From the NCBI GenBank assembly GCA_964016885.1, contig OZ024743.1, positions 256,804,001 through 256,868,000 of the forward strand: a stretch of DNA of 64,000 nucleotides, in the 5' to 3' direction. Below are positions 1-64,000 of the stretch, piece after piece. The notes beneath the pieces were generated by a model. The model did not search any database, was not told where the DNA came from, and saw only the letters and a list, made by a program, of their open reading frames with translations. The position numbers and the translations under genes were made by a program. The number at the start of each line of letters is the position of its first letter. Position 1 is the first letter of the stretch. The stretch comes from Eledone cirrhosa (Eukaryota).

Positions 1-457
1 ATGTGGGAGTCGTTGGGCTTCTCTGTGTTATTTAGTGAATGTGTACAAATAGAAAGAATGATGCAAATTTCTTAGTATTTAATATTTTATCAACTCTTTC
101 TTACTTATGCTTAACAAATATATTTGTCTCCATGTAATATTTGTTGCAAAGTCAATATAATTTGATTTATCTGTTGATGAAAACATATGCAGGTGTGTGC
201 AACAATGTTCCTATATTTATGAGGAAAAAATATATTTGATTTCGGAAGCACATAGCCATTCATGACCATATAAATCTATTTTGAAATATAATCACACACA
301 ATATCCCATATTGTCATCTGTGTGTATCTACATATATATTACAATGAATTAGAGCTCAACCATCAAGCAGTAACTCATAATAATATCTATACTCTACTTT
401 TTTAAGTATGGAGTACTAAACAGAACAAAGTTCGTACTAGTCTGAACATATAAATGT

Positions 458-504
458 GTGTGCGTATATATACATACATACATACATATATGCACACACA
501 AACA

Positions 505-573
<69 letters not shown>

Positions 574-592
574 TTGTGTGTGTATGTGTGTG
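458..592. repeat. Compound (CA)n/(TA)n/(TG)n microsatellite
   Basis: Directly visible dinucleotide runs; the overlapping ORFs are low-complexity artefacts. Confidence 0.95.
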
Positions 593-671
593 TTAGGTAA
601 TTCCGAAGGAAAATCAAAGGAAAAAAAAGTGTTCTTTGTATAGAACAGAGCTATTTAATTAGAATATGAAC

Positions 672-780
672 AACACAAAATATAACTACTCCATTACCAA
701 AGGTTTCTGGATCCCAGACAATAGCAATATAAGTTTGGGATCCAGAAACCTTTGGTAATGGAGTAGTTATATTTTGTGTT
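672..780. repeat. ~48-bp near-perfect inverted repeat with 13-nt loop
   Basis: aacacaaaatataactactccattaccaaaggtttctggatcccagac (672-719) is the reverse complement of 733-780 with one G-T pair. Confidence 0.9.
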
Positions 781-2525
781 CTTCACTTTCTATATATAAT
801 GATTAATTGATTAATTTAATTAGACAATTCTATTGATTGGTAAATTTACCGATTATAATTGAACTGTAGATCATTCACGCGTTTGCATATTTTATTCATT
901 TTGAGTATGTTTTGGGGAATCAGAGAGTAATTTGCATTTATTTATTTTTATGTATAAATATAACAAACCATAACAGTCGACAAATATTGGTCTTTTTCTC
1001 CACTGAACTAGAGATAAAACTACAATTATAACATTACTAATAATGATTATAATTATTTATTTATTAAATGTATACCGTTTCATTAATACCTATAATAATA
1101 TCTCTATATAGTTGTACAAATAGGTGTATCTAGTGTAATAACATACTCGTAGTTACATTTATAAATAATTTAGATACTCAAATGACTCTATATTGTTATA
1201 AGTGTTTGATATTCCCTGGAAGTTCGAATTTATATAATAATTTTTACTTAATTTAATAAAATTTAATGTAATTTAATTTATTTTAATTAAATTTAAATTG
1301 AGATTACCTTCGGCTTTTTCAAATATTTAGCTACTCTTTCTATCATATTCGCTAAAATATTTTAGACGTATCTTTTGTCTACTTTATATTAAAACCATAT
1401 TACATTTTATAATATATTTTTAATATTGAGCATACAATTCATTATTTTTATTTTTATTTTTATTTCGCAAACAATTCATTATTTTTATTTTTTATTTTAT
1501 ATTTATTTTGTATCTAGCCCCTATCATTAGGACTCATGTAGTTTTGAATTATATATTTATAGTATATATCAACTAAATGAAAATAATTGATATAAAACAT
1601 TAATTTTTTAACAATATATTTTAACTATATATATTTTTTAACAATATTTTCAGTAACTTATTTACTATATTGTATTATTGTATTATTGTATTTTGTTATA
1701 TTATATATATTTGAAAGGTAGCACCTTAAGTCTATAGACATTATAATCCTTATGCATTTTTTGATTAACGCATATATAAAATTAAAAATTCAGACCTCTT
1801 TAAGTTTAGTTATAAGGCCGGTTGATCCTTTAGGCACTCAAACTATTTAATCATAAAATCTTTAATAATTGTAACTATAATTATTTTATAAATTATATTA
1901 TATAAACTGTTGTCAATATTATAAATAATTTTGGTAAAGATTACCTTCGGGAGGGTATAAAAGCATTATATATTTTCTCTCTCGTGTTTCGTAAATACTT
2001 TTGTTTTCATAAAATTTGAATTTTAGAAATTAAACTTAATAGTATAATATAATATTAATACAAATACCTATTAACTTTTAAAACCTAAAATATTACTGAT
2101 TACTCTGAAACAACTTAAATTAAATATTTTGAATATTAACGGTCATCTAAGTAAGTTAGGATATATATTGCATATATGGAAAATTGTCTATAAACTTGAA
2201 CATAAATTACTCCCCTTTGTCTCTCTCTATCTTTAATCATGTCTCATTTGTTTTTTCGAGGCACCTACTATATATATTATCTCATCAGCTGTTTCTTCCT
2301 CTATGCTTTCCTTTCTTTCCTCTTTCTTCAGTAGTTTTTAAAAAAAATGTTATTAACTGTTATATTGATGCCATGTATTTTTTGAGCTGTATTACACGTA
2401 CCCTCTCTATTGTTTGTATTATATATTTTTCTCATGTTCTCAATATTGAGTTTTGTCATATGTTAATCACTACCATGACTGAATCTTAACCATCTACTAT
2501 GTCAGTGTATGTCATGCATCATCTT

Positions 2526-2590
2526 ATTTTATTTGATGAGGACGTACTGTTGAACTTAAATCAATACCTCTGAAATATGTATAATAAAAT
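2526..2590 (+). ncRNA. Minimal type I hammerhead ribozyme motif (U3 variant) in a PLE pLTR relic
   Basis: attttat-TTGATGA-stem II-GAAA-tatgta-TA-ataaaat; stem I attttat/ataaaat; AUA cleavage triplet. Confidence 0.6.
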
Positions 2591-2728
2591 ATACTTGATC
2601 ACAAGAATATCTATTTTGTTAATATTTTGAATTAATATTAATAACTCTGGAAAACCTTTACTGTTGAGTGCTTCCAATCTATTGTAAAACTCATTCTTTG
2701 ATGTATTCATTGAACCTTGTTTAACTTT

Positions 2729-2783
<55 letters not shown>

Positions 2784-2787
<4 letters not shown>

Positions 2788-3314
2788 ATTAGAATACTGG
2801 AGCGTGTTTGAGTCAAACACCCTCTTCGTATTATAGAAATGACAGTAAAAGGTATAGCTCAATGCAGTTAAACAGAGCCAAAAAATTAAGAGAGTAAAAC
2901 AAAGAATCCTTTAATACATCAAAAGTTTTTATTAGCCGACAATGTTTCGTCCTGTTAAGTACTCATCAGGGCAATAAAAACAACAAGAGGTAATATCGGC
3001 AGATACAAGCCAGAAACTCTGAAGAATATGGAGTGTACATACACTAATGTCTTACAAAGATATATGATAATAAAAATGAAAATAAAGATAAAAATAATCA
3101 AAATATATAATAAGAATAACTAAGGATGTAGATAACATTAAGAACCATATTACAAATATAGTCCAAAGCAACCAACTAAATCTAAACAAAATTGGTTATA
3201 TAGAGCAGGAATTATATATAACACAATATAATACATTATAATAGTAATATACTTTTACCAACATTAAAATTCCAAATTAAAAATTAAAAGGTACAATATA
3301 TACATGTATATATG

Positions 3315-3358
<44 letters not shown>

Positions 3359-4073
3359 ACAACACACATATCTATGTTCGACTACACAGAAATTAAGCCC
3401 TATTAGAAGTATGAATATTAAAAATAAGCATGGTAATAGTGAAAATAATACTAATACATCTACCCAATATACATGTGGCAATAATATGATATAATTACAA
3501 GAAACACATATAACAAATAATAAACAACAAAATTATATAATTCAATATAATATAATAAAATAGATAATCCCCGGTTAATTTACAGAAACAATATAGATGT
3601 CACAATGAAATACAATGATAAAATGTTAACAGTGTATTAACATGTACCATAAACAATATATACAAATTGATTCATACTGGGTTACAGAATAAATGAGGAA
3701 ATATAAATCATATAATACTCAAAAAAACTATAATGGTACAGGGAAAAATTATGATGTTACAGAAAAAAATATGATGTTACAGAAACAAATATACAGACAT
3801 CTAACATGATATGTAAAGTCTAAATATCATAATGTTACATATTACAATATTAAAAAAATCCAGACATCTTACATGATATATAAAGTTTAAATATCATAAT
3901 GTTACATATAATGAACAGTAAGTAATAAGGATCTATATTACATACAATATAATATAATATATTATAAAATTGGCATAAAATATATAAATACTTATAATTA
4001 CAAGGTTAGTAGACAGACATATGTGGATGAGTGAGCGAAGCCAGACAGTGAATAGTAAATAGAATAAAACAAA
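2784..4073 (-). repeat. Inverted copy of the PLE 3' UTR/pLTR
   Basis: Reverse complement of ~8470-9662 plus the 4820-4920 extension; gives the duplicated spurious ORF MPHVYWVDV on the minus strand. Confidence 0.92.
2935..2972 (-). ncRNA. Minimal hammerhead ribozyme (inverted pLTR copy; one stem II mismatch)
   Basis: Minus strand: gcc-CTGATGA-gtac ttaaca ggac-GAAA-cattg-TC-ggc. Confidence 0.8.
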
Positions 4074-4086
4074 AAGTTAACCGCTC

Positions 4087-4348
4087 TATCATTGTATTTC
4101 ATTGTGACATCTATATTGTTTCTGTAAATTAACCGGGGATTATCTATTTTATTATATTATATTGAATTATATAATTTTGTTGTTTATTATTTGTTATATG
4201 TGTTTCTTGTAATTATATCATATTATTGCCTCATGTTTATTGGGTAGATGTATTACTATTATTTTCACTATTACCATGCTTATTTTTAATATTCAAACTT
4301 CTAATAGGGCTTAATTTCTGTGTAGTCGAACATAGATATGTGTGTTGT

Positions 4349-4386
<38 letters not shown>

Positions 4387-4920
4387 CACATATATACATG
4401 TATATATTGTACCTTTTGATTTTTAATTTGGAATTTTAATGTTGGTAAAAGTATATTACTATTATAATGTATTATATTGTGTTATATATAATTCCTGCTC
4501 TATATAACCAATTTTGTTTAGATTTAGGCTGGTTGCTTTGGACTATATTTGTAATATGGTTCTTAATGTTATCTACATCCTTAGTTATTCTTATTATATA
4601 TTTTTATTATTTTTATCGTTATTTTCATTTTTATTATCACATATCTTTGTAAGACATTAGTGTATGTACACTCCATATTCTTCAGAGTTTCTGGCTTGTA
4701 TCTGCCGATATTACCTCTTGTTGTTTTGATTGCCCTGATGAGTCCTTAATAGGACGAAACATTGTCGGCTAATAAAAACTTTTGATGTATTAAAGGATTC
4801 TTTGTTTTACTCTCTTAGTTTTTTGGCTCTGTTTAACTGCATTGAGCTATACCTTTTACTGTCATTTCTATAATACGAAGAGGGTGTTTGACTCAAACAC
4901 GCTCCAGTATTCTAATCCTT
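4087..4920 (+). repeat. 5' pseudo-LTR of the PLE, with ~100-bp extension
   Basis: Near-identical to 8930-9662 up to ~4820. Confidence 0.9.
4732..4769 (+). ncRNA. Minimal type I hammerhead ribozyme (5' pLTR)
   Basis: gcc-CTGATGA-gtcc ttaata ggac-GAAA-c att g-TC-ggc; canonical core; GUC cleavage after 4766. Confidence 0.9.
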
Positions 4921-4996
4921 GTAACTGCTCCCGACAGGTTGAGCTTACTCACATATATACTGGTATTTGGGCCTCTATATATTTTTATCTGACAGT

Positions 4997-7690
4997 ATGC
5001 TAACAAAGAGTTACTTGCCTTTATCTCTGAAAAATATTCCCACCCCCTCTAAGAATACTTACCAAAAACTACTGATAGCTAGTGTTAACTCCTTTGTAAA
5101 AAGGATTAGATGGCGTGCGTTCCACTACGATAATAATAAGAATAGGAAGGACCCCAGGAATAGAACAAATTTTAATAACTACGGCTTCAAAACTTATAAG
5201 AGCCCACCACACAACATACTATTAGATAGTTTCGAAGGTGACTTACTCTCTCTGGTTAAAAATATTAGGTTTAGGCCAAATAATAGACATAGAAACAATA
5301 GTAATTTTGATAAATTCCAGTCCAGACTTAAAAATATTGTTAAGGGTTTCGGTGAGAATAAGTCCATTCTGGTCCCGGCAGATAAGACTAAGAATCTATA
5401 CTCCATGGACTATAGTACATACCGCGATTTTATTTATAAAGAGTTATATAGAAACTATAAAAAAACTACGCTTGAGAATTTGAACCACATCAATAGTGAG
5501 GGCCTTAGAATAGTCTCTGACCTCGGACTCGATAAGTATACCCAGCCATATTACCCTCGAGAACCGAGATTCACACTTAAGGACCATAAGGTTGATTTTA
5601 TTAGTAACCCCTCAGTTAGACTTATCTGTCCTTCTAAGTCGGATATAACCATTATCAGTAAAAAAATCCTTGACCTTATTATACCAGATGTTAGGGATAA
5701 GGTTAATTTTAACCTATGGGGGAACACTAGGGAAGTTATAGATTGGTTCTCTGGGATTAATAGACTTGAATCTAATAAGTTTATCCAATTCGATATTGAT
5801 GCCTACTACACATCAATTTCACCCATCCTCCTCAATAAAGCCTTAATGTTGGCCATGAGAGTGTCCAGCCTTACACGATCGCAGGTAGATATTATACTAG
5901 CAGCCCGTAAAACTATTATTAAATTTGAGGACACATATTGGACCCGTAAAAACACGCCCAATAATTTCGACGTTACAATGGGTTCGAGTGATTCGGCCCA
6001 GGTTACTGATCTTGTAGGGTTGTTCCTCCTTAATGAACTATACGCTACCTTCCCGCACCTTATAGGCGGACTATATCGTGATGATGCATTGTTTGTAATT
6101 AACTCTAGTACCAACAATGTAGAACTTAATAAGAGGAAGCTTTATAAGTTTTTTAAAAGCTACAACCTTTCAATCACGATAGATAGAAATGATAGAGCGG
6201 TTAACTTTTTAGATGTGACTTTGGACTTGGCCACTAATAGTTTTAAACCCTTCCATAAGCCTAATGAAATTCTTTCTTATGTTAGCCCCAATTCTAACCA
6301 CCCTAAGTCTATGATAAACTCTATAATTAAGGGCGTTTCTAATAGGATTTCCACACTATCTAAGGACATAGGAACTTTTAATGAACATGCGGAGTACTAC
6401 AATAATGCCCTAGCAAATTCAGGTCACACTAGTAAAATAAATTATAATAATAGTAACTTTAGAAAGTCTCCGCTTACTCTTAATAATAATAACATTATAT
6501 TACATAACATGGCCATGAATGGGAGTAGCAAACATAGTAACCGTAGAACTTATATAGGAGAATCTGAACCCACCCATATGTTATCCCACCGGACTCGTAA
6601 TAGCAAATATAATACCTCTAGGAGACAAGTCGAGCCCCCTGTGCGCTCACGCATTGGTGTTGGTTTGGCTGGATCTTATTCTAGAAATGTTGCTCCTACT
6701 GATCCTATCATTGGCCTTAATCCTCTTGTAGGGATTCCGGACAACAGCGGATCTACTGGAGGTAGAAACTATAATAGGCATAACGAAATTATGGCTGATT
6801 CTATGAATGTGGCTTCAACTATTCCCGATAGTAACCCTAGTCTCGACGGTGGGACATTTGATAGAGGTAGGGTCGATAAGAATAAAAATAAAAATAGAAG
6901 GCGATTAAATACTTATTTCAACCCGCCATATAATCAGGATGTATCAACTAATATCCCTAGGTCTTTCTTCACTATCTTAGAGAAAAATGTCCCCCCTTCT
7001 CACAAATACCATGGTATTTTTAATAAAAATGTTATTAAACTCTCATTCTCTACCACCCCTAATATTAGTTCTCATTTAGCTAGCACTAATAATAGGAAAA
7101 TTAGGGATGGATTCTCCTCTCTACATACTACTAGTCTGAATGCATCGGACAATGCTTTACCACCAGAACAGTCCTTATCTAATAGAGGTCCTACGTGTAA
7201 TACATCACCACTCGAGCCAACCAATAACACCCGGAAGTGCAATTGTAGAGTGAGTGCTAATTGCCCTCTAAACGGTAACTGCCTTTCTAAGAACATTGTC
7301 TACGCTTGCGAGGTTATAACTAATTCCTCTAAAAGAACGTATATAGGATCTACTTCAAACACTTTTAAGACTAGGTTTAACTCTCATATCTCCAACTTCA
7401 AACATGTTAGGTTTAAGAACTCTACCTCTCTAGCGCATTATATCTGGGATCTTAAGGGAGCTTATATACCATATAGCCTTAACTGGAGTTTAGTAGCACG
7501 ATCTAAACACCTTTCTGCACATAGTAAGTTTTGTAATCTCTGTATACTTGAGACACACTCTATTATTTTCTCTAGCGTACCCTTACTGAATAGAAAGTCT
7601 GAGATATTCTCTTCTTGCCCCCATACCATTTCTAATTCTTATTTTTATTATAAACCCAAATGTTCTAGTAGTACAAATTGTACCCATTAG
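4997..7690 (+). CDS. Penelope-like reverse transcriptase + GIY-YIG endonuclease (Naiad-like), uninterrupted
   Basis: ADKTKN, FIQFDIDAYYTSI, DVTMGSSDSAQV, LYRDD and NFLDVTL RT motifs; CNCRVSANCPLNGNC linker; IVY...YIG...R...H and CNLC...LNRKSE...CPH nuclease motifs. First ATG at 4997 (ORF track starts at TTG 4967). Confidence 0.93.
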   Translation: MLTKSYLPLSLKNIPTPSKNTYQKLLIASVNSFVKRIRWRAFHYDNNKNRKDPRNRTNFNNYGFKTYKSPPHNILLDSFEGDLLSLVKNIRFRPNNRHRNNSNFDKFQSRLKNIVKGFGENKSILVPADKTKNLYSMDYSTYRDFIYKELYRNYKKTTLENLNHINSEGLRIVSDLGLDKYTQPYYPREPRFTLKDHKVDFISNPSVRLICPSKSDITIISKKILDLIIPDVRDKVNFNLWGNTREVIDWFSGINRLESNKFIQFDIDAYYTSISPILLNKALMLAMRVSSLTRSQVDIILAARKTIIKFEDTYWTRKNTPNNFDVTMGSSDSAQVTDLVGLFLLNELYATFPHLIGGLYRDDALFVINSSTNNVELNKRKLYKFFKSYNLSITIDRNDRAVNFLDVTLDLATNSFKPFHKPNEILSYVSPNSNHPKSMINSIIKGVSNRISTLSKDIGTFNEHAEYYNNALANSGHTSKINYNNSNFRKSPLTLNNNNIILHNMAMNGSSKHSNRRTYIGESEPTHMLSHRTRNSKYNTSRRQVEPPVRSRIGVGLAGSYSRNVAPTDPIIGLNPLVGIPDNSGSTGGRNYNRHNEIMADSMNVASTIPDSNPSLDGGTFDRGRVDKNKNKNRRRLNTYFNPPYNQDVSTNIPRSFFTILEKNVPPSHKYHGIFNKNVIKLSFSTTPNISSHLASTNNRKIRDGFSSLHTTSLNASDNALPPEQSLSNRGPTCNTSPLEPTNNTRKCNCRVSANCPLNGNCLSKNIVYACEVITNSSKRTYIGSTSNTFKTRFNSHISNFKHVRFKNSTSLAHYIWDLKGAYIPYSLNWSLVARSKHLSAHSKFCNLCILETHSIIFSSVPLLNRKSEIFSSCPHTISNSYFYYKPKCSSSTNCTH

Positions 7691-8929
7691 CAGATATATT
7701 CCATTACTTAGTTTTTTGTTTGGGTTCTTTTGTTTGCCAACATTAATGATATCATTGGTTTTTGATGACTCTTCATTCTAGCTCTCATAATCATTTGGCT
7801 ACTGTACCATATCTATGTCTTCACTATTACACCTTGTTAGTATACATAAGATTACACACTTTACGCCACTTACGTTATTCTATTATTATCTTTATATTTT
7901 TTTATTATTATTAACTTTAATTTTAATTTTAATTTTATTTTTAATTCTATTTTTATTTCTAAGTCTATTCTGATTTATCTATCGACACCCCCCCCCCCCC
8001 ACATGCACACATAAACTTATTGTCAACCCCTCCAGACTGAATATGATTATATTTAACCCCCCCTCTTTTATGCTCCGTTCTATTATTTATTAGAGTATAT
8101 TGAATATATTTTATGCCACTTCGCACCCTCCATATATTTCGTCAATTCTGTCCCCATTAGCCTACCTTAACTCTACTTAAGTCAGTTTTTTAGATATCGT
8201 TGCGTATATGATAGTATAATTTTATTCCTTTTTGTAAACATTTGTAACGATACATTAAAGTTTATATACTTTAATGACTTAAACTACAGCTAATATTATA
8301 CTACCTTATTGGACGGGTTCGATATTTTTAATATTAATTTATCAAATAGGGTTTGGAGTCAATTAAAATGATTGCTTTCCTTGGTGTTTACCTAATTTCT
8401 TAAATGCACGCGAGGCCTAAATGTGTATACATTTGCTTTTGTTTTGTAATTTCCGGTTGATTGTATTTATTTGTTTTATTCTATATTCTATTTACTATTC
8501 ACTGTCTGGCTTCGCTCACTCATCCACATATGTCTGTCTACTAACCTTGTAATTATAAGTATTTATATATTTTATGCCTATTTTATAATATATTATATTA
8601 TATTGTATGTAATATAGATCCTTATTACTTACTGTTCATTATATGGAACATTATGATATTTAAACTTTATATATCATGTAAGATGTCTGGATTTTTTTAA
8701 TATTGTAATATGTAACATTATGATATTTAGACTTTACATATCATGTTAGATGTCTGTATATTTGTTTCTGTAACATCATATTTTTTTCTGTAACATCATA
8801 ATTTTTCCCTGTACCATTATAGTTTTTTTGAGTATTATATGATTTATATTTCCTCATTTATTCTGTAACCCAGTATGAATCAATTTGTATATATTGTTTA
8901 TGGTACATGTTAATACACTGTTAACATTT

Positions 8930-9191
8930 TATCATTGTATTTCATTGTGACATCTATATTGTTTCTGTAAATTAACCGGGGATTATCTATTTTATTATAT
9001 TATATTGAATTATATAATTTTGTTGTTTATTATTTGTTATATGTGTTTCTTGTAATTATATCATATTATTGCCTCATGTATATTGGGTAGATGTATTACT
9101 ATTATTTTCACTATTACCATGCTTATTTTTAATATTCAAACTTCTAATAGGGCTTAATTTCTGTGTAGTCGAACATAGATATGTGTGTTGT

Positions 9192-9227
<36 letters not shown>

Positions 9228-9662
9228 CACATATATACATGTATATATTGTACCTTTTGATTTTTAATTTGGAATTTTAATGTTGGTAAAAGTATATTAC
9301 TATTATAATGTATTATATTGTGTTATATATAATTCCTGCTCTATATAACCAATTTTGTTTAGATTTAGGCTGGTTGCTTTGGACTATATTTGTAATATGG
9401 TTCTTAATGTTATCTACATCCTTAGTTATTCTTATTATATATTTTTATTATTTTTATCGTTATTTTCATTTTTATTATCACATATCTTTGTAAGACATTA
9501 GTGTATGTACACTCCATATTCTTCAGAGTTTCTGGCTTGTATCTGCCGATATTACCTCTTGTTGTTTTGATTGCCCTGATGAGTCCTTAATAGGACGAAA
9601 CATTGTCGGCTAATAAAAACTTTTGATGTATTAAAGGATTCTTTGTTTTACTCTCTTAATTT
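8930..9662 (+). repeat. 3' pseudo-LTR of the PLE
   Basis: Direct repeat of 4087-4820, ending in (TA)n. Confidence 0.9.
9573..9610 (+). ncRNA. Minimal type I hammerhead ribozyme (3' pLTR)
   Basis: Identical to 4732-4769. Confidence 0.9.
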
Positions 9663-9744
9663 ATATATATATATATATATAAAATCAGTGTGAGAGATAA
9701 CTAAATTATGTTATCAGGACAGAGCGAAAAGAAAAAAAGTAAAC

Positions 9745-10407
9745 AAACAACATGGTAGTAATGCAACGTAAAGAGAGTCAAGTCAATGAATCTTGTGGGC
9801 TTAAGTCCGAACATATCAAATGACGAGAAGAGGCAGATATGTCCGAGCCACGCGAAAAGTGAGAGAGAAAAGAAATTCACACAGGTCAGACGGGAGAAAG
9901 TGAGAGAGGGGGAGTAGCAGAGAGTGAGTGAGTGAAAATGTGAGGAAGAGGCCAGGCAAGAGAGTGGGTGATAATCAGCAGACTACTGATGATGGACAGT
10001 CGTGTCTCGGTCTATTTTCATTCATATGTTCACATTTGCAACAACGCAGCACGCCATGTTTCATTCACACATATATTTTTTTCCCCTCGCTGTGGTTCGT
10101 ATTTTTTCTGTCACCTTACTGCTATACTCTTTCTCTATCCTTGTACCTCTTGCTTTCATTCCCCCTTCTGCTGGTCACCCACTCTCTCGCCTGGCCTCTT
10201 CCTCACATTTTCACTCACTCACTCTCTGCTACTCCCCATCACTCACGTCCTGCCGTCTGACCTGTGTGAAATTCTTTTCTCTCTCACTTTTCGCGTGGCT
10301 TGGATGTGTCTGCCTCTTCTCGTCATTTGATATGTTCGGACTTAAGCCCACAAGATTCATTGACTTGACTCTCTTTTCCTCTCTTTACGTTGCATTACTA
10401 CCATGTT

Positions 10408-10411
<4 letters not shown>
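9745..10411. repeat. Foldback structure: ~240-bp diverged inverted arms with ~190-bp spacer
   Basis: 9745-9980 is the reverse complement of 10168-10411; the block lies between (TA)n runs. Confidence 0.85.
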
Positions 10412-10447
<36 letters not shown>

Positions 10448-10623
10448 TAACTGAACAAAAAAGAAAAACGAACACAGACATATACATATATGTGTTCAAA
10501 TTGTAATGGACCGGAATGGCTAAGGTGAAAAGAATACTAACTACAGACAATAGGGTTTGCTAGACTCAATTTAAGAATAAATCAAGAAAAATAAATGCAA
10601 ACCAGAATTGTGGTAACTACTGA

Positions 10624-10705
10624 TCACCCGGACAGTTTTGATAGTACTGTTTCGCAATATTATTTGTGAAGAGGAATAACAAAATCCTAGTTCATCAGCG
10701 GGTGA
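10624..10705 (-). ncRNA. Type I hammerhead ribozyme motif with full stems I and III
   Basis: Minus strand: tcacccg-CTGATGA-(long imperfect stem II)-GAAA-cagt actatcaaa actg-TC-cgggtga. Confidence 0.75.
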
Positions 10706-10914
10706 AGAATTATTAGTATCCTGATCACTTCTAAATATAATTAAAAAAACTAGATAGTGTGTGTATATGTAACGCGCATGGTTCCCGAACTTAGCGTGTC
10801 TCGCAGACTCACGCCACAAAAAATAGCAGCCGGGTTTATACGACATTTGAATTAGCTCGACGAATTAACGGAGTCTCATTACAGTAAATTAGCTCTAGGG
10901 AAGAAGTTTTTCCA

Positions 10915-10953
<39 letters not shown>

Positions 10954-11189
10954 TCACTTTGTTTACAAACCTTAAATTTGGTTTCTTCCCGCGGTGATGT
11001 ACCACGTATAGCAAATAATCATTTTATTTAAAGATTTGACATTAGTAAGCATATAATTACTAATGTGTCACCAGAGTTTAATTAAAATACTAATAGTTAA
11101 CATTTAGCAAAAAAGAACAGATAATATATATCACTCATCAAAGTATCAAGATAAAAATTTACAGTTATAAAATAGTTAAAGAATCATCG

Positions 11190-11945
11190 TCGAATGAATT
11201 AATTTAAATATATCTACTAAAATTCCTAAGCTCTTCTTTCTATTAGCGATAGGAACTTCCCACCTGGGCATAGATATCATAAACTAATTAACAAAAATAC
11301 GATTAAACTCTCATTCTCAACTACACCTAATGTAGCCGCCCGATTGTCTTTTAATAACAATAGGAAAATTAAAAGAACACACCAAATCCTTTAAAATGAA
11401 TAATAGAACACAACTTTTGAATACATACAACCAAATTAACGCTCCACGTAATAATATTAATAACCAAATACCTGGTAATATCCTAAGAACTAATATCCCC
11501 CAAACTAACTCTATCATTAATCTAAACTGTAACTGTAGAGATAAGAGACTATGCCCACTTAGCAGTAATTGCTTAACTAACAATATAGTATATATTTGCT
11601 CAGTTAACATCTCTAGAAATTCTAAACTTTACATAGGAGCTACCTCAAATAGTCTCAAAACAAGATTTAATCCCGATTTTCATTCTTTTAGAAAACAAAT
11701 TAAACACATGACATCATTAGCTAGTTTTATATGGGAATTAAAAAATAAGAACATACAATATGCATTGAATTGGGAAATATTAGGTAGATCTTCCGCATAT
11801 AAACCTAGCAATAGAACATGTATACTATGCCTCTTTGTGTCTCAATTAATCATTAATTCCCAGGCTAGCTTTTTAAATAAAAAGACAGAAATTTTTCTCC
11901 CCTTGCCCTCATAAATACTTACAATTATTTAAATATTACAAACCC
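11190..11945 (+). pseudogene. 5'-truncated Naiad-like PLE remnant (linker + GIY-YIG)
   Basis: ORF 11396-11914 has CNCRDKRLCPLSSNCL, NIVY...LYIGATSNSLKTRF, CILC and LNKKTEIF, homologous to the C-terminus of ORF 4997-7690. Confidence 0.85.
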
Positions 11946-12614
11946 AACAATGTCAATTTACAACCTTTACTTCATACAGCACATTACCTGATACTACTGA
12001 ATCCTTATTAATCTTATATAGGTTATATACTATATCTGTTTAATTATTATACTACTTTTTACCTTCTTCCTTTGACCTTAATAATAATAAATACTTTAAT
12101 ATAATTGATAGGGACACTTAATTCTATTGGTGCCATAATTTTGATAATTTCAGAGGATATAGCAGATAGAAGTTTAGAAAATATATTCAACTATGTCCAT
12201 ACATTTGAAATATTAATCCTGATATCAAATCCATAATATTGGAATAATGTTTCGGTAGATTAACACATTAATTTACTATAAAATATATTGATACAGAATC
12301 AATAAGTTATATTAATATAATGGACTAAATAAATTATATTTCATTATAATGTACTAATTTTCTTAAATTCAACACACACTTATATATATATTGACCATAT
12401 ATTAATAACCCTTAAATAAGTGTAAATGCTTAATATACATTAATTCAAATATATGTACTCAGCAATAATATTTAGATAATTAATTATCTACTTTGTAAAT
12501 TTAACAACGGTTCAACACATTAAATTACCCCCTATCTGTAACTGTAATCTTTTATCTTGATTTTCGGTGCATAAAATATATTATCTGTTCTTTTTTCTTG
12601 AGTGATATGTATTG

Positions 12615-12780
<166 letters not shown>

Positions 12781-12826
12781 ATAACAGATTATATATTCAC
12801 ATCTGCGTTCACTGATTGACTTTGTT

Positions 12827-12877
12827 AGTTTCAGAAGATCCCGTTAAGGGTGAAAACATCGATTATTTGCTTAAACT
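12827..12877 (+). ncRNA. Hammerhead-like motif with CAGAAGA core variant
   Basis: agttt-CAGAAGA-tccc gttaa gggt-GAAA-...-gc-TT-aaact; related copy at 14340-14390 (-). Confidence 0.45.
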
Positions 12878-13084
12878 TTAATATGTTATTTTAATAAATA
12901 TTTGCTCTACGGTTCTTTTATATTTGATATATTTATCCTTATCGAGCCCTCTTTGGATTTTAGTCTTCAAATTTATTATTATTACTATATATATATATAT
13001 ATAGTGGTAGAGCACTCAGTCCTTGGGACGAGTTAGGTGTGAAACAATTGTTCTCGGCATGGTGAAGTAACTGTTGTGTAACCA

Positions 13085-13144
<60 letters not shown>

Positions 13145-13290
13145 TTTTGAGTTTATGTTGGTTGTATACCAACACCTCAGTATGCAGGCTGGAGCACTCG
13201 ACGAAGTGCGCAGGTTGGTTTGGTTACTCCGGAGTAGTGTAAAATAAAGTTAAATAAAAGTCAAATGATTAAAATTTAGCTTCGTTTATT

Positions 13291-13345
13291 ACTGCTATAT
13301 ATATTTCAGTGACAGCCATCTTTGGCTGTGACCTCTTCAGGCAGT
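13291..13345 (-). ncRNA. Minimal hammerhead ribozyme
   Basis: Reverse complement of 13568-13622. Confidence 0.85.
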
Positions 13346-13567
13346 TTGAATTAGTATGGTATAGACAAGTACATATGTTGTTTAGGTGTATGATATTGTC
13401 AATACTCTGATATGCCCAGTTCCTTGTTGGGTTGTTAATTCACTGGGGAACTGGAGTCATATTCACCCAGTGAATTAACAACCCAACAAGGAACTGGGCA
13501 TATCAGAGTATTGACAATATCATACACCTAAACAACATATGTACTTGTCTATACCATACTAATTCAA

Positions 13568-13622
13568 ACTGCCTGAAGAGGTCACAGCCAAAGATGGCTG
13601 TCACTGAAATATATATAGCAGT
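13568..13622 (+). ncRNA. Minimal hammerhead ribozyme with palindromic stem III
   Basis: actgc-CTGAAGA-ggtcacagcca aaga tggctgtcact-GAAA-tatata-TA-gcagt. Confidence 0.85.
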
Positions 13623-13666
13623 AATAAACGAAGCTAAATTTTAATCATTTGACTTTTATTTAACTT

Positions 13667-13732
<66 letters not shown>

Positions 13733-14283
13733 ATATATAAAAACGTTGACGTTTCGTTTACATGTATTTAGATTTTTTCAATCTTTTACGGCTGTTTCGC
13801 AGAAGATTGGCTCAGGGTCATCCACATGAGTTGTAGACCGGACTCATTTATCGATCTGCTCTCCAGACTAGTGGTGTGACAAAAAATATACAGTTTATTG
13901 TCATAGGTGAGATGATGGATTTATATATAAGCATCGGCTCTATTTTTTGTGGGTGGGTACATGTGGGTGATGGATAGGTAGGGTAGATTTGCGCGTATAT
14001 ATATACCATGTGTTTGTCTGTGTAAGGATTCATGTGTGGGCACTTGTTCGTATGTGAATTGGACTTTCAAAGACTAGCTCTTTTGAAAACAGGAAGCTGA
14101 ATGGGAGGGTAAACATATAGGCACGGGTTTGTGGTGTGTGTCATGCTACGATGATCAAGATGTAATTTCATCAGTAGAGACAAATCGGAGTTACTGAAGC
14201 CTGGCACCAAGTAAATAAAAAAAGACAAATAAATATATAAATATGTTAAATACAGAGCGTGATAAAGATAAGTATAATTATAG

Positions 14284-14328
<45 letters not shown>

Positions 14329-14339
14329 TAACAGATTAA

Positions 14340-14390
14340 AGTTTAAGCTAAGAATCGCTGCTTTCACCCTTAATGGGATCTTCTGAAACT
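14340..14390 (-). ncRNA. Hammerhead-like motif with CAGAAGA core variant, probably the pLTR of the minus-strand PLE
   Basis: Minus strand: agttt-CAGAAGA-tccc attaa gggt-GAAA-gc...gc-TT-aaact. Confidence 0.5.
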
Positions 14391-15329
14391 AAAAAAATCA
14401 ATCTATGAACGCAGAAGTAAATTTTTCGAAAAACGTTGCAACCGAAGGAAAACAGGAAGACGATACTTTAGTTCGTGGAGATGTTCCCTGGCAATGAAGG
14501 GGAAAAAAGCGAAGATAATACGTCATTATTTTGAGCGGTGAAAACAATTACACGCAAAGACAAAACCACGTTTATGGTATAAATGAAGTCGTAGACTAGT
14601 ATTCTAATTAGGAAACCGAATGATTCTCGGCTTCAGAGTTAAGAATAATGTAAATAAATTACAGAGGTTATTGAAATCAACAATAATTAAATATATACAT
14701 ATACGCATCCATATACTTACATACACATGCATACACAGAAAACACCCGCCAAGGTATGCATATACAAGCACGTACACATACAAAAACATGCGCACACATA
14801 CAAAAACCCGCGCCACACCTGTACCCGCACACATACGAACGTATACACCAAATACACATAAAAAAATATATAACAAAATATATATGTGTGTGTGTGTGCG
14901 TGTATACATATAATTATATAAACGTATATGAATATACACACATAAATACGTATATAACGCACGCAGACGCATACATACAGGTAAATGCACATATGTTCGC
15001 TAAACGTACGTCAAATAAAATACAAAGTACACATATACACCCCTTACATACGTGCAAATCCGCATACACACACAAACGTAAAATACACGTATACACATAA
15101 CCATATACACATGTACCAGTATATATACTATAATATATACACCTATAACAAATACAAGCAAATATACGTACGAGAAAGTATACGTACCTTCACAAAACAT
15201 ACAGGTAATATATACTTACCTTTACAAATAAGTAATGGTATAAACATAAAATATACTTAGCTACCACATCAAGACGTAAATTATCCGCGTATTGTTCGTA
15301 CTATCCGTTAGGGTATAATGTGGGGCTGT

Positions 15330-17021
15330 AATACAGGAACGTTTTATGCAATTTATGTTTCCAAGCCGAAATTGCCTCAGATTTTTTGTTTAAGATGGTG
15401 TAGAGTATTTCCAGGGCCTCAGCAGCGCAGAGGTCACATGGTCTTTTTTTTTCGTTATACGATCTAGCCTCATCTACGATCTCCTATATTGGGTGTGGTT
15501 GTCTTTTAGACTCCAGATATAAGCTGAAAGTGACGTCATATTCCTTCTTAAAGGGTTAAGGAAACAATGGGTGTGCATGTAAAGACGCTGCGTGAATCTA
15601 CTGGCTGTTAACCCTATGTAGGCCCTACGGGACGTGGGTGTTTCAACCTTACATTTGTAGACAATGCTACTGGAGAGGCATTTCCCGGATAGGGGGCAGT
15701 CAACCCGATTCCTACAATTACAGTTAGTACTAGCTACAGGGTTGCACGTGTTCCTATGGCGAGGTAATTTAGCTAAATTTGTAGCAATGATGTTATGTGC
15801 AAGGTTAGGAGTCGTAGAGCAAAAACTTTTAATCGTATTTCTGTTGGGGAAAATGCTTCTTAATAATGGAGAGAAAGATCTTAGCTAATGGTGTGGCCAC
15901 CTCCATATTATATGGTGGGTTATACCATATAATGCGTCGGGATCTATTTTTCCTAGGTCTATGCTCATACTCACTATATGCTACCTTATCGACAAATTCA
16001 GTCCGAGCAATAGCTTCGTTGTAATATGTGGAATGGTGAGTGAAAATATGCTCGTTTGTAGATAGAGGGAAAGCCTCAAACAAACGTTTCTTACCAGGTT
16101 CGTTGTTATGCTGTCAGGATGATTAGAATGCTTACTTATGTAATTAAGCGTATCATTCGGCTTTCTATACGGGTGGTGCAGGCCATTCGACAAATTGAGG
16201 GTAACGTCGAGGTAATTAGTGATACATATATACACATACATACACACTAAATACATTCATGAAGGTATTTACATATATGTAAATAAATATATATGTATAG
16301 ACACAAACACACATATACATATAAAAGATATACCAGGAAATATATTTTTTGAATAAAAATTATATTAAAATTCATAAAAAATGATCTTGTGTTCTCTTGC
16401 TGCGGACGGGCTGAATATATGTTAGCATCTCACTGAAACCACTTTTTTATGCATGTTTGTTTATAACATTCGATATTAGGTCTCACCATGCAATTAGGGT
16501 TTGCCTCAACTTATCCATATCGTGCCAGTTACAGTTGAGGGACATGCCGCGTCCATCGTTTCTGTATAGTCCAAATTCAATGGCATGCCTTGGAGTTTGT
16601 TCTTTAATGTGTGTTACAGGTATGGATTGACAAGATCTGCCACCTCCACTCCGTCTAAATTGCCCATTGTGACATCGAAGAGTTCATCATCATGCTTCTT
16701 AAACTAGAAAGAGTCATTGTGGTACAGCAATGACTTCCTCACATTTAATATGTACGTCGTTGTTTGTTATGGTGGTGTAGTTTTTACCTAATTTCAGGAA
16801 CTGGAGGTGTAGTTCGAAAGAAATGGACGGGTAAAAATAGACAATGTCAAATTGTATAAATTTGCAGTTTTTGTTTGTCTATATGTCGTTGACACTTTTC
16901 ATAGTGGCATTGCTGCATTTCCATTGCTCGAAATTTGTAGATCTCCTGATGGTGGTGCTTATCCTGTGGAGAATTTTTTTGTTGACTTTTCCCATTTCAC
17001 ATTTCATGGAGCTGATTAGAT
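15330..17021 (-). pseudogene. Decayed Naiad-like PLE, 3' part (RT, thumb, GIY-YIG), interrupted by a microsatellite near 16220-16330
   Basis: NYLDVTLNLSNG...PYRKPND, RRIIWYNPPYN, LISSMKCEMGKVNKKIL, FDVTMG; stops and frameshifts. Confidence 0.85.
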
Positions 17022-17236
17022 CAGGCATGCGAAACATGCGGCTTGCGGACCACATGTGGCCGTTTACAAGCATAGCTGCGGCCCGCACTAGGGTTTTTAC
17101 AGCACGAAAATGTTTGATATTCGTAATATAAAATAAAAAATATTAGTTGTAATGTGTGCAATTATTGTCGTGTGGCCTCAAGACAACACATATGTGACCC
17201 ATGTAGAACTCGGGGATCTTCAGTTTCCCATGCCTC
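17022..17236 (+). mobile_element. Non-autonomous hAT MITE related to the element at 18995-21305
   Basis: Starts caggcatgcgaaa and ends tttcccatgcctc (degenerate right TIR); subterminal sequence matches both ends of the autonomous-type element. Confidence 0.85.
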
Positions 17237-17478
17237 ATCTAGACTATAATTTAACCTGTAATCCATGTTTCATTACTGTCGCACCTCATTTCTCCCCCCC
17301 CCTCTCTCTCTCTCTCTCGCTCTCGCTCTCTCTCTCTCTCTCTTTCTCATTCTCCCTGTGATATTTGAATCTACTATGATTTGGGCTTACCTTACTCATA
17401 CATATATGTTTTTGCATATCAGTTAGATTCAAACTTATAATGATTGGAATTATATATATATATATAGGAAAAAGTATG

Positions 17479-17575
17479 ACCCCGACGTCAGAGCTCAAGT
17501 GGTTTCGACGGCTATTTCTGCACTAAATTAGAATGTTTAGCCTGGTGAATAAATAGCCGAACTTTTCAAGGGGGT
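17479..17575 (-). ncRNA. Degenerate hammerhead motif
   Basis: Minus strand: acccc(c)-TTGAAAA-g..cggctattt...aaatagccg.c-GAAA-c...g-TC-ggggt. Confidence 0.45.
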
Positions 17576-17958
17576 ACTTCCTTATATGGGAAGATTGTAG
17601 TTGTCAAGAGGATTGGTTAAAATTTGTTGTAAACACAAATAAGTCTATCATGGCATTTGGTGGGAGGTAGGGGTGGCTGAACTTGCCTGCAAAACAATAG
17701 GGGAGTGAGTGGAGCGGTCAAGCGTTGAAAGTGAAATGTATACATCAGATTCTAGGGATAGTGTATGAAGTGGGGGAGGGAGGTTATAGAATAGGTAAAT
17801 CGAAACGTTTTCCTATTTCCCACTCTACTACCCTAAGTATTGAGTACTCTGGTGCGTTATGGTCTATTTGCTTCCTTACCACAATTCCTTTGTTATATAT
17901 ATAATTCCAATCATTATAAGTTTGAATCTAACTGATATGCAAAAACACATATATATCA

Positions 17959-17995
<37 letters not shown>

Positions 17996-18287
17996 TATAA
18001 CACATGTATATATCTTTGGGTGTATATATGTATATTTCTATAAATAATTCTGAAATAAGTCTACAATAATTTTTTCTAATTTAATAGCAAACCCTTAAAA
18101 GAAAAAAAAATGTAATAAGTATTTAAAATTTATCTAGCGTCTAAACTTAACGGCTCTTTTCAGTTTTAACGTTATCCTCATTGGCATATTTCTTTTGAGT
18201 GTTCAACGTCTCTATTCACTATTCTCACTGAACTTATAACATTACGTTAACATGAAGATATGTCACTATCTTAACACCAATTATTAT

Positions 18288-18346
18288 ATTTTATCTGACG
18301 AAAGCGTACTTAAATGTTAGTACCCTTGAAATGCGTATAATAAAAT
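18288..18346 (+). ncRNA. Minimal hammerhead ribozyme
   Basis: attttat-CTGACGA-aagcgtact taaatgtt agtaccctt-GAAA-tgcgta-TA-ataaaat. Confidence 0.85.
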
Positions 18347-18618
18347 AAATATGGTTTTATAAAGATACTTTCCATTTATTAATATTATTGATATATATAT
18401 ATATTCTTTTTTTTTTGTTAAAATAATTAAATTAAATTAATTCAACAGTTAAGCACACATAGGAATAATAAGGTTGTTACCGAAGAGCCAGAAGATTGAC
18501 AAGTCGACCCTAAATATGACTAATAGCTCTAGGAAATCCATGAACGCCACCAAAACATTTTAACTTTGATTTTGAAAGTAGATTTATAATTATTAATTTT
18601 CCCTATACATTTGTATCT

Positions 18619-18827
18619 GTCTCGGTGGCCTAGTTGGAGGACTCATAGATGGTGGTGATCCTGGTCTGAAGTTCGTTCCTGGTCAGGAGTAGGATTCCTG
18701 CTAGCTCTTTTTTTCTATGGGATGTAAAATAAAAACTGTAACATTTTACAAGCACCGCTTGACCAGGATTGGACCTAAGAACAGGATCTCCACCGTCTCT
18801 AGTACCTACCACTACGCCACTGAGACA
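18619..18827. other. Two inverted tRNA-like (Pol III A/B box) heads
   Basis: Plus 18619-18690: gtctcggTGGCCTAGTTGG...GTTCGTTCCtggtcag. Minus 18757-18827: gtctcagTGGCGTAGTGG...GGTCCAATCCtggtcaag. Confidence 0.5.
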
Positions 18828-18994
18828 TCTACGAAAGTCTATTGAGAATTCATACTTATAAACCTACTTTCAAAATTGTCAATACAAAATGATTTGGTGT
18901 CGTTCATGTCATTAATCCGACTTAAGGTCGACTTCTAAATCATTTGGCTGTTCCATAAACTACATCTTCGTTTTTTTTTCTCATCTATGTAGAC

Positions 18995-21305
18995 CAGGCA
19001 TGTCAAATACGCAGCCCTTTGAAAGCACACCTCCGCCTCGCACAAATGTTTTTACAGCGTGAGTACGTTTTATCTTCGTAATATAAAATGAAAAAATGTT
19101 CGATGCGATTGTTTTTATTTTTTGTGTGCGTTTTTTGTCAACTACTTTTAACTTCCGACGAATCATGTGCAACAGTTGTAAACAGAAAACTTTCTTTCAA
19201 GATTTCAAATGTTTTTTCTTTTAAAATTGCTAGTGCTCTTCCAGCTAAGAGAAAAAGGAAATTGAACGAAGAACGGAGAGTGTTTCAAGAAAAGTCGGAA
19301 TTACAGAATTTTTGCACAACAGTGAACGGAAAGATACACTGCTTAATTTGCCACAACTGCATCGCCACGCCAAAAGAGTACAATTTGAAAAGGTATTATG
19401 AAACGAACCATCGATCTTATAAATATGATGGCCCAATGCATGTTTCAAGACTCAAGGAATTGAGTTTTATGTAAATTCAGGAAGAGAATGTCGCTTCCGT
19501 TACTGCAAGCTATGAACTCAACCAAATGATCGCCATGAGTGGGAAATCTTACAGTAAAGCAATGCCTTGTAAAAACAGCTGAAATTGTATGTCCAGAGAA
19601 AAAACAGTTATTCAAAGTCATTTCATTAACCAGGAACACTGTTGCTGAACGGATTGATGAAACGTCAGGTGATCTGAAATAACAGTTGAAGGCTGTATCA
19701 TCAAGGTTTGAACATTTTTATTTTGCTATTGATGAGACCGTTGACATCACTGAAATAGCACAGCTTGCTTTCTTCATCAGGGCCTGTGACAGTGAATTTA
19801 ATATTTATGCAGAACCGATTGAACTGGTCCCATGCATGACACTACAGGACATCTTTGAGAAGGCCGAGCAGGTTCTGCATGACTATGGTTTTGATTTGAG
19901 TAAACGACAATGCTTATCTACTGACAGTGCTGCGAATATGGTTGGCAGATATAATGGTGTTACTGTCAAGTTACGAACAAAAATAGAAAACTCGCATCCA
20001 GATTCATCATTTGCACATTTTCACTGTATTTATTCATCAGCAAAATTTGTGTTCAAAGATTTTAAATTGCATCATGTGCTTAGCTTGGTCACAAAGACAG
20101 TGGACTATATCAGAGGCCATGCTCTCAACCGCCACCGGTTCAGCCAGTTGTTGGACGATATGGATAATCAGTTCACCGATGTTCCATTCCAAACAAAAGT
20201 CTGATGGTTGTCATGTCACAAAGTGCTGAAAAGATTCTATTTGTTGAGACAAGAAATAATTATGTTTTTGGAGATGAAAGGTCAAAACACAGATGAAATA
20301 AAAGATGAAAGTTGGCTCCAAGATCTGGCTTTTGCTCTGGATATTACTGTACAATTAACTGATCTTAATTTGAAATTACAAGGTAAAAACAAACTCATCA
20401 CTCAGTTGTATGATGACATCAAAGGCTTAATTAGAAAACTAAGCTTATGGAAGTCACAGTTGTGAAATGAAAATTTAGTTAATTTTCCTACGTGCATACA
20501 GCTGAAAAACACTGCCAATACTGATTATGTACTTAGCTTGCTAAGTATGACAGTCACCTCGAATTGTTATCAAAGCAATTTCAGGAAAGATTTTGTGATT
20601 TCTTATCTTTTGAACATCAGTTTGCATTATTCTCAACACCATTCACCTTTGATGTTGCCAGGTCAGAAGAAAGCCTTCAGATGGAACTATTAGAAATGCA
20701 GTCAGATTCTACACTCAGAGGAAAGTATCTTGAAGTGGGGATACCTGGTTTCTTTTCATACCTTGCTGAAAATGTTAAAACCTTCAGAACGTTTGCCACA
20801 AAGATTATGGCTATGTTTGGTTCTACCTATGAGTGGAAACAGTTATATTACTTCATGAAATTAACAAAAACTTCTCAGAGAACAAGGTTGTCTTGTCACC
20901 TCTGATCAAAGTCAGAACTGTACAGACATTTCAGCCAGACATACTAAAAAATGTCAACAAAAAGAGGTGTCAAGCCTCAGGACAAAACACTAAAAATGGT
21001 TGAATAGTAGCAAATAAATGTTCAGTTTTATTGTTGTAATTTGTTGTACAATGTATTTGTTGCTTTTGCAAGTTGCAAGTATATGTTACCATTTAAAACT
21101 TTAGTTTTTTGTCAAACCACTTCATTACATTGTATTCATGAACGCTTCTAAAACATTTGTATGTACATTGTATGTTCCGAAATTTAAGTAACAAATTTTT
21201 CTGCAAACATTTTATTAAATGACTTTAATTTGTTGTCTTGTGCGGCGCTCAGACAACACGTGTGACCCATGTGGCCCTTGAGGGATCCTCAGTTTGACAT
21301 GCCTG
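18995..21305 (+). mobile_element. hAT DNA transposon (Buster/Charlie/SPIN-like), full length, decayed
   Basis: 13-bp TIRs CAGGCATGTCAAA / TTTGACATGCCTG enclosing transposase fragments. Confidence 0.9.
19230..21003 (+). pseudogene. hAT transposase pseudogene (GTF2IRD2/SPIN-like)
   Basis: KRKL.EERRVFQ, BED-like CLIC...KEYNLKRYYETNH, FAIDETVD, TDSAANMVG, HCI, WLQDLAFALDI, AMFGSTY; multiple stops and frameshifts. Confidence 0.88.
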
Positions 21306-21850
21306 GATTAGACGACATTGTGAGTTTGCAGTAAAATTTTCTTTATGATCCTTCAGCAGGAGGTAGGGTTTTCGTGGTATGAGCCTCTAAATTCTTGCTG
21401 CTATTCCCTTGTGTAGCAAGCTTTTGTTTAATCTTTTACATCGTTGTACACCCTGCTTTTTTAGATATCCTTGATGTTACTGAACTGAACAGTAGTGGAT
21501 CATAGGATAGTTTATCTAATTCGTAGGTGTTCCTGGGTTTATCAACTAGTACGAATAGAGTACTTGACATTTTGGAAGGGAGTAGCTGCTCCTTGTTGTC
21601 TTGTTGGAACTTATTTGTGTATTTGTTAAATTTTACTTATTTAATTAGGTTCATTAGATCGGCTTAACACGGTAGCATAACCTTGTTGTAAGGGGGATTT
21701 TTTGTGAATTATATCCAAACATGTTCAGGAGGGAAGCAGGTGTATTTCTATTGGTGAAGTAGGCTTTCCATTTCATATGCTTGAGCGTCTTTTCAATGTG
21801 TCACTTGGTGTAGAAATCCTTAAGAGGGTTTGCAATGTTCTTTAACGAAT
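21306..21850 (-). pseudogene. 5' part of the decayed Naiad-like PLE, continuing 15330-17021
   Basis: Minus strand LKHMKWKAYF...LIPRKPYLLLKDHKENFTANSQCRLI joins SSMKCEMGKV at 17021, matching FTLKDHKVDFISNPSVRLICPSKSDI in the intact ORF. Confidence 0.85.
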
Positions 21851-22175
21851 GTACTCACAATTTCATCAATTGAAAGGTGAAAAATCCACTGGTCATCAAT
21901 TAATAATAAATTCATAACCAGCAAATTGCAGACAAGGGAATTCTCATCAGCCAGTAATTATATGAGGTATTTCCAAATATCAACCTTTCTACTGAATTTT
22001 CAGGTTGCTTCCAGTATCTCACGTGTATCATAAACTACTAGACAGTCAGCAAATGACAGCGGCAGGGATGGGCTGACTGGGATTGGCGGTAATGCTTGGT
22101 ATAGCAGAATAACTTCACCAAATATGGAACACTGGACCATAATTAAATAAAAACAAATTGTGAATTAATTATATA

Positions 22176-22218
<43 letters not shown>

Positions 22219-22323
22219 GAGCGAAAAATGGCCGGCTTTGCCACATTCAAATAAAAAGGAAAACAAATGTTTTTCTACATGTTCTACAATAAATGTAATC
22301 TGAGTTTTTTGAATATCAATAAC

Positions 22324-22428
22324 TGTTTCTACTTTTGGCACAATACCACCAATTATCTCAGTGCATTACTGGTACTTTATTTTATCGATCCCGTAAGGAT
22401 GAAAGGCAAAGTTAACCTCGGCGGGATT
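22324..22428 (-). mobile_element. Truncated tRNA-derived SINE (octopus-type)
   Basis: Matches 45435-45540; flanked by duplicated tttttgaatat.aataa. Confidence 0.8.
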
Positions 22429-22699
22429 AACTTTTTGAATATTAATAATAACATTCGATTTGTTTGCAATTATGCTTGTTTTCAATTATGCAAACAAGCC
22501 AGTCATTGATCGCTCGTATACAGGAAACTGACAGGCCAGTCTGCTGATATACAAATCTGGCTGATCAGTGGATCTGCTAATATGCAGATCTGACTGATCA
22601 GCCAGTCTGCTAATATGTAAATCAGGCCGATCCATCACTCTATATTTTAGAAAATAGCTTATATTTTCACTAGCTCTGACAGTTGGCAGGTGAACAATG

Positions 22700-22747
22700 A
22701 GCTGTACTGATGAAGGGTGATACCCAGAAACATTAGTGTCTGCAGTT
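22700..22747 (+). ncRNA. Hammerhead ribozyme motif
   Basis: agctgta-CTGATGA-a gggt gat accc a-GAAA-ca ttag tg-TC-tgcagtt. Confidence 0.75.
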
Positions 22748-22916
22748 CTGTTTACATACCGACACAAGAGCAAGAATGAAGGGTTCATTCTACTGACATG
22801 GCTTTAAAAATGAGGCTTGTTTGCATAATTGCAAACGAATCGAATGTTATTATTAATATTAAAAAAACTCAGATTACATTTATTGTATTCAGCCATGTAG
22901 AGCGAAATGTTATTAA

Positions 22917-22998
<82 letters not shown>

Positions 22999-23065
22999 AA
23001 TATATATATAGTAAACAATTGTGATGGCCATATGAAGTTGTCCATCAATTTATTCCAATGAGTTA

Positions 23066-23145
23066 TTGTTATACATATTTCTCTGTGGTCGATGATTAGG
23101 TGATATAATCAATATGTAACCAACGACCGGGGTTCATCAGATCAA
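23066..23145 (-). ncRNA. Degenerate hammerhead motif
   Basis: Minus strand: ttgat-CTGATGA-..ggtcgttggtta...taatcatcgacc..-GAAA-tatgta-TA-acaa. Confidence 0.55.
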
Positions 23146-23559
23146 ATTTTTAGTCAAGCAACTATTATAGTTTATAGATAGGTTGGCCATCATACAGCCT
23201 GTTCATTTCTAGTTGGCTGGCACTTGTGTGAATTCAACACTTTTTTAACACTAGATACTTTGAATGGAAATGGGAGCTGGTCACACACTTTGCTCCACGC
23301 CTGCTAATGTTCATATAGTTCGCACCCCATAAGTATGAAGGCAAGAGGTTTAAGAAATTTGTTATTATCATCTCTCCTCTACCAGCATGTGGTTTTGGTA
23401 GTAGTAGCAACAAGTATATCTTCCCCTTCCCACAAAATTCTACACTCTGCACTCGCTAGGTATCGATAAAGTGAGCAAAGGATAGAATAAAATTAATAGT
23501 AAAGTAAATGGATATAATGAAATAAATTTTAAAGTTTATCAGATGTAGAATTTAACGGG

Positions 23560-24370
23560 ATTATAAAATGTCATAGAGAAGACACGGATCTTGTAACAAA
23601 AGTCCTGTGAGATGTGTGATTGCAGTTAGAAGTATAAGGGTATCATAACCTCACCTACATCCATCTTAATATTGCTGTGCAGCCTCATTGGGAAGATTCA
23701 TGTGTACAAAGGAGCCATGGCTAAATTCAACAGCATTATGGAGAATGATATGAATGGGATTTCCCTCCTATACTGGAGCTAATCATGGAATAGCATATAA
23801 ATGACTAAGAAAAAGATAAAGATAGCCAACTCGAGGTATGGCAGTTAAAAACCAGAGTGTCATGTTCATCGATGCTAACCCTAGAGGCGAACTAACGTAT
23901 CATTTTAAAAGAGTTTTTAAAAAAATGAACTTTAGGATTAAAGTAGTAAAAAAACCAGGAGCTACCATAAAGTCCCGGATCAGTACGACCTACCTCTTTA
24001 AACAAATCCCTTCTGCTGAAAGAAATTGCATAGTCTGTTAGATAAGCCCCCAGATTAACTGCAAAACTAGAAATATAGTATATAGGATAAAATGTACAGT
24101 GGACACTGCAGAAACAATACAATATACATAAGAGAGACAGTCTATAGTATAGGACAGAATTTAAAGAACACTGGCTAGAACTTACGGGGGAGAAAAGCTC
24201 ATCAGTACTATAATAACATGCCAAACTAGAACATGAGGGCTCAATAGATAACATAGAAATAAAGATCCTATCCACATATAGAACTGACATAAAACTCAGA
24301 CAAACAATTGAGGCCACACATATAATAGAAAATAGACCTAGCCTGAACAGAAAACTTGAGTGGAATAATA
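23560..24370 (+). pseudogene. Decayed PLE remnant of another lineage (linker + GIY-YIG)
   Basis: SVMFIDANPRGEL...IKVVKKPGATIK...CIVC, NCKTRNIVYRIKC...YI.ET...R.FKEH, with stops. Confidence 0.7.
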
Positions 24371-24613
24371 AAAGCCCCACAACTAAATGACTGAAGACAG
24401 AATAGAGAAAAAAAGACAGAAACAGCAAAACAGCAAACGATACAAACCTACACACACATAAAACCCACAGGCATGACAAACACAAAAAAAAACATATACA
24501 CACACACACAGATGAAGGTGCAGACATGAAACATGACAAACGCACCACAAAGCAAAGACAAGATGCAGTAAGACTTCTGTGTGTGTGTAAATATGTATGT
24601 GCGCATGTGTAAG

Positions 24614-25634
24614 TACGAGGTGCACTCAAGAGGTCTTGAGACGCTTTCTATTCACGCTCTCTAATTGACTTACGAAACTGTCACTCTAATATATCCTTGT
24701 TATGTTTATTATAGCTAACAAGCCAAATCTTTTTTTTTTCAGGTTGAAGTTTTGGGCCACTACAAGCACAATAAACACTATCCGTCACATACATATTGTC
24801 CCAGCTGACTTATTCCACAATGCAAGCAGGATGTGAGGTCAACTTGGAGGCTCATATGCAATATTGTTTTACTCAACAAAAAACCTACAGAAACCTATGA
24901 AATGGTCAAATATGCTTACAGACTAACTTTAATGAGCTCGGTGACTATTTTCCGCTGGCACAATAGGCTCCAGGAGGGGAGGGGGCAAGTGAGGGAAGAC
25001 GAGAGATGTGGCAGTGAGAGAGACATCAGGACACCAAAGTTCACAAATTTCTGGACAAGGATGGTTGTGCATCTCTTCTGACGATTGCTAAACAATTTGA
25101 GGTGGCTGATGACACTGTGCACAGTCATTCAAGACAATCTGAATGTGAGCAAAGTTGGTTCCCTCGATGATCAATGAAGATCAAAGGCAGAAGCACGTTG
25201 ATAACAGCAGGGAGATGGTCGAGTGGATCACATCGAATCCAAGTTTCCTTGAATCTCTGGTAACCTGTGATGAGAACTGGTCTTACAGTTATGATCCAGA
25301 GAGAGAGAGTGTCAAGTGGAAACATTCTGTCAACCCAAGACCTGAGAAGTCCTGGCAAAGCAGCTCCACTAGGAAGCTCATGTTGATCCCATTCTTTAAC
25401 AGTAAGGGCTTCATCTATATCCACTGGGTCCGCCACGACCAGACAGTCAACAAAGTGAACGCTGTAGAGATTTTGAGGCAGTTCAGAAAGAGATTTCATC
25501 ATATGAGAACAGTACTCTTCATTCAATTCTGGTCAGTGGCATATGCACTAAAAAATGCCCTCTGCCACACATCCATCCTGGTGACCAACTACTTGGCTGA
25601 TACAGAGATCGTGATTGTCCCTCATCCTCCCTAC
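24614..25634 (+). mobile_element. Mariner-family transposon remnant, 3'-truncated
   Basis: TACGAGG start; HTH region IFRWHNRLQEGRGQVREDERCG; VTCDENW...YDPE, KLMLIPFFNSKG, QTVN, PHPPY, then broken by a microsatellite. Confidence 0.85.
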
Positions 25635-25783
25635 ATACATATATATATATACAAACACACACACATACATATACTTATATATGTATCTGTGTGTGTATTA
25701 TAATAATAAACATCGAGTGCTCACCTGGGTGAACCTACAGTAATTTCACGTTACACTCCCTGGATATATATAATATATATATA

Positions 25784-26370
25784 TAGTATAAAAAAACGAA
25801 AAATCAGTGATTCATATGGACCCAGTTTATTGCGTGTTACAATTGTTTCGCCGGCAGGTAGCTCGAGACATGATCACTGTATGGATCTGGCTGATTCTAC
25901 GGCTGCAGGTTCGTCGGACACATGCAGTTCTTTCGGAGCAAATTTTCTCACTGGGGTGTTATCATCAAAAAACATCTTCCACTATTGTCTTGCCATTGGC
26001 TGTTGTTTTTCTACGTCATCATAAATTCTGGTCACTATTTACTGCTGCACTGGTCATCAGCCATTTTCCGTCCGACACACTTCAATTGCGCCAAGTTGGG
26101 TTTGGTATCTCACACGTCTGTTCACCTCCCGAGTGTGTACCCACATATACACAAACACACAAAACACAAATACACACACATACATACACACACGCAGGCA
26201 CACACACATGCATGCATACACATATGTACGCACACATGTGTAGACACACATATCCCCATACACATATATACACACACACACTCTCCCTCTCTTACACATA
26301 CCCAAGCACACCCACCCCCGTATACAGACCACTACATGTCTACTGGCCCCTGCCTATACAGCCCTTACAT
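25784..26370 (-). repeat. Left arm of a ~580-bp long-range inverted repeat (hammerhead-bearing pLTR-like)
   Basis: Diverged reverse complement of 30962-31535. Confidence 0.88.
25833..25922 (-). ncRNA. Hammerhead motif, CCGACGA core variant
   Basis: Minus strand: tgtgt-CCGACGA-acctgcag...ctgccggc-GAAA-caattg-TA-acacg. Confidence 0.65.
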
Positions 26371-27025
26371 CCGGTCTCACACGCACGCACACACGCGCAG
26401 ACACACACGTACACGCATACAAAGACACATATCGGCGTTCGGGCATATCTGCACGTATATATACAAACACTCTCAGACACATACATAGATACACACGCAC
26501 ATACACGCCTATCCTTATGGATAGGCATCAAGGACAGATACACTTCCAAAGACATAAGCACACATACACACACAGATACAGACCTGTACACATATCTACA
26601 CACAAGTACATGTACCCGCATATAAACATATAGACAAACCCTGTCCTATGTGGGTGTACGCAGCCACGCACACACACCCCCACTGACAGATACACACACC
26701 ATGTATATATATGTGTGTGTACATACACACACACACACATAGACATATACATATATGTATACATATACATATATACATACATATATATACACACATACAC
26801 ATACATACTTATACACACATAAATGTCTATATGTGTACACGCACACACACATACATACACATAGACACACACATACACCTACGCATATCCATATATACAT
26901 ATATATATTAATAAAAGGAATTCCAACTTTGTCTGATTTACTCGTTTTATTTACAATCCTTTAAAATGTATAATGGTATTAGAATGAAATAGTATGGTAG
27001 AATATTAAATGTTAAGTGTTAATTG

Positions 27026-27060
27026 AACAAGTACTTTCATGCTTTCGCAATCTTCAGGTT
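27026..27060 (-). ncRNA. Very compact hammerhead ribozyme (35 nt) in the Neptune-like pLTR
   Basis: Minus strand: aac-CTGAAGA-t tgc gaaa gca t-GAAA-gtac-TT-gtt; palindromic AGTACT stem III. Confidence 0.75.
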
Positions 27061-27419
27061 TTAATGTGTGGTGACAGTCAAGTTTACAATTTTCAACTGT
27101 AATGAGATGGGTAAATTTGTTGCCTTATATACAGTGAAAAGTGGCTCCAGAATGCTAAATCTTGCAAACTGTATTTCGACCAATCGGTGTGTAGTTTCAC
27201 TGGATTACTAAAGCTGATTGGTTTAGGCGTTACGGTTGGTTGAGCATGTCTAATGACTACTAATTGACCCTATCCAAAGCATCAATTGTTTTGCTATTTT
27301 TAGAAATGATGAAAATAGCATTTTCTAGTAATCATCACCATCAACATCACTTCTATTATTATTATTAGTGTTGGTGTTGTTAGTGGTCGTAGTCATAGTC
27401 ATAGTAGGGTACCCCGTTA

Positions 27420-30170
27420 TTATTGTTCATTTAGCTTGGGTTTGAATTTATCAATAAAATTCTTTTCTTTGATTTTTCTATTTAATTCACTTGGGCAGTG
27501 TAATTTGTAGAATGGGAATATTATAAATATTCCCTGACCACATGTTGCTAGATGGTTACTTAGGGGTATATGAATGACATTTGGGTCTCTGATTTGCTGT
27601 CGGTGTACCCGTGCACGTTCCGATAGTGCATTTCCAGTTTGACCGACATATAGTTCTTCACAATTCGGGCATTTAATGCAGTAAATTAGATTTCTGCTTT
27701 TGCAGTTCATATTTGCATTTGGGAATATTTTTCCAGTTTTTGTTTTCATATATTGACCGGCGTGTATTGATTGACATGTGCCACATCGACTGTCATTGCA
27801 TTTAGATACAGTGAATGATTGGTCTTTGTTGTTAAGGTCAAACTTTGCTTTTGTTAGTAATTGCTTCAAATTTTTCGGCTGTCTTTTACTAAGAGTCAAA
27901 GATCGATCTGTGATTAAGCCTTTTAATTCATTACTTTGATCAATGATCGGTAGGTTTTCTTTGGCAGTGTTGAAGATATTCTGGTGACATGGGTTGTGTG
28001 TCATTATAAATGGTATGTCCAGTTCTTGGTTTCTTCTTCCTTGGGTTGTCCTAAGTTGTTGTATAGGTATTTTTATAGTATGCCATTTTCTATAAGTAGA
28101 GATGGGTATTTTTGTTTGAGCAAAAATTCTCTTAGTTCTGTTAGGCGTTTGTACCTGGCATTCGTATCTTCTACAATGGTACAAATTCTTCTGGCTAGGC
28201 AGTATGGGATATTGCGTTTTGTACGAGGTGGATGGCACGACTTAAAATTCAGATATTGATGGGTGTCTGTGTGTTTATAATACATATCCGTGGTAATGGT
28301 GGTGTCGTTTTTGATTATCATTATATCTAGGAATGGTAATTTGGTACTACTCATCTCTTTTGTGAATTGGAGAGATGGGTGTAGGTTATTCAGGAGGATA
28401 TTGAACTCATCCAGAGTATCTAGAGATTCTGTCCAGCTGATGAAAGAGTCGTCAAGGTATCTCTTCCAAGATTTTTCAATGTACTTTCTAAAGTCAGTAC
28501 TATATTTTTCCTCTATTTCTTGGTAGAGTTGTTGTTCTAAGTATCCCATTACAGAGTTCGCGTAAACGGGAGCTAACTTCGTTCCCATCGCTGTGCCTCT
28601 AATTTGGATGTAATTCTTTCCATTGAAGAAGAAAGTGTTGTTTTCCAGAATAAGTTTAACTGCGTCTAATATAAATGGCGCTGTGAATCTGATGGGAATC
28701 ACTTCTCTATGTTTTTCCACCCAGTATTTAACCGTCTTTATTCCTAAATCATGTGTAATGTTGGTGTAAAGGCTTACCACATCAAAACTAAGTAGAAGTG
28801 AATTCGTTTCCGTGGTTTTGGGAAGATGGGACAGGAAGTCGATATCATCCCGGATGAAACTGTGTATGTGAATACATAGTCGTTTCAAAGTAATGTCAAC
28901 AAAATTGCTTAGACGGTGGGTGGTGCATGTTGGACCAGCTCTAAGTTTTAAGTCTTTTGGCTGTAGTAATTTAATGTACTCACTGTTTTGTTCTCTTACT
29001 GCCAGTTGTATTTCTTTTGACTTATGAACTTTCGGTAGGCCATACAGGTTACTGGGTTTTGACTCAAAATTGGTGATGTAGTCTCTTTCCTTATCAGTAA
29101 GTGAGTTGTGGTATTTTGAAGCCAGGTTGTTGATCTTCTTCATGATGTTGTGGTCTATATTTGACGGCATTTCATGATAGAATGTTGCGTCTTTCAGTTG
29201 TTTTTCAAGCAAATCCTTGTAGTATTCAGCATCCATTATAACAACTGCACCCCCTTTATCTGCTTGTTTAATTATTATTTTTTTATCATTTTGTATACGT
29301 TTAAGTGCAGACATTTCTGATTTGTTAATGTTTGGCCTGACATTAGTATTACGTCTAAGAGGAAATTTAGACAGGATGTCAATGTATTGTTCGAGCTAGA
29401 TAATTCTTCCTTTTGGCGGAGTGAAATTTGATTTATTCTTTACTAGTGATTCATCACTCTCATTAATTTTATCAGCGAAGAATTCTACAAGACGTAATTT
29501 TCGACAGAATTCTTGGGTATCCTCCTTCAGTTGTTGGTAGTTGACTGTTGGAGTCGGTGTGAATTTCAGTCCTTTCGACAGAATTTGCATTTCATCATTG
29601 TCAAGATCTCTTATGGATAAATTAATTATTTTAGGATCTACTGGTACAGTTGTTTTGGGTATGTTTCCTCCTGCAGTTTTTCTTTTTCCGGTTTTTATTG
29701 TCCTGACGTTAGAAAATGGATTTGTCTCTGTTCAGGATTTATATTCCTGTTGGTGTTCGCTTGATGAACTTTTGGTCGTGATATTATATTTGCTTTCGTT
29801 ATGTATTTTGTACTATTTTTGGTATTATGTATATTATTTTTCCATTTCTTGTTAGCATTAGTTTTAACAATCTGGGGAAATGATCTAGGTTTGATTTCAG
29901 GTTTAGATCGTTTTGTCGCCCAGCTTCTTGTGGGTAATCTCTGCTGAGATCTTGAGAGTGATCTGGTTATTCTACGTTTTGTTTCCCCGTTCCTTGTGGC
30001 TAGTCTCTGTTGAGATCTTGAGAATGATCTCCTGATTTTACTACTTCTCATGGTCTGGTCAAAGGAATATCTATTGTGTTTGTGCTTTTTGTTCATGCTG
30101 TGTGCGTTAGGCTGTTTTGGTAGAAAAAGCGAAGAGTTATTACCGTAGTTCTTCTTTGATTCAAGGTAAG
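27420..30170 (-). pseudogene. Frameshifted PLE RT + GIY-YIG ORF (Neptune-like)
   Basis: GLKFTPTP, ADKGGAVV, YGLPKVHK, DVVSLYTNI, GTAMGT, RYLDD, FLD, SCHP; CNDSRCGTC, LIYCIKCPNC..LYVGQT; split over several ORFs. Confidence 0.9.
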
Positions 30171-30961
30171 GTGAGTGTTTATATATATATATACACATAC
30201 ATACATATATATACACATACATACACATAAATACATATACGCACTCATACACACACATATATATATAAAGGTCTACATGCATACACATACCCATATATAT
30301 ATACATACGCACATGCACACACATGCACATATGCATATGTGCTTACACACAATGCTTACACATATGCATATATAAACAAAACCGTAAAATAAATATACAA
30401 TATACAATAAAAATACAATATACAATAAAATAACAATATAGTATACAATATATATATATATATATATATATAATAGATATATGATAAAATAATATATAAT
30501 ATAATGAATATATAATCCATCCATACACATTCCTGTGAGATGTACACATATATATACATATACAGACATATATACATATATATTCACATACATACATACA
30601 TACGCACCCACATATTCATACACAGCTATATATACATATATATATACATACACCCACATATGTGCACACATGCATGCACACACACACATATATAAACACA
30701 CACATATACGTACACATACACATAGACACACCCACACACACACGTATATGTATATCTCTACATACACACACACATACATATACATGCGCACAGGTCTACA
30801 CATAAACATACATATAAAAACAATAAGATAATAAAATAAAATAAATTTACAATATGTTAAAATACATTAAAATATGTATATAACTTCACAAAGAGATATA
30901 TAAAAAAAGGGGGGCAAGTAAAGGAGAAGGTACGTGTATTCATGTGATATACTACACACCT

Positions 30962-31535
30962 ATGTAAGGGGATGTATAGGCAGGAGCCAGTAGACATGTG
31001 GTGGTCTGTATACGGGGGTGGGTGTGCTTGGGTATGTGTAAAAGAGGGAGAGTGTGTGTGTGTATATATGTGTATGGGGATATGTGTGTCTACACATGTG
31101 TGCGTACATATGTGTATGCATGCATGTGTGTGTGACTGCGTGTGTGTATGTGTGTGTGTATGTGTGTACATACTCGGGAGTGTGAACAGACGTGTGAGAT
31201 ACCAAACCCAACATGGCTCCATTGAAGTGTGTCGGACGGAAAATGGCTGATGACCATTGTCGCAGTAAATAGTGACCAGAATTTATGATGACGTAGAAAA
31301 ACAAGAGCCAATGGCAAGACAAGAGTGGAAGATGTTTTTTGAAGGTGATTTTTATGAAAACACCCCAGCGATAAAGTTTGCTCCGAAAGAACTGCATGTG
31401 TCCGAAGAACCTGCAGCCGTAGAATCAGCCAGATCCATACAATGATCATGTCTCGAGATACCTGCCGGCGAAACAATTGTAACACGCAATAATCTGGGTC
31501 CAGATGCCACACTGATTTTTCGTTTTTTTATACTA
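30962..31535 (+). repeat. Right arm of the long-range inverted repeat
   Basis: Reverse complement of 25784-26370. Confidence 0.88.
31397..31486 (+). ncRNA. Hammerhead motif, CCGAAGA core variant
   Basis: tgtgt-CCGAAGA-acctgcag...ctgccggc-GAAA-caattg-TA-acacg. Confidence 0.65.
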
Positions 31536-31616
31536 TTCACACTCTGCTCTGTAAGAATATTGAATGCTAATTTTGGCATACCGTCTATGGAAGCACCATA
31601 GTACCATTAAACACAC

Positions 31617-31656
<40 letters not shown>

Positions 31657-32172
31657 CATAAATTAGATGAGTTGATAACACAACCATATAAAGGGAAAGC
31701 GTAATTCAAATGCATTTAATCGTAATTATTTTTATTCATTTTTCATTGAGTGAGTAATTGTGAGCAATTCAGATTATAGTGAATATATTTCCTTCCTATA
31801 AACTCGTTAATATGTAATATATATATGTCATATATATTTCCATATATTTAGGTATAACTGTAATTTTTTCTTTGTTTCTTCCTATTGTCTTTTTTGTACT
31901 CTCAGAATTTACCACGATTTCCAAAATAAATCTATTTAATCAATTATTTCTTTTCTAAATCTCTTCCCTTTTTAATATATATTTTTATATATTTTTGTAT
32001 GACAAAGTTAGAGCTGTGTAAGAAAAGTTAAGAGACTAACACAATTAGCATGAATGTACACAGAAAAATGTTAATTATCAACGTCTTGATGTTTGTTCTC
32101 GTCTTCTTAATGTTGCTGTAACTTGAAAATAAATAACAATAACATTCAGAAAATTTTGCTCGTTTTTTACTT

Positions 32173-32254
<82 letters not shown>

Positions 32255-33243
32255 AGGTGTGTATATATATATGTATGTGTAATCTATCTATATATGTGCA
32301 CATGTGTGTATATATACACATTTATGTATTTATATATTTATGCGTATATATAATAATAATGATAATAATGAAAGTATTGTGTACATATGTGTGAGTGCGT
32401 ATCTTTTTTATAGTTAAACTTAAATCATATACTTTCATTGATTGCTTGCAAATATTAAAATAATACATATTATTTTTAATTTTCATTTCATTTAAATTTA
32501 AAATCATTACATATTTTCTTTGATTATTATAGTTTTATAAAAACAAAAAAGCAACCCTAATATAAATAATAAACTCTATTTCATCAAAATATTCAGTTGA
32601 AACTATTTTATTCCATTATTACTAATATTATTATTATTATTTAGTTGTGATATTAGATTTCTAAATGCTTGTATTCATCGTGAGGAATGCTTTAGATTAT
32701 ACACAAAGCAGTTATGGAAAAAATGTAAATTTTCTTTTTCTTAAGGAATATTTTACCAAATATATGTTTCATTTGATTTCTTATTCATTTTTCGTATTCA
32801 TCATAATATTTTCTCTATTTTATTTTATTCAAATTTTGAATTTTGAATCACTCTACCCCACCCAAATCTAAATGCATTGTTGAATGCTGTTTCTCTGTAA
32901 ATCTGAATTCTGTTATTAAAACAAATGCATAGTTTGCATGATATTCTTGCTTGTATTTGTTAATTTTACTGGGTTTTCTGGTGCTATATCTTGGTGTTTT
33001 TTCTGAATTTATTGTGATATGAGAACACAATTTTTTTTTACTATTTAGTAAGGGCGGTAAAGGCAGCACCCATGGCCAATGACCATTAAAACAAAGGTAG
33101 CCGTTTATGGCACTGACCACAGAATGACACATTACTGTACCCTAAAGTCTCACAGCTTTAAAAAAATGTGTGTATCCTATATACAGAGCCAGCATCACTC
33201 TTAAGGTCAACTAAGGCAATCACCTTGGATACAGACCTTGGAG

Positions 33244-33429
33244 AAGGCATGTCAAACTGAGGGTCCTCGAGGGCCGCATGGGTCACATATGTGTTGTTTG
33301 AGGGCCACACACGACAACTAATTGTGCACATTACAACAGATTTTACAAAGATAAAATATTCTTGCGCTGTAAAAACCTTTGTGCGGACCGCAGGTGTGCT
33401 TCTATAGGGCCGCATGTTTGGCATGCCTA
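33244..33429 (-). mobile_element. hAT MITE, same family as 17022-17236
   Basis: aggcatgtcaaa...tttggcatgcct ends; decayed 8-bp TSD ccttggag/cattagag. Confidence 0.85.
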
Positions 33430-36169
33430 CATTAGAGAGTATTAAACCATAAAAGGATTGGTTTCATACATATTTGTATATAATACATACAGGAATGGCA
33501 CTAAGCAGCCACCTGGGGTACTGACCTCAGAGTCGTGCATTACTGAGTTTTAGAGGATTACAGTTTTATACAAATTTGTATAATTAAATTAGACATATAA
33601 TAATTTCCTGCATTCAATAAATTGATCACTAAACATATTTGCTACACAGCAATGTTTTAATGAGGGTTGCTTGGTGTTATGACATGTCGCATATTTTGTC
33701 ATGGGTGAGTGTTGACTATGTAGTAGAAAATGCAGGCTTAGTAATTTTATTAGTGTGGTTAGAGCACAAACTAGGTTTGCCAGGTGAAATAATTTTATTT
33801 GAAAGAATGAGGAACATAACTGGAAGAATGTGTGTGTATGTGTGGGTGGGGGGTACATATTATAGAGTGCTAAATACCTAGATATGTGGCAGGAATTAAG
33901 AACATTCATATTTTCAGGGCCTCTGGTGGAAGGAAAGGTAGAAGATATCCTCAAGCCTCACCTCCACAACAAAATACTTGGAGAATAAATTTCTCTAAAG
34001 GCTAACAAGGATCAGGTGAGATGATGGTTTTCAACTAAGCAATGGGTAAAGTCTGTAAACCAGGAACTTTGAATGTGAACCAATTATTAATAAACAACAT
34101 TTAATCTACCACTGCATAAATATAATCAACCAATGGAAACTATGTTTATTCAACAAATTCAAATTAAATCACAAAACGTTTGCAATCAAAAAATTGAATA
34201 ATCCAAGTACAGTAAAGGCTGACTCTACACCCAATCCTGAGCAGTATATCTCAGCTGTACCCCATGGTGAAGCATTGCCACTTAGAAGAGCCAGTGCATA
34301 ATTATGTATATACATGTGTATATCATACATATATATGAACATATTAGTGTCTACGTATATAACGAAAAGTCTATAACATAAGGTTATGTTGTTAGTACTG
34401 CTACAATACTTTCTCTTGGGATTTACTTATGGTAAATCAGTGCTAAATAAATCATTTCTCACTTCTTTTCTTTTTCTTTAGTTCCTTTTGCTTCCTATGA
34501 TTAATGGGCGTAAAGTTGTTAGCCTCACACCCCATGCAACACCACCCCCATCTTGACACAGGCCAAAAACAACCTACCTTTTTTTTATGTTAAGGAACCC
34601 TGGATAAGGCCGAATTTCAAATAAAATCAGCTGGAGCCAGCTAAGCCTGGGACTCAAATCGCATCACTCTATTTTCAATAGAATATTAGATAACACTATG
34701 CCATTATTGGCATAAAGTTTCTTTTAATCATTTCACTCTATTTTCAAAGACTCCGTGGGTAATGGTATGATCCGTTTTGACATAATATTTCTTTAAATCC
34801 TGTATCCATTTGTTATTAATTACAAAATATAATTCAAAATCCTAATTGTAAAACCGGCATTTGTTATTTTATTCTCAAAAACAGCATGTTACCTTCTTTG
34901 CCTTCCTAAATACAGATAGATTTGATAGAGCAAGTAGAAAAGTATTTTTTCGAAAAGATTACAAAAAAGACAAGCACTTCATCAAATGGCAGATATACAG
35001 TATGTGACTGTACATAAATTGGTGTATCCTGGTAGAAATGAATTCCACTTAAAATGAACTTGCAAATGAGATTTTATTTAGCCCATTAAGACAGTATTTA
35101 GATATAAGATTATTTGAATGAAGACATTTTGTGTATTCTAGACTCCAAGAAAAAGAAACTGAAAGAGTATTGATGATTGTTACTTGTGACCCTCTATGTG
35201 AAATAGCACCAGCACATATAGGAGGAATGCCTGTATAGAAACCCCACGAAATTAAATGAAAAGGTCAGAGGGTGTTGACTCTTCAAGATACTGTGCACAA
35301 CATCTTGAAGAGGAAGCATCAAAGATGGTTCTGTGGTAACGGCATCATGGAGTGGGAAGTTGTGATGGTCATCATGTCTCAAACATTGAATACCTGAAGG
35401 AGGATACTGACCTGAAATCTATCTAGAAAGTGAAGATGACAATGATGAACAGAGAATTGTAGTGGACATCATGTCACATACATTGCCAAACCGAAGGAGG
35501 TTACTGGCCAAGAATTTCTTCAAAGTAAAGATGATAATGGTAGATAAAAAAGTGTGAGAAAAAGGAACTTTGTTGTCTGTGTGAAGAAAAGGAACCTGTA
35601 TTCTAACACAAAATAATTTAGCCTCAGATGAATCAGCATATGAGATTTTACATATCCCTTTAGGAGAGTAGTGATCATTACATAAACACTCTCACCACAG
35701 CTAAAATCCATTAAGGAAAGCCAAACATGAAATCTTTCCATACTGTTGATCTGATAGACAGACAAGACAGATTTTCATTAAATATGTAACAACTTTCTTA
35801 AAAATCAAAAATAAATCACAATCATTATTCCTCTCTATGTTTCTATATATTTTACCTCATTTCCTCACTAACCTACCATATCAAGATTACATAATACTTT
35901 AAGCCTAGTGATTGCTGTTTCCAATCAGCATTACAATTATTAGCAATTAATTTATTATTATTAACACTTTTAATATAATTTAATATTAAGTAAGAGTATT
36001 AATTACATAAAATATTAATATTGGCTATTAATGTTTTTAAGTAGAATATTAGTTGGTCAAAATGTCATAAATAATATTTTCATTCAAATACTAGCTCAGA
36101 CTCCAGTGATGAGTGTTTCATTTGCTCCATCAATGGAATGGCTAACTCATGGAAGTAGTGTATCATTAA

Positions 36170-36386
36170 TGCAATGCTCTGGGAGGGAGATTTGCACGAC
36201 ATGGTGTGTGACAAACTTGTGCTTTATAATTACAGGTGCACTTACCACTATAGAAAGAGTTTCCGTTTAGCCAATTTCACTCTCAAGCTATGGTAAATAT
36301 CACTTGCCCAAAATGTCACTCACTGGAACCTAACCTGAAAAATCATGTTTGGGAAGGCAACATCTTAACCATTCTGCCATGCCTGC
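36170..36386 (-). mobile_element. Decayed tRNA-derived SINE (second family)
   Basis: Minus-strand head gcaggcaTGGCAGAATGGttaagatg...ggttcc...ttgggcaagtg with an A box and a degenerate B box. Confidence 0.55.
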
Positions 36387-36569
36387 ATCCATCCACCCAA
36401 AAGAGAAATAAGCAAGAAACTGAACACGAAACCATGCCCACTGCCTTGCAGCTAATAGGATATTCCCAGATAATGCTTTCAGTAGAAGAAACAATATAAG
36501 TAAAAATTTTGTTGATTATAATCTATAATTAATTATGTATCCATCCTTAGCCCTCTCCTGTTTATTATG

Positions 36570-37545
36570 GTCCTCTAGGCAATAACAGTAGAGTTTAAAT
36601 CAGGATGCCCTTGGGAACTCCTGTATGCTTATGATCTAACTCTCATGGCAAAGCTAGAGACAAAATTCCTGATCTGGAACCATAAACTGGAATCAAAAGG
36701 TCTTAGAGTCAACTTGGCAAAGACTAAATTCCTCATAAGTAGAAAGAAAAACAAGACTTTGATTCTTTTAGGGACATTATCCCACTTAGGATTTAGGAAA
36801 GGGGTGAGGGGAAATTCCATTCTTTGTCCCAAATGCAAACTAATGTTATACAAAAGATGTAGCGAGATCACAAGCAAGCCAGCAAAGAACATGGGTTTTA
36901 TATAAACTCAATGCACAGGCGCAGTAAGCACTCACAGGAAACAAGCTCTATCAAATTCTTAGAGAGTTCCATAGTAGTTGACAGCTTCTTACCTAGGTGA
37001 CCAAATTAGCAGAAGAGGTGGATGTTCTGAAAGTACAGTAGCCAGAATAAGAATAGTATGCTGACAGTTCAGGGAGTTACTACCACTGCTAGCTACAAAA
37101 TGTTTTCCCCTAAAAATGAAGGGCAGATTGTATAATGCATGTATACGAACAACAATGATGCATGGTAGTGAGACCCTGTTGCTGTTGGCAGAGGACTTAC
37201 AAAGATTTGAAAGAAATGAATCTTGCATGCTCCGATGGATCTGTAATAGTTAATCTACATGAATGGCAAAGCATAAATGAACAGAGAGAGAAACTGGGCA
37301 TAAGAGGAATCAGGTGCAGTCTGCAGGAGAGAAAATGACAGTGGTATGGGCATGTAATGCATATGAAAGATGACAGCTGTATCAAAAGGTGCAGAACACT
37401 CAAAGTTGATGGAAAGTATGGAATAAGAAGACCTAGGAAAGCTTGGGATGATGTGATAAAAGCTGACCTCACACAATTTCATCTCTCAAAGGCAATGATA
37501 TAGGATCAAGATCTCTGTCATTATGCAGTACTGCAGAAGACCCAC
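36570..37545 (+). pseudogene. RTE-clade LINE remnant (3' part of RT)
   Basis: GCPWELLYA.DL, LESKGLRVNLAKTK, NSILCPKC, LGDQIS..GGCSES, KGRLYNACIRTTMMHGSET, WYGHV, RPRKAW. Confidence 0.8.
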
Positions 37546-37974
37546 CTTTCCATGTGCAAAGGATGAAGCAGGCATCTAGTGGTTTTAAGTATGCACCACT
37601 TCTTTCTTCCTTTTCCATACTCCTCTCATGTCTTAACATTCCACCCTACAGCTATGTCTTAAAATTCAACTCTTCACGAGCTAAGTATCCCATCCTAGAT
37701 TTATATCTCCAAGCCCCATCCTACATACATGCACCCCCCCCCCACATCTGAGGTACCCCTCTTGAACAACTCATGTATACAAGCATGGAAAGCTGAACAC
37801 ACTCTCCCACAATGCTCTTAAAATGGCAAAGAGCCCTCTGTACACCCTGTAAGGTGGCCATGCTTGTGACACAACAAAAGCCCATAGTCCAGCATGTAAG
37901 GTGCTCATATCAGTGCCATGACAAAAGAGTACTTACCCCTCCCCCCTTAGTGCTGGTGACATAAGTTTTATTTA

Positions 37975-38720
37975 TCAACACCAAATTGGGAAACTACATA
38001 TCACAGTCTTATTCCTCAATCCCCAAACCAGGACACTACATATTGCAGTTTTATTGAACACCCAAACTGGAACACTGCACATCATAGTCAAATTCAAATA
38101 ATTTATTTACATTAACATTAACATTAATTGTTTCTACTTTTGGCACAAGGCCAGCAATTAACCAGTACATTACTGGTACTTTATTTTATCGACCTCGTAA
38201 GGATGAAAGGCAAAGCTAACCTCGGCGGGATTTTCACTCAGACCGCAAAGGGACGTAACTATGCTGGGAAGCATGGCGTCCGACCCTCTACCGATACTGC
38301 CAATCCACATAGAACAGATATATGAAGCATAGTAAAAATAGTTATGAGCTGACACTTGAAAAGTATTCTAGTATTAGGGACACTACACATCACAATCTCA
38401 TTCAGCAATGCCAAAATTGGGACACTTTACAAAACAGTCTCATTTGACAATGCCAAAATTGAGGCATTTCACAAGCTATCCCATTCAGCAATGCCAAAAT
38501 TAGGATACTTCCAATCTGTCCCCTTCAACAATACCAAACGTGGGACGTTATAGAAGTTGTCCCATTCGACAATGCCTAATTTGGTACACTATACAAACAA
38601 TTCCATTCAACAATGCCTGCCAAAATTGAGACACTATACAACACACTCTTTCAAGAATGCTAAAATTGGGATACTACACAAGTTTTACCATTTAATAATG
38701 CCAAAATTATGACACTTGAA
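37975..38720. repeat. Degenerate ~40-42-bp minisatellite (about 11 units) interrupted by a SINE
   Basis: Recurrent attc..caatgccaaaattgggacact.. units at 38400-38720 and looser units at 37975-38090. Confidence 0.75.
38128..38308 (-). mobile_element. tRNA-derived SINE (octopus-type)
   Basis: Closely matches 45434-45615. Confidence 0.85.
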
Positions 38721-39359
38721 ATCACAAGCAGAAAAAGATTTGTGTATTTGTAACACACCATACTTGTAATTCTGAATACAGAACATTTTATATAAATGGC
38801 AAGGATTTGACACTCACTTTGATGACATTTCATTGAGACAATAGATTCCTGCACTTTCTGATGAGTGCTACACCTACAGAAAGGTCAGATAAAGACTCTA
38901 CTTGCCTCTTCTCTCATCATTATATCTGCAAATTCTTTTCATTTCTTTTTCTAATTCTTCCTCCTTCGTTTGAATCTTAGCCAGCTTCTTGCCTCAATGT
39001 TTAATTTGGAAACGGAATTACTGCTGTTTGTACAGGAAATGGATTCTCTAGCAATACAAATGGTGATATATTGTTGCTGTAATAATTGATTTTAATGTGT
39101 TTAGCATTAGTTTGAAGCACTCTGCAGCTGCTGCTGTTACGTGTGTATATCATTCATAAATGTTTATCATTCATAAGTCTAATATCATTCACCTGTTTGT
39201 TTCATTCATAAATGTACATCATTCATCAGTGTGTGTCAATTATTAGTGTGCATTATTCATCAATTACTATTATTCATAAATCTGTTTTATGTTGTGTCAC
39301 AGCAACAACATAGAAGTGCAGAGAAATGACTGAACCAGAGATAACAAAAAAAAATGTGG

Positions 39360-39875
39360 TTCTATTCAGAGGCATATTTTGAATATTTAAGCGACTGCCA
39401 CGCTGTTCCTGAACAAAAAAATCCAAAATGTAAAGCCACTTTAAGACGTGAATTAATCAGATCTAGTAGGTTGATTAATAGGGGAGCTAGGGCCGAAAAA
39501 GTGGAAATTTGATTATAAAAGTGGTATTTCTGAATATTTAAGCGGCTGCCACGCCGTCCCTGAACAACAAATGCAAAATATAAAGCCATTACAGGATGAG
39601 CAATGATAAATTCTATTTTGCTTTAATATTTGAACGAAATCGGTGGCAAAATGTGGGAGCTAGCGCCAAAAATCTTATTTTTCGATACCTAAAAAAGGTG
39701 ATTTTTATCTGCAGAATGATCCCGGAATAAAAAAAAACGATACGCTGCTATATAGAAAACACTCCACGATGACTAATCTATGAGCCTGTAAAGTTTCATG
39801 AAAATCGGTCGTAAGATGTAGGCCCCTATAGGTAATACACAGACACACACACTTTATACAGATAATATGATAACT
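39360..39875 (+). mobile_element. Possible non-autonomous Helitron/Helentron-type element
   Basis: Internal ~60-bp direct repeat (39378-39438 / 39529-39588); aaagtttcatgaaaatcgg motif followed by cagacacacac near the end; family assignment is recalled similarity only. Confidence 0.35.
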
Positions 39876-40350
39876 ATAGTCATAGAAACTAGGGGATACA
39901 AAATGTTTTTTTAAAAACAAACTAGTATAAAGTATAAATATTATTCCTCTTGTTTCTATTATTATAATTATTTTATTATCATTAATATTATGATTACATT
40001 TTGCCTATTTCTGTGTTTGAAGAAAAATGTTTGTGTTGAAACAATTGTAAGGATTAAATGATTTAAGAACTGCTTTCCTTTATCTTAATTTGTTATATGT
40101 TTGTAGTTACTTCTTGTTTTGTTTTGTGTTTCCTTTTGGTTAAACATCCATGGTTTTCATCTATGAATAGCTCTGTATTTTTATTGATTCACTGATGGTG
40201 AATAGTCCTGTCTTATAAAGTATCCAAAACTATAATGATACCCATAAAGACAACCAATGAGCAGGAATTCTTCATGTACTTGTCACTTCAACGTTTTCTG
40301 TTTCCTATATTTCTCCCACGTGTTTTTTAATTATATATATATATATATTT

Positions 40351-40465
<115 letters not shown>

Positions 40466-41060
40466 GGGAAGAAGACGCACGAGGTGGCGGAAGGTCATGA
40501 AATCGCTCCCGTAAGTTTTGAATTTTTAACATATTTAAATCATTTATGAAATAACAACTCTTAGTACAAATGCTACGTAAAGCATCCGGCTTGAGCCCCC
40601 AAAAATTCGGACCCAAAATATATTGTTATAAGGCTCAAATATTCAAATATTCAACTTTGTATTGTACATTGTATATTCAAAAAAGAAAATGGCTATAAAT
40701 GGAAAAAGAACCTCCTCTGTCTACGCTATATAGAACAGCCAAACAACACCAATCTCACCAACACCAGAAACTAGATACAACACCTACCCCATCACCTCTC
40801 TGTGTACACTAAACACAACAGCCAGATAACGGCAATTTCACCACCACCACTCACTACTGCCGTCATTACCACCACTATCCCATCACCGCCGCCACCACTC
40901 CTTCATTGCTACCACCGCCACAACACCATCACTACAGTAATACGATCACATCACTACAGTAATACGATCACATCACCACCACCACTGCCTCAGTATCGAC
41001 ATCACCACCACCACTGTCTCAGTATCGATACCGCCGCTACTGTCTCCCACATCTCCCCGC
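40466..41060 (+). promoter_or_regulatory. ~600-bp 5' module repeated ahead of each full-length R4/Dong-like element (candidate internal promoter)
   Basis: Starts gggaagaagacgcacgagg right after the microsatellite; homologous to 51859-52750 and 57271-57840; contains ggcTATAAATgg and a CCA-rich tract. Confidence 0.55.
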
Positions 41061-41330
41061 CGCCACCACTCATTCAATGCTACCACCACTATTCCCCTGT
41101 TAACTTGAGAGAGAAAGGGGAAGGTGGCGGTATCACTAGACAAGGGAGAGGCTAGCAAAAGATATAAATAGATTGACTTAGTGACCTGGCCACGGCCAAA
41201 CGTCAACATCAACAACTATGGGACTGCTGGCTCACCCCTTCCTCACCAACAATATAAAAAGCCCCGGCACCACCACCGACATAGCCAACAACAATAACAG
41301 CCAACTACAACAAAAAGTATATTATATTAT

Positions 41331-41385
41331 TGTAATGCACTGGGTGATTGCTGGCCTTGTGCCTGGAGTGGAGACAATTATTAAT
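41331..41385 (+). mobile_element. SINE 3'-end fragment
   Basis: gtaatgcactgggtgattgctggccttgtgcct...gacaattatt matches the tail of the SINE at 45434-45480, in the opposite orientation. Confidence 0.75.
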
Positions 41386-41628
41386 AATTTCATTCTTGAG
41401 CCACGCAATGCTCACATTAAGGAACCACTCATGATAATAACAATTTAAAAAAAACAACAAAAAGAAAACCCCGTGACCAAGAAATACCGGGATGGCGGCC
41501 GGCGGGGAATAGCCGTGTCTCTAGGGGAGAACGACCCCTCTTGTCTTGGTTGACACTCGTTCTAGAAGTGGTAACACGAAATGATTACCCCTTGGCGGAT
41601 AAGGATAAAACGCGACAAAATAAAGTAA

Positions 41629-44600
41629 ATGTCTAATGATAAAATCTCATACCGGATCGGCCGTCACCCGGGTAAAAAAGGGCCGCGTCCCTCAGAGAGG
41701 AACCAGACTGGGGTCGAAAAATCAGCTAATGGTTCAAACCTTCCCATCACTTCGGAGCTGGAGACCTCCCATAACCGGAATACTCCTACTGTTGGCCCTC
41801 CATGCTCACCACCAAGAAATCCAAAGAAAAAGAGAGAAAAATGGTCAAGGGAAGATAATAAAGAAGTCCTTGAGGCTTTCTACACTGCCATGTACTACCC
41901 ATCAAATACATCGAATACAGAACAGACATATATCAACTGGAAAAAGAAACATCCCGAAAACAGAGGCTATATTGACAGTAACAAACTAGCCAATATACGA
42001 AGAAATATTGTAAGAAAAAAGTTACTAACTGATATAGAAATTGATCAGATCAAGCTATTAGCACAAAGTCAGCGAAGGGAAAATGAAACATGTGTCAGTG
42101 AAAACGAGGTAAACTGTAACACTTCGAATCCCAGGGTTGGGGCGGAATCACTGGCAACAGAACAAATTAAAGAAAGGAGCGAAAAAGTGGAGGGAGTGCA
42201 TGCTCAGGATGAAACTCCAAATGAAAATAATGAGATCGTAAATGATAAAGAAATGAATGAGAATGAACTTGCCAACTTGAAGGATGAAATTATGATCGAA
42301 TGGATGAAAATGAAAGAATCTGACATGGGGCAACGAGACACCCTCCCTAAGATCCAGAACTCCAAACAGAACCAAAAGATAATACACAAGACTAACATAA
42401 TTCTCAAAAACATTATCATCACAAACAAACTAAACATTACTGATTTAAATCATCTCTATTATGCATCGGCTAAAGTCACCACTCACTTATGTGGAGTGAA
42501 GATGAAAAAACAAAGGAATTCCCACAAGAAATCTACTTGGCAAGAGAACATCAATCGCCAAATAAACCTTCTCCGATCTGACATAGAAATTTTAACAAAC
42601 TATAAAGTAGGTGAAAATGTTAAACAAACTAAACTTAGAAAATTGAAAAAAAAGTACAGTATAAAATCAACATGTGACATAGACATGCTGATAGAAATAA
42701 TCAAGCAAAAAGTGTCGGCCAAAGCTGCTCGTATAAGGCGCTTTGAAAAACGATCTAGATTCTATAAGGACAATAATATGTTCAAAAACAACCAAAGTAA
42801 CTTCTACAGAAAAATTGGTAAGTCAACAATAACTGCTAAATCAATACCACCCAAGGAGGAAGTGCAAGAATTCTGGGAAAAGATCTGGGCCGAAGAAAAA
42901 GTTCATAACATACATGCCCCATGGATAGACAGACAAATGAAAGATACAGCTCACCTTGAGGAACAAACATGGGAAAATATAACAGTTGAACAGTTGCGCT
43001 TGGCTCTAAGAAAAACCAGCAAATGGAAATCCCAAGGAAAAGACAAAATACAAAACTTTTGGATAAATGCCTTCACAGAGTCTCATGAGCTGTTAGCCCA
43101 ACTTTACAATGAAATAGTTAAGGAGCCAGAAAAGATACCTTCATGGCTAGTTAACGGCATTACATTCCTGCTTCCGAAGAATGATGAGACAAACAATCCC
43201 AAAAATTACAGACCGATAACTTGCTTGACCACAATGTATAAAATTTTAACATCAGTCCTAACTGAATACACATATGACCACCTGATAACAAATGACCTAT
43301 TTCCCATTGAGCAGAAAGGGTGTAAACGAGGCTCATATGGCTGTAAGGATCAGCTTCTGGTTAACAAAATGATACTGGAAGATTGTCATAATAGGCACAA
43401 AAATCTATCGATTGCTTGGATAGATTATAAAAAAAGCATTTGATAGTTTGCCACACAGTTGGATTGAAAAATGTTTAGAGATTTTCAAAGTATCCCCCGT
43501 TGTCAGGAGGTTTTTGTCATTTAGTATGAAGACATGGAAAACGACACTCCTTTTGAATAGTGAAACAAAATCACTGGAAGCTGGAGAAGTTAATATTAAT
43601 TGTGGAATTTTTCAGGGTGACTCTTTATCACCGCTTTTATTCTGCATCGCACTTATACCATTAAGTAAAATGCTCAATGAAACAAAACATGGATATAAAG
43701 TCTATGACAAAACCATTAATCACCTGTTCTACATGGATGACCTGAAACTATTTGCAAAAAATGATGAACAATTGCAAGGGCTATTATCCACTGTGAAGCA
43801 GTTCAGTGATGACATTAAAATGGAGTTTGGACTAGATAAATGCGCCAAAGCAACGTTCACCAGAGGAAAGCTGCTGAAGATTTCAGACATTAATCTTGAT
43901 CGGGGGAATGTGATAAGAGAACTTGATCAAGAAAAAACTTACAAATATCTAGGTCTTTGTGAAGGAGACGGAATCAAACACTCGACAATGAGGGAAAGGA
44001 TAAGGAAGGAATGTTACCGCAGAGTAAGAGCAATCTTAAGAACGGAATTGAATGCAAGGAATAGGATCGATGCCATAAACACGCTTGCCATACCAGTAGT
44101 AACCTACAGTTACAATGTCATCAAATGGTCAAGCACAGAGATCCGTAGGCTCGATACAAAAATTCGAAAATTCTTAACAATGCACAGAATGCATCACCCT
44201 AAGGCAGATATAGATAGAATATATCTCCCTAGGAAAGAAGGAGGACGTGGGTTAATCCAGTTAGACATTGCGTTGAAAACTGCAACAATTGGATTATCTA
44301 CATATCTAAGGGAATCACATGATTGGATGATCAAACTCGTTTTGAAACACGAAAGCATCAAAAGATCATATTCCATTACAAAAGATGCACAAAGATACAG
44401 TAATGGACTACACATTTCAGAAGTCCCATTTACTGCTGAAATGGAAAACACAGAAAAAGCAAAGCAGGTAAAAGTAACTGCAAAGAAAGAACTGCTACAG
44501 AAACTGGCTAAGAAATGGCAAGAAAAGCCTCTGTATGGAAAATACCCAGAGCGAGCTAACAATCCTGATGTTGACAAAACTTTAACCCATCAGTGGTTGG

Positions 44601-45280
44601 CATCCTCTGGACTGAAATTGGAGACTGAAGGACTGATTATATCGGCACAAGATCAGTGTCTGCCAACAAAAAATTACCAAGCCAACATAATAAAAAATGG
44701 GTGCAGCCCATTATGCCGTGTATGCAAAAAACAACCAGAGACCATTGACCATATAATTTCAATGTGCAGTCCTATAGCTCCAACCGAATACCTAAACAGG
44801 CATGACAGAGCTGCACAATACATACATTGGATAATGTGTAAGCATTTTGACCTGCCCCATCAAAAGAATTGGTGGGAGCATCAACCACCTCCCATACTTG
44901 AAAAAGATCACATCTCAATCTTGTGGAACTTTAGCATCCAAACAGACCGAAAAATAGATGCAAACAGACCTGATATAATATTGAAAGACTTTCAAAAGAG
45001 GGTATGCCTGCCAATTGATATGTCTGTTCCAATAGACAAGAATGTATCTATAAAAACATTTGAAAAATTGAGCAAGTATAAGGACCTGGAGATAGAAATT
45101 GGAAAAATGTGGAAATTGAGAACTAAAACAATACCAGTGGTTGTAGGCGCTCTGGGAATGATACCTAAGGGGTCTAATGATTACATATCGCAAATCCCAG
45201 GAAACCCGCGTATAGGAGAAATACAAAAGATAGTACTAATGGGAACTGCCCATATACTAAGGAAGATTCTGTCAATATAA
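41629..45280 (+). pseudogene. R4/Dong-like non-LTR retrotransposon family A ORF (Myb-like, RT, CCHC, RLE) with a single 1-nt insertion frameshift
   Basis: KWSREDN Myb-like N-terminus, NYRPITCL, WIDYKK/AFDS split by one extra A at ~43429-43435, GIFQGDSLSP, YMDD, CRVC...H...C, RHD, NRPDI...D...K. Confidence 0.9.
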
Positions 45281-45433
45281 GTACATCACAAGTCTAAACA
45301 CTAAAGATGCATGGGTGTATGTTCTTTCTTGAACATGGCGGACCTTGTTGTCTCTTGAGGTCACTGGTTGTGACTTGGTGATAACTCGTATGAACATAAA
45401 GCAAGATAAATGCAACTGTAATAATAATAATAA

Positions 45434-45621
45434 TTGTTTCTACTTTAGGCACAAGGCCAGCAATTACCCAGTGCATTACTGGTACTTAATTTTATCGACC
45501 CCGTAAGGATGAAAGGCAAAGTCAACCTCAGCGGGATTTGAACTCAGATCGTAAAGGGACGTAACTATGCTGGAAAGCATGGCGTCCGACCCTCTACCGA
45601 TACTGCCAATCCACCACCGCT
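45434..45621 (-). mobile_element. Full-length tRNA-derived SINE (octopus-type) inserted in the (AAT)n tail
   Basis: Minus strand: A box TGGCAGTATCGG, B box GAGTTCAAATC, body gactttgcctttcatcc..ggggtcgataaa..aagtaccagt, (ATT)n tail. Confidence 0.88.
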
Positions 45622-45635
45622 TAATAATAATAATA

Positions 45636-45960
45636 AAACAATACCAGTGTTTGTAGGCGCTCTGGGAATGATACCTAAGGGGTCTAATGATTACTTATCG
45701 CAAATCCCAGGAAACCCGCGTATAGGAGAAATACAAAAGATAGTACTAATGGGAACTGCCCATATACTAAGGAAGATTCTGTCAATATAAGTACATCACA
45801 AGTCTAAACACTAAAGATGCATGTGTGAGTATGTATGTTCTTTCTTGAACATGGCGGACCTTGTTGTCTCTTGAGGTCACTGGTTGTGACTTGGTGATAA
45901 CTGGTATGAACATAAAGCAAGATAAATGCAACTGTAATAATAATAATAATAATAATAAAT
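45636..45960 (+). mobile_element. 5'-truncated copy of Dong-like family A
   Basis: Near-identical to 45126-45420, with an (AAT)n tail. Confidence 0.92.
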
Positions 45961-46089
45961 AATGTTTTCTTTATTAACCACAAGGGTTTACATAAAGTAG
46001 ACATTAAGGACAGTACAAGACGGTACAAATGGGCATTTCTGCGTGTAAAAAAACAGAGGATGTAATAAAATAACAAAGAAAAAATTCCC

Positions 46090-49000
46090 CAATAGGGGGG
46101 AGACTTCCGAGGGACATTGGTGGAGAAAGCCTATTAAAAAGCCACAGTGACCCTGACCACCGGGGCAAGTGCCCTCTCCCAGTTTTCCACCTTTAATTTA
46201 CAGACACATACTCAGAGTAGGCCCATTAACTCGGGCCATTCTTGCCTCTCTCACCCATCTTTCAACAAAATGCATGGAAGAGGGCACTTCCCTTTCTACC
46301 CTGATTTTCCTTTTCAAATGAAATTTGAAAAAGTTAATCAGGGCATCACCGAAGAGGTAAGTGCTCGTCTTCAGCCCTTTCAAACGTGTCTACCATACTA
46401 TCTCTTTCGCCATGGCCACCAGACAGATAAAAACTGCTTGCCCTTCCCGGCTAAAGGAAGAGGACGGAGCAATCCTCACGATAGACTCAGCTGATAGCTG
46501 GATCCGTCCCACACGCGACAGCAGGTGTTCGACATAAACCCACAAGTCAGCAATGCTCGGACACTGGACGAGTGCGTGCAGGACGGTGTCGTCGCCCTGC
46601 GCGCATCTCGGGCATGCCCGGCTGACGGCACTTCCATGCCTGTAGAGTTTATCCTGAACTGGCAAAGCTCCTCTGTAGCACTGCCAGGCCAGGGATTTCT
46701 GGAAGTTGTCCATAGGCTCCGACCCGAAAGTTCTTCCGAAGAGATTGGCTAGTTGATTTTCGTCGACGCCTAGATTTTCCCCAAGTACGTCGTCGCTCTT
46801 CCCCTCCACTAATCCTCTATAGAACGCCAAGGTGGAGTTTCCACCGATCACATTACCCGATTGGTCGAGGGCTGTGAGCGCCTGAAGACATTCCAGTCTC
46901 CAAGCGCTCCCTCTCGGTCTTCACTTGACCCAGGACTGCAGCTCCGTAAAGGAGACGAGCTGGGGAAAGACGCGTCTAGCAAACGGAGACCACACCTGAT
47001 CACCGTCGAGGAAGAGGTGGAGATGTCGTAGCCTGAGCGCGTGTCTGCGCATCATCAGCCACGGCATTCCCAGCCCTCCACGTAGCGGGTGTTGACAGCA
47101 GATGGACCGCCTGACCATCGGAGCGCGTCCCTTCCACAAAAAGCGAAAGAGCAAACGCTCCAGCGCAGTCAGGCGGGGCTTAGGACAAGGTACGACGGTC
47201 AGGCGGTAGTAGATGACGGACGCGATATACGCGTTAGCCACTTCCGCTCGACCTTTCAGGGATAGCTTCTTCTCGGCCCATTTCTGGGTGAGAGAAGCCA
47301 CCCTGCTCGTCACCTCGACCCAGTTTTTGTCCGTCTGGAGATCCGGACCGAACCAGACCCCGAACAATTTAACTGGTCTGTCCGTCCAGCGCCCGACGAC
47401 GCTGTTGGACGGCATGGACCTGCCTCTCCAGGTGCCGATCTGCAGGCCCACTGACTTTCTTGGTTGATCATTGCTCCTGTCACCGCCTCGTATTATCGTA
47501 GTGTAGTGCCGATCGCCTCGATATGTTTGGCGTTCGACACCACTACGGTGACATCGTCCGCATATGCTGACACGGATCTTCCGCATCCTAGTTCGCGCGG
47601 TGCCCCCCTCAACGTCTCCAGTTTGTGCAGTAATGGCTCGAGAGTCAATACGTACAAGAGGGACGAGAGGGGACATCCTTGGCGGACCGAGCGCTAGATG
47701 TTGAACGGTTCCGAAAGGTGACCGTTCACTCTCACCACAGAGCAGATGTCGCTGTGCATGGCAGCGATCCAGCCTCTGAAGACGGGTTCAAAGCCAGCCG
47801 CCCTCAGGACTGCCGCTAGGTAACGATGGTCGACCCTATCGAAAGCTTTCGACTGATCTAAATTGATCAAGGACCCACCCGGGCCAGGTTCCCTAGCTAC
47901 CCTCTCTACGATGTATCGCATGAGGTGGAGGTTGTCGTGGATGGATCTGTCGGGAATGGCGCATGTCTGCGCCTCTCCCACCAGACCACCAACGACAAGC
48001 GCCAACCTCTTTGCTAGCACCTTGGCCAAAATCTTGAACTCTGTGTTTAGCAGAATTATGGGCCTAAAATTATCTATGTTATCCCCCTTGTTCGGATCCT
48101 TTCTCAGCAGCGCACACAGCTCCTCGGCTCACAGAGCTGGGAATTCTCCCTTTTGTTGCCAGTTGCAGTAGACGTCCGCCAAGAGACCTCCGAACAAGTC
48201 TGGCATCTGTACGTAAAGTTCATAGGGCAGACCATGCAAACCAGGCGATTTACCCCTTGTGCAGCTAGTCATTGCCTCCCGTACTTCAGCGGCTGTTATC
48301 GGCTTTTCGCAACACTCCGCCTCAGTCGCCGAGAGCCGCGGCAGTCCGTCGAGGTAGACACTAAAGTTCATCCCTCGATCCGGCCCGCCGCTGCCCCCGA
48401 ACAACTAAGCGAAGTGTCGCTGAAAAGCTTTACACATTTGCCCGGGATCGAGTAGCATGCGCCCGTCGTGGTCCCCCAAAGACCGGCTCGTCGCTTTGTT
48501 GCCACGAAGCGCCTCCGCCACTTAGGCCCATTGAACGGCTTTCGTCCCCTCGTGTCTGAGAGCACGCACCCTAGCTCTGACAACGCAGCCTTGAAGAATT
48601 GGTCAAGGGCCAATTTCGCCGCAATTACGTCGGTCGCGATGCCTTTGCTAAACGCCTCGTCTAATTTTCTATCTAATACTCCCTCTGCTCTATTTTTCTC
48701 TATTGCTAAGGCCTTACTAAACCTAAAGGACTCTATTCTAATTGCTCTTTTCAGAGCAAACCACCACTTGTTGTTGACGATGGCTCCCGTCAACGCCCGC
48801 TCAACTAGTTCGCTAATCCGGTCTCTGTAGGCCTTGCGCGCTGGTAAGGACGCGTTTAGCTTCCAGTAGCCGGGTCCTCGTCTATGAAGCCTATCTAAGT
48901 CAAGTACACAGATCACGAATTTGTGGTCCGTGTAGCTGACTATCTTGAATTGTGGACAGCCTATGTTATACCTATCTATTTCGCTACAAAATACTCTATC

Positions 49001-49594
49001 TAGATATGATCTGGATGACCCTATGCGATTTGTTCAAGTCCACATTGGCACATTCGGGAAATCTAATCGGTACCTGTCAGACAGTTCAAAACGCCTGAGC
49101 AGGTTGGTGAGGCTCTTGCACCCTCCTCCCCTATCCGCTAATCTCACACAGTCCCGGCGTGCATCTAAGATCCCGTTCCAGTCGCCCACTAACACTAAAG
49201 AGCGGGACGTTCCAAGAAAGGTCTCCAGGCGCCGGAAGAAATCAGGCCGCCCTGCTCCTGTCGGGGCATAGACGGCCACTAGCCTGAAAGCTTGCCCGTC
49301 TCCGCTGGTTACGTCTAGCACCACCAACTTACCTTCTGGGTCCAGGAAGATGGCCCGTATGGCGAGATCAAAACCTCTCCGAAAAAGCACAGCAACTCCA
49401 CCCCCCGATCCCGGACGGCTGGGAGATGCGTAGCCACCGAAGATCGGTGCGAGGGCCCGTGCTTCGGAGATTCTGGTCTCGCTGATGGCCACTATATCTA
49501 TGTTTAGTGACCTGAGGTCGTTGAGCAGGTGGCCCTGCTTCCATGACGACCCCAAGCCACGCGCATTTATGCTGCCTATTCTGAGTGAGGTCAT
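46090..49594 (-). pseudogene. L1/Tx1 ORF2 (APE endonuclease, RT, C-terminal CCHC), frameshifted
   Basis: IGSINARGL, ISETRI, VYAP, GDWN, TDHK, YWKLN, KSPGLHGLPYELY, LDQSKAFDRVDH, QGCPLSP, YADD, CPRC...H...C. Confidence 0.9.
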
Positions 49595-49879
49595 GTTGAA
49601 ATGGAGTGGAAAAGATCGAAAAGACCACTTACCTTACTTCTCGTAGAGGAAGGATGGTTTGTCCATCCTTTTCACTGCTTGTGGCCTCCTCCTGAAGGAA
49701 GTCCTTATAAATCCTCCTGGAGAGTATTTGTCGGAAGTCTCCGATGTCTTTGGGGAATTTTTGTTTTAGTGTCGTATACGTTTTCTGTGTGATGCGAGTG
49801 ATTTGTATGTGTGGAGGTGGTGTGAACTTTTGGGTTGTTGTGTAGTCTTTTTCTGTGATGCTGGTGTTGTGTTGCATGT

Positions 49880-51309
49880 AGTGTTATAATTGGTTGTTGC
49901 TCAAATTTAATGCTGTGTAGTGTGTATCGTTTTGGTTGTTTTGTTTTGTTTGTGTTTGTTGTGGGTTTGTTTCTGTTACGCTTTTTGGTGACTTTTGTGG
50001 TGTTGGTGATGGTGGTGTTGGGGTTAATGATGGTGATGGTGTTGGTGTTTGTGGGGATGGGGTTGGTGATGCTGGTGTGGATGGTGGCATATCTGTCTTA
50101 ACTTTCTTGTTCGATAACTTATTTGTTTCCCTCTGTATTTTGTTTTTTAGGGGGAAGGAAGAGATTTTTTTGTTTTTTGGTTTCTTTTTTATTCTTTTTT
50201 CCTAATACCGTTTCCCACTCCTCGTCGTCACAATCTGTCTCCAGTTGCGATAAGCCGGGGAGTGGAATATCCTCGACAGGCGTTGGTTTGGGTTGTGGCG
50301 TGGTGGATGGTGTCGGCGCTGGTGCTAGTTCTGGCGCGTTGGGTGGTGGTGGTGTTGGTTTTGCTACTGTTGCTGGGGTTGTTGCTGTTACAGTTGCTTC
50401 TGTTGTTGCTGCTACAGTTGTTGCTGCTATTTCTGCTGCTGGTAGTGTTGATGGTTGAGTCACTGGGATGAGTAAGAGAGGTGGCCTCAACCTTTTTGCC
50501 TGAGGGCAGAAAGCCCTTAGGTGGGTTCCTTCACCACAAACGACACACCTAGGTCTTCTGCCCTCGACGATTACGGTGAGGTGGCTGCCGTCAGTGAGGT
50601 CTATTACCTCTGGGATCTCCTCAATGCTTTTATGGTCCGCTTGGATCAGGAGCTCCATCCCAGATCCGGACCAGTTCTCCTGCTATTTCTATTATTTTGG
50701 TGTTGGCCTCGATGCAGACGAGGACGGCAGCCATTAGCCAGGGAATTTCGATGGCCGGTGGAACGTAGGTCACCCTGATCTTCACAAGTCTCTGGCCTCA
50801 ATAGCTTGGGATGAGTGTGAAGTCGTCACTTCTTAATGGAGCCATGGAGTGTTCTCTGGCCTCCTGTGGTGTTTCAAAGAACACGTCCACGGTTCCATAC
50901 TTCTGCCCACGTTTGATGTGGGGTTTTTTTGTCCACACATGTCCACACATGTCCCAAAGTTTTTTTGATTTGGGACTCAGATGCCCGTTCCACTCGGCGC
51001 GATTTTATGTTTATTGTCCGATAAGACACGGTGCATAGGCGACGTTGCTCCATTTTATTAGGTGGGGGTGAGGTTGACCCTGTACCTATCTTTCTTTACC
51101 ATTCCTTTGGCTTCGTCTAATTCTTCCTGAGTTACCTGGATCGCTTCGCACGTTTTTGCTACTCTGGCAAAACTCAGGGTAGTTTTCTTAATTTCATTGT
51201 TGCTGTTGTTATTATCGTTAATTTTGCTATTGTTAATTTTAGTTTCAGTTGTGGTGGTGGTGGCGTCAGTGGTGTTCGGTGTGGAAGAGTTCATTTTGGT
51301 TGAATTCAT
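49880..51309 (-). pseudogene. L1/Tx1 ORF1 (zinc knuckle, Pro/Thr-rich tail), frameshifted
   Basis: SFARVAK, VIVEGRRPRCVVCGEGTHLRAFCP (CCHC), low-complexity C-terminus. Confidence 0.8.
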
Positions 51310-51796
51310 TTCGATACCATGAGTTAATTTATTTTTTTCTTTTGTTTCTGTTGTCGCTGTGGTGGTTTGGTGGTGGTTGTCGCGGTGCTGGTGGTGGTGG
51401 TGGCGGCTTTAACACCTGCAATCATTGGTAATGGTGGGAAATGAATGTCTGCCTGAGACAAATTTAAAATATTGCTACTGCTTACAATTCCAGTGTTGGC
51501 AAACGTAGCAATGTTTACAATGGTGGTGTCGGTGTGAAGTGTTGGATTGTGAGGAAGGAGTGAATCTGAGTCATCCATTATTTTTCAAAGAAAAAATGTT
51601 TTTGTTTGATAATTATAAAAAGTTTAAATTTTGGGCTCAAGGCCCCAATATTTTTGAGTGTCCTTTTCAGAAATCAATGTATGTGCACTTATATATAGTT
51701 AACAATAAAAAATTTCCATAAATGGTAATTTTAAATAACTGAAAATAACAAACCTTTGCGGAGCTCACGATGATACGATTTACTACGTAGGTCGCC

Positions 51797-51858
<62 letters not shown>

Positions 51859-52023
51859 GGGAAGAAGACGCACGAGGTGACGGAGGTCATGAAATCGCTC
51901 CCGTAAGTTTTGAATTTTTAACATATTTAAATCATTTGTGAAATAACAACTCTTAGTACAAATGCTACGTAAAGCACCCGGCTTGAGCCCCAAAATATAC
52001 GGACCCAAAATATATTGTTATAA

Positions 52024-52671
52024 GGCTCAAATATTCAAATATTCAACTTTGTATTGTACACTGTATATCCAAAAAAAAATGGCTATAAATGGAAGAAGAA
52101 GAACCCCCCCCCCCTCCTCTCCTCTGGCTACACTATATAGGACAGCTAAACTCACCAACACCAGAAACTAGTTACACCGCCCACCCCATCATCTGTGTAC
52201 ACTAAACACAACAGCATTTTCACCTTCACCGCCACCGCTCACTACGGCCATCATTACCACCACTATCCCATCACCGCCGCCACCACCCCTTGACTCCTTC
52301 ACTGCTGCTGCCACCGCTACAGCACCATCACTACAGTAATACGGCTCAAATATTCAAATATTCAACTTTGTATTGTACACTGTATATCCAAAAAAAAAAA
52401 AATAAAATGGCTATAAATGGAAGAAGAAGACCCCCCCCCCCTCCTCTCCTCTGGCTACACTATATAGGACAGCGAAACTCACCAACACCAGAAACTAGAT
52501 ACACCACCCACCCCATCATCTGTGTACACTAAACACAACAGCATGTTCACCTTCACCGCCACCGCTCACTACGGCCATCATTACCACCACTATCCCATCA
52601 CCGCCGCCACCACCCCTTGACTCCTTCACTGCTGCTGCCACCGCTACAGCACCATCACTACAGTAATACGG
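52024..52671 (+). repeat. ~320-bp tandem duplication in the leader of copy B1
   Basis: 52024-52342 is repeated at 52343-52671; single copy in the leaders at 40466 and 57271. Confidence 0.88.
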
Positions 52672-53240
52672 TCGCATCACCGCCACCACTGCCTCGGTAT
52701 CGACATCACCGCCACCACTGTCTCAGTATCGCCAACGCCGCTAGTCTCTGCTGGCTACCACTTCCACATTATAGAATTCCTACTACTAACAAAGAGGAAG
52801 GCATCAAAATATATAGATAGACTCAAAAGAAAAAAGAAAAAACAAACAACAAAAGCAGCACAGCAACAACAGTAAAAAACGAGAAAAACAGAGAAAAACA
52901 AAAACAAAAAAAGAAACCCCAAAAACGTAAAGAAAATAAGAATGAAGAGAGAAGCAGGCGGACGGACAGAGAAGAGGGGGGAAAAAGTAAAACTTAAAAA
53001 ACAAAAACTAAGTCAGACATTCGAATACTACATTACAATGAAACTTATGCTTATTCATTTTTGGGGCCCTTTCTGCCCGTGTGTTTGTTTGTTTATGTGT
53101 GTCCGTATACAGCGTGGTGATAATGCCACACAAGGGCCAAGTGGGATGGCGGATCCACAGATGGCTATGTAAACATACATTCGCCAATCCTCGATAAGAG
53201 TGTTTAAATATCGAACATAAACAGTTCGAATAACGGTGAA

Positions 53241-56200
53241 ATGGAGACTAGAACGTCATGTGACAGACTCTCACCCAACAGGTGCCCCCTGGCTCAGCAG
53301 CAGGAACCTGACTGTCAACGAAATACTGCTGATGTTGGAGGAAGAAGAAGAAGGAAAGGGGCCAGAACCAACTGGACGAAAGAATTGAATAGAACTGTTA
53401 TGCAATGCTACCTGAAAAGTAACCCCAAGGAGAGGGGCTACAGGAGACGGATGCATAACATCTGGAACGAGATTGGTTTATTTAAATTAGATGAACAAAA
53501 ATTGGCCGGGCAGGCTCGGGTAATAAGAACTAATGGGTGGATAAGCGAGCTGGAACTAGAGGAACTGAGCAGAGAGAATGGCTTGGAGATGGCGGGTGTA
53601 GTATGCCAGACAAGCGAGCCGGCGGGAAATGAAGGTGAGGAGGTCCTGAGAGCGGAGGAACCACCCGAAGCAGACAATGATCTGAATACTGAGATAAATA
53701 ATACCTGGAACAGAGATACGGCCACTGAGGAGATGAATGCTGACGGGCTAGGACAAGATTCGGTTGACATCCTAAATTTAGTGGTAGATGAGTTGAACAA
53801 TAATAGTGGGAGACCTATGAACCTAAGATTTGTAGACAGGAAAAAGTTAAAAGAAACAACAGCTAAGGTAAACAAAGTCATCCCATACCTTGAGGCGAGG
53901 AGTCTTCACCAGTGCAACAATATCCTCAAAGCAACAGCAAATACGGTGAGGAAACTACTTGGTATAAAAGCGAGAGGAAACAACAGACAAGAAAGAGCAG
54001 AGCCGTGGTGGAAGAAGCGACTGAGTGGGCAAATCGGGGAAATGAGAAATGACATAGGAAAGCTTGAGTCACTACTGAATGGGACACTAAAAAACATAGG
54101 CACTAAAAATAGACTGGAAATAAAATACAAAACTAGGAGTAAAAAGCTAAATATTATCATAGAGGAATTGAAGCAACGCATTGTAGCAAAGAGTGCCAAA
54201 ATCAGGCGATACGAGAACAGAGTCAGTCAGTATAAACAGAACCGCATGTTCGACAACAACCAGAAGATGCTGTTTGGACAGCTTGAGGGGAAAGAAAGAG
54301 GCACCGACTTGATCCCTGGGGCGGAACAAGCTAAAACATTCTGGAGAGGAATATGGGAGCAGGGTGTTAGACACAATGCCCAGGCAGGGTGGATTGAGAC
54401 AGTACAGAGGGAGATCGGTGAGCAGGCACAGCAACAGACTGATTTGAGTATCACAGTTGAAACTCTTAAGGGGCAAGCCAAAAAACTAACCAACTGGAAA
54501 TCACCAGGCCCAGATGGTGTGCAGGGGTATTGGATTAAACATTTAACATCCCTCCACCCGAAGCTGACGGCCATGTTCAATGACTGCTTGGTGTCGGGTG
54601 AGGTGCCAGAGTGGTTGACAAAAGGTACCACAGTTCTGATAATGAAAGACCGAATCAAGGGTAATGATGTTACCAACTATAGACCTATCACATGTCTGCC
54701 CGTAATGTGGAAACTGTTGACGAGCATTGTGTCTGAGGAAATCTACCATCACCTCCACACAAACAACTTGTTGCCGGACGAACAGAAAGGATGCCGAAAG
54801 AAGTCACGTGGTACAAAGTACCAGTTGCTTATTGATAAGATGGTAATGGGGAATTGCAGAAGGAGACACACTGATCTTGCCATGGGATGGATAGACTACA
54901 GAAAGGCATTTGACATGGTGCCTCATTCCTGGATCACCAAAAGCCTGGAGATCTTCAGGGTGGCAGATAACATCAGACAGTTGCTGGGCAGGAGTATGGG
55001 GTCCTGGGAGACAGAGTTGACATCAACTGGAGTATCCTTGGGAAGCGTGAAGATCAAGAGAGGTATCTTCCAGGGAGATAGCCTGTCCCCTCTGTTGTTT
55101 GTCCTTGCCCTGATGCCCTTGACCATTATGCTGCGAAAAGTGAGAGCAGGATACAAGTTGGGAAGGGGAGAGCTTACCATCAATCACCTCCTCTTCATGG
55201 ACGATCTTAAGCTCTTCGGGAAAAGTGAGAAGGAGTTGGATGTGCTTGTTGACACTGTCCGTATTTTCAGCAGTGATATATGTATGCAGTTTGGTATTGG
55301 TAAATGTGGAGTCATTGTGATGAGGAGGGGTAGGTTGAGCAGAAGTAACGGGATCCAGATACCAACAGGTGAGATGATAAAGGAAATTGACTCTGAGGAA
55401 GGATACAAGTATTTGGGCGTTCTGGAGGCTGATGGCATAAAGAACAAAAAAATGAAGGAATTGTTAAGAACTGAATACATTCGGAGAGTAAGGAGCGTAT
55501 TGAAGTCACATCTGAACAGCAGAAATGCCATAAGCGCAGTAAATTCCCGAGCTGTGTCTATTATTAGGTACAGTGCGGGAATTCTGAGATGGAATGTTGC
55601 TGAACAAAAAGAAATGGATAGGAAGACTAGGAAGCTATTGACTATCTACAACATGTTCCACAAGAGGAGTGATGTCGATAGACTCTACCTAAGGAGATCT
55701 GAGGGTGGAAGAGGTCTTATCAGCATAGAGGACTGTATTCAGATGGAGAAAAACAACCTATACAAATACGTGACCTATAGTAAGGAGCCAATGCTCAGAG
55801 CTGTACTGAAGGAGGGGACAGTAGGCCAGGGGATACCCAAGGAGGAAATAACATCAAGGAGGAAGAGCAGCCTTAAGGGAAAATCCCTTCATAGTACCTT
55901 CTTTGAGAAAACTGAATTTAGAGATCCACAGACATGGAACTGGTTGAGAAGAGGAGACCTCAAAAAGGCTACAGAAGGAATGCTAATGGCTGCGCAGGAG
56001 CAGGCCCTCAAAACGAAGTGGTTGAAGCACCATATCTACAAGGAGGAGGCTAGCCCACTGTGCAGGATCTGTGGAGAGAGAGAGGAGACTGTGGCTCACA
56101 TTGTGTCCGAGTGTAAACACCTAGCCCAGACCCACTATAAGGGCTGGAGACACGATGTGATGGGCAGGGTGATCCACTGGCACCTGTGCAAAGTAAACAA

Positions 56201-56633
56201 TCTACCACATTCTGAGAAATGGTATGAGCATAGGCCAGAGGCGGTGATGGAGAACAGTCAGGTGAAGGTGCTGTGGGATTTTAGGATACAGACGGACAAA
56301 AAACTGGAACACAATAGACCTGACCTGGTGGTTGTGGACAAAGAAAAAAGATCGTGCCTGATTGTGGATGTGGCCTGCCCGTTCGACACGAGAGTGCAAG
56401 AGAAGGAGAGGGAGAAAATTAACCGATACCAGGACCTAAAGTGGGAGGTGAAAAGGATTTGGAACTGCCATGAAGTCAAAGTGATCCCGATTGTCATAGG
56501 CGCACTGGGGACTATCTCCAAAGGTTTCCAGGGATGGTTAAAGAAAATCGGCCCCTTCACGCTTTTTGGAACGCTTCAAAAGGCATGCTTGCTTGGAACG
56601 GCAAGAACCCTCCGATACGTCCTGAATATCTGA
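53241..56633 (+). CDS. R4/Dong-like retrotransposon protein (Myb-like, RT, CCHC zinc knuckle, restriction-like endonuclease), 1130 aa, uninterrupted
   Basis: TNWTKELN Myb-like, WKSPGPDG, NYRPITCL, WIDYRKAFDMV, GIFQGDSLSP, FMDD, CRIC...H...C, RHD, NRPDL...D...EK..RY. Confidence 0.94.
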   Translation: METRTSCDRLSPNRCPLAQQQEPDCQRNTADVGGRRRRKGARTNWTKELNRTVMQCYLKSNPKERGYRRRMHNIWNEIGLFKLDEQKLAGQARVIRTNGWISELELEELSRENGLEMAGVVCQTSEPAGNEGEEVLRAEEPPEADNDLNTEINNTWNRDTATEEMNADGLGQDSVDILNLVVDELNNNSGRPMNLRFVDRKKLKETTAKVNKVIPYLEARSLHQCNNILKATANTVRKLLGIKARGNNRQERAEPWWKKRLSGQIGEMRNDIGKLESLLNGTLKNIGTKNRLEIKYKTRSKKLNIIIEELKQRIVAKSAKIRRYENRVSQYKQNRMFDNNQKMLFGQLEGKERGTDLIPGAEQAKTFWRGIWEQGVRHNAQAGWIETVQREIGEQAQQQTDLSITVETLKGQAKKLTNWKSPGPDGVQGYWIKHLTSLHPKLTAMFNDCLVSGEVPEWLTKGTTVLIMKDRIKGNDVTNYRPITCLPVMWKLLTSIVSEEIYHHLHTNNLLPDEQKGCRKKSRGTKYQLLIDKMVMGNCRRRHTDLAMGWIDYRKAFDMVPHSWITKSLEIFRVADNIRQLLGRSMGSWETELTSTGVSLGSVKIKRGIFQGDSLSPLLFVLALMPLTIMLRKVRAGYKLGRGELTINHLLFMDDLKLFGKSEKELDVLVDTVRIFSSDICMQFGIGKCGVIVMRRGRLSRSNGIQIPTGEMIKEIDSEEGYKYLGVLEADGIKNKKMKELLRTEYIRRVRSVLKSHLNSRNAISAVNSRAVSIIRYSAGILRWNVAEQKEMDRKTRKLLTIYNMFHKRSDVDRLYLRRSEGGRGLISIEDCIQMEKNNLYKYVTYSKEPMLRAVLKEGTVGQGIPKEEITSRRKSSLKGKSLHSTFFEKTEFRDPQTWNWLRRGDLKKATEGMLMAAQEQALKTKWLKHHIYKEEASPLCRICGEREETVAHIVSECKHLAQTHYKGWRHDVMGRVIHWHLCKVNNLPHSEKWYEHRPEAVMENSQVKVLWDFRIQTDKKLEHNRPDLVVVDKEKRSCLIVDVACPFDTRVQEKEREKINRYQDLKWEVKRIWNCHEVKVIPIVIGALGTISKGFQGWLKKIGPFTLFGTLQKACLLGTARTLRYVLNI

Positions 56634-56719
56634 GGCTGCAGGTAGTGGCTTGATATTCAATCCAACGGACTTTCCAGTTAACCAACATCAATGACTGAGA
56701 TTCAAGGAATAACAATAAC

Positions 56720-56757
<38 letters not shown>

Positions 56758-56759
<2 letters not shown>

Positions 56760-57270
56760 GCCAGAGGCGGTGATGGAGAACGATCAGGTGAAGGTGCTGT
56801 GGGATTTTAGGATACAGACGGACAAGAAACTGGAACACAATAGACCTGACCTGGTGGTTGTGGACAAAGAAAAAAGATCGTGTCTGATTGTGGATGTGGC
56901 CTGCCCATTCGACACGAGAGTGCAAGAGAAGGAGAGGGAGAAAATTAACCGATACCAGGACCTAAAGTGGGAGGTGAAAAGGATTTGGAACTGCCATGAA
57001 GTCAAAGTGATCCCGATTGTCATAGGCGCACTGGGGACTATCTCCAAAAGTTTCCAGGGATGGTTAAAGAAAATCGGCCCCTTCACGCTTTTTGGAACGC
57101 TTCAAAAGGCATGCTTGCTTGGAACAGCAAGAACCCTCCGATACGTCCTGAATATCTGAGGCTGCAGGTAGTGGCTTGATATTCAATCCAACGGACTTTC
57201 CAGTTAACCAACATCAATGACTGAGATTCAAGGAATAACAACAATAATAATAATAATAATAATAATAATA
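56758..57270 (+). mobile_element. 5'-truncated Dong-like family B copy
   Basis: Matches the last ~480 bp of family B plus an (AAT)n tail. Confidence 0.92.
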
Positions 57271-60200
57271 GGGAAGAAGACGCACGAGGTGACGGAGGTC
57301 ATGAAATCGCTCCCGTAAGTTTTGAATTTTTAACATATTTAAATCATTTGTGAAATAACAACTCTTAGTACAAATGCTACGTAAAGCACCCGGCTTGATC
57401 CCCAAAAAATTCGGACCCAAAATATATTGTTATAAGGCTCAAATATTCAAATATTCAACTTTGTATTGTACACTGTATATCCAAAAAAGAAAATGGCTAT
57501 AAATGGAAGAAGAACCCCCCCCCCTCCTCTCCTCTGTCTACACTATATAGAACAGCCAAACTCACCAACACCAGAAACTAGATACACCACCCACCCCATC
57601 ACCTGTGTACACTAAACACAACAGCCAGATAACGGCATTTTCACCACCACCGCTCACTACGGCCATCATTACCTCCATTATCCCATCACCGCCGCCACGA
57701 CCCCTTCACTCCTTCACTGCTACCACCGCTACAGCACCATCACTACAGTAATACGGTCACATCACCGCCACCACTGCCTCGGTATCTAGATCACCACCAC
57801 CACTGTCTCAGTATCGCTACCGCCGCCAGTCTCCCACTTTTCCAGCTGGCTGCTGCCACCACATTATAGAATCCCTACTGCTAAAAAAGAGGAAGGCATC
57901 AAAATATATAGATAGACTCAAAAGAAAAAAGAAAAAACAAACAACAAAACCAAAGCAGCACAGCAACAACAACAAAAAACGAGAAAAACAAACAGAGAAA
58001 AACAAAAACAAAAAAAAAAAACCCCAAAACGTAAACAAAATAAGAATGAAGAGAGAAGCAGGCGGACGGACAGAGAAGAGGGGGGAAAAACTAAAACTTA
58101 AAAAACAAAAACTAAATCAGACATTCGAACACTACATTACAATGAAACTTATGGTTATTCATTTTTGGGGCCCTTTCTGCCTGTGTGTTTGTTTGTTTAT
58201 GTGTGTTCGTATACAGCGTGGTGATAATGCCACACAAGGGCCAAGTGGAATGGCGGATCCACAGATGGCTATGTAACCATACATTCGCCAATCCTCGATA
58301 AGAGTGTTTAAATATCGAACATAAACAGTTCGAATAACGGTGAAATGGAGACTAGAACGTCATGTGACAGACTCTCACCCAACAGGTGCCCCCTGGCTCA
58401 GCAGCAGGAACCTGACTGTCAACGAAATACTGCTGATGTTGGAGGAAGGAGAAGAAGGAAAGGGGCCAGAACCAACTGGACGAAATAATTGAATAGAACT
58501 GTTATGCAATGTTACCTGAAAAGTAACCCCAAGGAGAGGGGCTACAGGAGACGGATGCATAACATCTGGAACGAGATTGGTTTATTTAAATTAGATGAAC
58601 AAAAATTGGCCGGGCAGGCTCGGGTAATAAGAACTAATGGGTGGATAAGCGAGCTGGAACTGGAGGAACTGAGCAGAGAGAATGGCTTGGAGATGGCGGG
58701 TGTAGTATGCCAGACAAGCGAGCCAGTGGGAAATGAAGGTGAAGAGGTCCTGAGAACGGAGGAACCACCCGAAGCAGACAATGATCTGAATACTGAGATA
58801 AATAATACCTGGAACATAGATACGGCCACTGAGGAGATGAATGCTGACGGGCTAGGACAAGATTCGGTTGACATCCTAAATTTAGTGGTTGATGAATTGA
58901 ACAATGATAGTGGGAGACCTATGAACCTAAGATTTGTAGACAGGAAAAAGTTAAAAGAAACAACAGCTAAGGTAAACAAAGTCATCCCATACCTTGAGGC
59001 GAGGAGCCTTCACCAGTGCAACAATATCCTCAAAGCAACAGCAAATACGGTGAGGAAACTTCTTGGTATAAAAGCGAGAGGAAACGACAGACAAGAAAGA
59101 GCAGAGCCATGGTGGAAGAAGCGACTGAGTGGGCAAATCGGGGAAATGAGAAATGACATAGGAAAGCTTGAGTCACTACTGAATGGGACACTAAAAAACA
59201 TAGGCACTAAAAATAGACTGGAAGTAAAATATAAAACTAGGAGGAAAAAGCTAAATATTATCATAGAGGAACTGAAGCAACGCATTGTAGCAAAGAGTGC
59301 AAAAATCAGGCGATATGAGAACAGAGTCAGTCAGTATAAACAGAACCGCATGTTCGACAACAACCAGAAGATGCTGTTTGGACAGCTTGAGGGGAAAGAA
59401 AGAGGCAACGACTTGATCCCTGGGACGGAGCAAACTAAAACATTCTGGAGAGGAATATGGGAGCAGGATGTTAGACATAATGTCCAGGCAGGGTGGATTG
59501 AGACAGTACAGAGGGAGATCGGTGAGCAGGCACAACAACAGACTGATTTGAGTATCACAGTTGAAACTCTTAAGGGGCAGGCCAAAAAACTAACCAACTG
59601 GAAATCAACAGGCCCAGATGGTGTGCAGGGGTATTGGATTAAACATTTAACATCCCTCCCCCCGAAGCTGACGGCCATGTTCAATGACTGCTTGGTGTCG
59701 GGTGAGGTGCCAGAGTGGTTGACAAAAGGTACCACAGTTCTGATAATGAAAGACCGAATCAAGGGTAATGATGTTACCAACTATAGACCTATCACATGTC
59801 TGTCCGTAATGTGGAAACTGTTGACGAGCATTGTGTCTGAGGAAATCTACCATCACCTCCACACAAACAACTTGTTACCGGACGAACAGAAAGGATGCCG
59901 AAAGAAGTCACGTGGTACAAAGTACCAGTTACTTATTGATAAGATGGTAATGGGGAATTGCAGGAGGAGACACACTGATCTTGCCATGGGATGGATAGAC
60001 AGAAAGGCATTTGACATGGTGCCTCATTCTTGGATCACCAAAAGCCTGGAGATCTTCAGGGTGGCAGATAACATCAGACAGTTGCTGGGCAGGAGTATGG
60101 GGTCCTGGGAGACAGAGTTGACATCAACTGGAGTATCCTTGGGAAGCGTGAAGATCAAGAGAGGTATCTTCCAGGGAGATAGCCTGTTCCCTCTGTTGTT

Positions 60201-61840
60201 TGTCCTTGCCCTGATGCCCTTGACCATCATGCTGCGAAAAGTGAGAGCAGGATACAAGTTGGGAAGGGGAGAGCTTACCATCAATCACCTCCTCTTCATG
60301 GACGATCTTAAGCTCTTCGGGAAAAGCGAGAAGGAGTTGGATGTGCTTGTTGACACTGTCCGTATTTTCAGCAGTGATATATGTATGCAGTTTGGTATTG
60401 GTAAATGTGGAGTCATTGTGATGAGGAGGGGTAGGTTGAGCAGAAGTAACGGGATCCAGATACCAACAGGTGAGATGATAAAGGAAATTGACTCTGAGGA
60501 AGGATACAAGTATTTGGGCGTTCTGGAGGCTGATGGCATAAAGAACAAAAAAATGAAGGAATTGTTAAGAACTGAATACATTCGGAGAGTAAGGAGCGTA
60601 TTGAAGTCACATCTGAACAGCAGAAATGCCATAAGCGCAGTAAATTCCCGAGCTGTGTCTATTATTAGGTACAGTGCGGGAATTCTGAGATGGAATGTTG
60701 CTGAACAAAAAGAAATGGATAGGAAGACTAGGAAGCTATTGACTATCTACAACATGTTCCACAAGAGGAGTGATGTCGATAGACTCTACCTAAGGAGATC
60801 TGAGGGTGGAAGAGGTCTTATCAGCATAGAGGACTGTATTCAGATGGAGAAAAACAACCTATACAAATACGTGACCTATAGTAAGGAGCCAATGCTCAGA
60901 GCTGTACTGAAGGAGGGGACAGTAGGCCAGGGGATACCCAAGGAGGAAATAACATCAAGGAGGAAGAGCAGCCTTAAGGGAAAATCCCTTCATAGTACCT
61001 TCTTTGAGAAAACTGAATTTAGAGATCCACAGACATGGAACTGGTTGAGAAGAGGAGACCTCAAAAAGGCTACAGAAGGAATGCTAATGGCTGCGCAGGA
61101 GCAGGCCCTCAAAACGAAGTGGTTGAAGCACCATATTTACAAGGAGGAGGCTAGCCCACTGTGCAGGATCTGTGGAGAGAGAGAGGAGACTGTGGATCAC
61201 ATTGTGTCCGAGTGTAAACACCTAGCCCAGACCCACTATAAGGGCTGGAGACACGATGTGATGGGCAGGGTGATCCACTGGCACCTGTGCAAAGTAAACA
61301 ATTTACCACATTCTGAGAAATGGTATGAGCATAGGCCAGAGGCGGTGATGGAGAACAATCAGGTGAAGGTGCTGTGGGATTTTAGGATACAGACGGACAA
61401 AAAACTGGAACACAATAGACCTGACCTGGTGGTTGTGGACAAAGAAAAAAGATCGTGTCTGATTGTGGATGTGGCCTGCCCGTTCGACACGAGGGTGCAA
61501 GAGAAGGAGAGGGAGAAAATTAACCGATACCAGGACCTAAAGTGGGAGGTGAAAAGGATTTGGAACTGCCATGAAGTCAAAGTGATCCCGATTGTCATAG
61601 GCGCACTGGGGACTATCTCCAAAAGTTTCCAGGGATGGTTAAAGAAAATCGGCCCCTTCACGCTTTTTGGAACGCTTCAAAAGGCATGCTTGCTTGGAAC
61701 AGCAAGAACCCTCCGATACGTCCTGAATATCTGAGGCTGCAGGTAGTGGCTTGATATTCAATCCAACGGACTTTCCAGTTAACCAACATCAATAACTGAG
61801 ATTCAAGGAATAACAACAATAATAATAATAATAATAATAA
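57271..61840 (+). mobile_element. R4/Dong-like family B, copy 2 (full length)
   Basis: Highly similar to 51859-56757 over leader, ORF and tail. Confidence 0.92.
58345..61734 (+). pseudogene. Dong-like family B ORF with a premature stop
   Basis: ATG at 58345, TAA at 58486-58488 (GAA in copy 1); also WIDY>WID deletion, SPG>STG and LSP>LFP in conserved RT motifs. Confidence 0.88.
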
Positions 61841-61842
61841 GA

Positions 61843-62448
61843 TAGCCCAGACTCACTATAAAGGCTGGAGACATGATGTGATGGGCAGGGTGATCCACTG
61901 GCACCTATGCAAAGTAAACAATTTACCACATTCTGAGAAGTGGTATGAGCATAAGCCAGAGTCGGTGATAGAAAACTATCAGGTGAAGGTGCTGTGTGAT
62001 TTTAGGATACAGACGGACAAGAAACTGGAACACAATAGACCTGACCTGGTGGTTTTGGACAAGGAAAAAAGATCGTGCCTGATTGTGGATGTGGCCTGCC
62101 CATTCGACACGAGAGTGCAAGAGAAGGAGAGGGACAAAATTAACCGATACCAGGACTTAAAGTGGGAGGTAAAAAGGATTTGGAACTGCCATGAAGTCAA
62201 AGTGGTCCTGATTGTCAGAGGCGCACTAGGTACTATCTCAAAAGGTTTCCAGGGATGGTTAAAGAAAATTGGCCCGCCCGGCTTTTTGGAACGCTTCAAA
62301 AGGCATGCTTGCTGGGAACAGCAAGAACCCTCCGATACGTCCTGAATATCTGAGGCTGCAGGTAGTGGCTTGATATTCATTTCAACAAACTTTCCAGTTA
62401 ACTAACGTCAATGACTGAGACTCAAAGAACAATAATAATAATAATAAT
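61843..62448 (+). mobile_element. More diverged 5'-truncated Dong-like family B copy
   Basis: RLE-domain fragment with a frameshift, 3' UTR and (AAT)n tail. Confidence 0.88.
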
Positions 62449-62882
62449 GCTTTCTTTATTAACCACAAGGATTGACACAAAGTATAACACAGGACAATAA
62501 AAATGGGCATTTCTGCGTGTAAAAAAAAAAACAGGGTGTGACAAAAGGAAACAATGAAAAATTCCCAATAGGGGGAGGGGAGAGACCTCCGAGGGTTGCT
62601 CGTGGAGAAAGCCCACAAGAAAAGCCACGTTTATCCTGACCGCTAGGGCAAATGCCCTCTTCCAGTTTTCTTCCTACACTGCTACACGCACACGCGCAGG
62701 GTAGACCCATTCACACGGGCCATTCTTGCTTCTCTCACCCACCTTTCAACAAACTGGCTAGAGGTCAGTACTTCCTCTCCACCCTGATTTTCCTTTTCAG
62801 GTCAAACCTGAAAAAGTTAATGAGGACGTGTCCACCATACAATCTCTTTTACCATGGCCACCAGGCAGATAAAACCTGCTCT
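62449..62882 (-). mobile_element. 5'-truncated Tx1/L1-type LINE related to 45962-51796
   Basis: ttctttattaaccacaagg 3' end and homology to 45965-46440, again abutting (AAT)n. Confidence 0.8.
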
Positions 62883-63742
62883 GTTTTAGCAGACCAGGCT
62901 GTATCCTTTACACCCATTATGTTGAGTAGAGACTGTATTTCCTAGATGGCCTCATCTTAGATTATTTAGGTGCTCAATCCTTATGATCGCATGGCTTCTG
63001 ATACTATTTTGAAATATTTTCTTCCACATATTAGCCAGCAGTGCATTCCTCAAATTTTGATGCTTGCTTTCCAATATGTTCGATATTGTCTTTCAGTTTA
63101 TCCCTGTATGTAAGCAGTTTTCCTACATTACAGGCTTCTGCCTGAGGTTGGCCATAAATGAGAATTTTTGGTAGTCTTGCATTCTAAAAACATGACCAAC
63201 CCATCTTAAGTGATTCTACCTCAAAAAAGGCCCAATGCTTTGCATATGATTTATGAAAAAACTATTAATTTCAGACTTTGTCCTTCCATGTGAAACCAGA
63301 GATATTTCAAAGACAACTTTTGTGGATATCTAGCTGTGATATATTTTCTATATGGTGTCTGCAATTTTGACCCCTACGGCATATAAGGTATGAGTATCCT
63401 GTTGAGAACAAGTATGCTGTAGCCCTGTCTATCATAAAGAGTAGGTGCAGAGAAGGGCATCCAGTAGTAAAACATTGCCTCAAAAAGGATTCCATGGTGA
63501 ATATGAAGCCTGGCATAATGACGGCAAATTTAACCTTGGCTTTTCCTGAGAAAATAGCCTTAAAACGTTTGTTTTCTTGTTGAAGTTGGTTGTGTATATA
63601 TATAAGATGACTGCAAGTATACCAACTGGATTTATCTCTGAAATATCTCGCGCTATTTTGGATATAAAATAAACAACATTTGAATATAAAAATAAATGTC
63701 TGAACGCCTTGCTGTTGCTTTATCACTTCATCAACAAATAGA

Positions 63743-63880
<138 letters not shown>

Positions 63881-63884
63881 TAGG

Positions 63885-64000
63885 AAGTAGAAGTGTCCAA
63901 AGGATACTAGCTCCTTCCATTGCGCAGAGGGTTCTATAGAAATAGTAGACACTTTCCGTTACCTGGGTGACGAAATCAGCAGTGGTGGAGGGTGTTCTGA
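63885..64000 (+). pseudogene. RTE-clade LINE fragment running off the window end
   Basis: IEIVDTFRYLGDEISSGGGCS, similar to 36970-37030. Confidence 0.65.

Follow-up and report, generated by a model that had tools for sequence, protein, structure and literature searches.

A composite of two Buster/SPIN-type hAT elements and its probable dispersal as a family in the genome of Eledone cirrhosa

The block and its Penelope-like target

The window analysed here is a 64,000-nucleotide stretch of Eledone cirrhosa (contig OZ024743.1, positions 256,804,001 to 256,868,000), in which a 4.3-kb block interrupts a decayed Penelope-like (PLE) reverse transcriptase (RT) gene. The block is made up of a hAT MITE, parts of a repeat that we term X together with later insertions, and a hAT element carrying several frameshifts and deletions (Table 1). 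The 8-mers, the MITE, the transposase element and the damaged inner right TIR all lie, string for string, where a preliminary description made from the sequence alone had placed them. Removal of the block in silico regained a single minus-strand RT frame, in agreement with the earlier observation that the frame breaks at 21306 and resumes at 17021.

Table 1. Features of the block and its flanks (positions in the window)
Feature	Positions	Strand	Remarks
Penelope-like RT gene, downstream half, decayed; insertion target	16388-17021	-	frame runs on across the removed block; aligns to PLE copies
Left target-site duplication gattagat	17014-17021	+	
215-bp hAT MITE, left module	17022-17236	+	outer left end and inner right end; composite-type SNP haplotype
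Inner 8-mer atctagac	17237-17244	+	family-wide permuted target duplication in X
X 3' part, terminating at (TA)n	17237-17466	+	follows the 8-mer in uninterrupted X
Later insertion at (TA)n joint, high-copy repeat	17467-17884	.	probably Penelope-type
Hammerhead-like motif, 3' half	~17480-17510	-	inside insertion 17467-17884
Inverted duplication of the end of the X 3' part	17885-17956	-	93% over 73 nt
Second later insertion, high-copy repeat	17999-18390	+	between (TA)n runs
Minimal type I hammerhead motif	18287-18347	+	core in 23/29 family copies; stems fold
X 5' part	18391-18994	+	two inverted ~200-bp arms (18482-18685; 18760-18953)
Inner 8-mer atgtagac	18987-18994	+	family form atctagac
Full-length Buster/SPIN-type hAT element	18995-21305	+	inner left end, decayed transposase, outer right end; composite-type transposase haplotype
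Right target-site duplication gattagac	21306-21313	+	
Penelope-like RT gene, upstream half, decayed	21306-21852	-	frame after block removal; alignment to other PLE copies

We retrieved 17 other PLE loci, representing 15 distinct places, for comparison. Eight distinct places span the empty site with a single 8-mer in each, and in five of these the 8-mer is that of the block's right copy. Identity to other PLE copies is 75-82% to the left of the block and 79-89% to its right; being thus alike, the two RT halves belong to one element rather than to different subfamilies. Random pairs of target sites from the composite family described below match at 7 or more of 8 positions in only 42 of 2964 cases, and the outer duplication accordingly goes beyond chance. 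The matching outer 8-mers and the empty site bear out the proposal that the block moved as a unit between the left end of the MITE and the right end of the transposase element. Contigs from runs X3/X4, whose sample is possibly the same as the assembly's own, span both outer junctions (16300-17149; 21249-21630), and none of the joints listed from the sequencing runs bypasses the block. Coverage by runs X1/X2 (organism A) includes the transposase and omits X and the inner junction; this omission does not imply absence.

Copies elsewhere in the genome and their shared variants

The same layout (MITE, atctagac, X 3' part, X 5' part, atctagac, transposase element; ~3.3 kb in its compact form) recurs genome-wide, with MITE/X and X/left-end junctions at ~40 genomic places each. 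We estimate ~50 composite copies in the genome; loci were chosen on best BLAST score, so that this estimate and the SNP contrasts given below are skewed towards well-preserved copies. A first estimate from the fraction of 'CA' matches was too high, non-composites making up 4 of 9. The 69 loci examined comprise 18 in which the left module is followed further on by a right end, 16 with the left module only and 35 without an intact left module; the right end of L067 is part of a separate MITE copy. In the 18 two-ended copies the outer 8-mers match on average at 6.83 of 8 positions (at least 7 in 11 copies, just 5 in two), against a mean of 3.88 and a maximum of 4.78 in 10,000 shuffles. The search for further copies with different duplications, proposed as a check in the preliminary description, was therefore positive, and what had been read as a single event at this locus is instead a dispersed layout with locus-specific outer duplications.

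Positions 4 and 5 of the target sites are T and A in 100 of 104 strand-counts (52 sites), i.e., nnnTAnnn, and a 14-bp TIR was scored at all four ends of family copies. A single target duplication surrounds the outer ends of a linked pair of elements, as in a macrotransposon, and the transposase likely cut at these two outer ends despite intact inner ends. Solo relatives of both modules carry duplications of their own: matches at 6 or more of 8 positions flank 16 of the 21 solo MITEs listed (with L043 set aside), and matches at 7 of 8 flank the solo full elements L070, L073 and L076. Among the best 40 transposase matches, composites are at least as frequent as solo full elements. All composite copies seen are decayed, and the evidence of their movement consists of fossil duplications.

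The composites are further set apart by variants in each of their parts. In the MITE, left column 87 is A in 25/31 composite versus 3/20 solo copies, and right column 96 is T in 24/31 versus 2/20; in the X 3' part, column 44 is C in 31/37 composite versus 2/39 standalone copies. Four transposase alleles (A/T/T/G) are found in 25/28, 27/28, 27/29 and 24/28 composite rows and in 1/7, 3/8, 2/8 and 2/6 solo rows, respectively. Private SNPs in the MITE, X and the transposase alike indicate that the family was likely formed once, and its tree is star-like. The window's transposase lies 4.7% from the family majority. Over transposase positions 119-1241 it and L067, which lies 2.4 Mb away, have 11 rare SNPs in common; L067 in turn has nine in common with L068 over positions 1405-1961. 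The baseline is 1.1 +/- 1.4 across all 861 pairs. Taken together, the 4.3-kb block very probably represents, in decayed form, one member of a composite hAT family that is dispersed through the genome. Each member lies within its own 8-bp duplication; the family likely arose a single time, and cut-and-paste at the outer ends then spread it.

A transposase protein (P0001, from L066) has 380 homologs at E<=1e-20, with GTF2IRD2-like/SPIN-DOC-like names among them. Pfam matches were PF05699 (E 0.0023) and PF18658 (E 0.00026), both below curated cut-offs. The aligned motifs are those of a DDE transposase with the hAT C-terminal region and a SPIN-type zinc finger, and the 8-bp nnnTAnnn duplication and short TIRs likewise agree with the Buster family. 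Although the composite majority sequence contains a 520-aa open frame with D, D and E motifs, neither the RW motif nor the N-terminal zinc finger could be recovered in frame, so that a working transposase of the family's own is only putative. We describe the block as a naturally amplified Buster/SPIN-type hAT macrotransposon, macrotransposons as such being already known.

Repeat X, the inner ends and the cargo

X ends sharply at (TA)n, and neither a TIR nor an ORF was detected in it. Tandem arrays of X are common in the genome, and many copies travel inside another TIR element. Uninterrupted X contains the 8-mer once; the empty-junction pattern has 282 exact matches. In the composites, atctagac-like flanks adjoin the inner ends at 31 MITE/X and 32 X/left-end junctions. 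The preliminary description had asked whether the cargo is colinear or permuted: it is permuted circularly, with the inner 8-mer as the breakpoint, and since the inner 8-mers are common to the whole family, the associated suggestion of a circle integrating at this locus does not hold. Nor did the transposase skip a defective inner end, as had been proposed: the inner right TIR has the exact family sequence in 17/31 copies and the window's damaged form in 1/31, so that the damage, private to this copy, was not the cause of the end being passed over. The 8-mer of X is a proven hot spot for hAT insertion. Of 471 exact X junctions, the first 100 contain nine 'CA' matches, and in three of these an unrelated hAT occupies the same 8-mer, two of them with a full duplication and in opposite orientation and one with the left junction alone seen. 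Among 33 MITEs adjoining X, there was no ordinary single insertion of the composite's own hAT family with X on both sides. Nested standalone X copies were ruled out as the source of extra internal X units, which are composite-type (column 44 C in 12/13), and an 18-bp length variant of the left end was dropped as a hybrid marker; it lies between 11-bp direct repeats and is present in all four groups.

All parts of the cargo are high-copy repeat, namely X and ~0.9 kb of later, probably Penelope-type insertions, so that the foreign donor locus once proposed for it is not needed; none was found. The repeat at 17999-18390 has 40 other matches at 85-90% (1083 candidates), and the compact copies L071, L146, L167 and L178 lack 17467-18390 altogether, their X parts being joined across a short (TA)n. 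The organization departs from that of Pack-TIRs, in which two TIR ends surround copied host non-TE DNA, in having four ends and a cargo of repeats. The minimal type I hammerhead of Penelope-like elements combines a CUGANGA and GAAA core with stems I and II and a short palindromic stem III. The motif at 18287-18347, missed by a strict hammerhead pattern and found by a relaxed scan with a family check, has these features, with the palindrome of stem III broken at 18333 in the window and seen in other copies. Of the two hammerheads described earlier, this one is confirmed; the other is a 3' half only, with the core in 0/56 copies. The tRNA-like heads of that description are reduced to A/B-box-like motifs in the two inverted arms of the X 5' part: ARAGORN found no tRNA in the cargo, and Rfam had no match there at gathering score, nor any tRNA or hammerhead family with the limit relaxed to E<=10.

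It is doubtful, though suggested by some sequence patterns, that the inner ends of a modular, four-ended element were active too, releasing solo MITEs, duplicating X within copies through cuts at reversed ends that join it again exactly at its 8-mer, and possibly seeding standalone X. Two solo MITEs (L012, L025) have three composite MITE alleles and duplications of their own, and L184 and L080 each have eight rare SNPs common to their two X units, against 0.5 +/- 0.8, with only two in L067. Such SNPs are explained equally well by gene conversion between neighbouring X units, and a locus-by-locus regeneration of the X junction is thus not proven. In the tree of X, whose standalone family has ~1,000 copies, the composite type lies near the base. 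The first 100 of the 282 exact empty-junction matches include 94 that have the standalone allele, some standalone X copies show the composite variant at position 510 of the X 5' part, variants L242-L244 mix alleles and blur polarity, and many X copies ride in another TIR element; all of this weakens the case for a birth of X from the composite. If true, such a birth would mean that a hAT macrotransposon gave rise to a second, TA-targeting repeat family.

Origin of the composite and comparison with known systems

Among the possible origins we favour two hAT hits in a tandem X array, at about an even chance. Such an array would have offered a preferred target, with the MITE inserting at that site in one X unit and the full element at the same site in the following unit; the transposase would then have paired the two outer ends, taking along the X 3' and X 5' parts between them, and the composite would have spread by cut-and-paste at these ends. 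The window copy would have landed in the Penelope RT gene, probably exchanged sequence with a nearby copy, and taken in two Penelope-type repeats at the internal (TA)n joint before decaying. A single hit would suffice if X and its hAT insertion were duplicated in tandem and the first element then replaced by a MITE in gap repair off a different template, ahead of outer-end transposition. Template exchange is visible in the rare SNPs common to the window, L067 and L068, a family-type MITE sits in second position in L159 and L162, and T at right column 94 is common to both right ends of the composite (21/31 and 21/28) and rare in solos (3/20 and 0/7). However, neither a copy having full elements on both sides of X nor a precursor with X and a single element was seen, and with the X site a proven hot spot two hits are not far-fetched; we regard this duplication and replacement as possible but unlikely. 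Somewhat less probable still is a founder that arose by circle integration, in which a circle of X with one hAT aboard recombined with a MITE or a full element already in place. This would account at once for the permutation and for the inner 8-mers being identical, and the sharp (TA)n ends of X, which has no TIR, leave room for a circular intermediate. Against this, tandem X arrays yield the same joint, no X circle was observed, and the first module is MITE-type at left column 45 and right columns 49, 80 and 87, the second full-element-type at left column 45 and right columns 49 and 87. Any crossover would consequently lie within the first 44 or last ~25 bases, which are outside this test; the diagnostic columns carry no reciprocal hybrid SNP pattern.

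The remaining readings concern this locus alone. A one-off event, in which the transposase skipped the defective inner end and carried off foreign DNA from a donor locus, would be in keeping with the damaged TIR of the window and its genuine outer duplication, but the recurrence of the layout with different outer duplications, the intact inner TIR of the family and the high-copy cargo make it very improbable. Still more remote are two independent neighbouring insertions matched through target preference, for which the common nnnTAnnn core raises the likelihood of chance matches, or a false join in the assembly: random targets seldom agree so well, the empty site has one 8-mer, contigs span both outer junctions and the layout is that of the family.

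hAT macrotransposition has been known chiefly from individual maize alleles; here a four-ended unit with intact inner ends has become a family, a countable fossil record of the choice between outer, inner and reversed ends. Repeat X hitch-hikes on two unrelated TIR families, and repeat libraries would divide such a unit into three families. The composite has no host gene and implies no new chemistry. Our literature search found no account of a naturally amplified four-ended hAT family, a weak negative, with Repbase/Dfam and most subscription journals outside its scope. Bacterial compound transposons such as Tn10 have two complete elements flanking a cargo, the outer ends moving the whole and each element being movable alone; the composite differs in its eukaryotic hAT chemistry, its unequal elements in direct orientation and its selfish-repeat cargo of no known benefit.

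Among the closest parallels are the maize Ac/Ds macrotransposons, in which hAT transposase acts on the outer ends of a linked pair of elements and moves the DNA between them with an 8-bp duplication and, as in the composite, the reversed inner ends are enclosed within the unit (PMC9910405). The maize cases described there are single alleles of one or two copies (PMC9910405). The composite, in contrast, is a ~50-copy dispersed family with its own SNP haplotype, has a gene for the transposase, and encloses a permuted repeat whose two borders are formed by an old target duplication. Multicopy animal Pack-TIRs such as Pack-hAT-N8_XT and Ssk-FB4 resemble it in their captured internal DNA and re-transposition with distinct duplications, but have two ends and host-gene cargo (PMC8277862) in place of the composite's four ends, cargo of repeats and transposase gene. 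As far as that survey goes, TIR elements with cargo seldom reach multiple copies in animals, the multicopy Pack-TIRs numbering four (1.4%), with few copies each (PMC8277862). The 8-bp nnnTAnnn duplication, short TIRs, DDE transposase and SPIN-type zinc finger are shared with the TcBuster/SPIN elements, as reported (PMC3499496); the transposase itself is ordinary in this comparison, and it is the four-ended architecture that differs. Finally, the hobo and P tandem dimers share the target preference, the two elements at equivalent sites and an inner junction retaining the 8-mer, but in the cases covered there both elements lie at the same site and expand as satellites (10.1101/158386). By contrast, the elements of the composite occupy the same site of two X units ~830 bp apart, and the pair has dispersed as a unit.

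Insertion site and a dispersed composite family

The preliminary description read a block of DNA (MITE, cargo and full-length hAT element) as a single insertion interrupting the RT gene of a Penelope-like element (PLE), and the sequence strings on which it relied were all recovered at their positions in the window (see table). When the block is removed in silico, a single minus-strand RT frame reads through. With the upstream PLE half as query, 17 other loci in 15 distinct places were retrieved; at 8 distinct PLE places the site is spanned, with one 8-mer in each and similar left and right identity. Contigs from runs X3 and X4 (possibly the assembly's own sample) bridge both outer junctions. 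The insertion and its 8-bp duplication are real.

Features of the window
Feature	Positions	Strand	Remarks
Penelope-like element	2781-9981		long inverted repeats; 915-residue frame at 4943-7690
Hammerhead motifs of this element	2969, 4735, 9576	-, +, +	looser motif at 10698 (-)
Inverted repeat	13240-13673		perfect, 208 bp; 18-base loop
Left target duplication	17014-17021		gattagat
hAT MITE	17022-17236		left end of block
X 3′ part	17237-17466		first 230 bases of cargo
Inner cargo	17467-18390		two more high-copy repeats, plus an inverted duplicate of the end of X
Minimal hammerhead	18287-18347		
X 5′ part	18391-18994		final 600 bases of cargo
Full-length hAT element	18995-21305		right end of block
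Right target duplication	21306-21313		gattagac
Solo MITE, same family as the block's	33243-33428	-	186 bp; duplication 6/8
Several long RT-like frames	40466-62450		41629-45280, 53208-56633, 58489-61734; embedded in (AAT)n, their 3′ ends repeated in tandem; presumably microsatellite-targeting non-LTR elements

The block is one member of a dispersed family; its unit, hereafter the composite, comprises the MITE, the 3′ and then the 5′ part of a high-copy repeat (X), and the transposase element, with atctagac at both inner junctions. Each inner junction type leads to about 40 places in the genome. An intact left module is missing from 35 of the 69 loci examined; in 16 the left module stands alone, and in the other 18 a right end follows it. 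In these 18, the outer 8-mers match at a mean of 6.83 of 8 positions versus 3.88 in 10,000 shuffles, and perfect pairs include L071, L149, L155, L156 and L167 and, by locus annotation, L182 and L184. Compact composites measure 3.26-3.38 kb. A 21-base junction pattern is matched exactly 16 times (12 in the 40-place set, three further composite remnants and one solo MITE), giving 40 × 15/12, or about 50 copies, as a rough lower bound. The family is well supported and wider in scope than the preliminary description supposed. At one locus (L177) the left module is inverted while the outer 8-mers still match at 7/8, possibly a product of alternative end use. Tandem mini-arrays are formed by a 22-bp subterminal left-end unit (L181) and by a right-end unit (L169, L184).

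The earlier proposal that the transposase skipped a defective inner end does not hold for this family: of 31 copies, 17 agree with the family sequence over the final ten bases of the inner right TIR, the others carry private changes here and there, and the window's form occurs in only one. Since solo MITEs carry the exact TIR sequence in 8 of 21 cases, the inner end is at least as well preserved as a functional one; the unit hence spread despite its intact inner ends.

The cargo and repeat X

Rather than foreign DNA from a donor locus, the cargo consists of X and other high-copy repeats. Elsewhere, the X 5′ part continues directly into the X 3′ part through a single atctagac; the cargo is therefore permuted, not colinear, with its joint at the inner atctagac, and the inner flanks represent an old target duplication in X. 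This repeat, ~830 bp long, is sharply bounded at (TA)n, lacks a terminal inverted repeat and forms tandem arrays; tRNA-like box motifs occur in its two inverted arms, and ARAGORN detected no tRNA. Exact matches to a 19-base X junction pattern number 471; of the first 100, 89 are empty, from which we estimate about 1,000 copies. An empty X junction also lies in a satellite with a period of ~1,685 bp (20 exact matches; G000:C1:441188378-441228206).

In compact composites the two X parts are joined across a short (TA)n; as these copies lack the repeats of the inner cargo, the latter were inserted later. One of the two hammerheads reported in the cargo stands as a minimal motif within one of these later insertions, the other being a 3′ half only. 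A second, TA-flanked TIR element carries one to three X units (L211, L244, L252, L232, L242, L248, L250); where it stands alone, in L248 and L250, it measures ~1.4 kb, and an extra left end often precedes X. X has hence been taken up by TIR elements of two unrelated families.

Transposase, founder and exchange between copies

The copy at L066 retains a 521-residue frame with GTF2IRD2-like and SPIN-DOC-like homologs, and the composite transposase is, by sequence affinity, of the Buster/SPIN type. Target sites conform to nnnTAnnn, the Buster-type consensus (PMC3499496). The window's own gene is disrupted by several indels. For the L066 protein (P0001; L066:1387-2949, minus strand), identity reaches 81-83% with Trichuris suis proteins across 58-66% of its length, compared with 68% for an Octopus sinensis protein, hinting at possible horizontal transfer.

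Alleles private to the composite are present in the MITE, X and transposase, and the transposase tree is star-like, with copies 4.7% from the majority; together these point to a single founder followed by a burst. Neighboring copies have tracts of rare SNPs in common: 20 SNPs in L070/L157 (1.3 Mb apart on C2), and 11 and 9 among the window, L067 and L068 (within 4 Mb on C4). The sharing pairs include a solo element with a composite, and such sharing might reflect either local hopping or conversion. At least 17 solo full elements with identical flank and 8-mer (L049-L065; G000:C25:20.0-23.9 Mb) are one insertion multiplied via segmental or tandem duplication.

Origin of the composite and known systems

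The atctagac site of X is a hot spot for hAT insertion: of the first 100 exact junctions, three are occupied there by other hAT elements, of which two have the full duplication and face opposite ways. These elements are L238, L240 and L241; L238 and L240, themselves in opposite orientation, belong to one family at 86-88% similarity, contain tandem repeats of 40 bp internally and have 31% protein identity to P0001. Given such a hot spot and the commonness of X arrays, a MITE and a full element landing in two units of an array would yield the founder directly, an origin to which we give an even chance. For hobo and P, cases of two insertions at preferred sites have been described (10.1101/158386). 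That the composite copies are mosaics, two with the MITE in second position, would also suit a single hAT hit followed by duplication and then gap-repair replacement, which we consider unlikely. Slightly less likely still is the integration of a circle, as the preliminary description had suggested: it would account for the permutation, but at the diagnostic columns neither module is the reciprocal hybrid of the other. Against all three origins, no precursor was found, X lying on both sides in none of 33 MITEs adjoining X.

On our reading of the locus annotation, X is present as at least two units in about 12 composites, the internal ones being of the composite type with precise or almost precise junctions. 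Rare SNPs common to both units number 8 in L184 and L080 but only 2 in L067. The extra units might descend from a three-unit founder, most of whose copies collapsed, with later conversion, or alternatively from reversed inner ends that were cut and rejoined. The notion that standalone X descended from the composite is weakened.

Searches confined to the open literature showed no naturally amplified four-ended hAT family, and the first third of an octopus repeat paper (PMC13282606) mentions none. With its four ends and no host cargo, the composite is not a Pack-TIR (PMC8277862). It appears to work in the same manner as the Ac/Ds macrotransposon of maize, displaying the two features tested here (PMC9910405).

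What the first reader, a model, noticed from the sequence alone, without database searches (positions are those of the whole stretch)
40466..57840. The same ~600-bp 5' module heads two highly divergent Dong-like families
Seen: 40466-41060, 51859-52750 and 57271-57840 begin at the same sequence (gggaagaagacgcacgagg) right after the microsatellite and are highly similar in DNA. The downstream ORFs of family A (41629) and family B (53241, 58345) are similar only at protein-motif level. The module has a TATAAAT box and a CCA-rich tract, and copy B1 duplicates the TATA-containing 320 bp. Established: R2/R4-type elements are often thought to rely on co-transcription, and 5' UTR replacement is known for L1. 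Inference: a portable promoter/leader cassette exchanged between lineages by template switching, or an independent non-autonomous element that co-inserts with them. A SINE fragment at 41331-41385 separates module and ORF in family A, so chance adjacency is possible.
Basis: partly seen in the sequence, partly recalled or inferred. Interest (0 to 1): 0.75.

Follow-up and report, generated by a model that had tools for sequence, protein, structure and literature searches.

The report
Shared, swapped 5' leader of Dong retrotransposons
Two only distantly related jumping genes that both land in TAA repeats start with the same ~590-base leader, and its variants are mixed between the two families in a way that points to repeated swapping, likely by template switching or recombination, as is known for the front ends of mammalian L1 elements.

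Summary
The 19-mer that opens the module occurs three times in the window, each right after the microsatellite. The family A copy and B2 copy are 87.7% identical over 593 bp. The coding parts reach only about 56% DNA and 30-39% protein identity.

Genome-wide, an exact 27-mer of the module occurs 1381 times. Of the first 70 sites along one chromosome, 67 run into a family A or B body, and none is a solo unit with its own tail. Every A or B copy that reaches its 5' end carries the module.

Module variants form two deep clades, and each clade sits on both families. An AU test rejects family-wise descent. Hybrid junctions at short shared stretches show exchange in both directions.

The exchange is shown. 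Its mechanism (RNA template switch or DNA recombination) and the module's function are inferred. No ribozyme fold and no RNA data were found. This is a new variant of the known 5' UTR swapping in LINEs.

The parts
40354..40465 (+). Target microsatellite (ATA)24, followed by an (AAG)n tract at the 5' junction of the family A copy
   Evidence: TRF rows 40354-40426 and 40425-40475; sequence. (AAG)n precedes the module in 15 of 103 unique module loci.
40466..41057 (+). Shared 5' module on the family A copy. It is the clade IIa (B-like) variant, fused to the A leader inside a short stretch (GCYGCCACCAC) common to both parents.
   Evidence: The same arrangement (body starts directly after the module) is seen in 11 of 29 other loci retrieved with this module.
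40689..40739 (+). Two conserved TATA-like words (ATGGCTATAAATGGAA and CTACGCTATATAGAACAGC) inside the module
   Evidence: The B2-coordinate bins holding these words (221-240 and 261-280) match at 0.93 and 0.96 between the two module clades.
41058..41628 (+). Family A-specific leader, including an antisense SINE-like fragment at 41331-41385
   Evidence: 98-99% identical from 41054-41060 onward in 20 of the 29 other A loci; the other 9 are 5'-truncated inside the leader and equally identical from their own start. The fragment matches the head of the SINE-like insert at 45437-45620 in reverse (read by eye).
41629..45280 (+). Family A ORF, broken into 604-aa and 584-aa pieces. RT domain and C-terminal zinc knuckle plus restriction-like endonuclease region.
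45281..45436 (+). Family A 3' UTR and (TAA)n tail
51797..51858 (+). (AAT)20 microsatellite in front of copy B1
51859..52750 (+). Shared 5' module on copy B1 (clade IIb), with a 327-bp internal tandem duplication at 52020-52671 that repeats both TATA-like words
   Evidence: About 300 extra bases of 5' region, the size of this duplication, are seen in 15 of the 70 position-ordered sites: the B body starts at offset 1136-1149 instead of about 800-850.
52751..53240 (+). Family B-specific A-rich leader
53241..56633 (+). Family B ORF of copy B1, open, 1130 aa. RVT_1 domain, with a zf-RVT match below Pfam's cut-off. CCHC and PD..D..K-type words are read in its C-terminal part.
   Evidence: Best solved relatives are R2 proteins.
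56634..56757 (+). B1 3' UTR and (AAT)n tail
56758..57270 (+). 5'-truncated family B 3' fragment with its own (AAT)n tail. This tail is the landing site of B2.
   Evidence: 99% identical over 506 bp to the B2 3' end; TRF 57234-57270
57271..57840 (+). Shared 5' module on copy B2 (clade IIb, single unit)
57841..58344 (+). Family B-specific leader of B2
58345..61734 (+). Family B ORF of copy B2, interrupted by an in-frame stop near 58487
   Evidence: (the listed ORF starts only at 58504)
61735..61842 (+). B2 3' UTR and (TAA)n tail

Best explanation
The ~590-bp stretch is the 5'-terminal part of the 5' untranslated region of two (TAA)n-specific Dong-like LINE families, and its variants are spread over both families in a pattern that descent within each family cannot give, so it has likely been swapped between them several times, probably by reverse-transcriptase template switching or by recombination inside the TAA arrays that the two families share.

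Shown here:
- The module is the first sequence of the retrotransposed unit.
- It is continuous with the body, with no TAA tract in between.
- Every copy of either family that reaches its 5' end has it.
- Module type and body family are reticulate.
- Hybrid 5' ends carry parts of the other family's leader, and their joints lie at 3-11 shared bases.

Inferred:
- A lineage that picks up a better version gains from it.
- The conserved first ~100 nt and the TATA-containing block at +180 to +320 are the predicted functional parts.
- The 327-bp duplication in B1-type copies would be a two-unit version of that block.
For: 1. Identity contrast. The module is 85.7-87.7% identical between A and B2, against about 56% DNA and 30-39% protein identity in the ORF.

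2. The module is the 5' terminus.
- Of 103 unique module loci, 84 are directly preceded by a TAA repeat and 15 by (AAG)n; 82 start with the same 12-mer.
- Of 29 A loci picked by leader or ORF start, 16 reach the module start, 4 stop inside the 5' region and 9 stop inside the A leader.
- Of 29 B loci picked the same way, 18 reach +1 to +3, 3 stop inside the module and 8 inside the leader.
- No copy has another 5' end, and there is no pile-up just downstream of the TATA-like words.

3. Census. The exact 27-mer occurs 1381 times, with 0 hits for the reversed control. The first 70 sites on contig C1 split as follows:
- clade I on A: 12
- clade I on B: 5
- clade IIa on A: 2
- clade IIa on B: 7
- clade IIb on B: 41
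- other: 3 (one B with an insertion, one interrupted after 98 nt, one deletion derivative)

4. Tree. There are two deep module clades with 100% SH-aLRT support, and each holds A and B bodies. The AU test rejects A-borne modules as one clade (lnL difference 135, p 5e-35; 98 rows, the 5 rows without an A or B body left out).

5. Hybrids.
- A3-type A copies carry the B-like module, then about 30 nt of B leader, then the A1 tail. This arrangement is seen in 10 of 29 loci.
- B bodies L121-L124 are 90-94% identical to B2. L121-L123 carry a clade-I module followed by about 90 nt of A leader; L124 carries the clade-I module alone.
- An A-5'/B-3' deletion hybrid and a mini copy made of module nt 1-91 plus the last ~35 nt of B also exist.

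6. A bodies that carry the three kinds of 5' end are nearly indistinguishable, giving a star-like tree. The swaps therefore happened within a young, expanding family.

7. Opportunity. 55 of 98 A- or B-bodied elements (the 103 unique module loci less 5 without such a body) lie within 250 bp downstream of another A or B 3' end.

8. Conservation between the module clades is patchy: 0.86-0.94 at nt 1-100 and 0.88-0.96 at 181-200, 221-240 and 261-320, against 0.25-0.49 at 121-140, 161-180 and 241-260.

9. Precedent. R2 reverse transcriptase makes template jumps in vivo and R2/R1 hybrids exist (PMC3414825, abstract read). Mouse L1 families recruit and exchange 5' UTRs (PMC3600994, abstract read).
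Against: - No RNA evidence at all. No RNA run was listed and the runs laid are contigs. The transcription start, promoter activity and any processing are therefore untested.
- The TATA-like words lie about 225 and 270 nt inside the unit. A start just downstream of them would give RNA without the module, yet copies pile up at +1. These words cannot be the promoter of the retrotransposed RNA unless a second unit lies upstream.
- Bombyx Dong defines its 5' end with an HDV-like ribozyme (PMC3774820, passages read), but none was found here. Rfam gave no ribozyme match up to E = 5. The first 60-139 nt fold no better than shuffles (z +0.6 to +0.9). A strict descriptor gave 0 hits, though without a positive control.
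- The number of exchanges is not fixed. Well-supported branches force only about 3 changes of label, and for each A 5' type a single origin is not ruled out.
- RNA-level and DNA-level exchange cannot be told apart from the junctions.
- The samples behind searches are best-hit samples and so are biased. Only the 70-site census is ordered by position, and it covers one part of one contig.
- Both deletion hybrids are one-off events: 1 copy, and 2 copies in one array.
Confidence: 0.78

Rival explanations
1. The exchange is real but happens at the DNA level. Unequal crossing-over, gene conversion or microhomology-mediated repair between neighbouring A and B copies in the same TAA array creates the hybrids, and these then amplify. 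On this view reverse-transcriptase template switching plays no part.
For: 55 of 98 A- or B-bodied elements sit within 250 bp downstream of another A or B 3' end, so heterologous neighbours are the rule. The A-5'/B-3' hybrid is found only as 2 copies in one local array, and the mini copy only once, as expected of local deletions. Each recombinant 5' type could go back to a single event.
Against: Junctions at 3-11 shared bases fit template switching equally well. Template jumps by an R2-type enzyme are documented in vivo (PMC3414825, abstract). In head-to-tail arrays the 5' module of one element is not next to the 5' leader of its neighbour, so a simple deletion would not give module-to-leader fusions.
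Confidence: 0.3
2. There has been no exchange. The module is an ancestral 5' UTR that both families inherited and that strong purifying selection has kept alike, while the ORFs drifted apart.
For: Conservation along the module is patchy, as under selection. The A and B leaders downstream also show faint, patchy likeness (read by eye).
Against: Module clades cut across the families, and the AU test rejects family-wise descent. A noncoding stretch at 86-88% identity beside an RT domain at 56% is hard to get by selection. A bodies that are 98-99% alike carry modules only about 80% alike. Hybrid 5' ends contain the other family's leader.
Confidence: 0.04
3. The module is a separate non-autonomous (SINE-like) element that lands in the same TAA repeats and merely lies in front of A and B copies.
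For: It starts precisely after the microsatellite and is shared by unrelated bodies. A SINE-like fragment lies in the A leader.
Against: There is no TAA tract between module and body in any class of junction. The junctions are fixed and inherited across many dispersed copies. 67 of 70 position-ordered sites continue into an A or B body, and a 68th continues into the B leader. None of the 70 is a module with its own tail; the single short copy ends in family B's own 3' end. The SINE-like piece is part of all A copies.
Confidence: 0.03

Closest known systems
5' UTR recruitment and inter-family recombination in mammalian L1 (mouse L1 A, F, Tf and Gf types; Sookdeo et al. 2013, PMC3600994, abstract read)
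   Same: The phylogeny of the 5' UTR and that of the body disagree. New 5' ends are taken up by an otherwise continuous lineage. The promoter part occurs as tandem units (here a 327-bp duplication in B1-type copies).
   Different: In L1 the replaced UTRs are mostly non-homologous and the partners are close subfamilies of one lineage. That abstract proposes that non-homologous promoters allow families to coexist. Here two families at 30-39% protein identity, with a restriction-like endonuclease and a microsatellite target, coexist while sharing homologous versions of one module. The exchange runs in both directions.
R2 SIDEs and R2/R1 hybrid SIDEs of Drosophila, and in vivo template jumps of R2 (Eickbush and Eickbush 2012, PMC3414825, abstract read)
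   Same: The elements are site-specific and live in the same target locus. The 5' end-defining part of one family is joined to the 3' part of another. Template jumping is proposed as the source. The A-5'/B-3' hybrid and the 126-nt mini copy found here are of this kind.
   Different: Those hybrids are short non-autonomous elements. Here the swapped module heads full-length autonomous families with hundreds of copies, while the short hybrids found are single events.
Dong of Bombyx mori and the R4 clade (5' HDV-like ribozyme; Eickbush et al. 2013, PMC3774820, passages read)
   Same: TAA-repeat target, a single ORF with RT, a TAA tail and a precisely defined 5' end at the repeat junction.
   Different: Bombyx Dong makes its 5' end by self-cleavage of a co-transcript. 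No HDV-like fold or Rfam ribozyme was detectable in this module, and its first 250 nt are A+T-rich with TATA-like words.
Pr77, the 77-79-nt 5' signature shared by trypanosomatid retroposons (L1Tc, NARTc, ingi, RIME, SIDER).
   Same: A conserved 5'-terminal block shared by different retroposon families. It is reported there to act as an internal promoter and an HDV-like ribozyme.
   Different: A different clade and host. The sharing there is mostly between autonomous elements and their deletion derivatives. No function was tested here.

Membership tests
Dong / R4 clade of non-LTR retrotransposons | Reverse transcriptase domain in a single long ORF | tested here: met
   B1 ORF of 1130 aa with RVT_1 (E 3e-22). 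The zf-RVT match (20.4 bits) is below Pfam's cut-off (27.5). The A ORF is broken into two pieces and has RVT_1.
Dong / R4 clade of non-LTR retrotransposons | C-terminal zinc knuckle plus restriction-like (PD..D..K) endonuclease, and no APE domain | tested here: met
   CRICGE..H..SEC and RPDLVVVD..D words are read in the A/B alignment. Pfam gives no Exo_endo_phos hit. The best solved relatives are R2 proteins (E 1e-29) ahead of L1 ORF2p (1e-13). The motif definitions are recalled.
Dong / R4 clade of non-LTR retrotransposons | Insertion into (TAA)n, with a (TAA)n 3' tail | tested here: met
   The window copies. 84 of 103 unique loci have a TAA repeat directly upstream and 15 have (AAG)n.
Dong / R4 clade of non-LTR retrotransposons | Placement inside the R4 clade in an RT phylogeny with reference Dong, R4 and Rex6 sequences | not tested
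   No reference sequences were on hand. 'Dong-like' rests on target, architecture and the R2-like hits.
Dong / R4 clade of non-LTR retrotransposons | 5' HDV-like self-cleaving ribozyme at the junction with the repeat (shown for Bombyx Dong and Ascaris R4 in PMC3774820) | tested here: inconclusive
   Rfam gave no ribozyme match up to E = 5 over 40000-64000. Folds of nt 1-60, 1-110 and -9 to 130 are no better than shuffles. A loose descriptor hits shuffles as often as the real sequence. A strict one gives 0 hits but had no positive control.
L1-type 5' UTR replacement / mosaic LINE lineages | The 5' UTR phylogeny is incongruent with the body phylogeny | tested here: met
L1-type 5' UTR replacement / mosaic LINE lineages | The new 5' UTR is non-homologous to the one it replaces | tested here: not met
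   All versions are alignable variants of one module, about 80-95% identical over the first 380 nt.
SINE or other independent non-autonomous element | Own 3' tail and dispersed solo copies | tested here: not met
   0 of 70 position-ordered sites is a solo module with its own tail. The short derivatives are unique, or 2 copies in one array.
Monomer-type (tandem unit) LINE promoter as in mouse L1 | Tandemly repeated 5' units, each with promoter activity | not testable with these tools
   A two-unit form exists: 327 bp x 2.0 in B1. About 300 extra bases of 5' region, the size of that duplication, occur in 15 of the 70 census sites. Promoter activity cannot be tested here.

The most novel reading that the evidence does not exclude
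In this genome the Dong-like elements have given up the ribozyme-and-co-transcription way of making their 5' end. Instead they use a self-contained, A+T-rich, TATA-bearing 5' cassette that behaves as a common good. It moves sideways, in both directions and repeatedly, between deeply diverged LINE families that meet in the same TAA arrays. The unit that competes and evolves would then be the cassette rather than the family.
Probability: 0.25. Interest if true: 0.7.

Novelty: new variant of a known kind. Interest (0 to 1): 0.5.

Why it matters
How LINEs obtain and keep a working 5' end is an old question. A promoter must lie inside the transcript, and 5' truncation keeps removing it. In L1 the answer is frequent 5' UTR replacement. 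In R2, R4 and Dong it is co-transcription plus a ribozyme.

Here two abundant, young families each have hundreds of copies at 97-100% identity, and their enzymes are only 30-39% identical. They share one 5' cassette and have exchanged it in both directions. The parents, the hybrids and the crossover points can all still be read in one genome.

This gives a natural system for three questions:
- which part of a LINE 5' end is needed in cis (the conserved first ~100 nt and the TATA block are candidates);
- whether families with the same target compete for, or share, expression signals;
- how often reverse transcriptases recombine RNAs in vivo.

It also warns annotators that consensus building and family assignment from 5' ends will mix these families.

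Tried and rejected
- RNA evidence. The first request met a busy machine. The repeat listed no RNA holder, only 4 runs of unknown kind from one study. Laying them gave short contigs of a repeat-rich genome, with no starts, ends or strand. Nothing about expression can be said either way.
- Ribozymes. The Rfam scan of 40000-64000 at E up to 5 returned only low-complexity miRNA-like hits at the 63750-63860 microsatellite palindrome and weak chance hits. Single-sequence folds were no better than shuffles. The loose HDV descriptor hit 50-86 of 100 shuffles and so is uninformative. The strict descriptor gave 0 hits in both real and shuffled sequence.
- Family C. The minus-strand element at 45965-51796 was compared with the module and with both families. 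No shared 5' region was found in this window.
- Short hybrids as an amplified non-autonomous family: rejected. The junction words occur once and twice in one array.
- Splitting A bodies by 5' type: the body tree is a star and cannot count events.
- Protein atlas look-up of the B ORF: only generic RT clusters, no useful taxa.
- Literature searches on 5' UTR sharing in Dong-like elements found no description of this module. The Octopus vulgaris repeat paper PMC13282606 does not contain the word UTR. This covers only the open-access library searched, and supplements were not read.
- Earlier notes of this scan: nothing by place near the window or by module sequence. The genome-wide notes were used as leads only.
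Full report
**What is in the window**

The region 40.3-64 kb is a pile of retrotransposons joined by TAA-type microsatellites.

- Family A lies at 40466-45436. Its ORF is broken into pieces of 604 and 584 aa.
- A SINE-like insert and a second A 3' fragment follow it.
- A minus-strand element ("C") lies at 45965-51796. It has an APE-type endonuclease domain, RVT_1 and zf-RVT.
- Family B copy B1 lies at 51859-56757, with an open ORF of 1130 aa.
- A B 3' fragment follows at 56758-57270.
- Copy B2 lies at 57271-61842. Its ORF has an in-frame stop near 58487.
- Another B 3' fragment follows, then the end of a second C-like element.

A and B both have RVT_1. Their C-terminal halves show a zinc-knuckle word and PD..D-type endonuclease words. 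Their best solved relatives are R2 proteins. With the TAA target and TAA tails, this makes them Dong-like. A phylogeny with reference Dong and R4 sequences could not be made.

**The observation**

The 19-mer at the head of the module occurs three times, at the stated places, against none in shuffles. Each copy begins right after the microsatellite.

- A against B2 is 87.7% identical over 593 bp.
- With sensitive settings the module scores 85.7%. The only other DNA likeness between the two elements is 55.7% over the RT region and 57.4% over the C-terminal region.
- The proteins are 30-39% identical.
- The TATA-like words, the CCA-rich tract and the 327-bp duplication in B1 are all there.

**Is the adjacency chance, or a separate element?**

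I searched the window's own genome (3.0 Gb).

- With the B2 module as query, all 29 other best loci continue into the B leader and ORF.
- With the start of the A leader and ORF as query, the 29 other loci are 98-99% identical to the window copy from 41054-41060 onward, or from their own start where they are truncated. 16 reach the first bases of a module, 4 are truncated inside the 5' region and 9 inside the A leader. None has another 5' end.
- The same test for B gives 18 copies reaching +1 to +3, 3 truncated in the module and 8 in the leader.
- The SINE-like piece at 41331-41385 is part of every A copy that reaches it.
- An exact 27-mer of the module occurs 1381 times, and its reversed control 0 times.
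- Of 103 unique module loci, 84 are directly preceded by a TAA repeat and 15 by (AAG)n. 82 begin with the same 12 bases.

So the module is the true 5' end of the retrotransposed unit in both families. The pile-up of 5' ends at +1 shows that the template RNA starts there, or is cut there. It does not start downstream of the TATA-like words.

**The key result: module type and body family do not match**

Upstream of 41057 the A copies fall into classes.

- A1, the majority (11 of 16), has its own module version. It is about 80% like the B version for roughly 400 nt, and an A+T-rich tail follows.
- A2, the window's type, has a B-like module fused to the A leader within an 11-nt stretch common to both parents.
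- A3 has the same B-like module, then about 30 nt of B leader, then the A1 tail.

With the window's A module as query, the 29 other loci split as follows:
- 25 continue into A bodies: 11 directly, 10 with the A3 insert and 4 with other spacing.
- 2 continue into B bodies that are 92-93% like B2.
- 2 are an A-5'/B-3' deletion hybrid.

A tree of the first 400 nt from 103 unique loci has two deep clades. Clade I holds 17 A and 4 B bodies. Clade II holds 48 B, 29 A and 5 others. An AU test rejects the best tree that keeps the A-borne modules together (lnL difference 135, p 5e-35; 98 rows, the 5 rows without an A or B body left out).

To avoid best-hit bias I classified the first 70 of the 27-mer sites along contig C1:

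| Module clade | Body | Sites |
|---|---|---|
| I | A | 12 |
| I | B | 5 |
| IIa | A | 2 |
| IIa | B | 7 |
| IIb | B | 41 |
| IIb | other | 3 |

The three "other" sites are a B copy with an insertion, a copy interrupted after 98 nt, and a mini copy made of module nt 1-91 joined to the last ~35 nt of B.

Seven-kb stretches confirm that the odd combinations are real family B elements. They are 90-96% identical to B2 in DNA, and their reading frames match the B1 protein at about 70-97%. In L121-L123 the 5' UTR is a patchwork: a clade-I module, the A1 tail, about 90 nt of A leader, then the CCA-rich end of a clade-II-like module and the B leader.

The B leader piece in A3 and the A leader piece in these B copies point to exchange in both directions.

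**Age and number of events**

A bodies with A1, A2 or A3 heads are nearly indistinguishable, and their tree is a star. The swaps therefore took place inside a young, expanding family. For each head type a single origin is not excluded. Well-supported branches of the module tree force about three changes of label, and parsimony gives 6-8. I therefore claim several exchanges, not many.

**Mechanism**

All four kinds of junction lie at short shared stretches (read by eye):
- GCYGCCACCAC in A2
- AAT in A3
- ACTA in the A-5'/B-3' hybrid
- CAA in the mini copy

This fits a reverse transcriptase that jumps from one RNA to another near the end of cDNA synthesis, as documented for R2 (PMC3414825, abstract). 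It fits microhomology-mediated DNA events equally well.

The two families meet constantly. 55 of 98 A- or B-bodied elements lie within 250 bp downstream of another A or B 3' end. A copies are far more often behind B ends (25) than behind A ends (4). That sample includes duplicated arrays. The two short hybrids are single events. I rate RNA template switching somewhat above DNA recombination, but the data do not decide.

**Function**

No RNA data were available.

Between the two module clades, conservation is high at nt 1-100 (0.86-0.94) and at 181-200, 221-240 and 261-320 (0.88-0.96). It is low in between (0.25-0.49 at 121-140, 161-180 and 241-260). This suggests constraint on two blocks.

Bombyx Dong defines its 5' end by an HDV-like ribozyme that cuts at the TAA/Dong junction (PMC3774820, passages read). 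I found no sign of one here, but my descriptor had no positive control.

The module's first 250 nt are A+T-rich and unstructured, with two conserved TATA-like words. A two-unit version exists in B1, and 15 of the 70 census sites have the same extra length.

My best guess is an internal promoter plus 5'-end-defining signals. This is inference.

**Comparison and verdict**

The phenomenon is the LINE 5' UTR mosaicism known from mouse and human L1 (PMC3600994, abstract), and the hybrid formation known from R2/R1 SIDEs (PMC3414825).

The differences here are these:
- The partners are two deeply diverged families with a restriction-like endonuclease and a microsatellite target.
- The exchanged pieces are homologous versions of one cassette.
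- The exchange runs both ways.
- The families coexist while sharing the cassette.

I found no description of this in the searches made. Dong-R4 families are reported as abundant and young in Octopus vulgaris (PMC13282606, passages read).

Earlier notes of this scan describe Dong trains in TAA tails elsewhere in the same genome. They agree with the array context seen here.

I rate this a new variant of a known kind and moderately interesting. The exchange is well supported. The mechanism and the function remain open.

Noticed in passing
window 45965-51796 (minus strand); also 62450-62830 and locus L032: A third TAA-associated element, 'family C', lies in the opposite orientation between two TAA tracts. 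It has Exo_endo_phos, RVT_1 and zf-RVT domains, so it is an APE-type LINE and not Dong-like. Its own 5' end is different and shares nothing with the module in this window.
   Followed up: partly
window 40427-40465; loci L012, L026, L044, L058, L065, L078, L080, L082, L085, L087, L097, L102, L113, L116: An (AAG)n tract, sometimes over 100 bp long, sits between the TAA repeat and the module in 15 of 103 unique loci. It looks like an expansion of the module's own first bases (GGGAAGAAGA). It could arise by slippage at the RNA 5' end during insertion, or later as ordinary microsatellite growth.
   Followed up: no
loci L001-L120: Upstream neighbours are not random. Family A copies lie behind a family B 3' end 25 times and behind an A 3' end 4 times. 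B copies lie behind B ends 13 times and behind A ends 13 times. Duplicated arrays are in the sample, so this is only a lead.
   Followed up: partly
locus L158 (G000:C1:95272964-95276164): A mini copy made of module nt 1-91 joined at a CAA overlap to the last ~35 nt of family B plus a TAA tail. It is unique in the genome. If it arose by retrotransposition, it would mark the minimal ends needed in cis.
   Followed up: yes
loci L082 and L085 (G000:C5, near 88.77 Mb): A hybrid of the A-type 5' end (module plus about 35 nt of A leader) and the last ~200 bp of family B, joined at ACTA. It occurs only twice, about 4975 bp apart in one local array.
   Followed up: yes
window 41331-41385 and 45437-45620: A SINE-like element is inserted in the TAA tail of the A copy. 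A fragment of the same element's head, in antisense, is fixed in the A leader of all A copies. The A 5' UTR has therefore also picked up foreign sequence.
   Followed up: partly
locus L110: A full-length B copy appears to be inserted at a GTAATAAG word inside the ORF of another B copy. This would be a very short TAA-like target.
   Followed up: no
window 63747-63862: A (TC)n(TA)n(AG)n palindromic microsatellite gives a cluster of sub-threshold miRNA-family hits in Rfam on both strands. This is an artefact of low complexity.
   Followed up: no
window 4997-7690: An open reading frame of 897 aa on the plus strand has no Pfam match.
   Followed up: no
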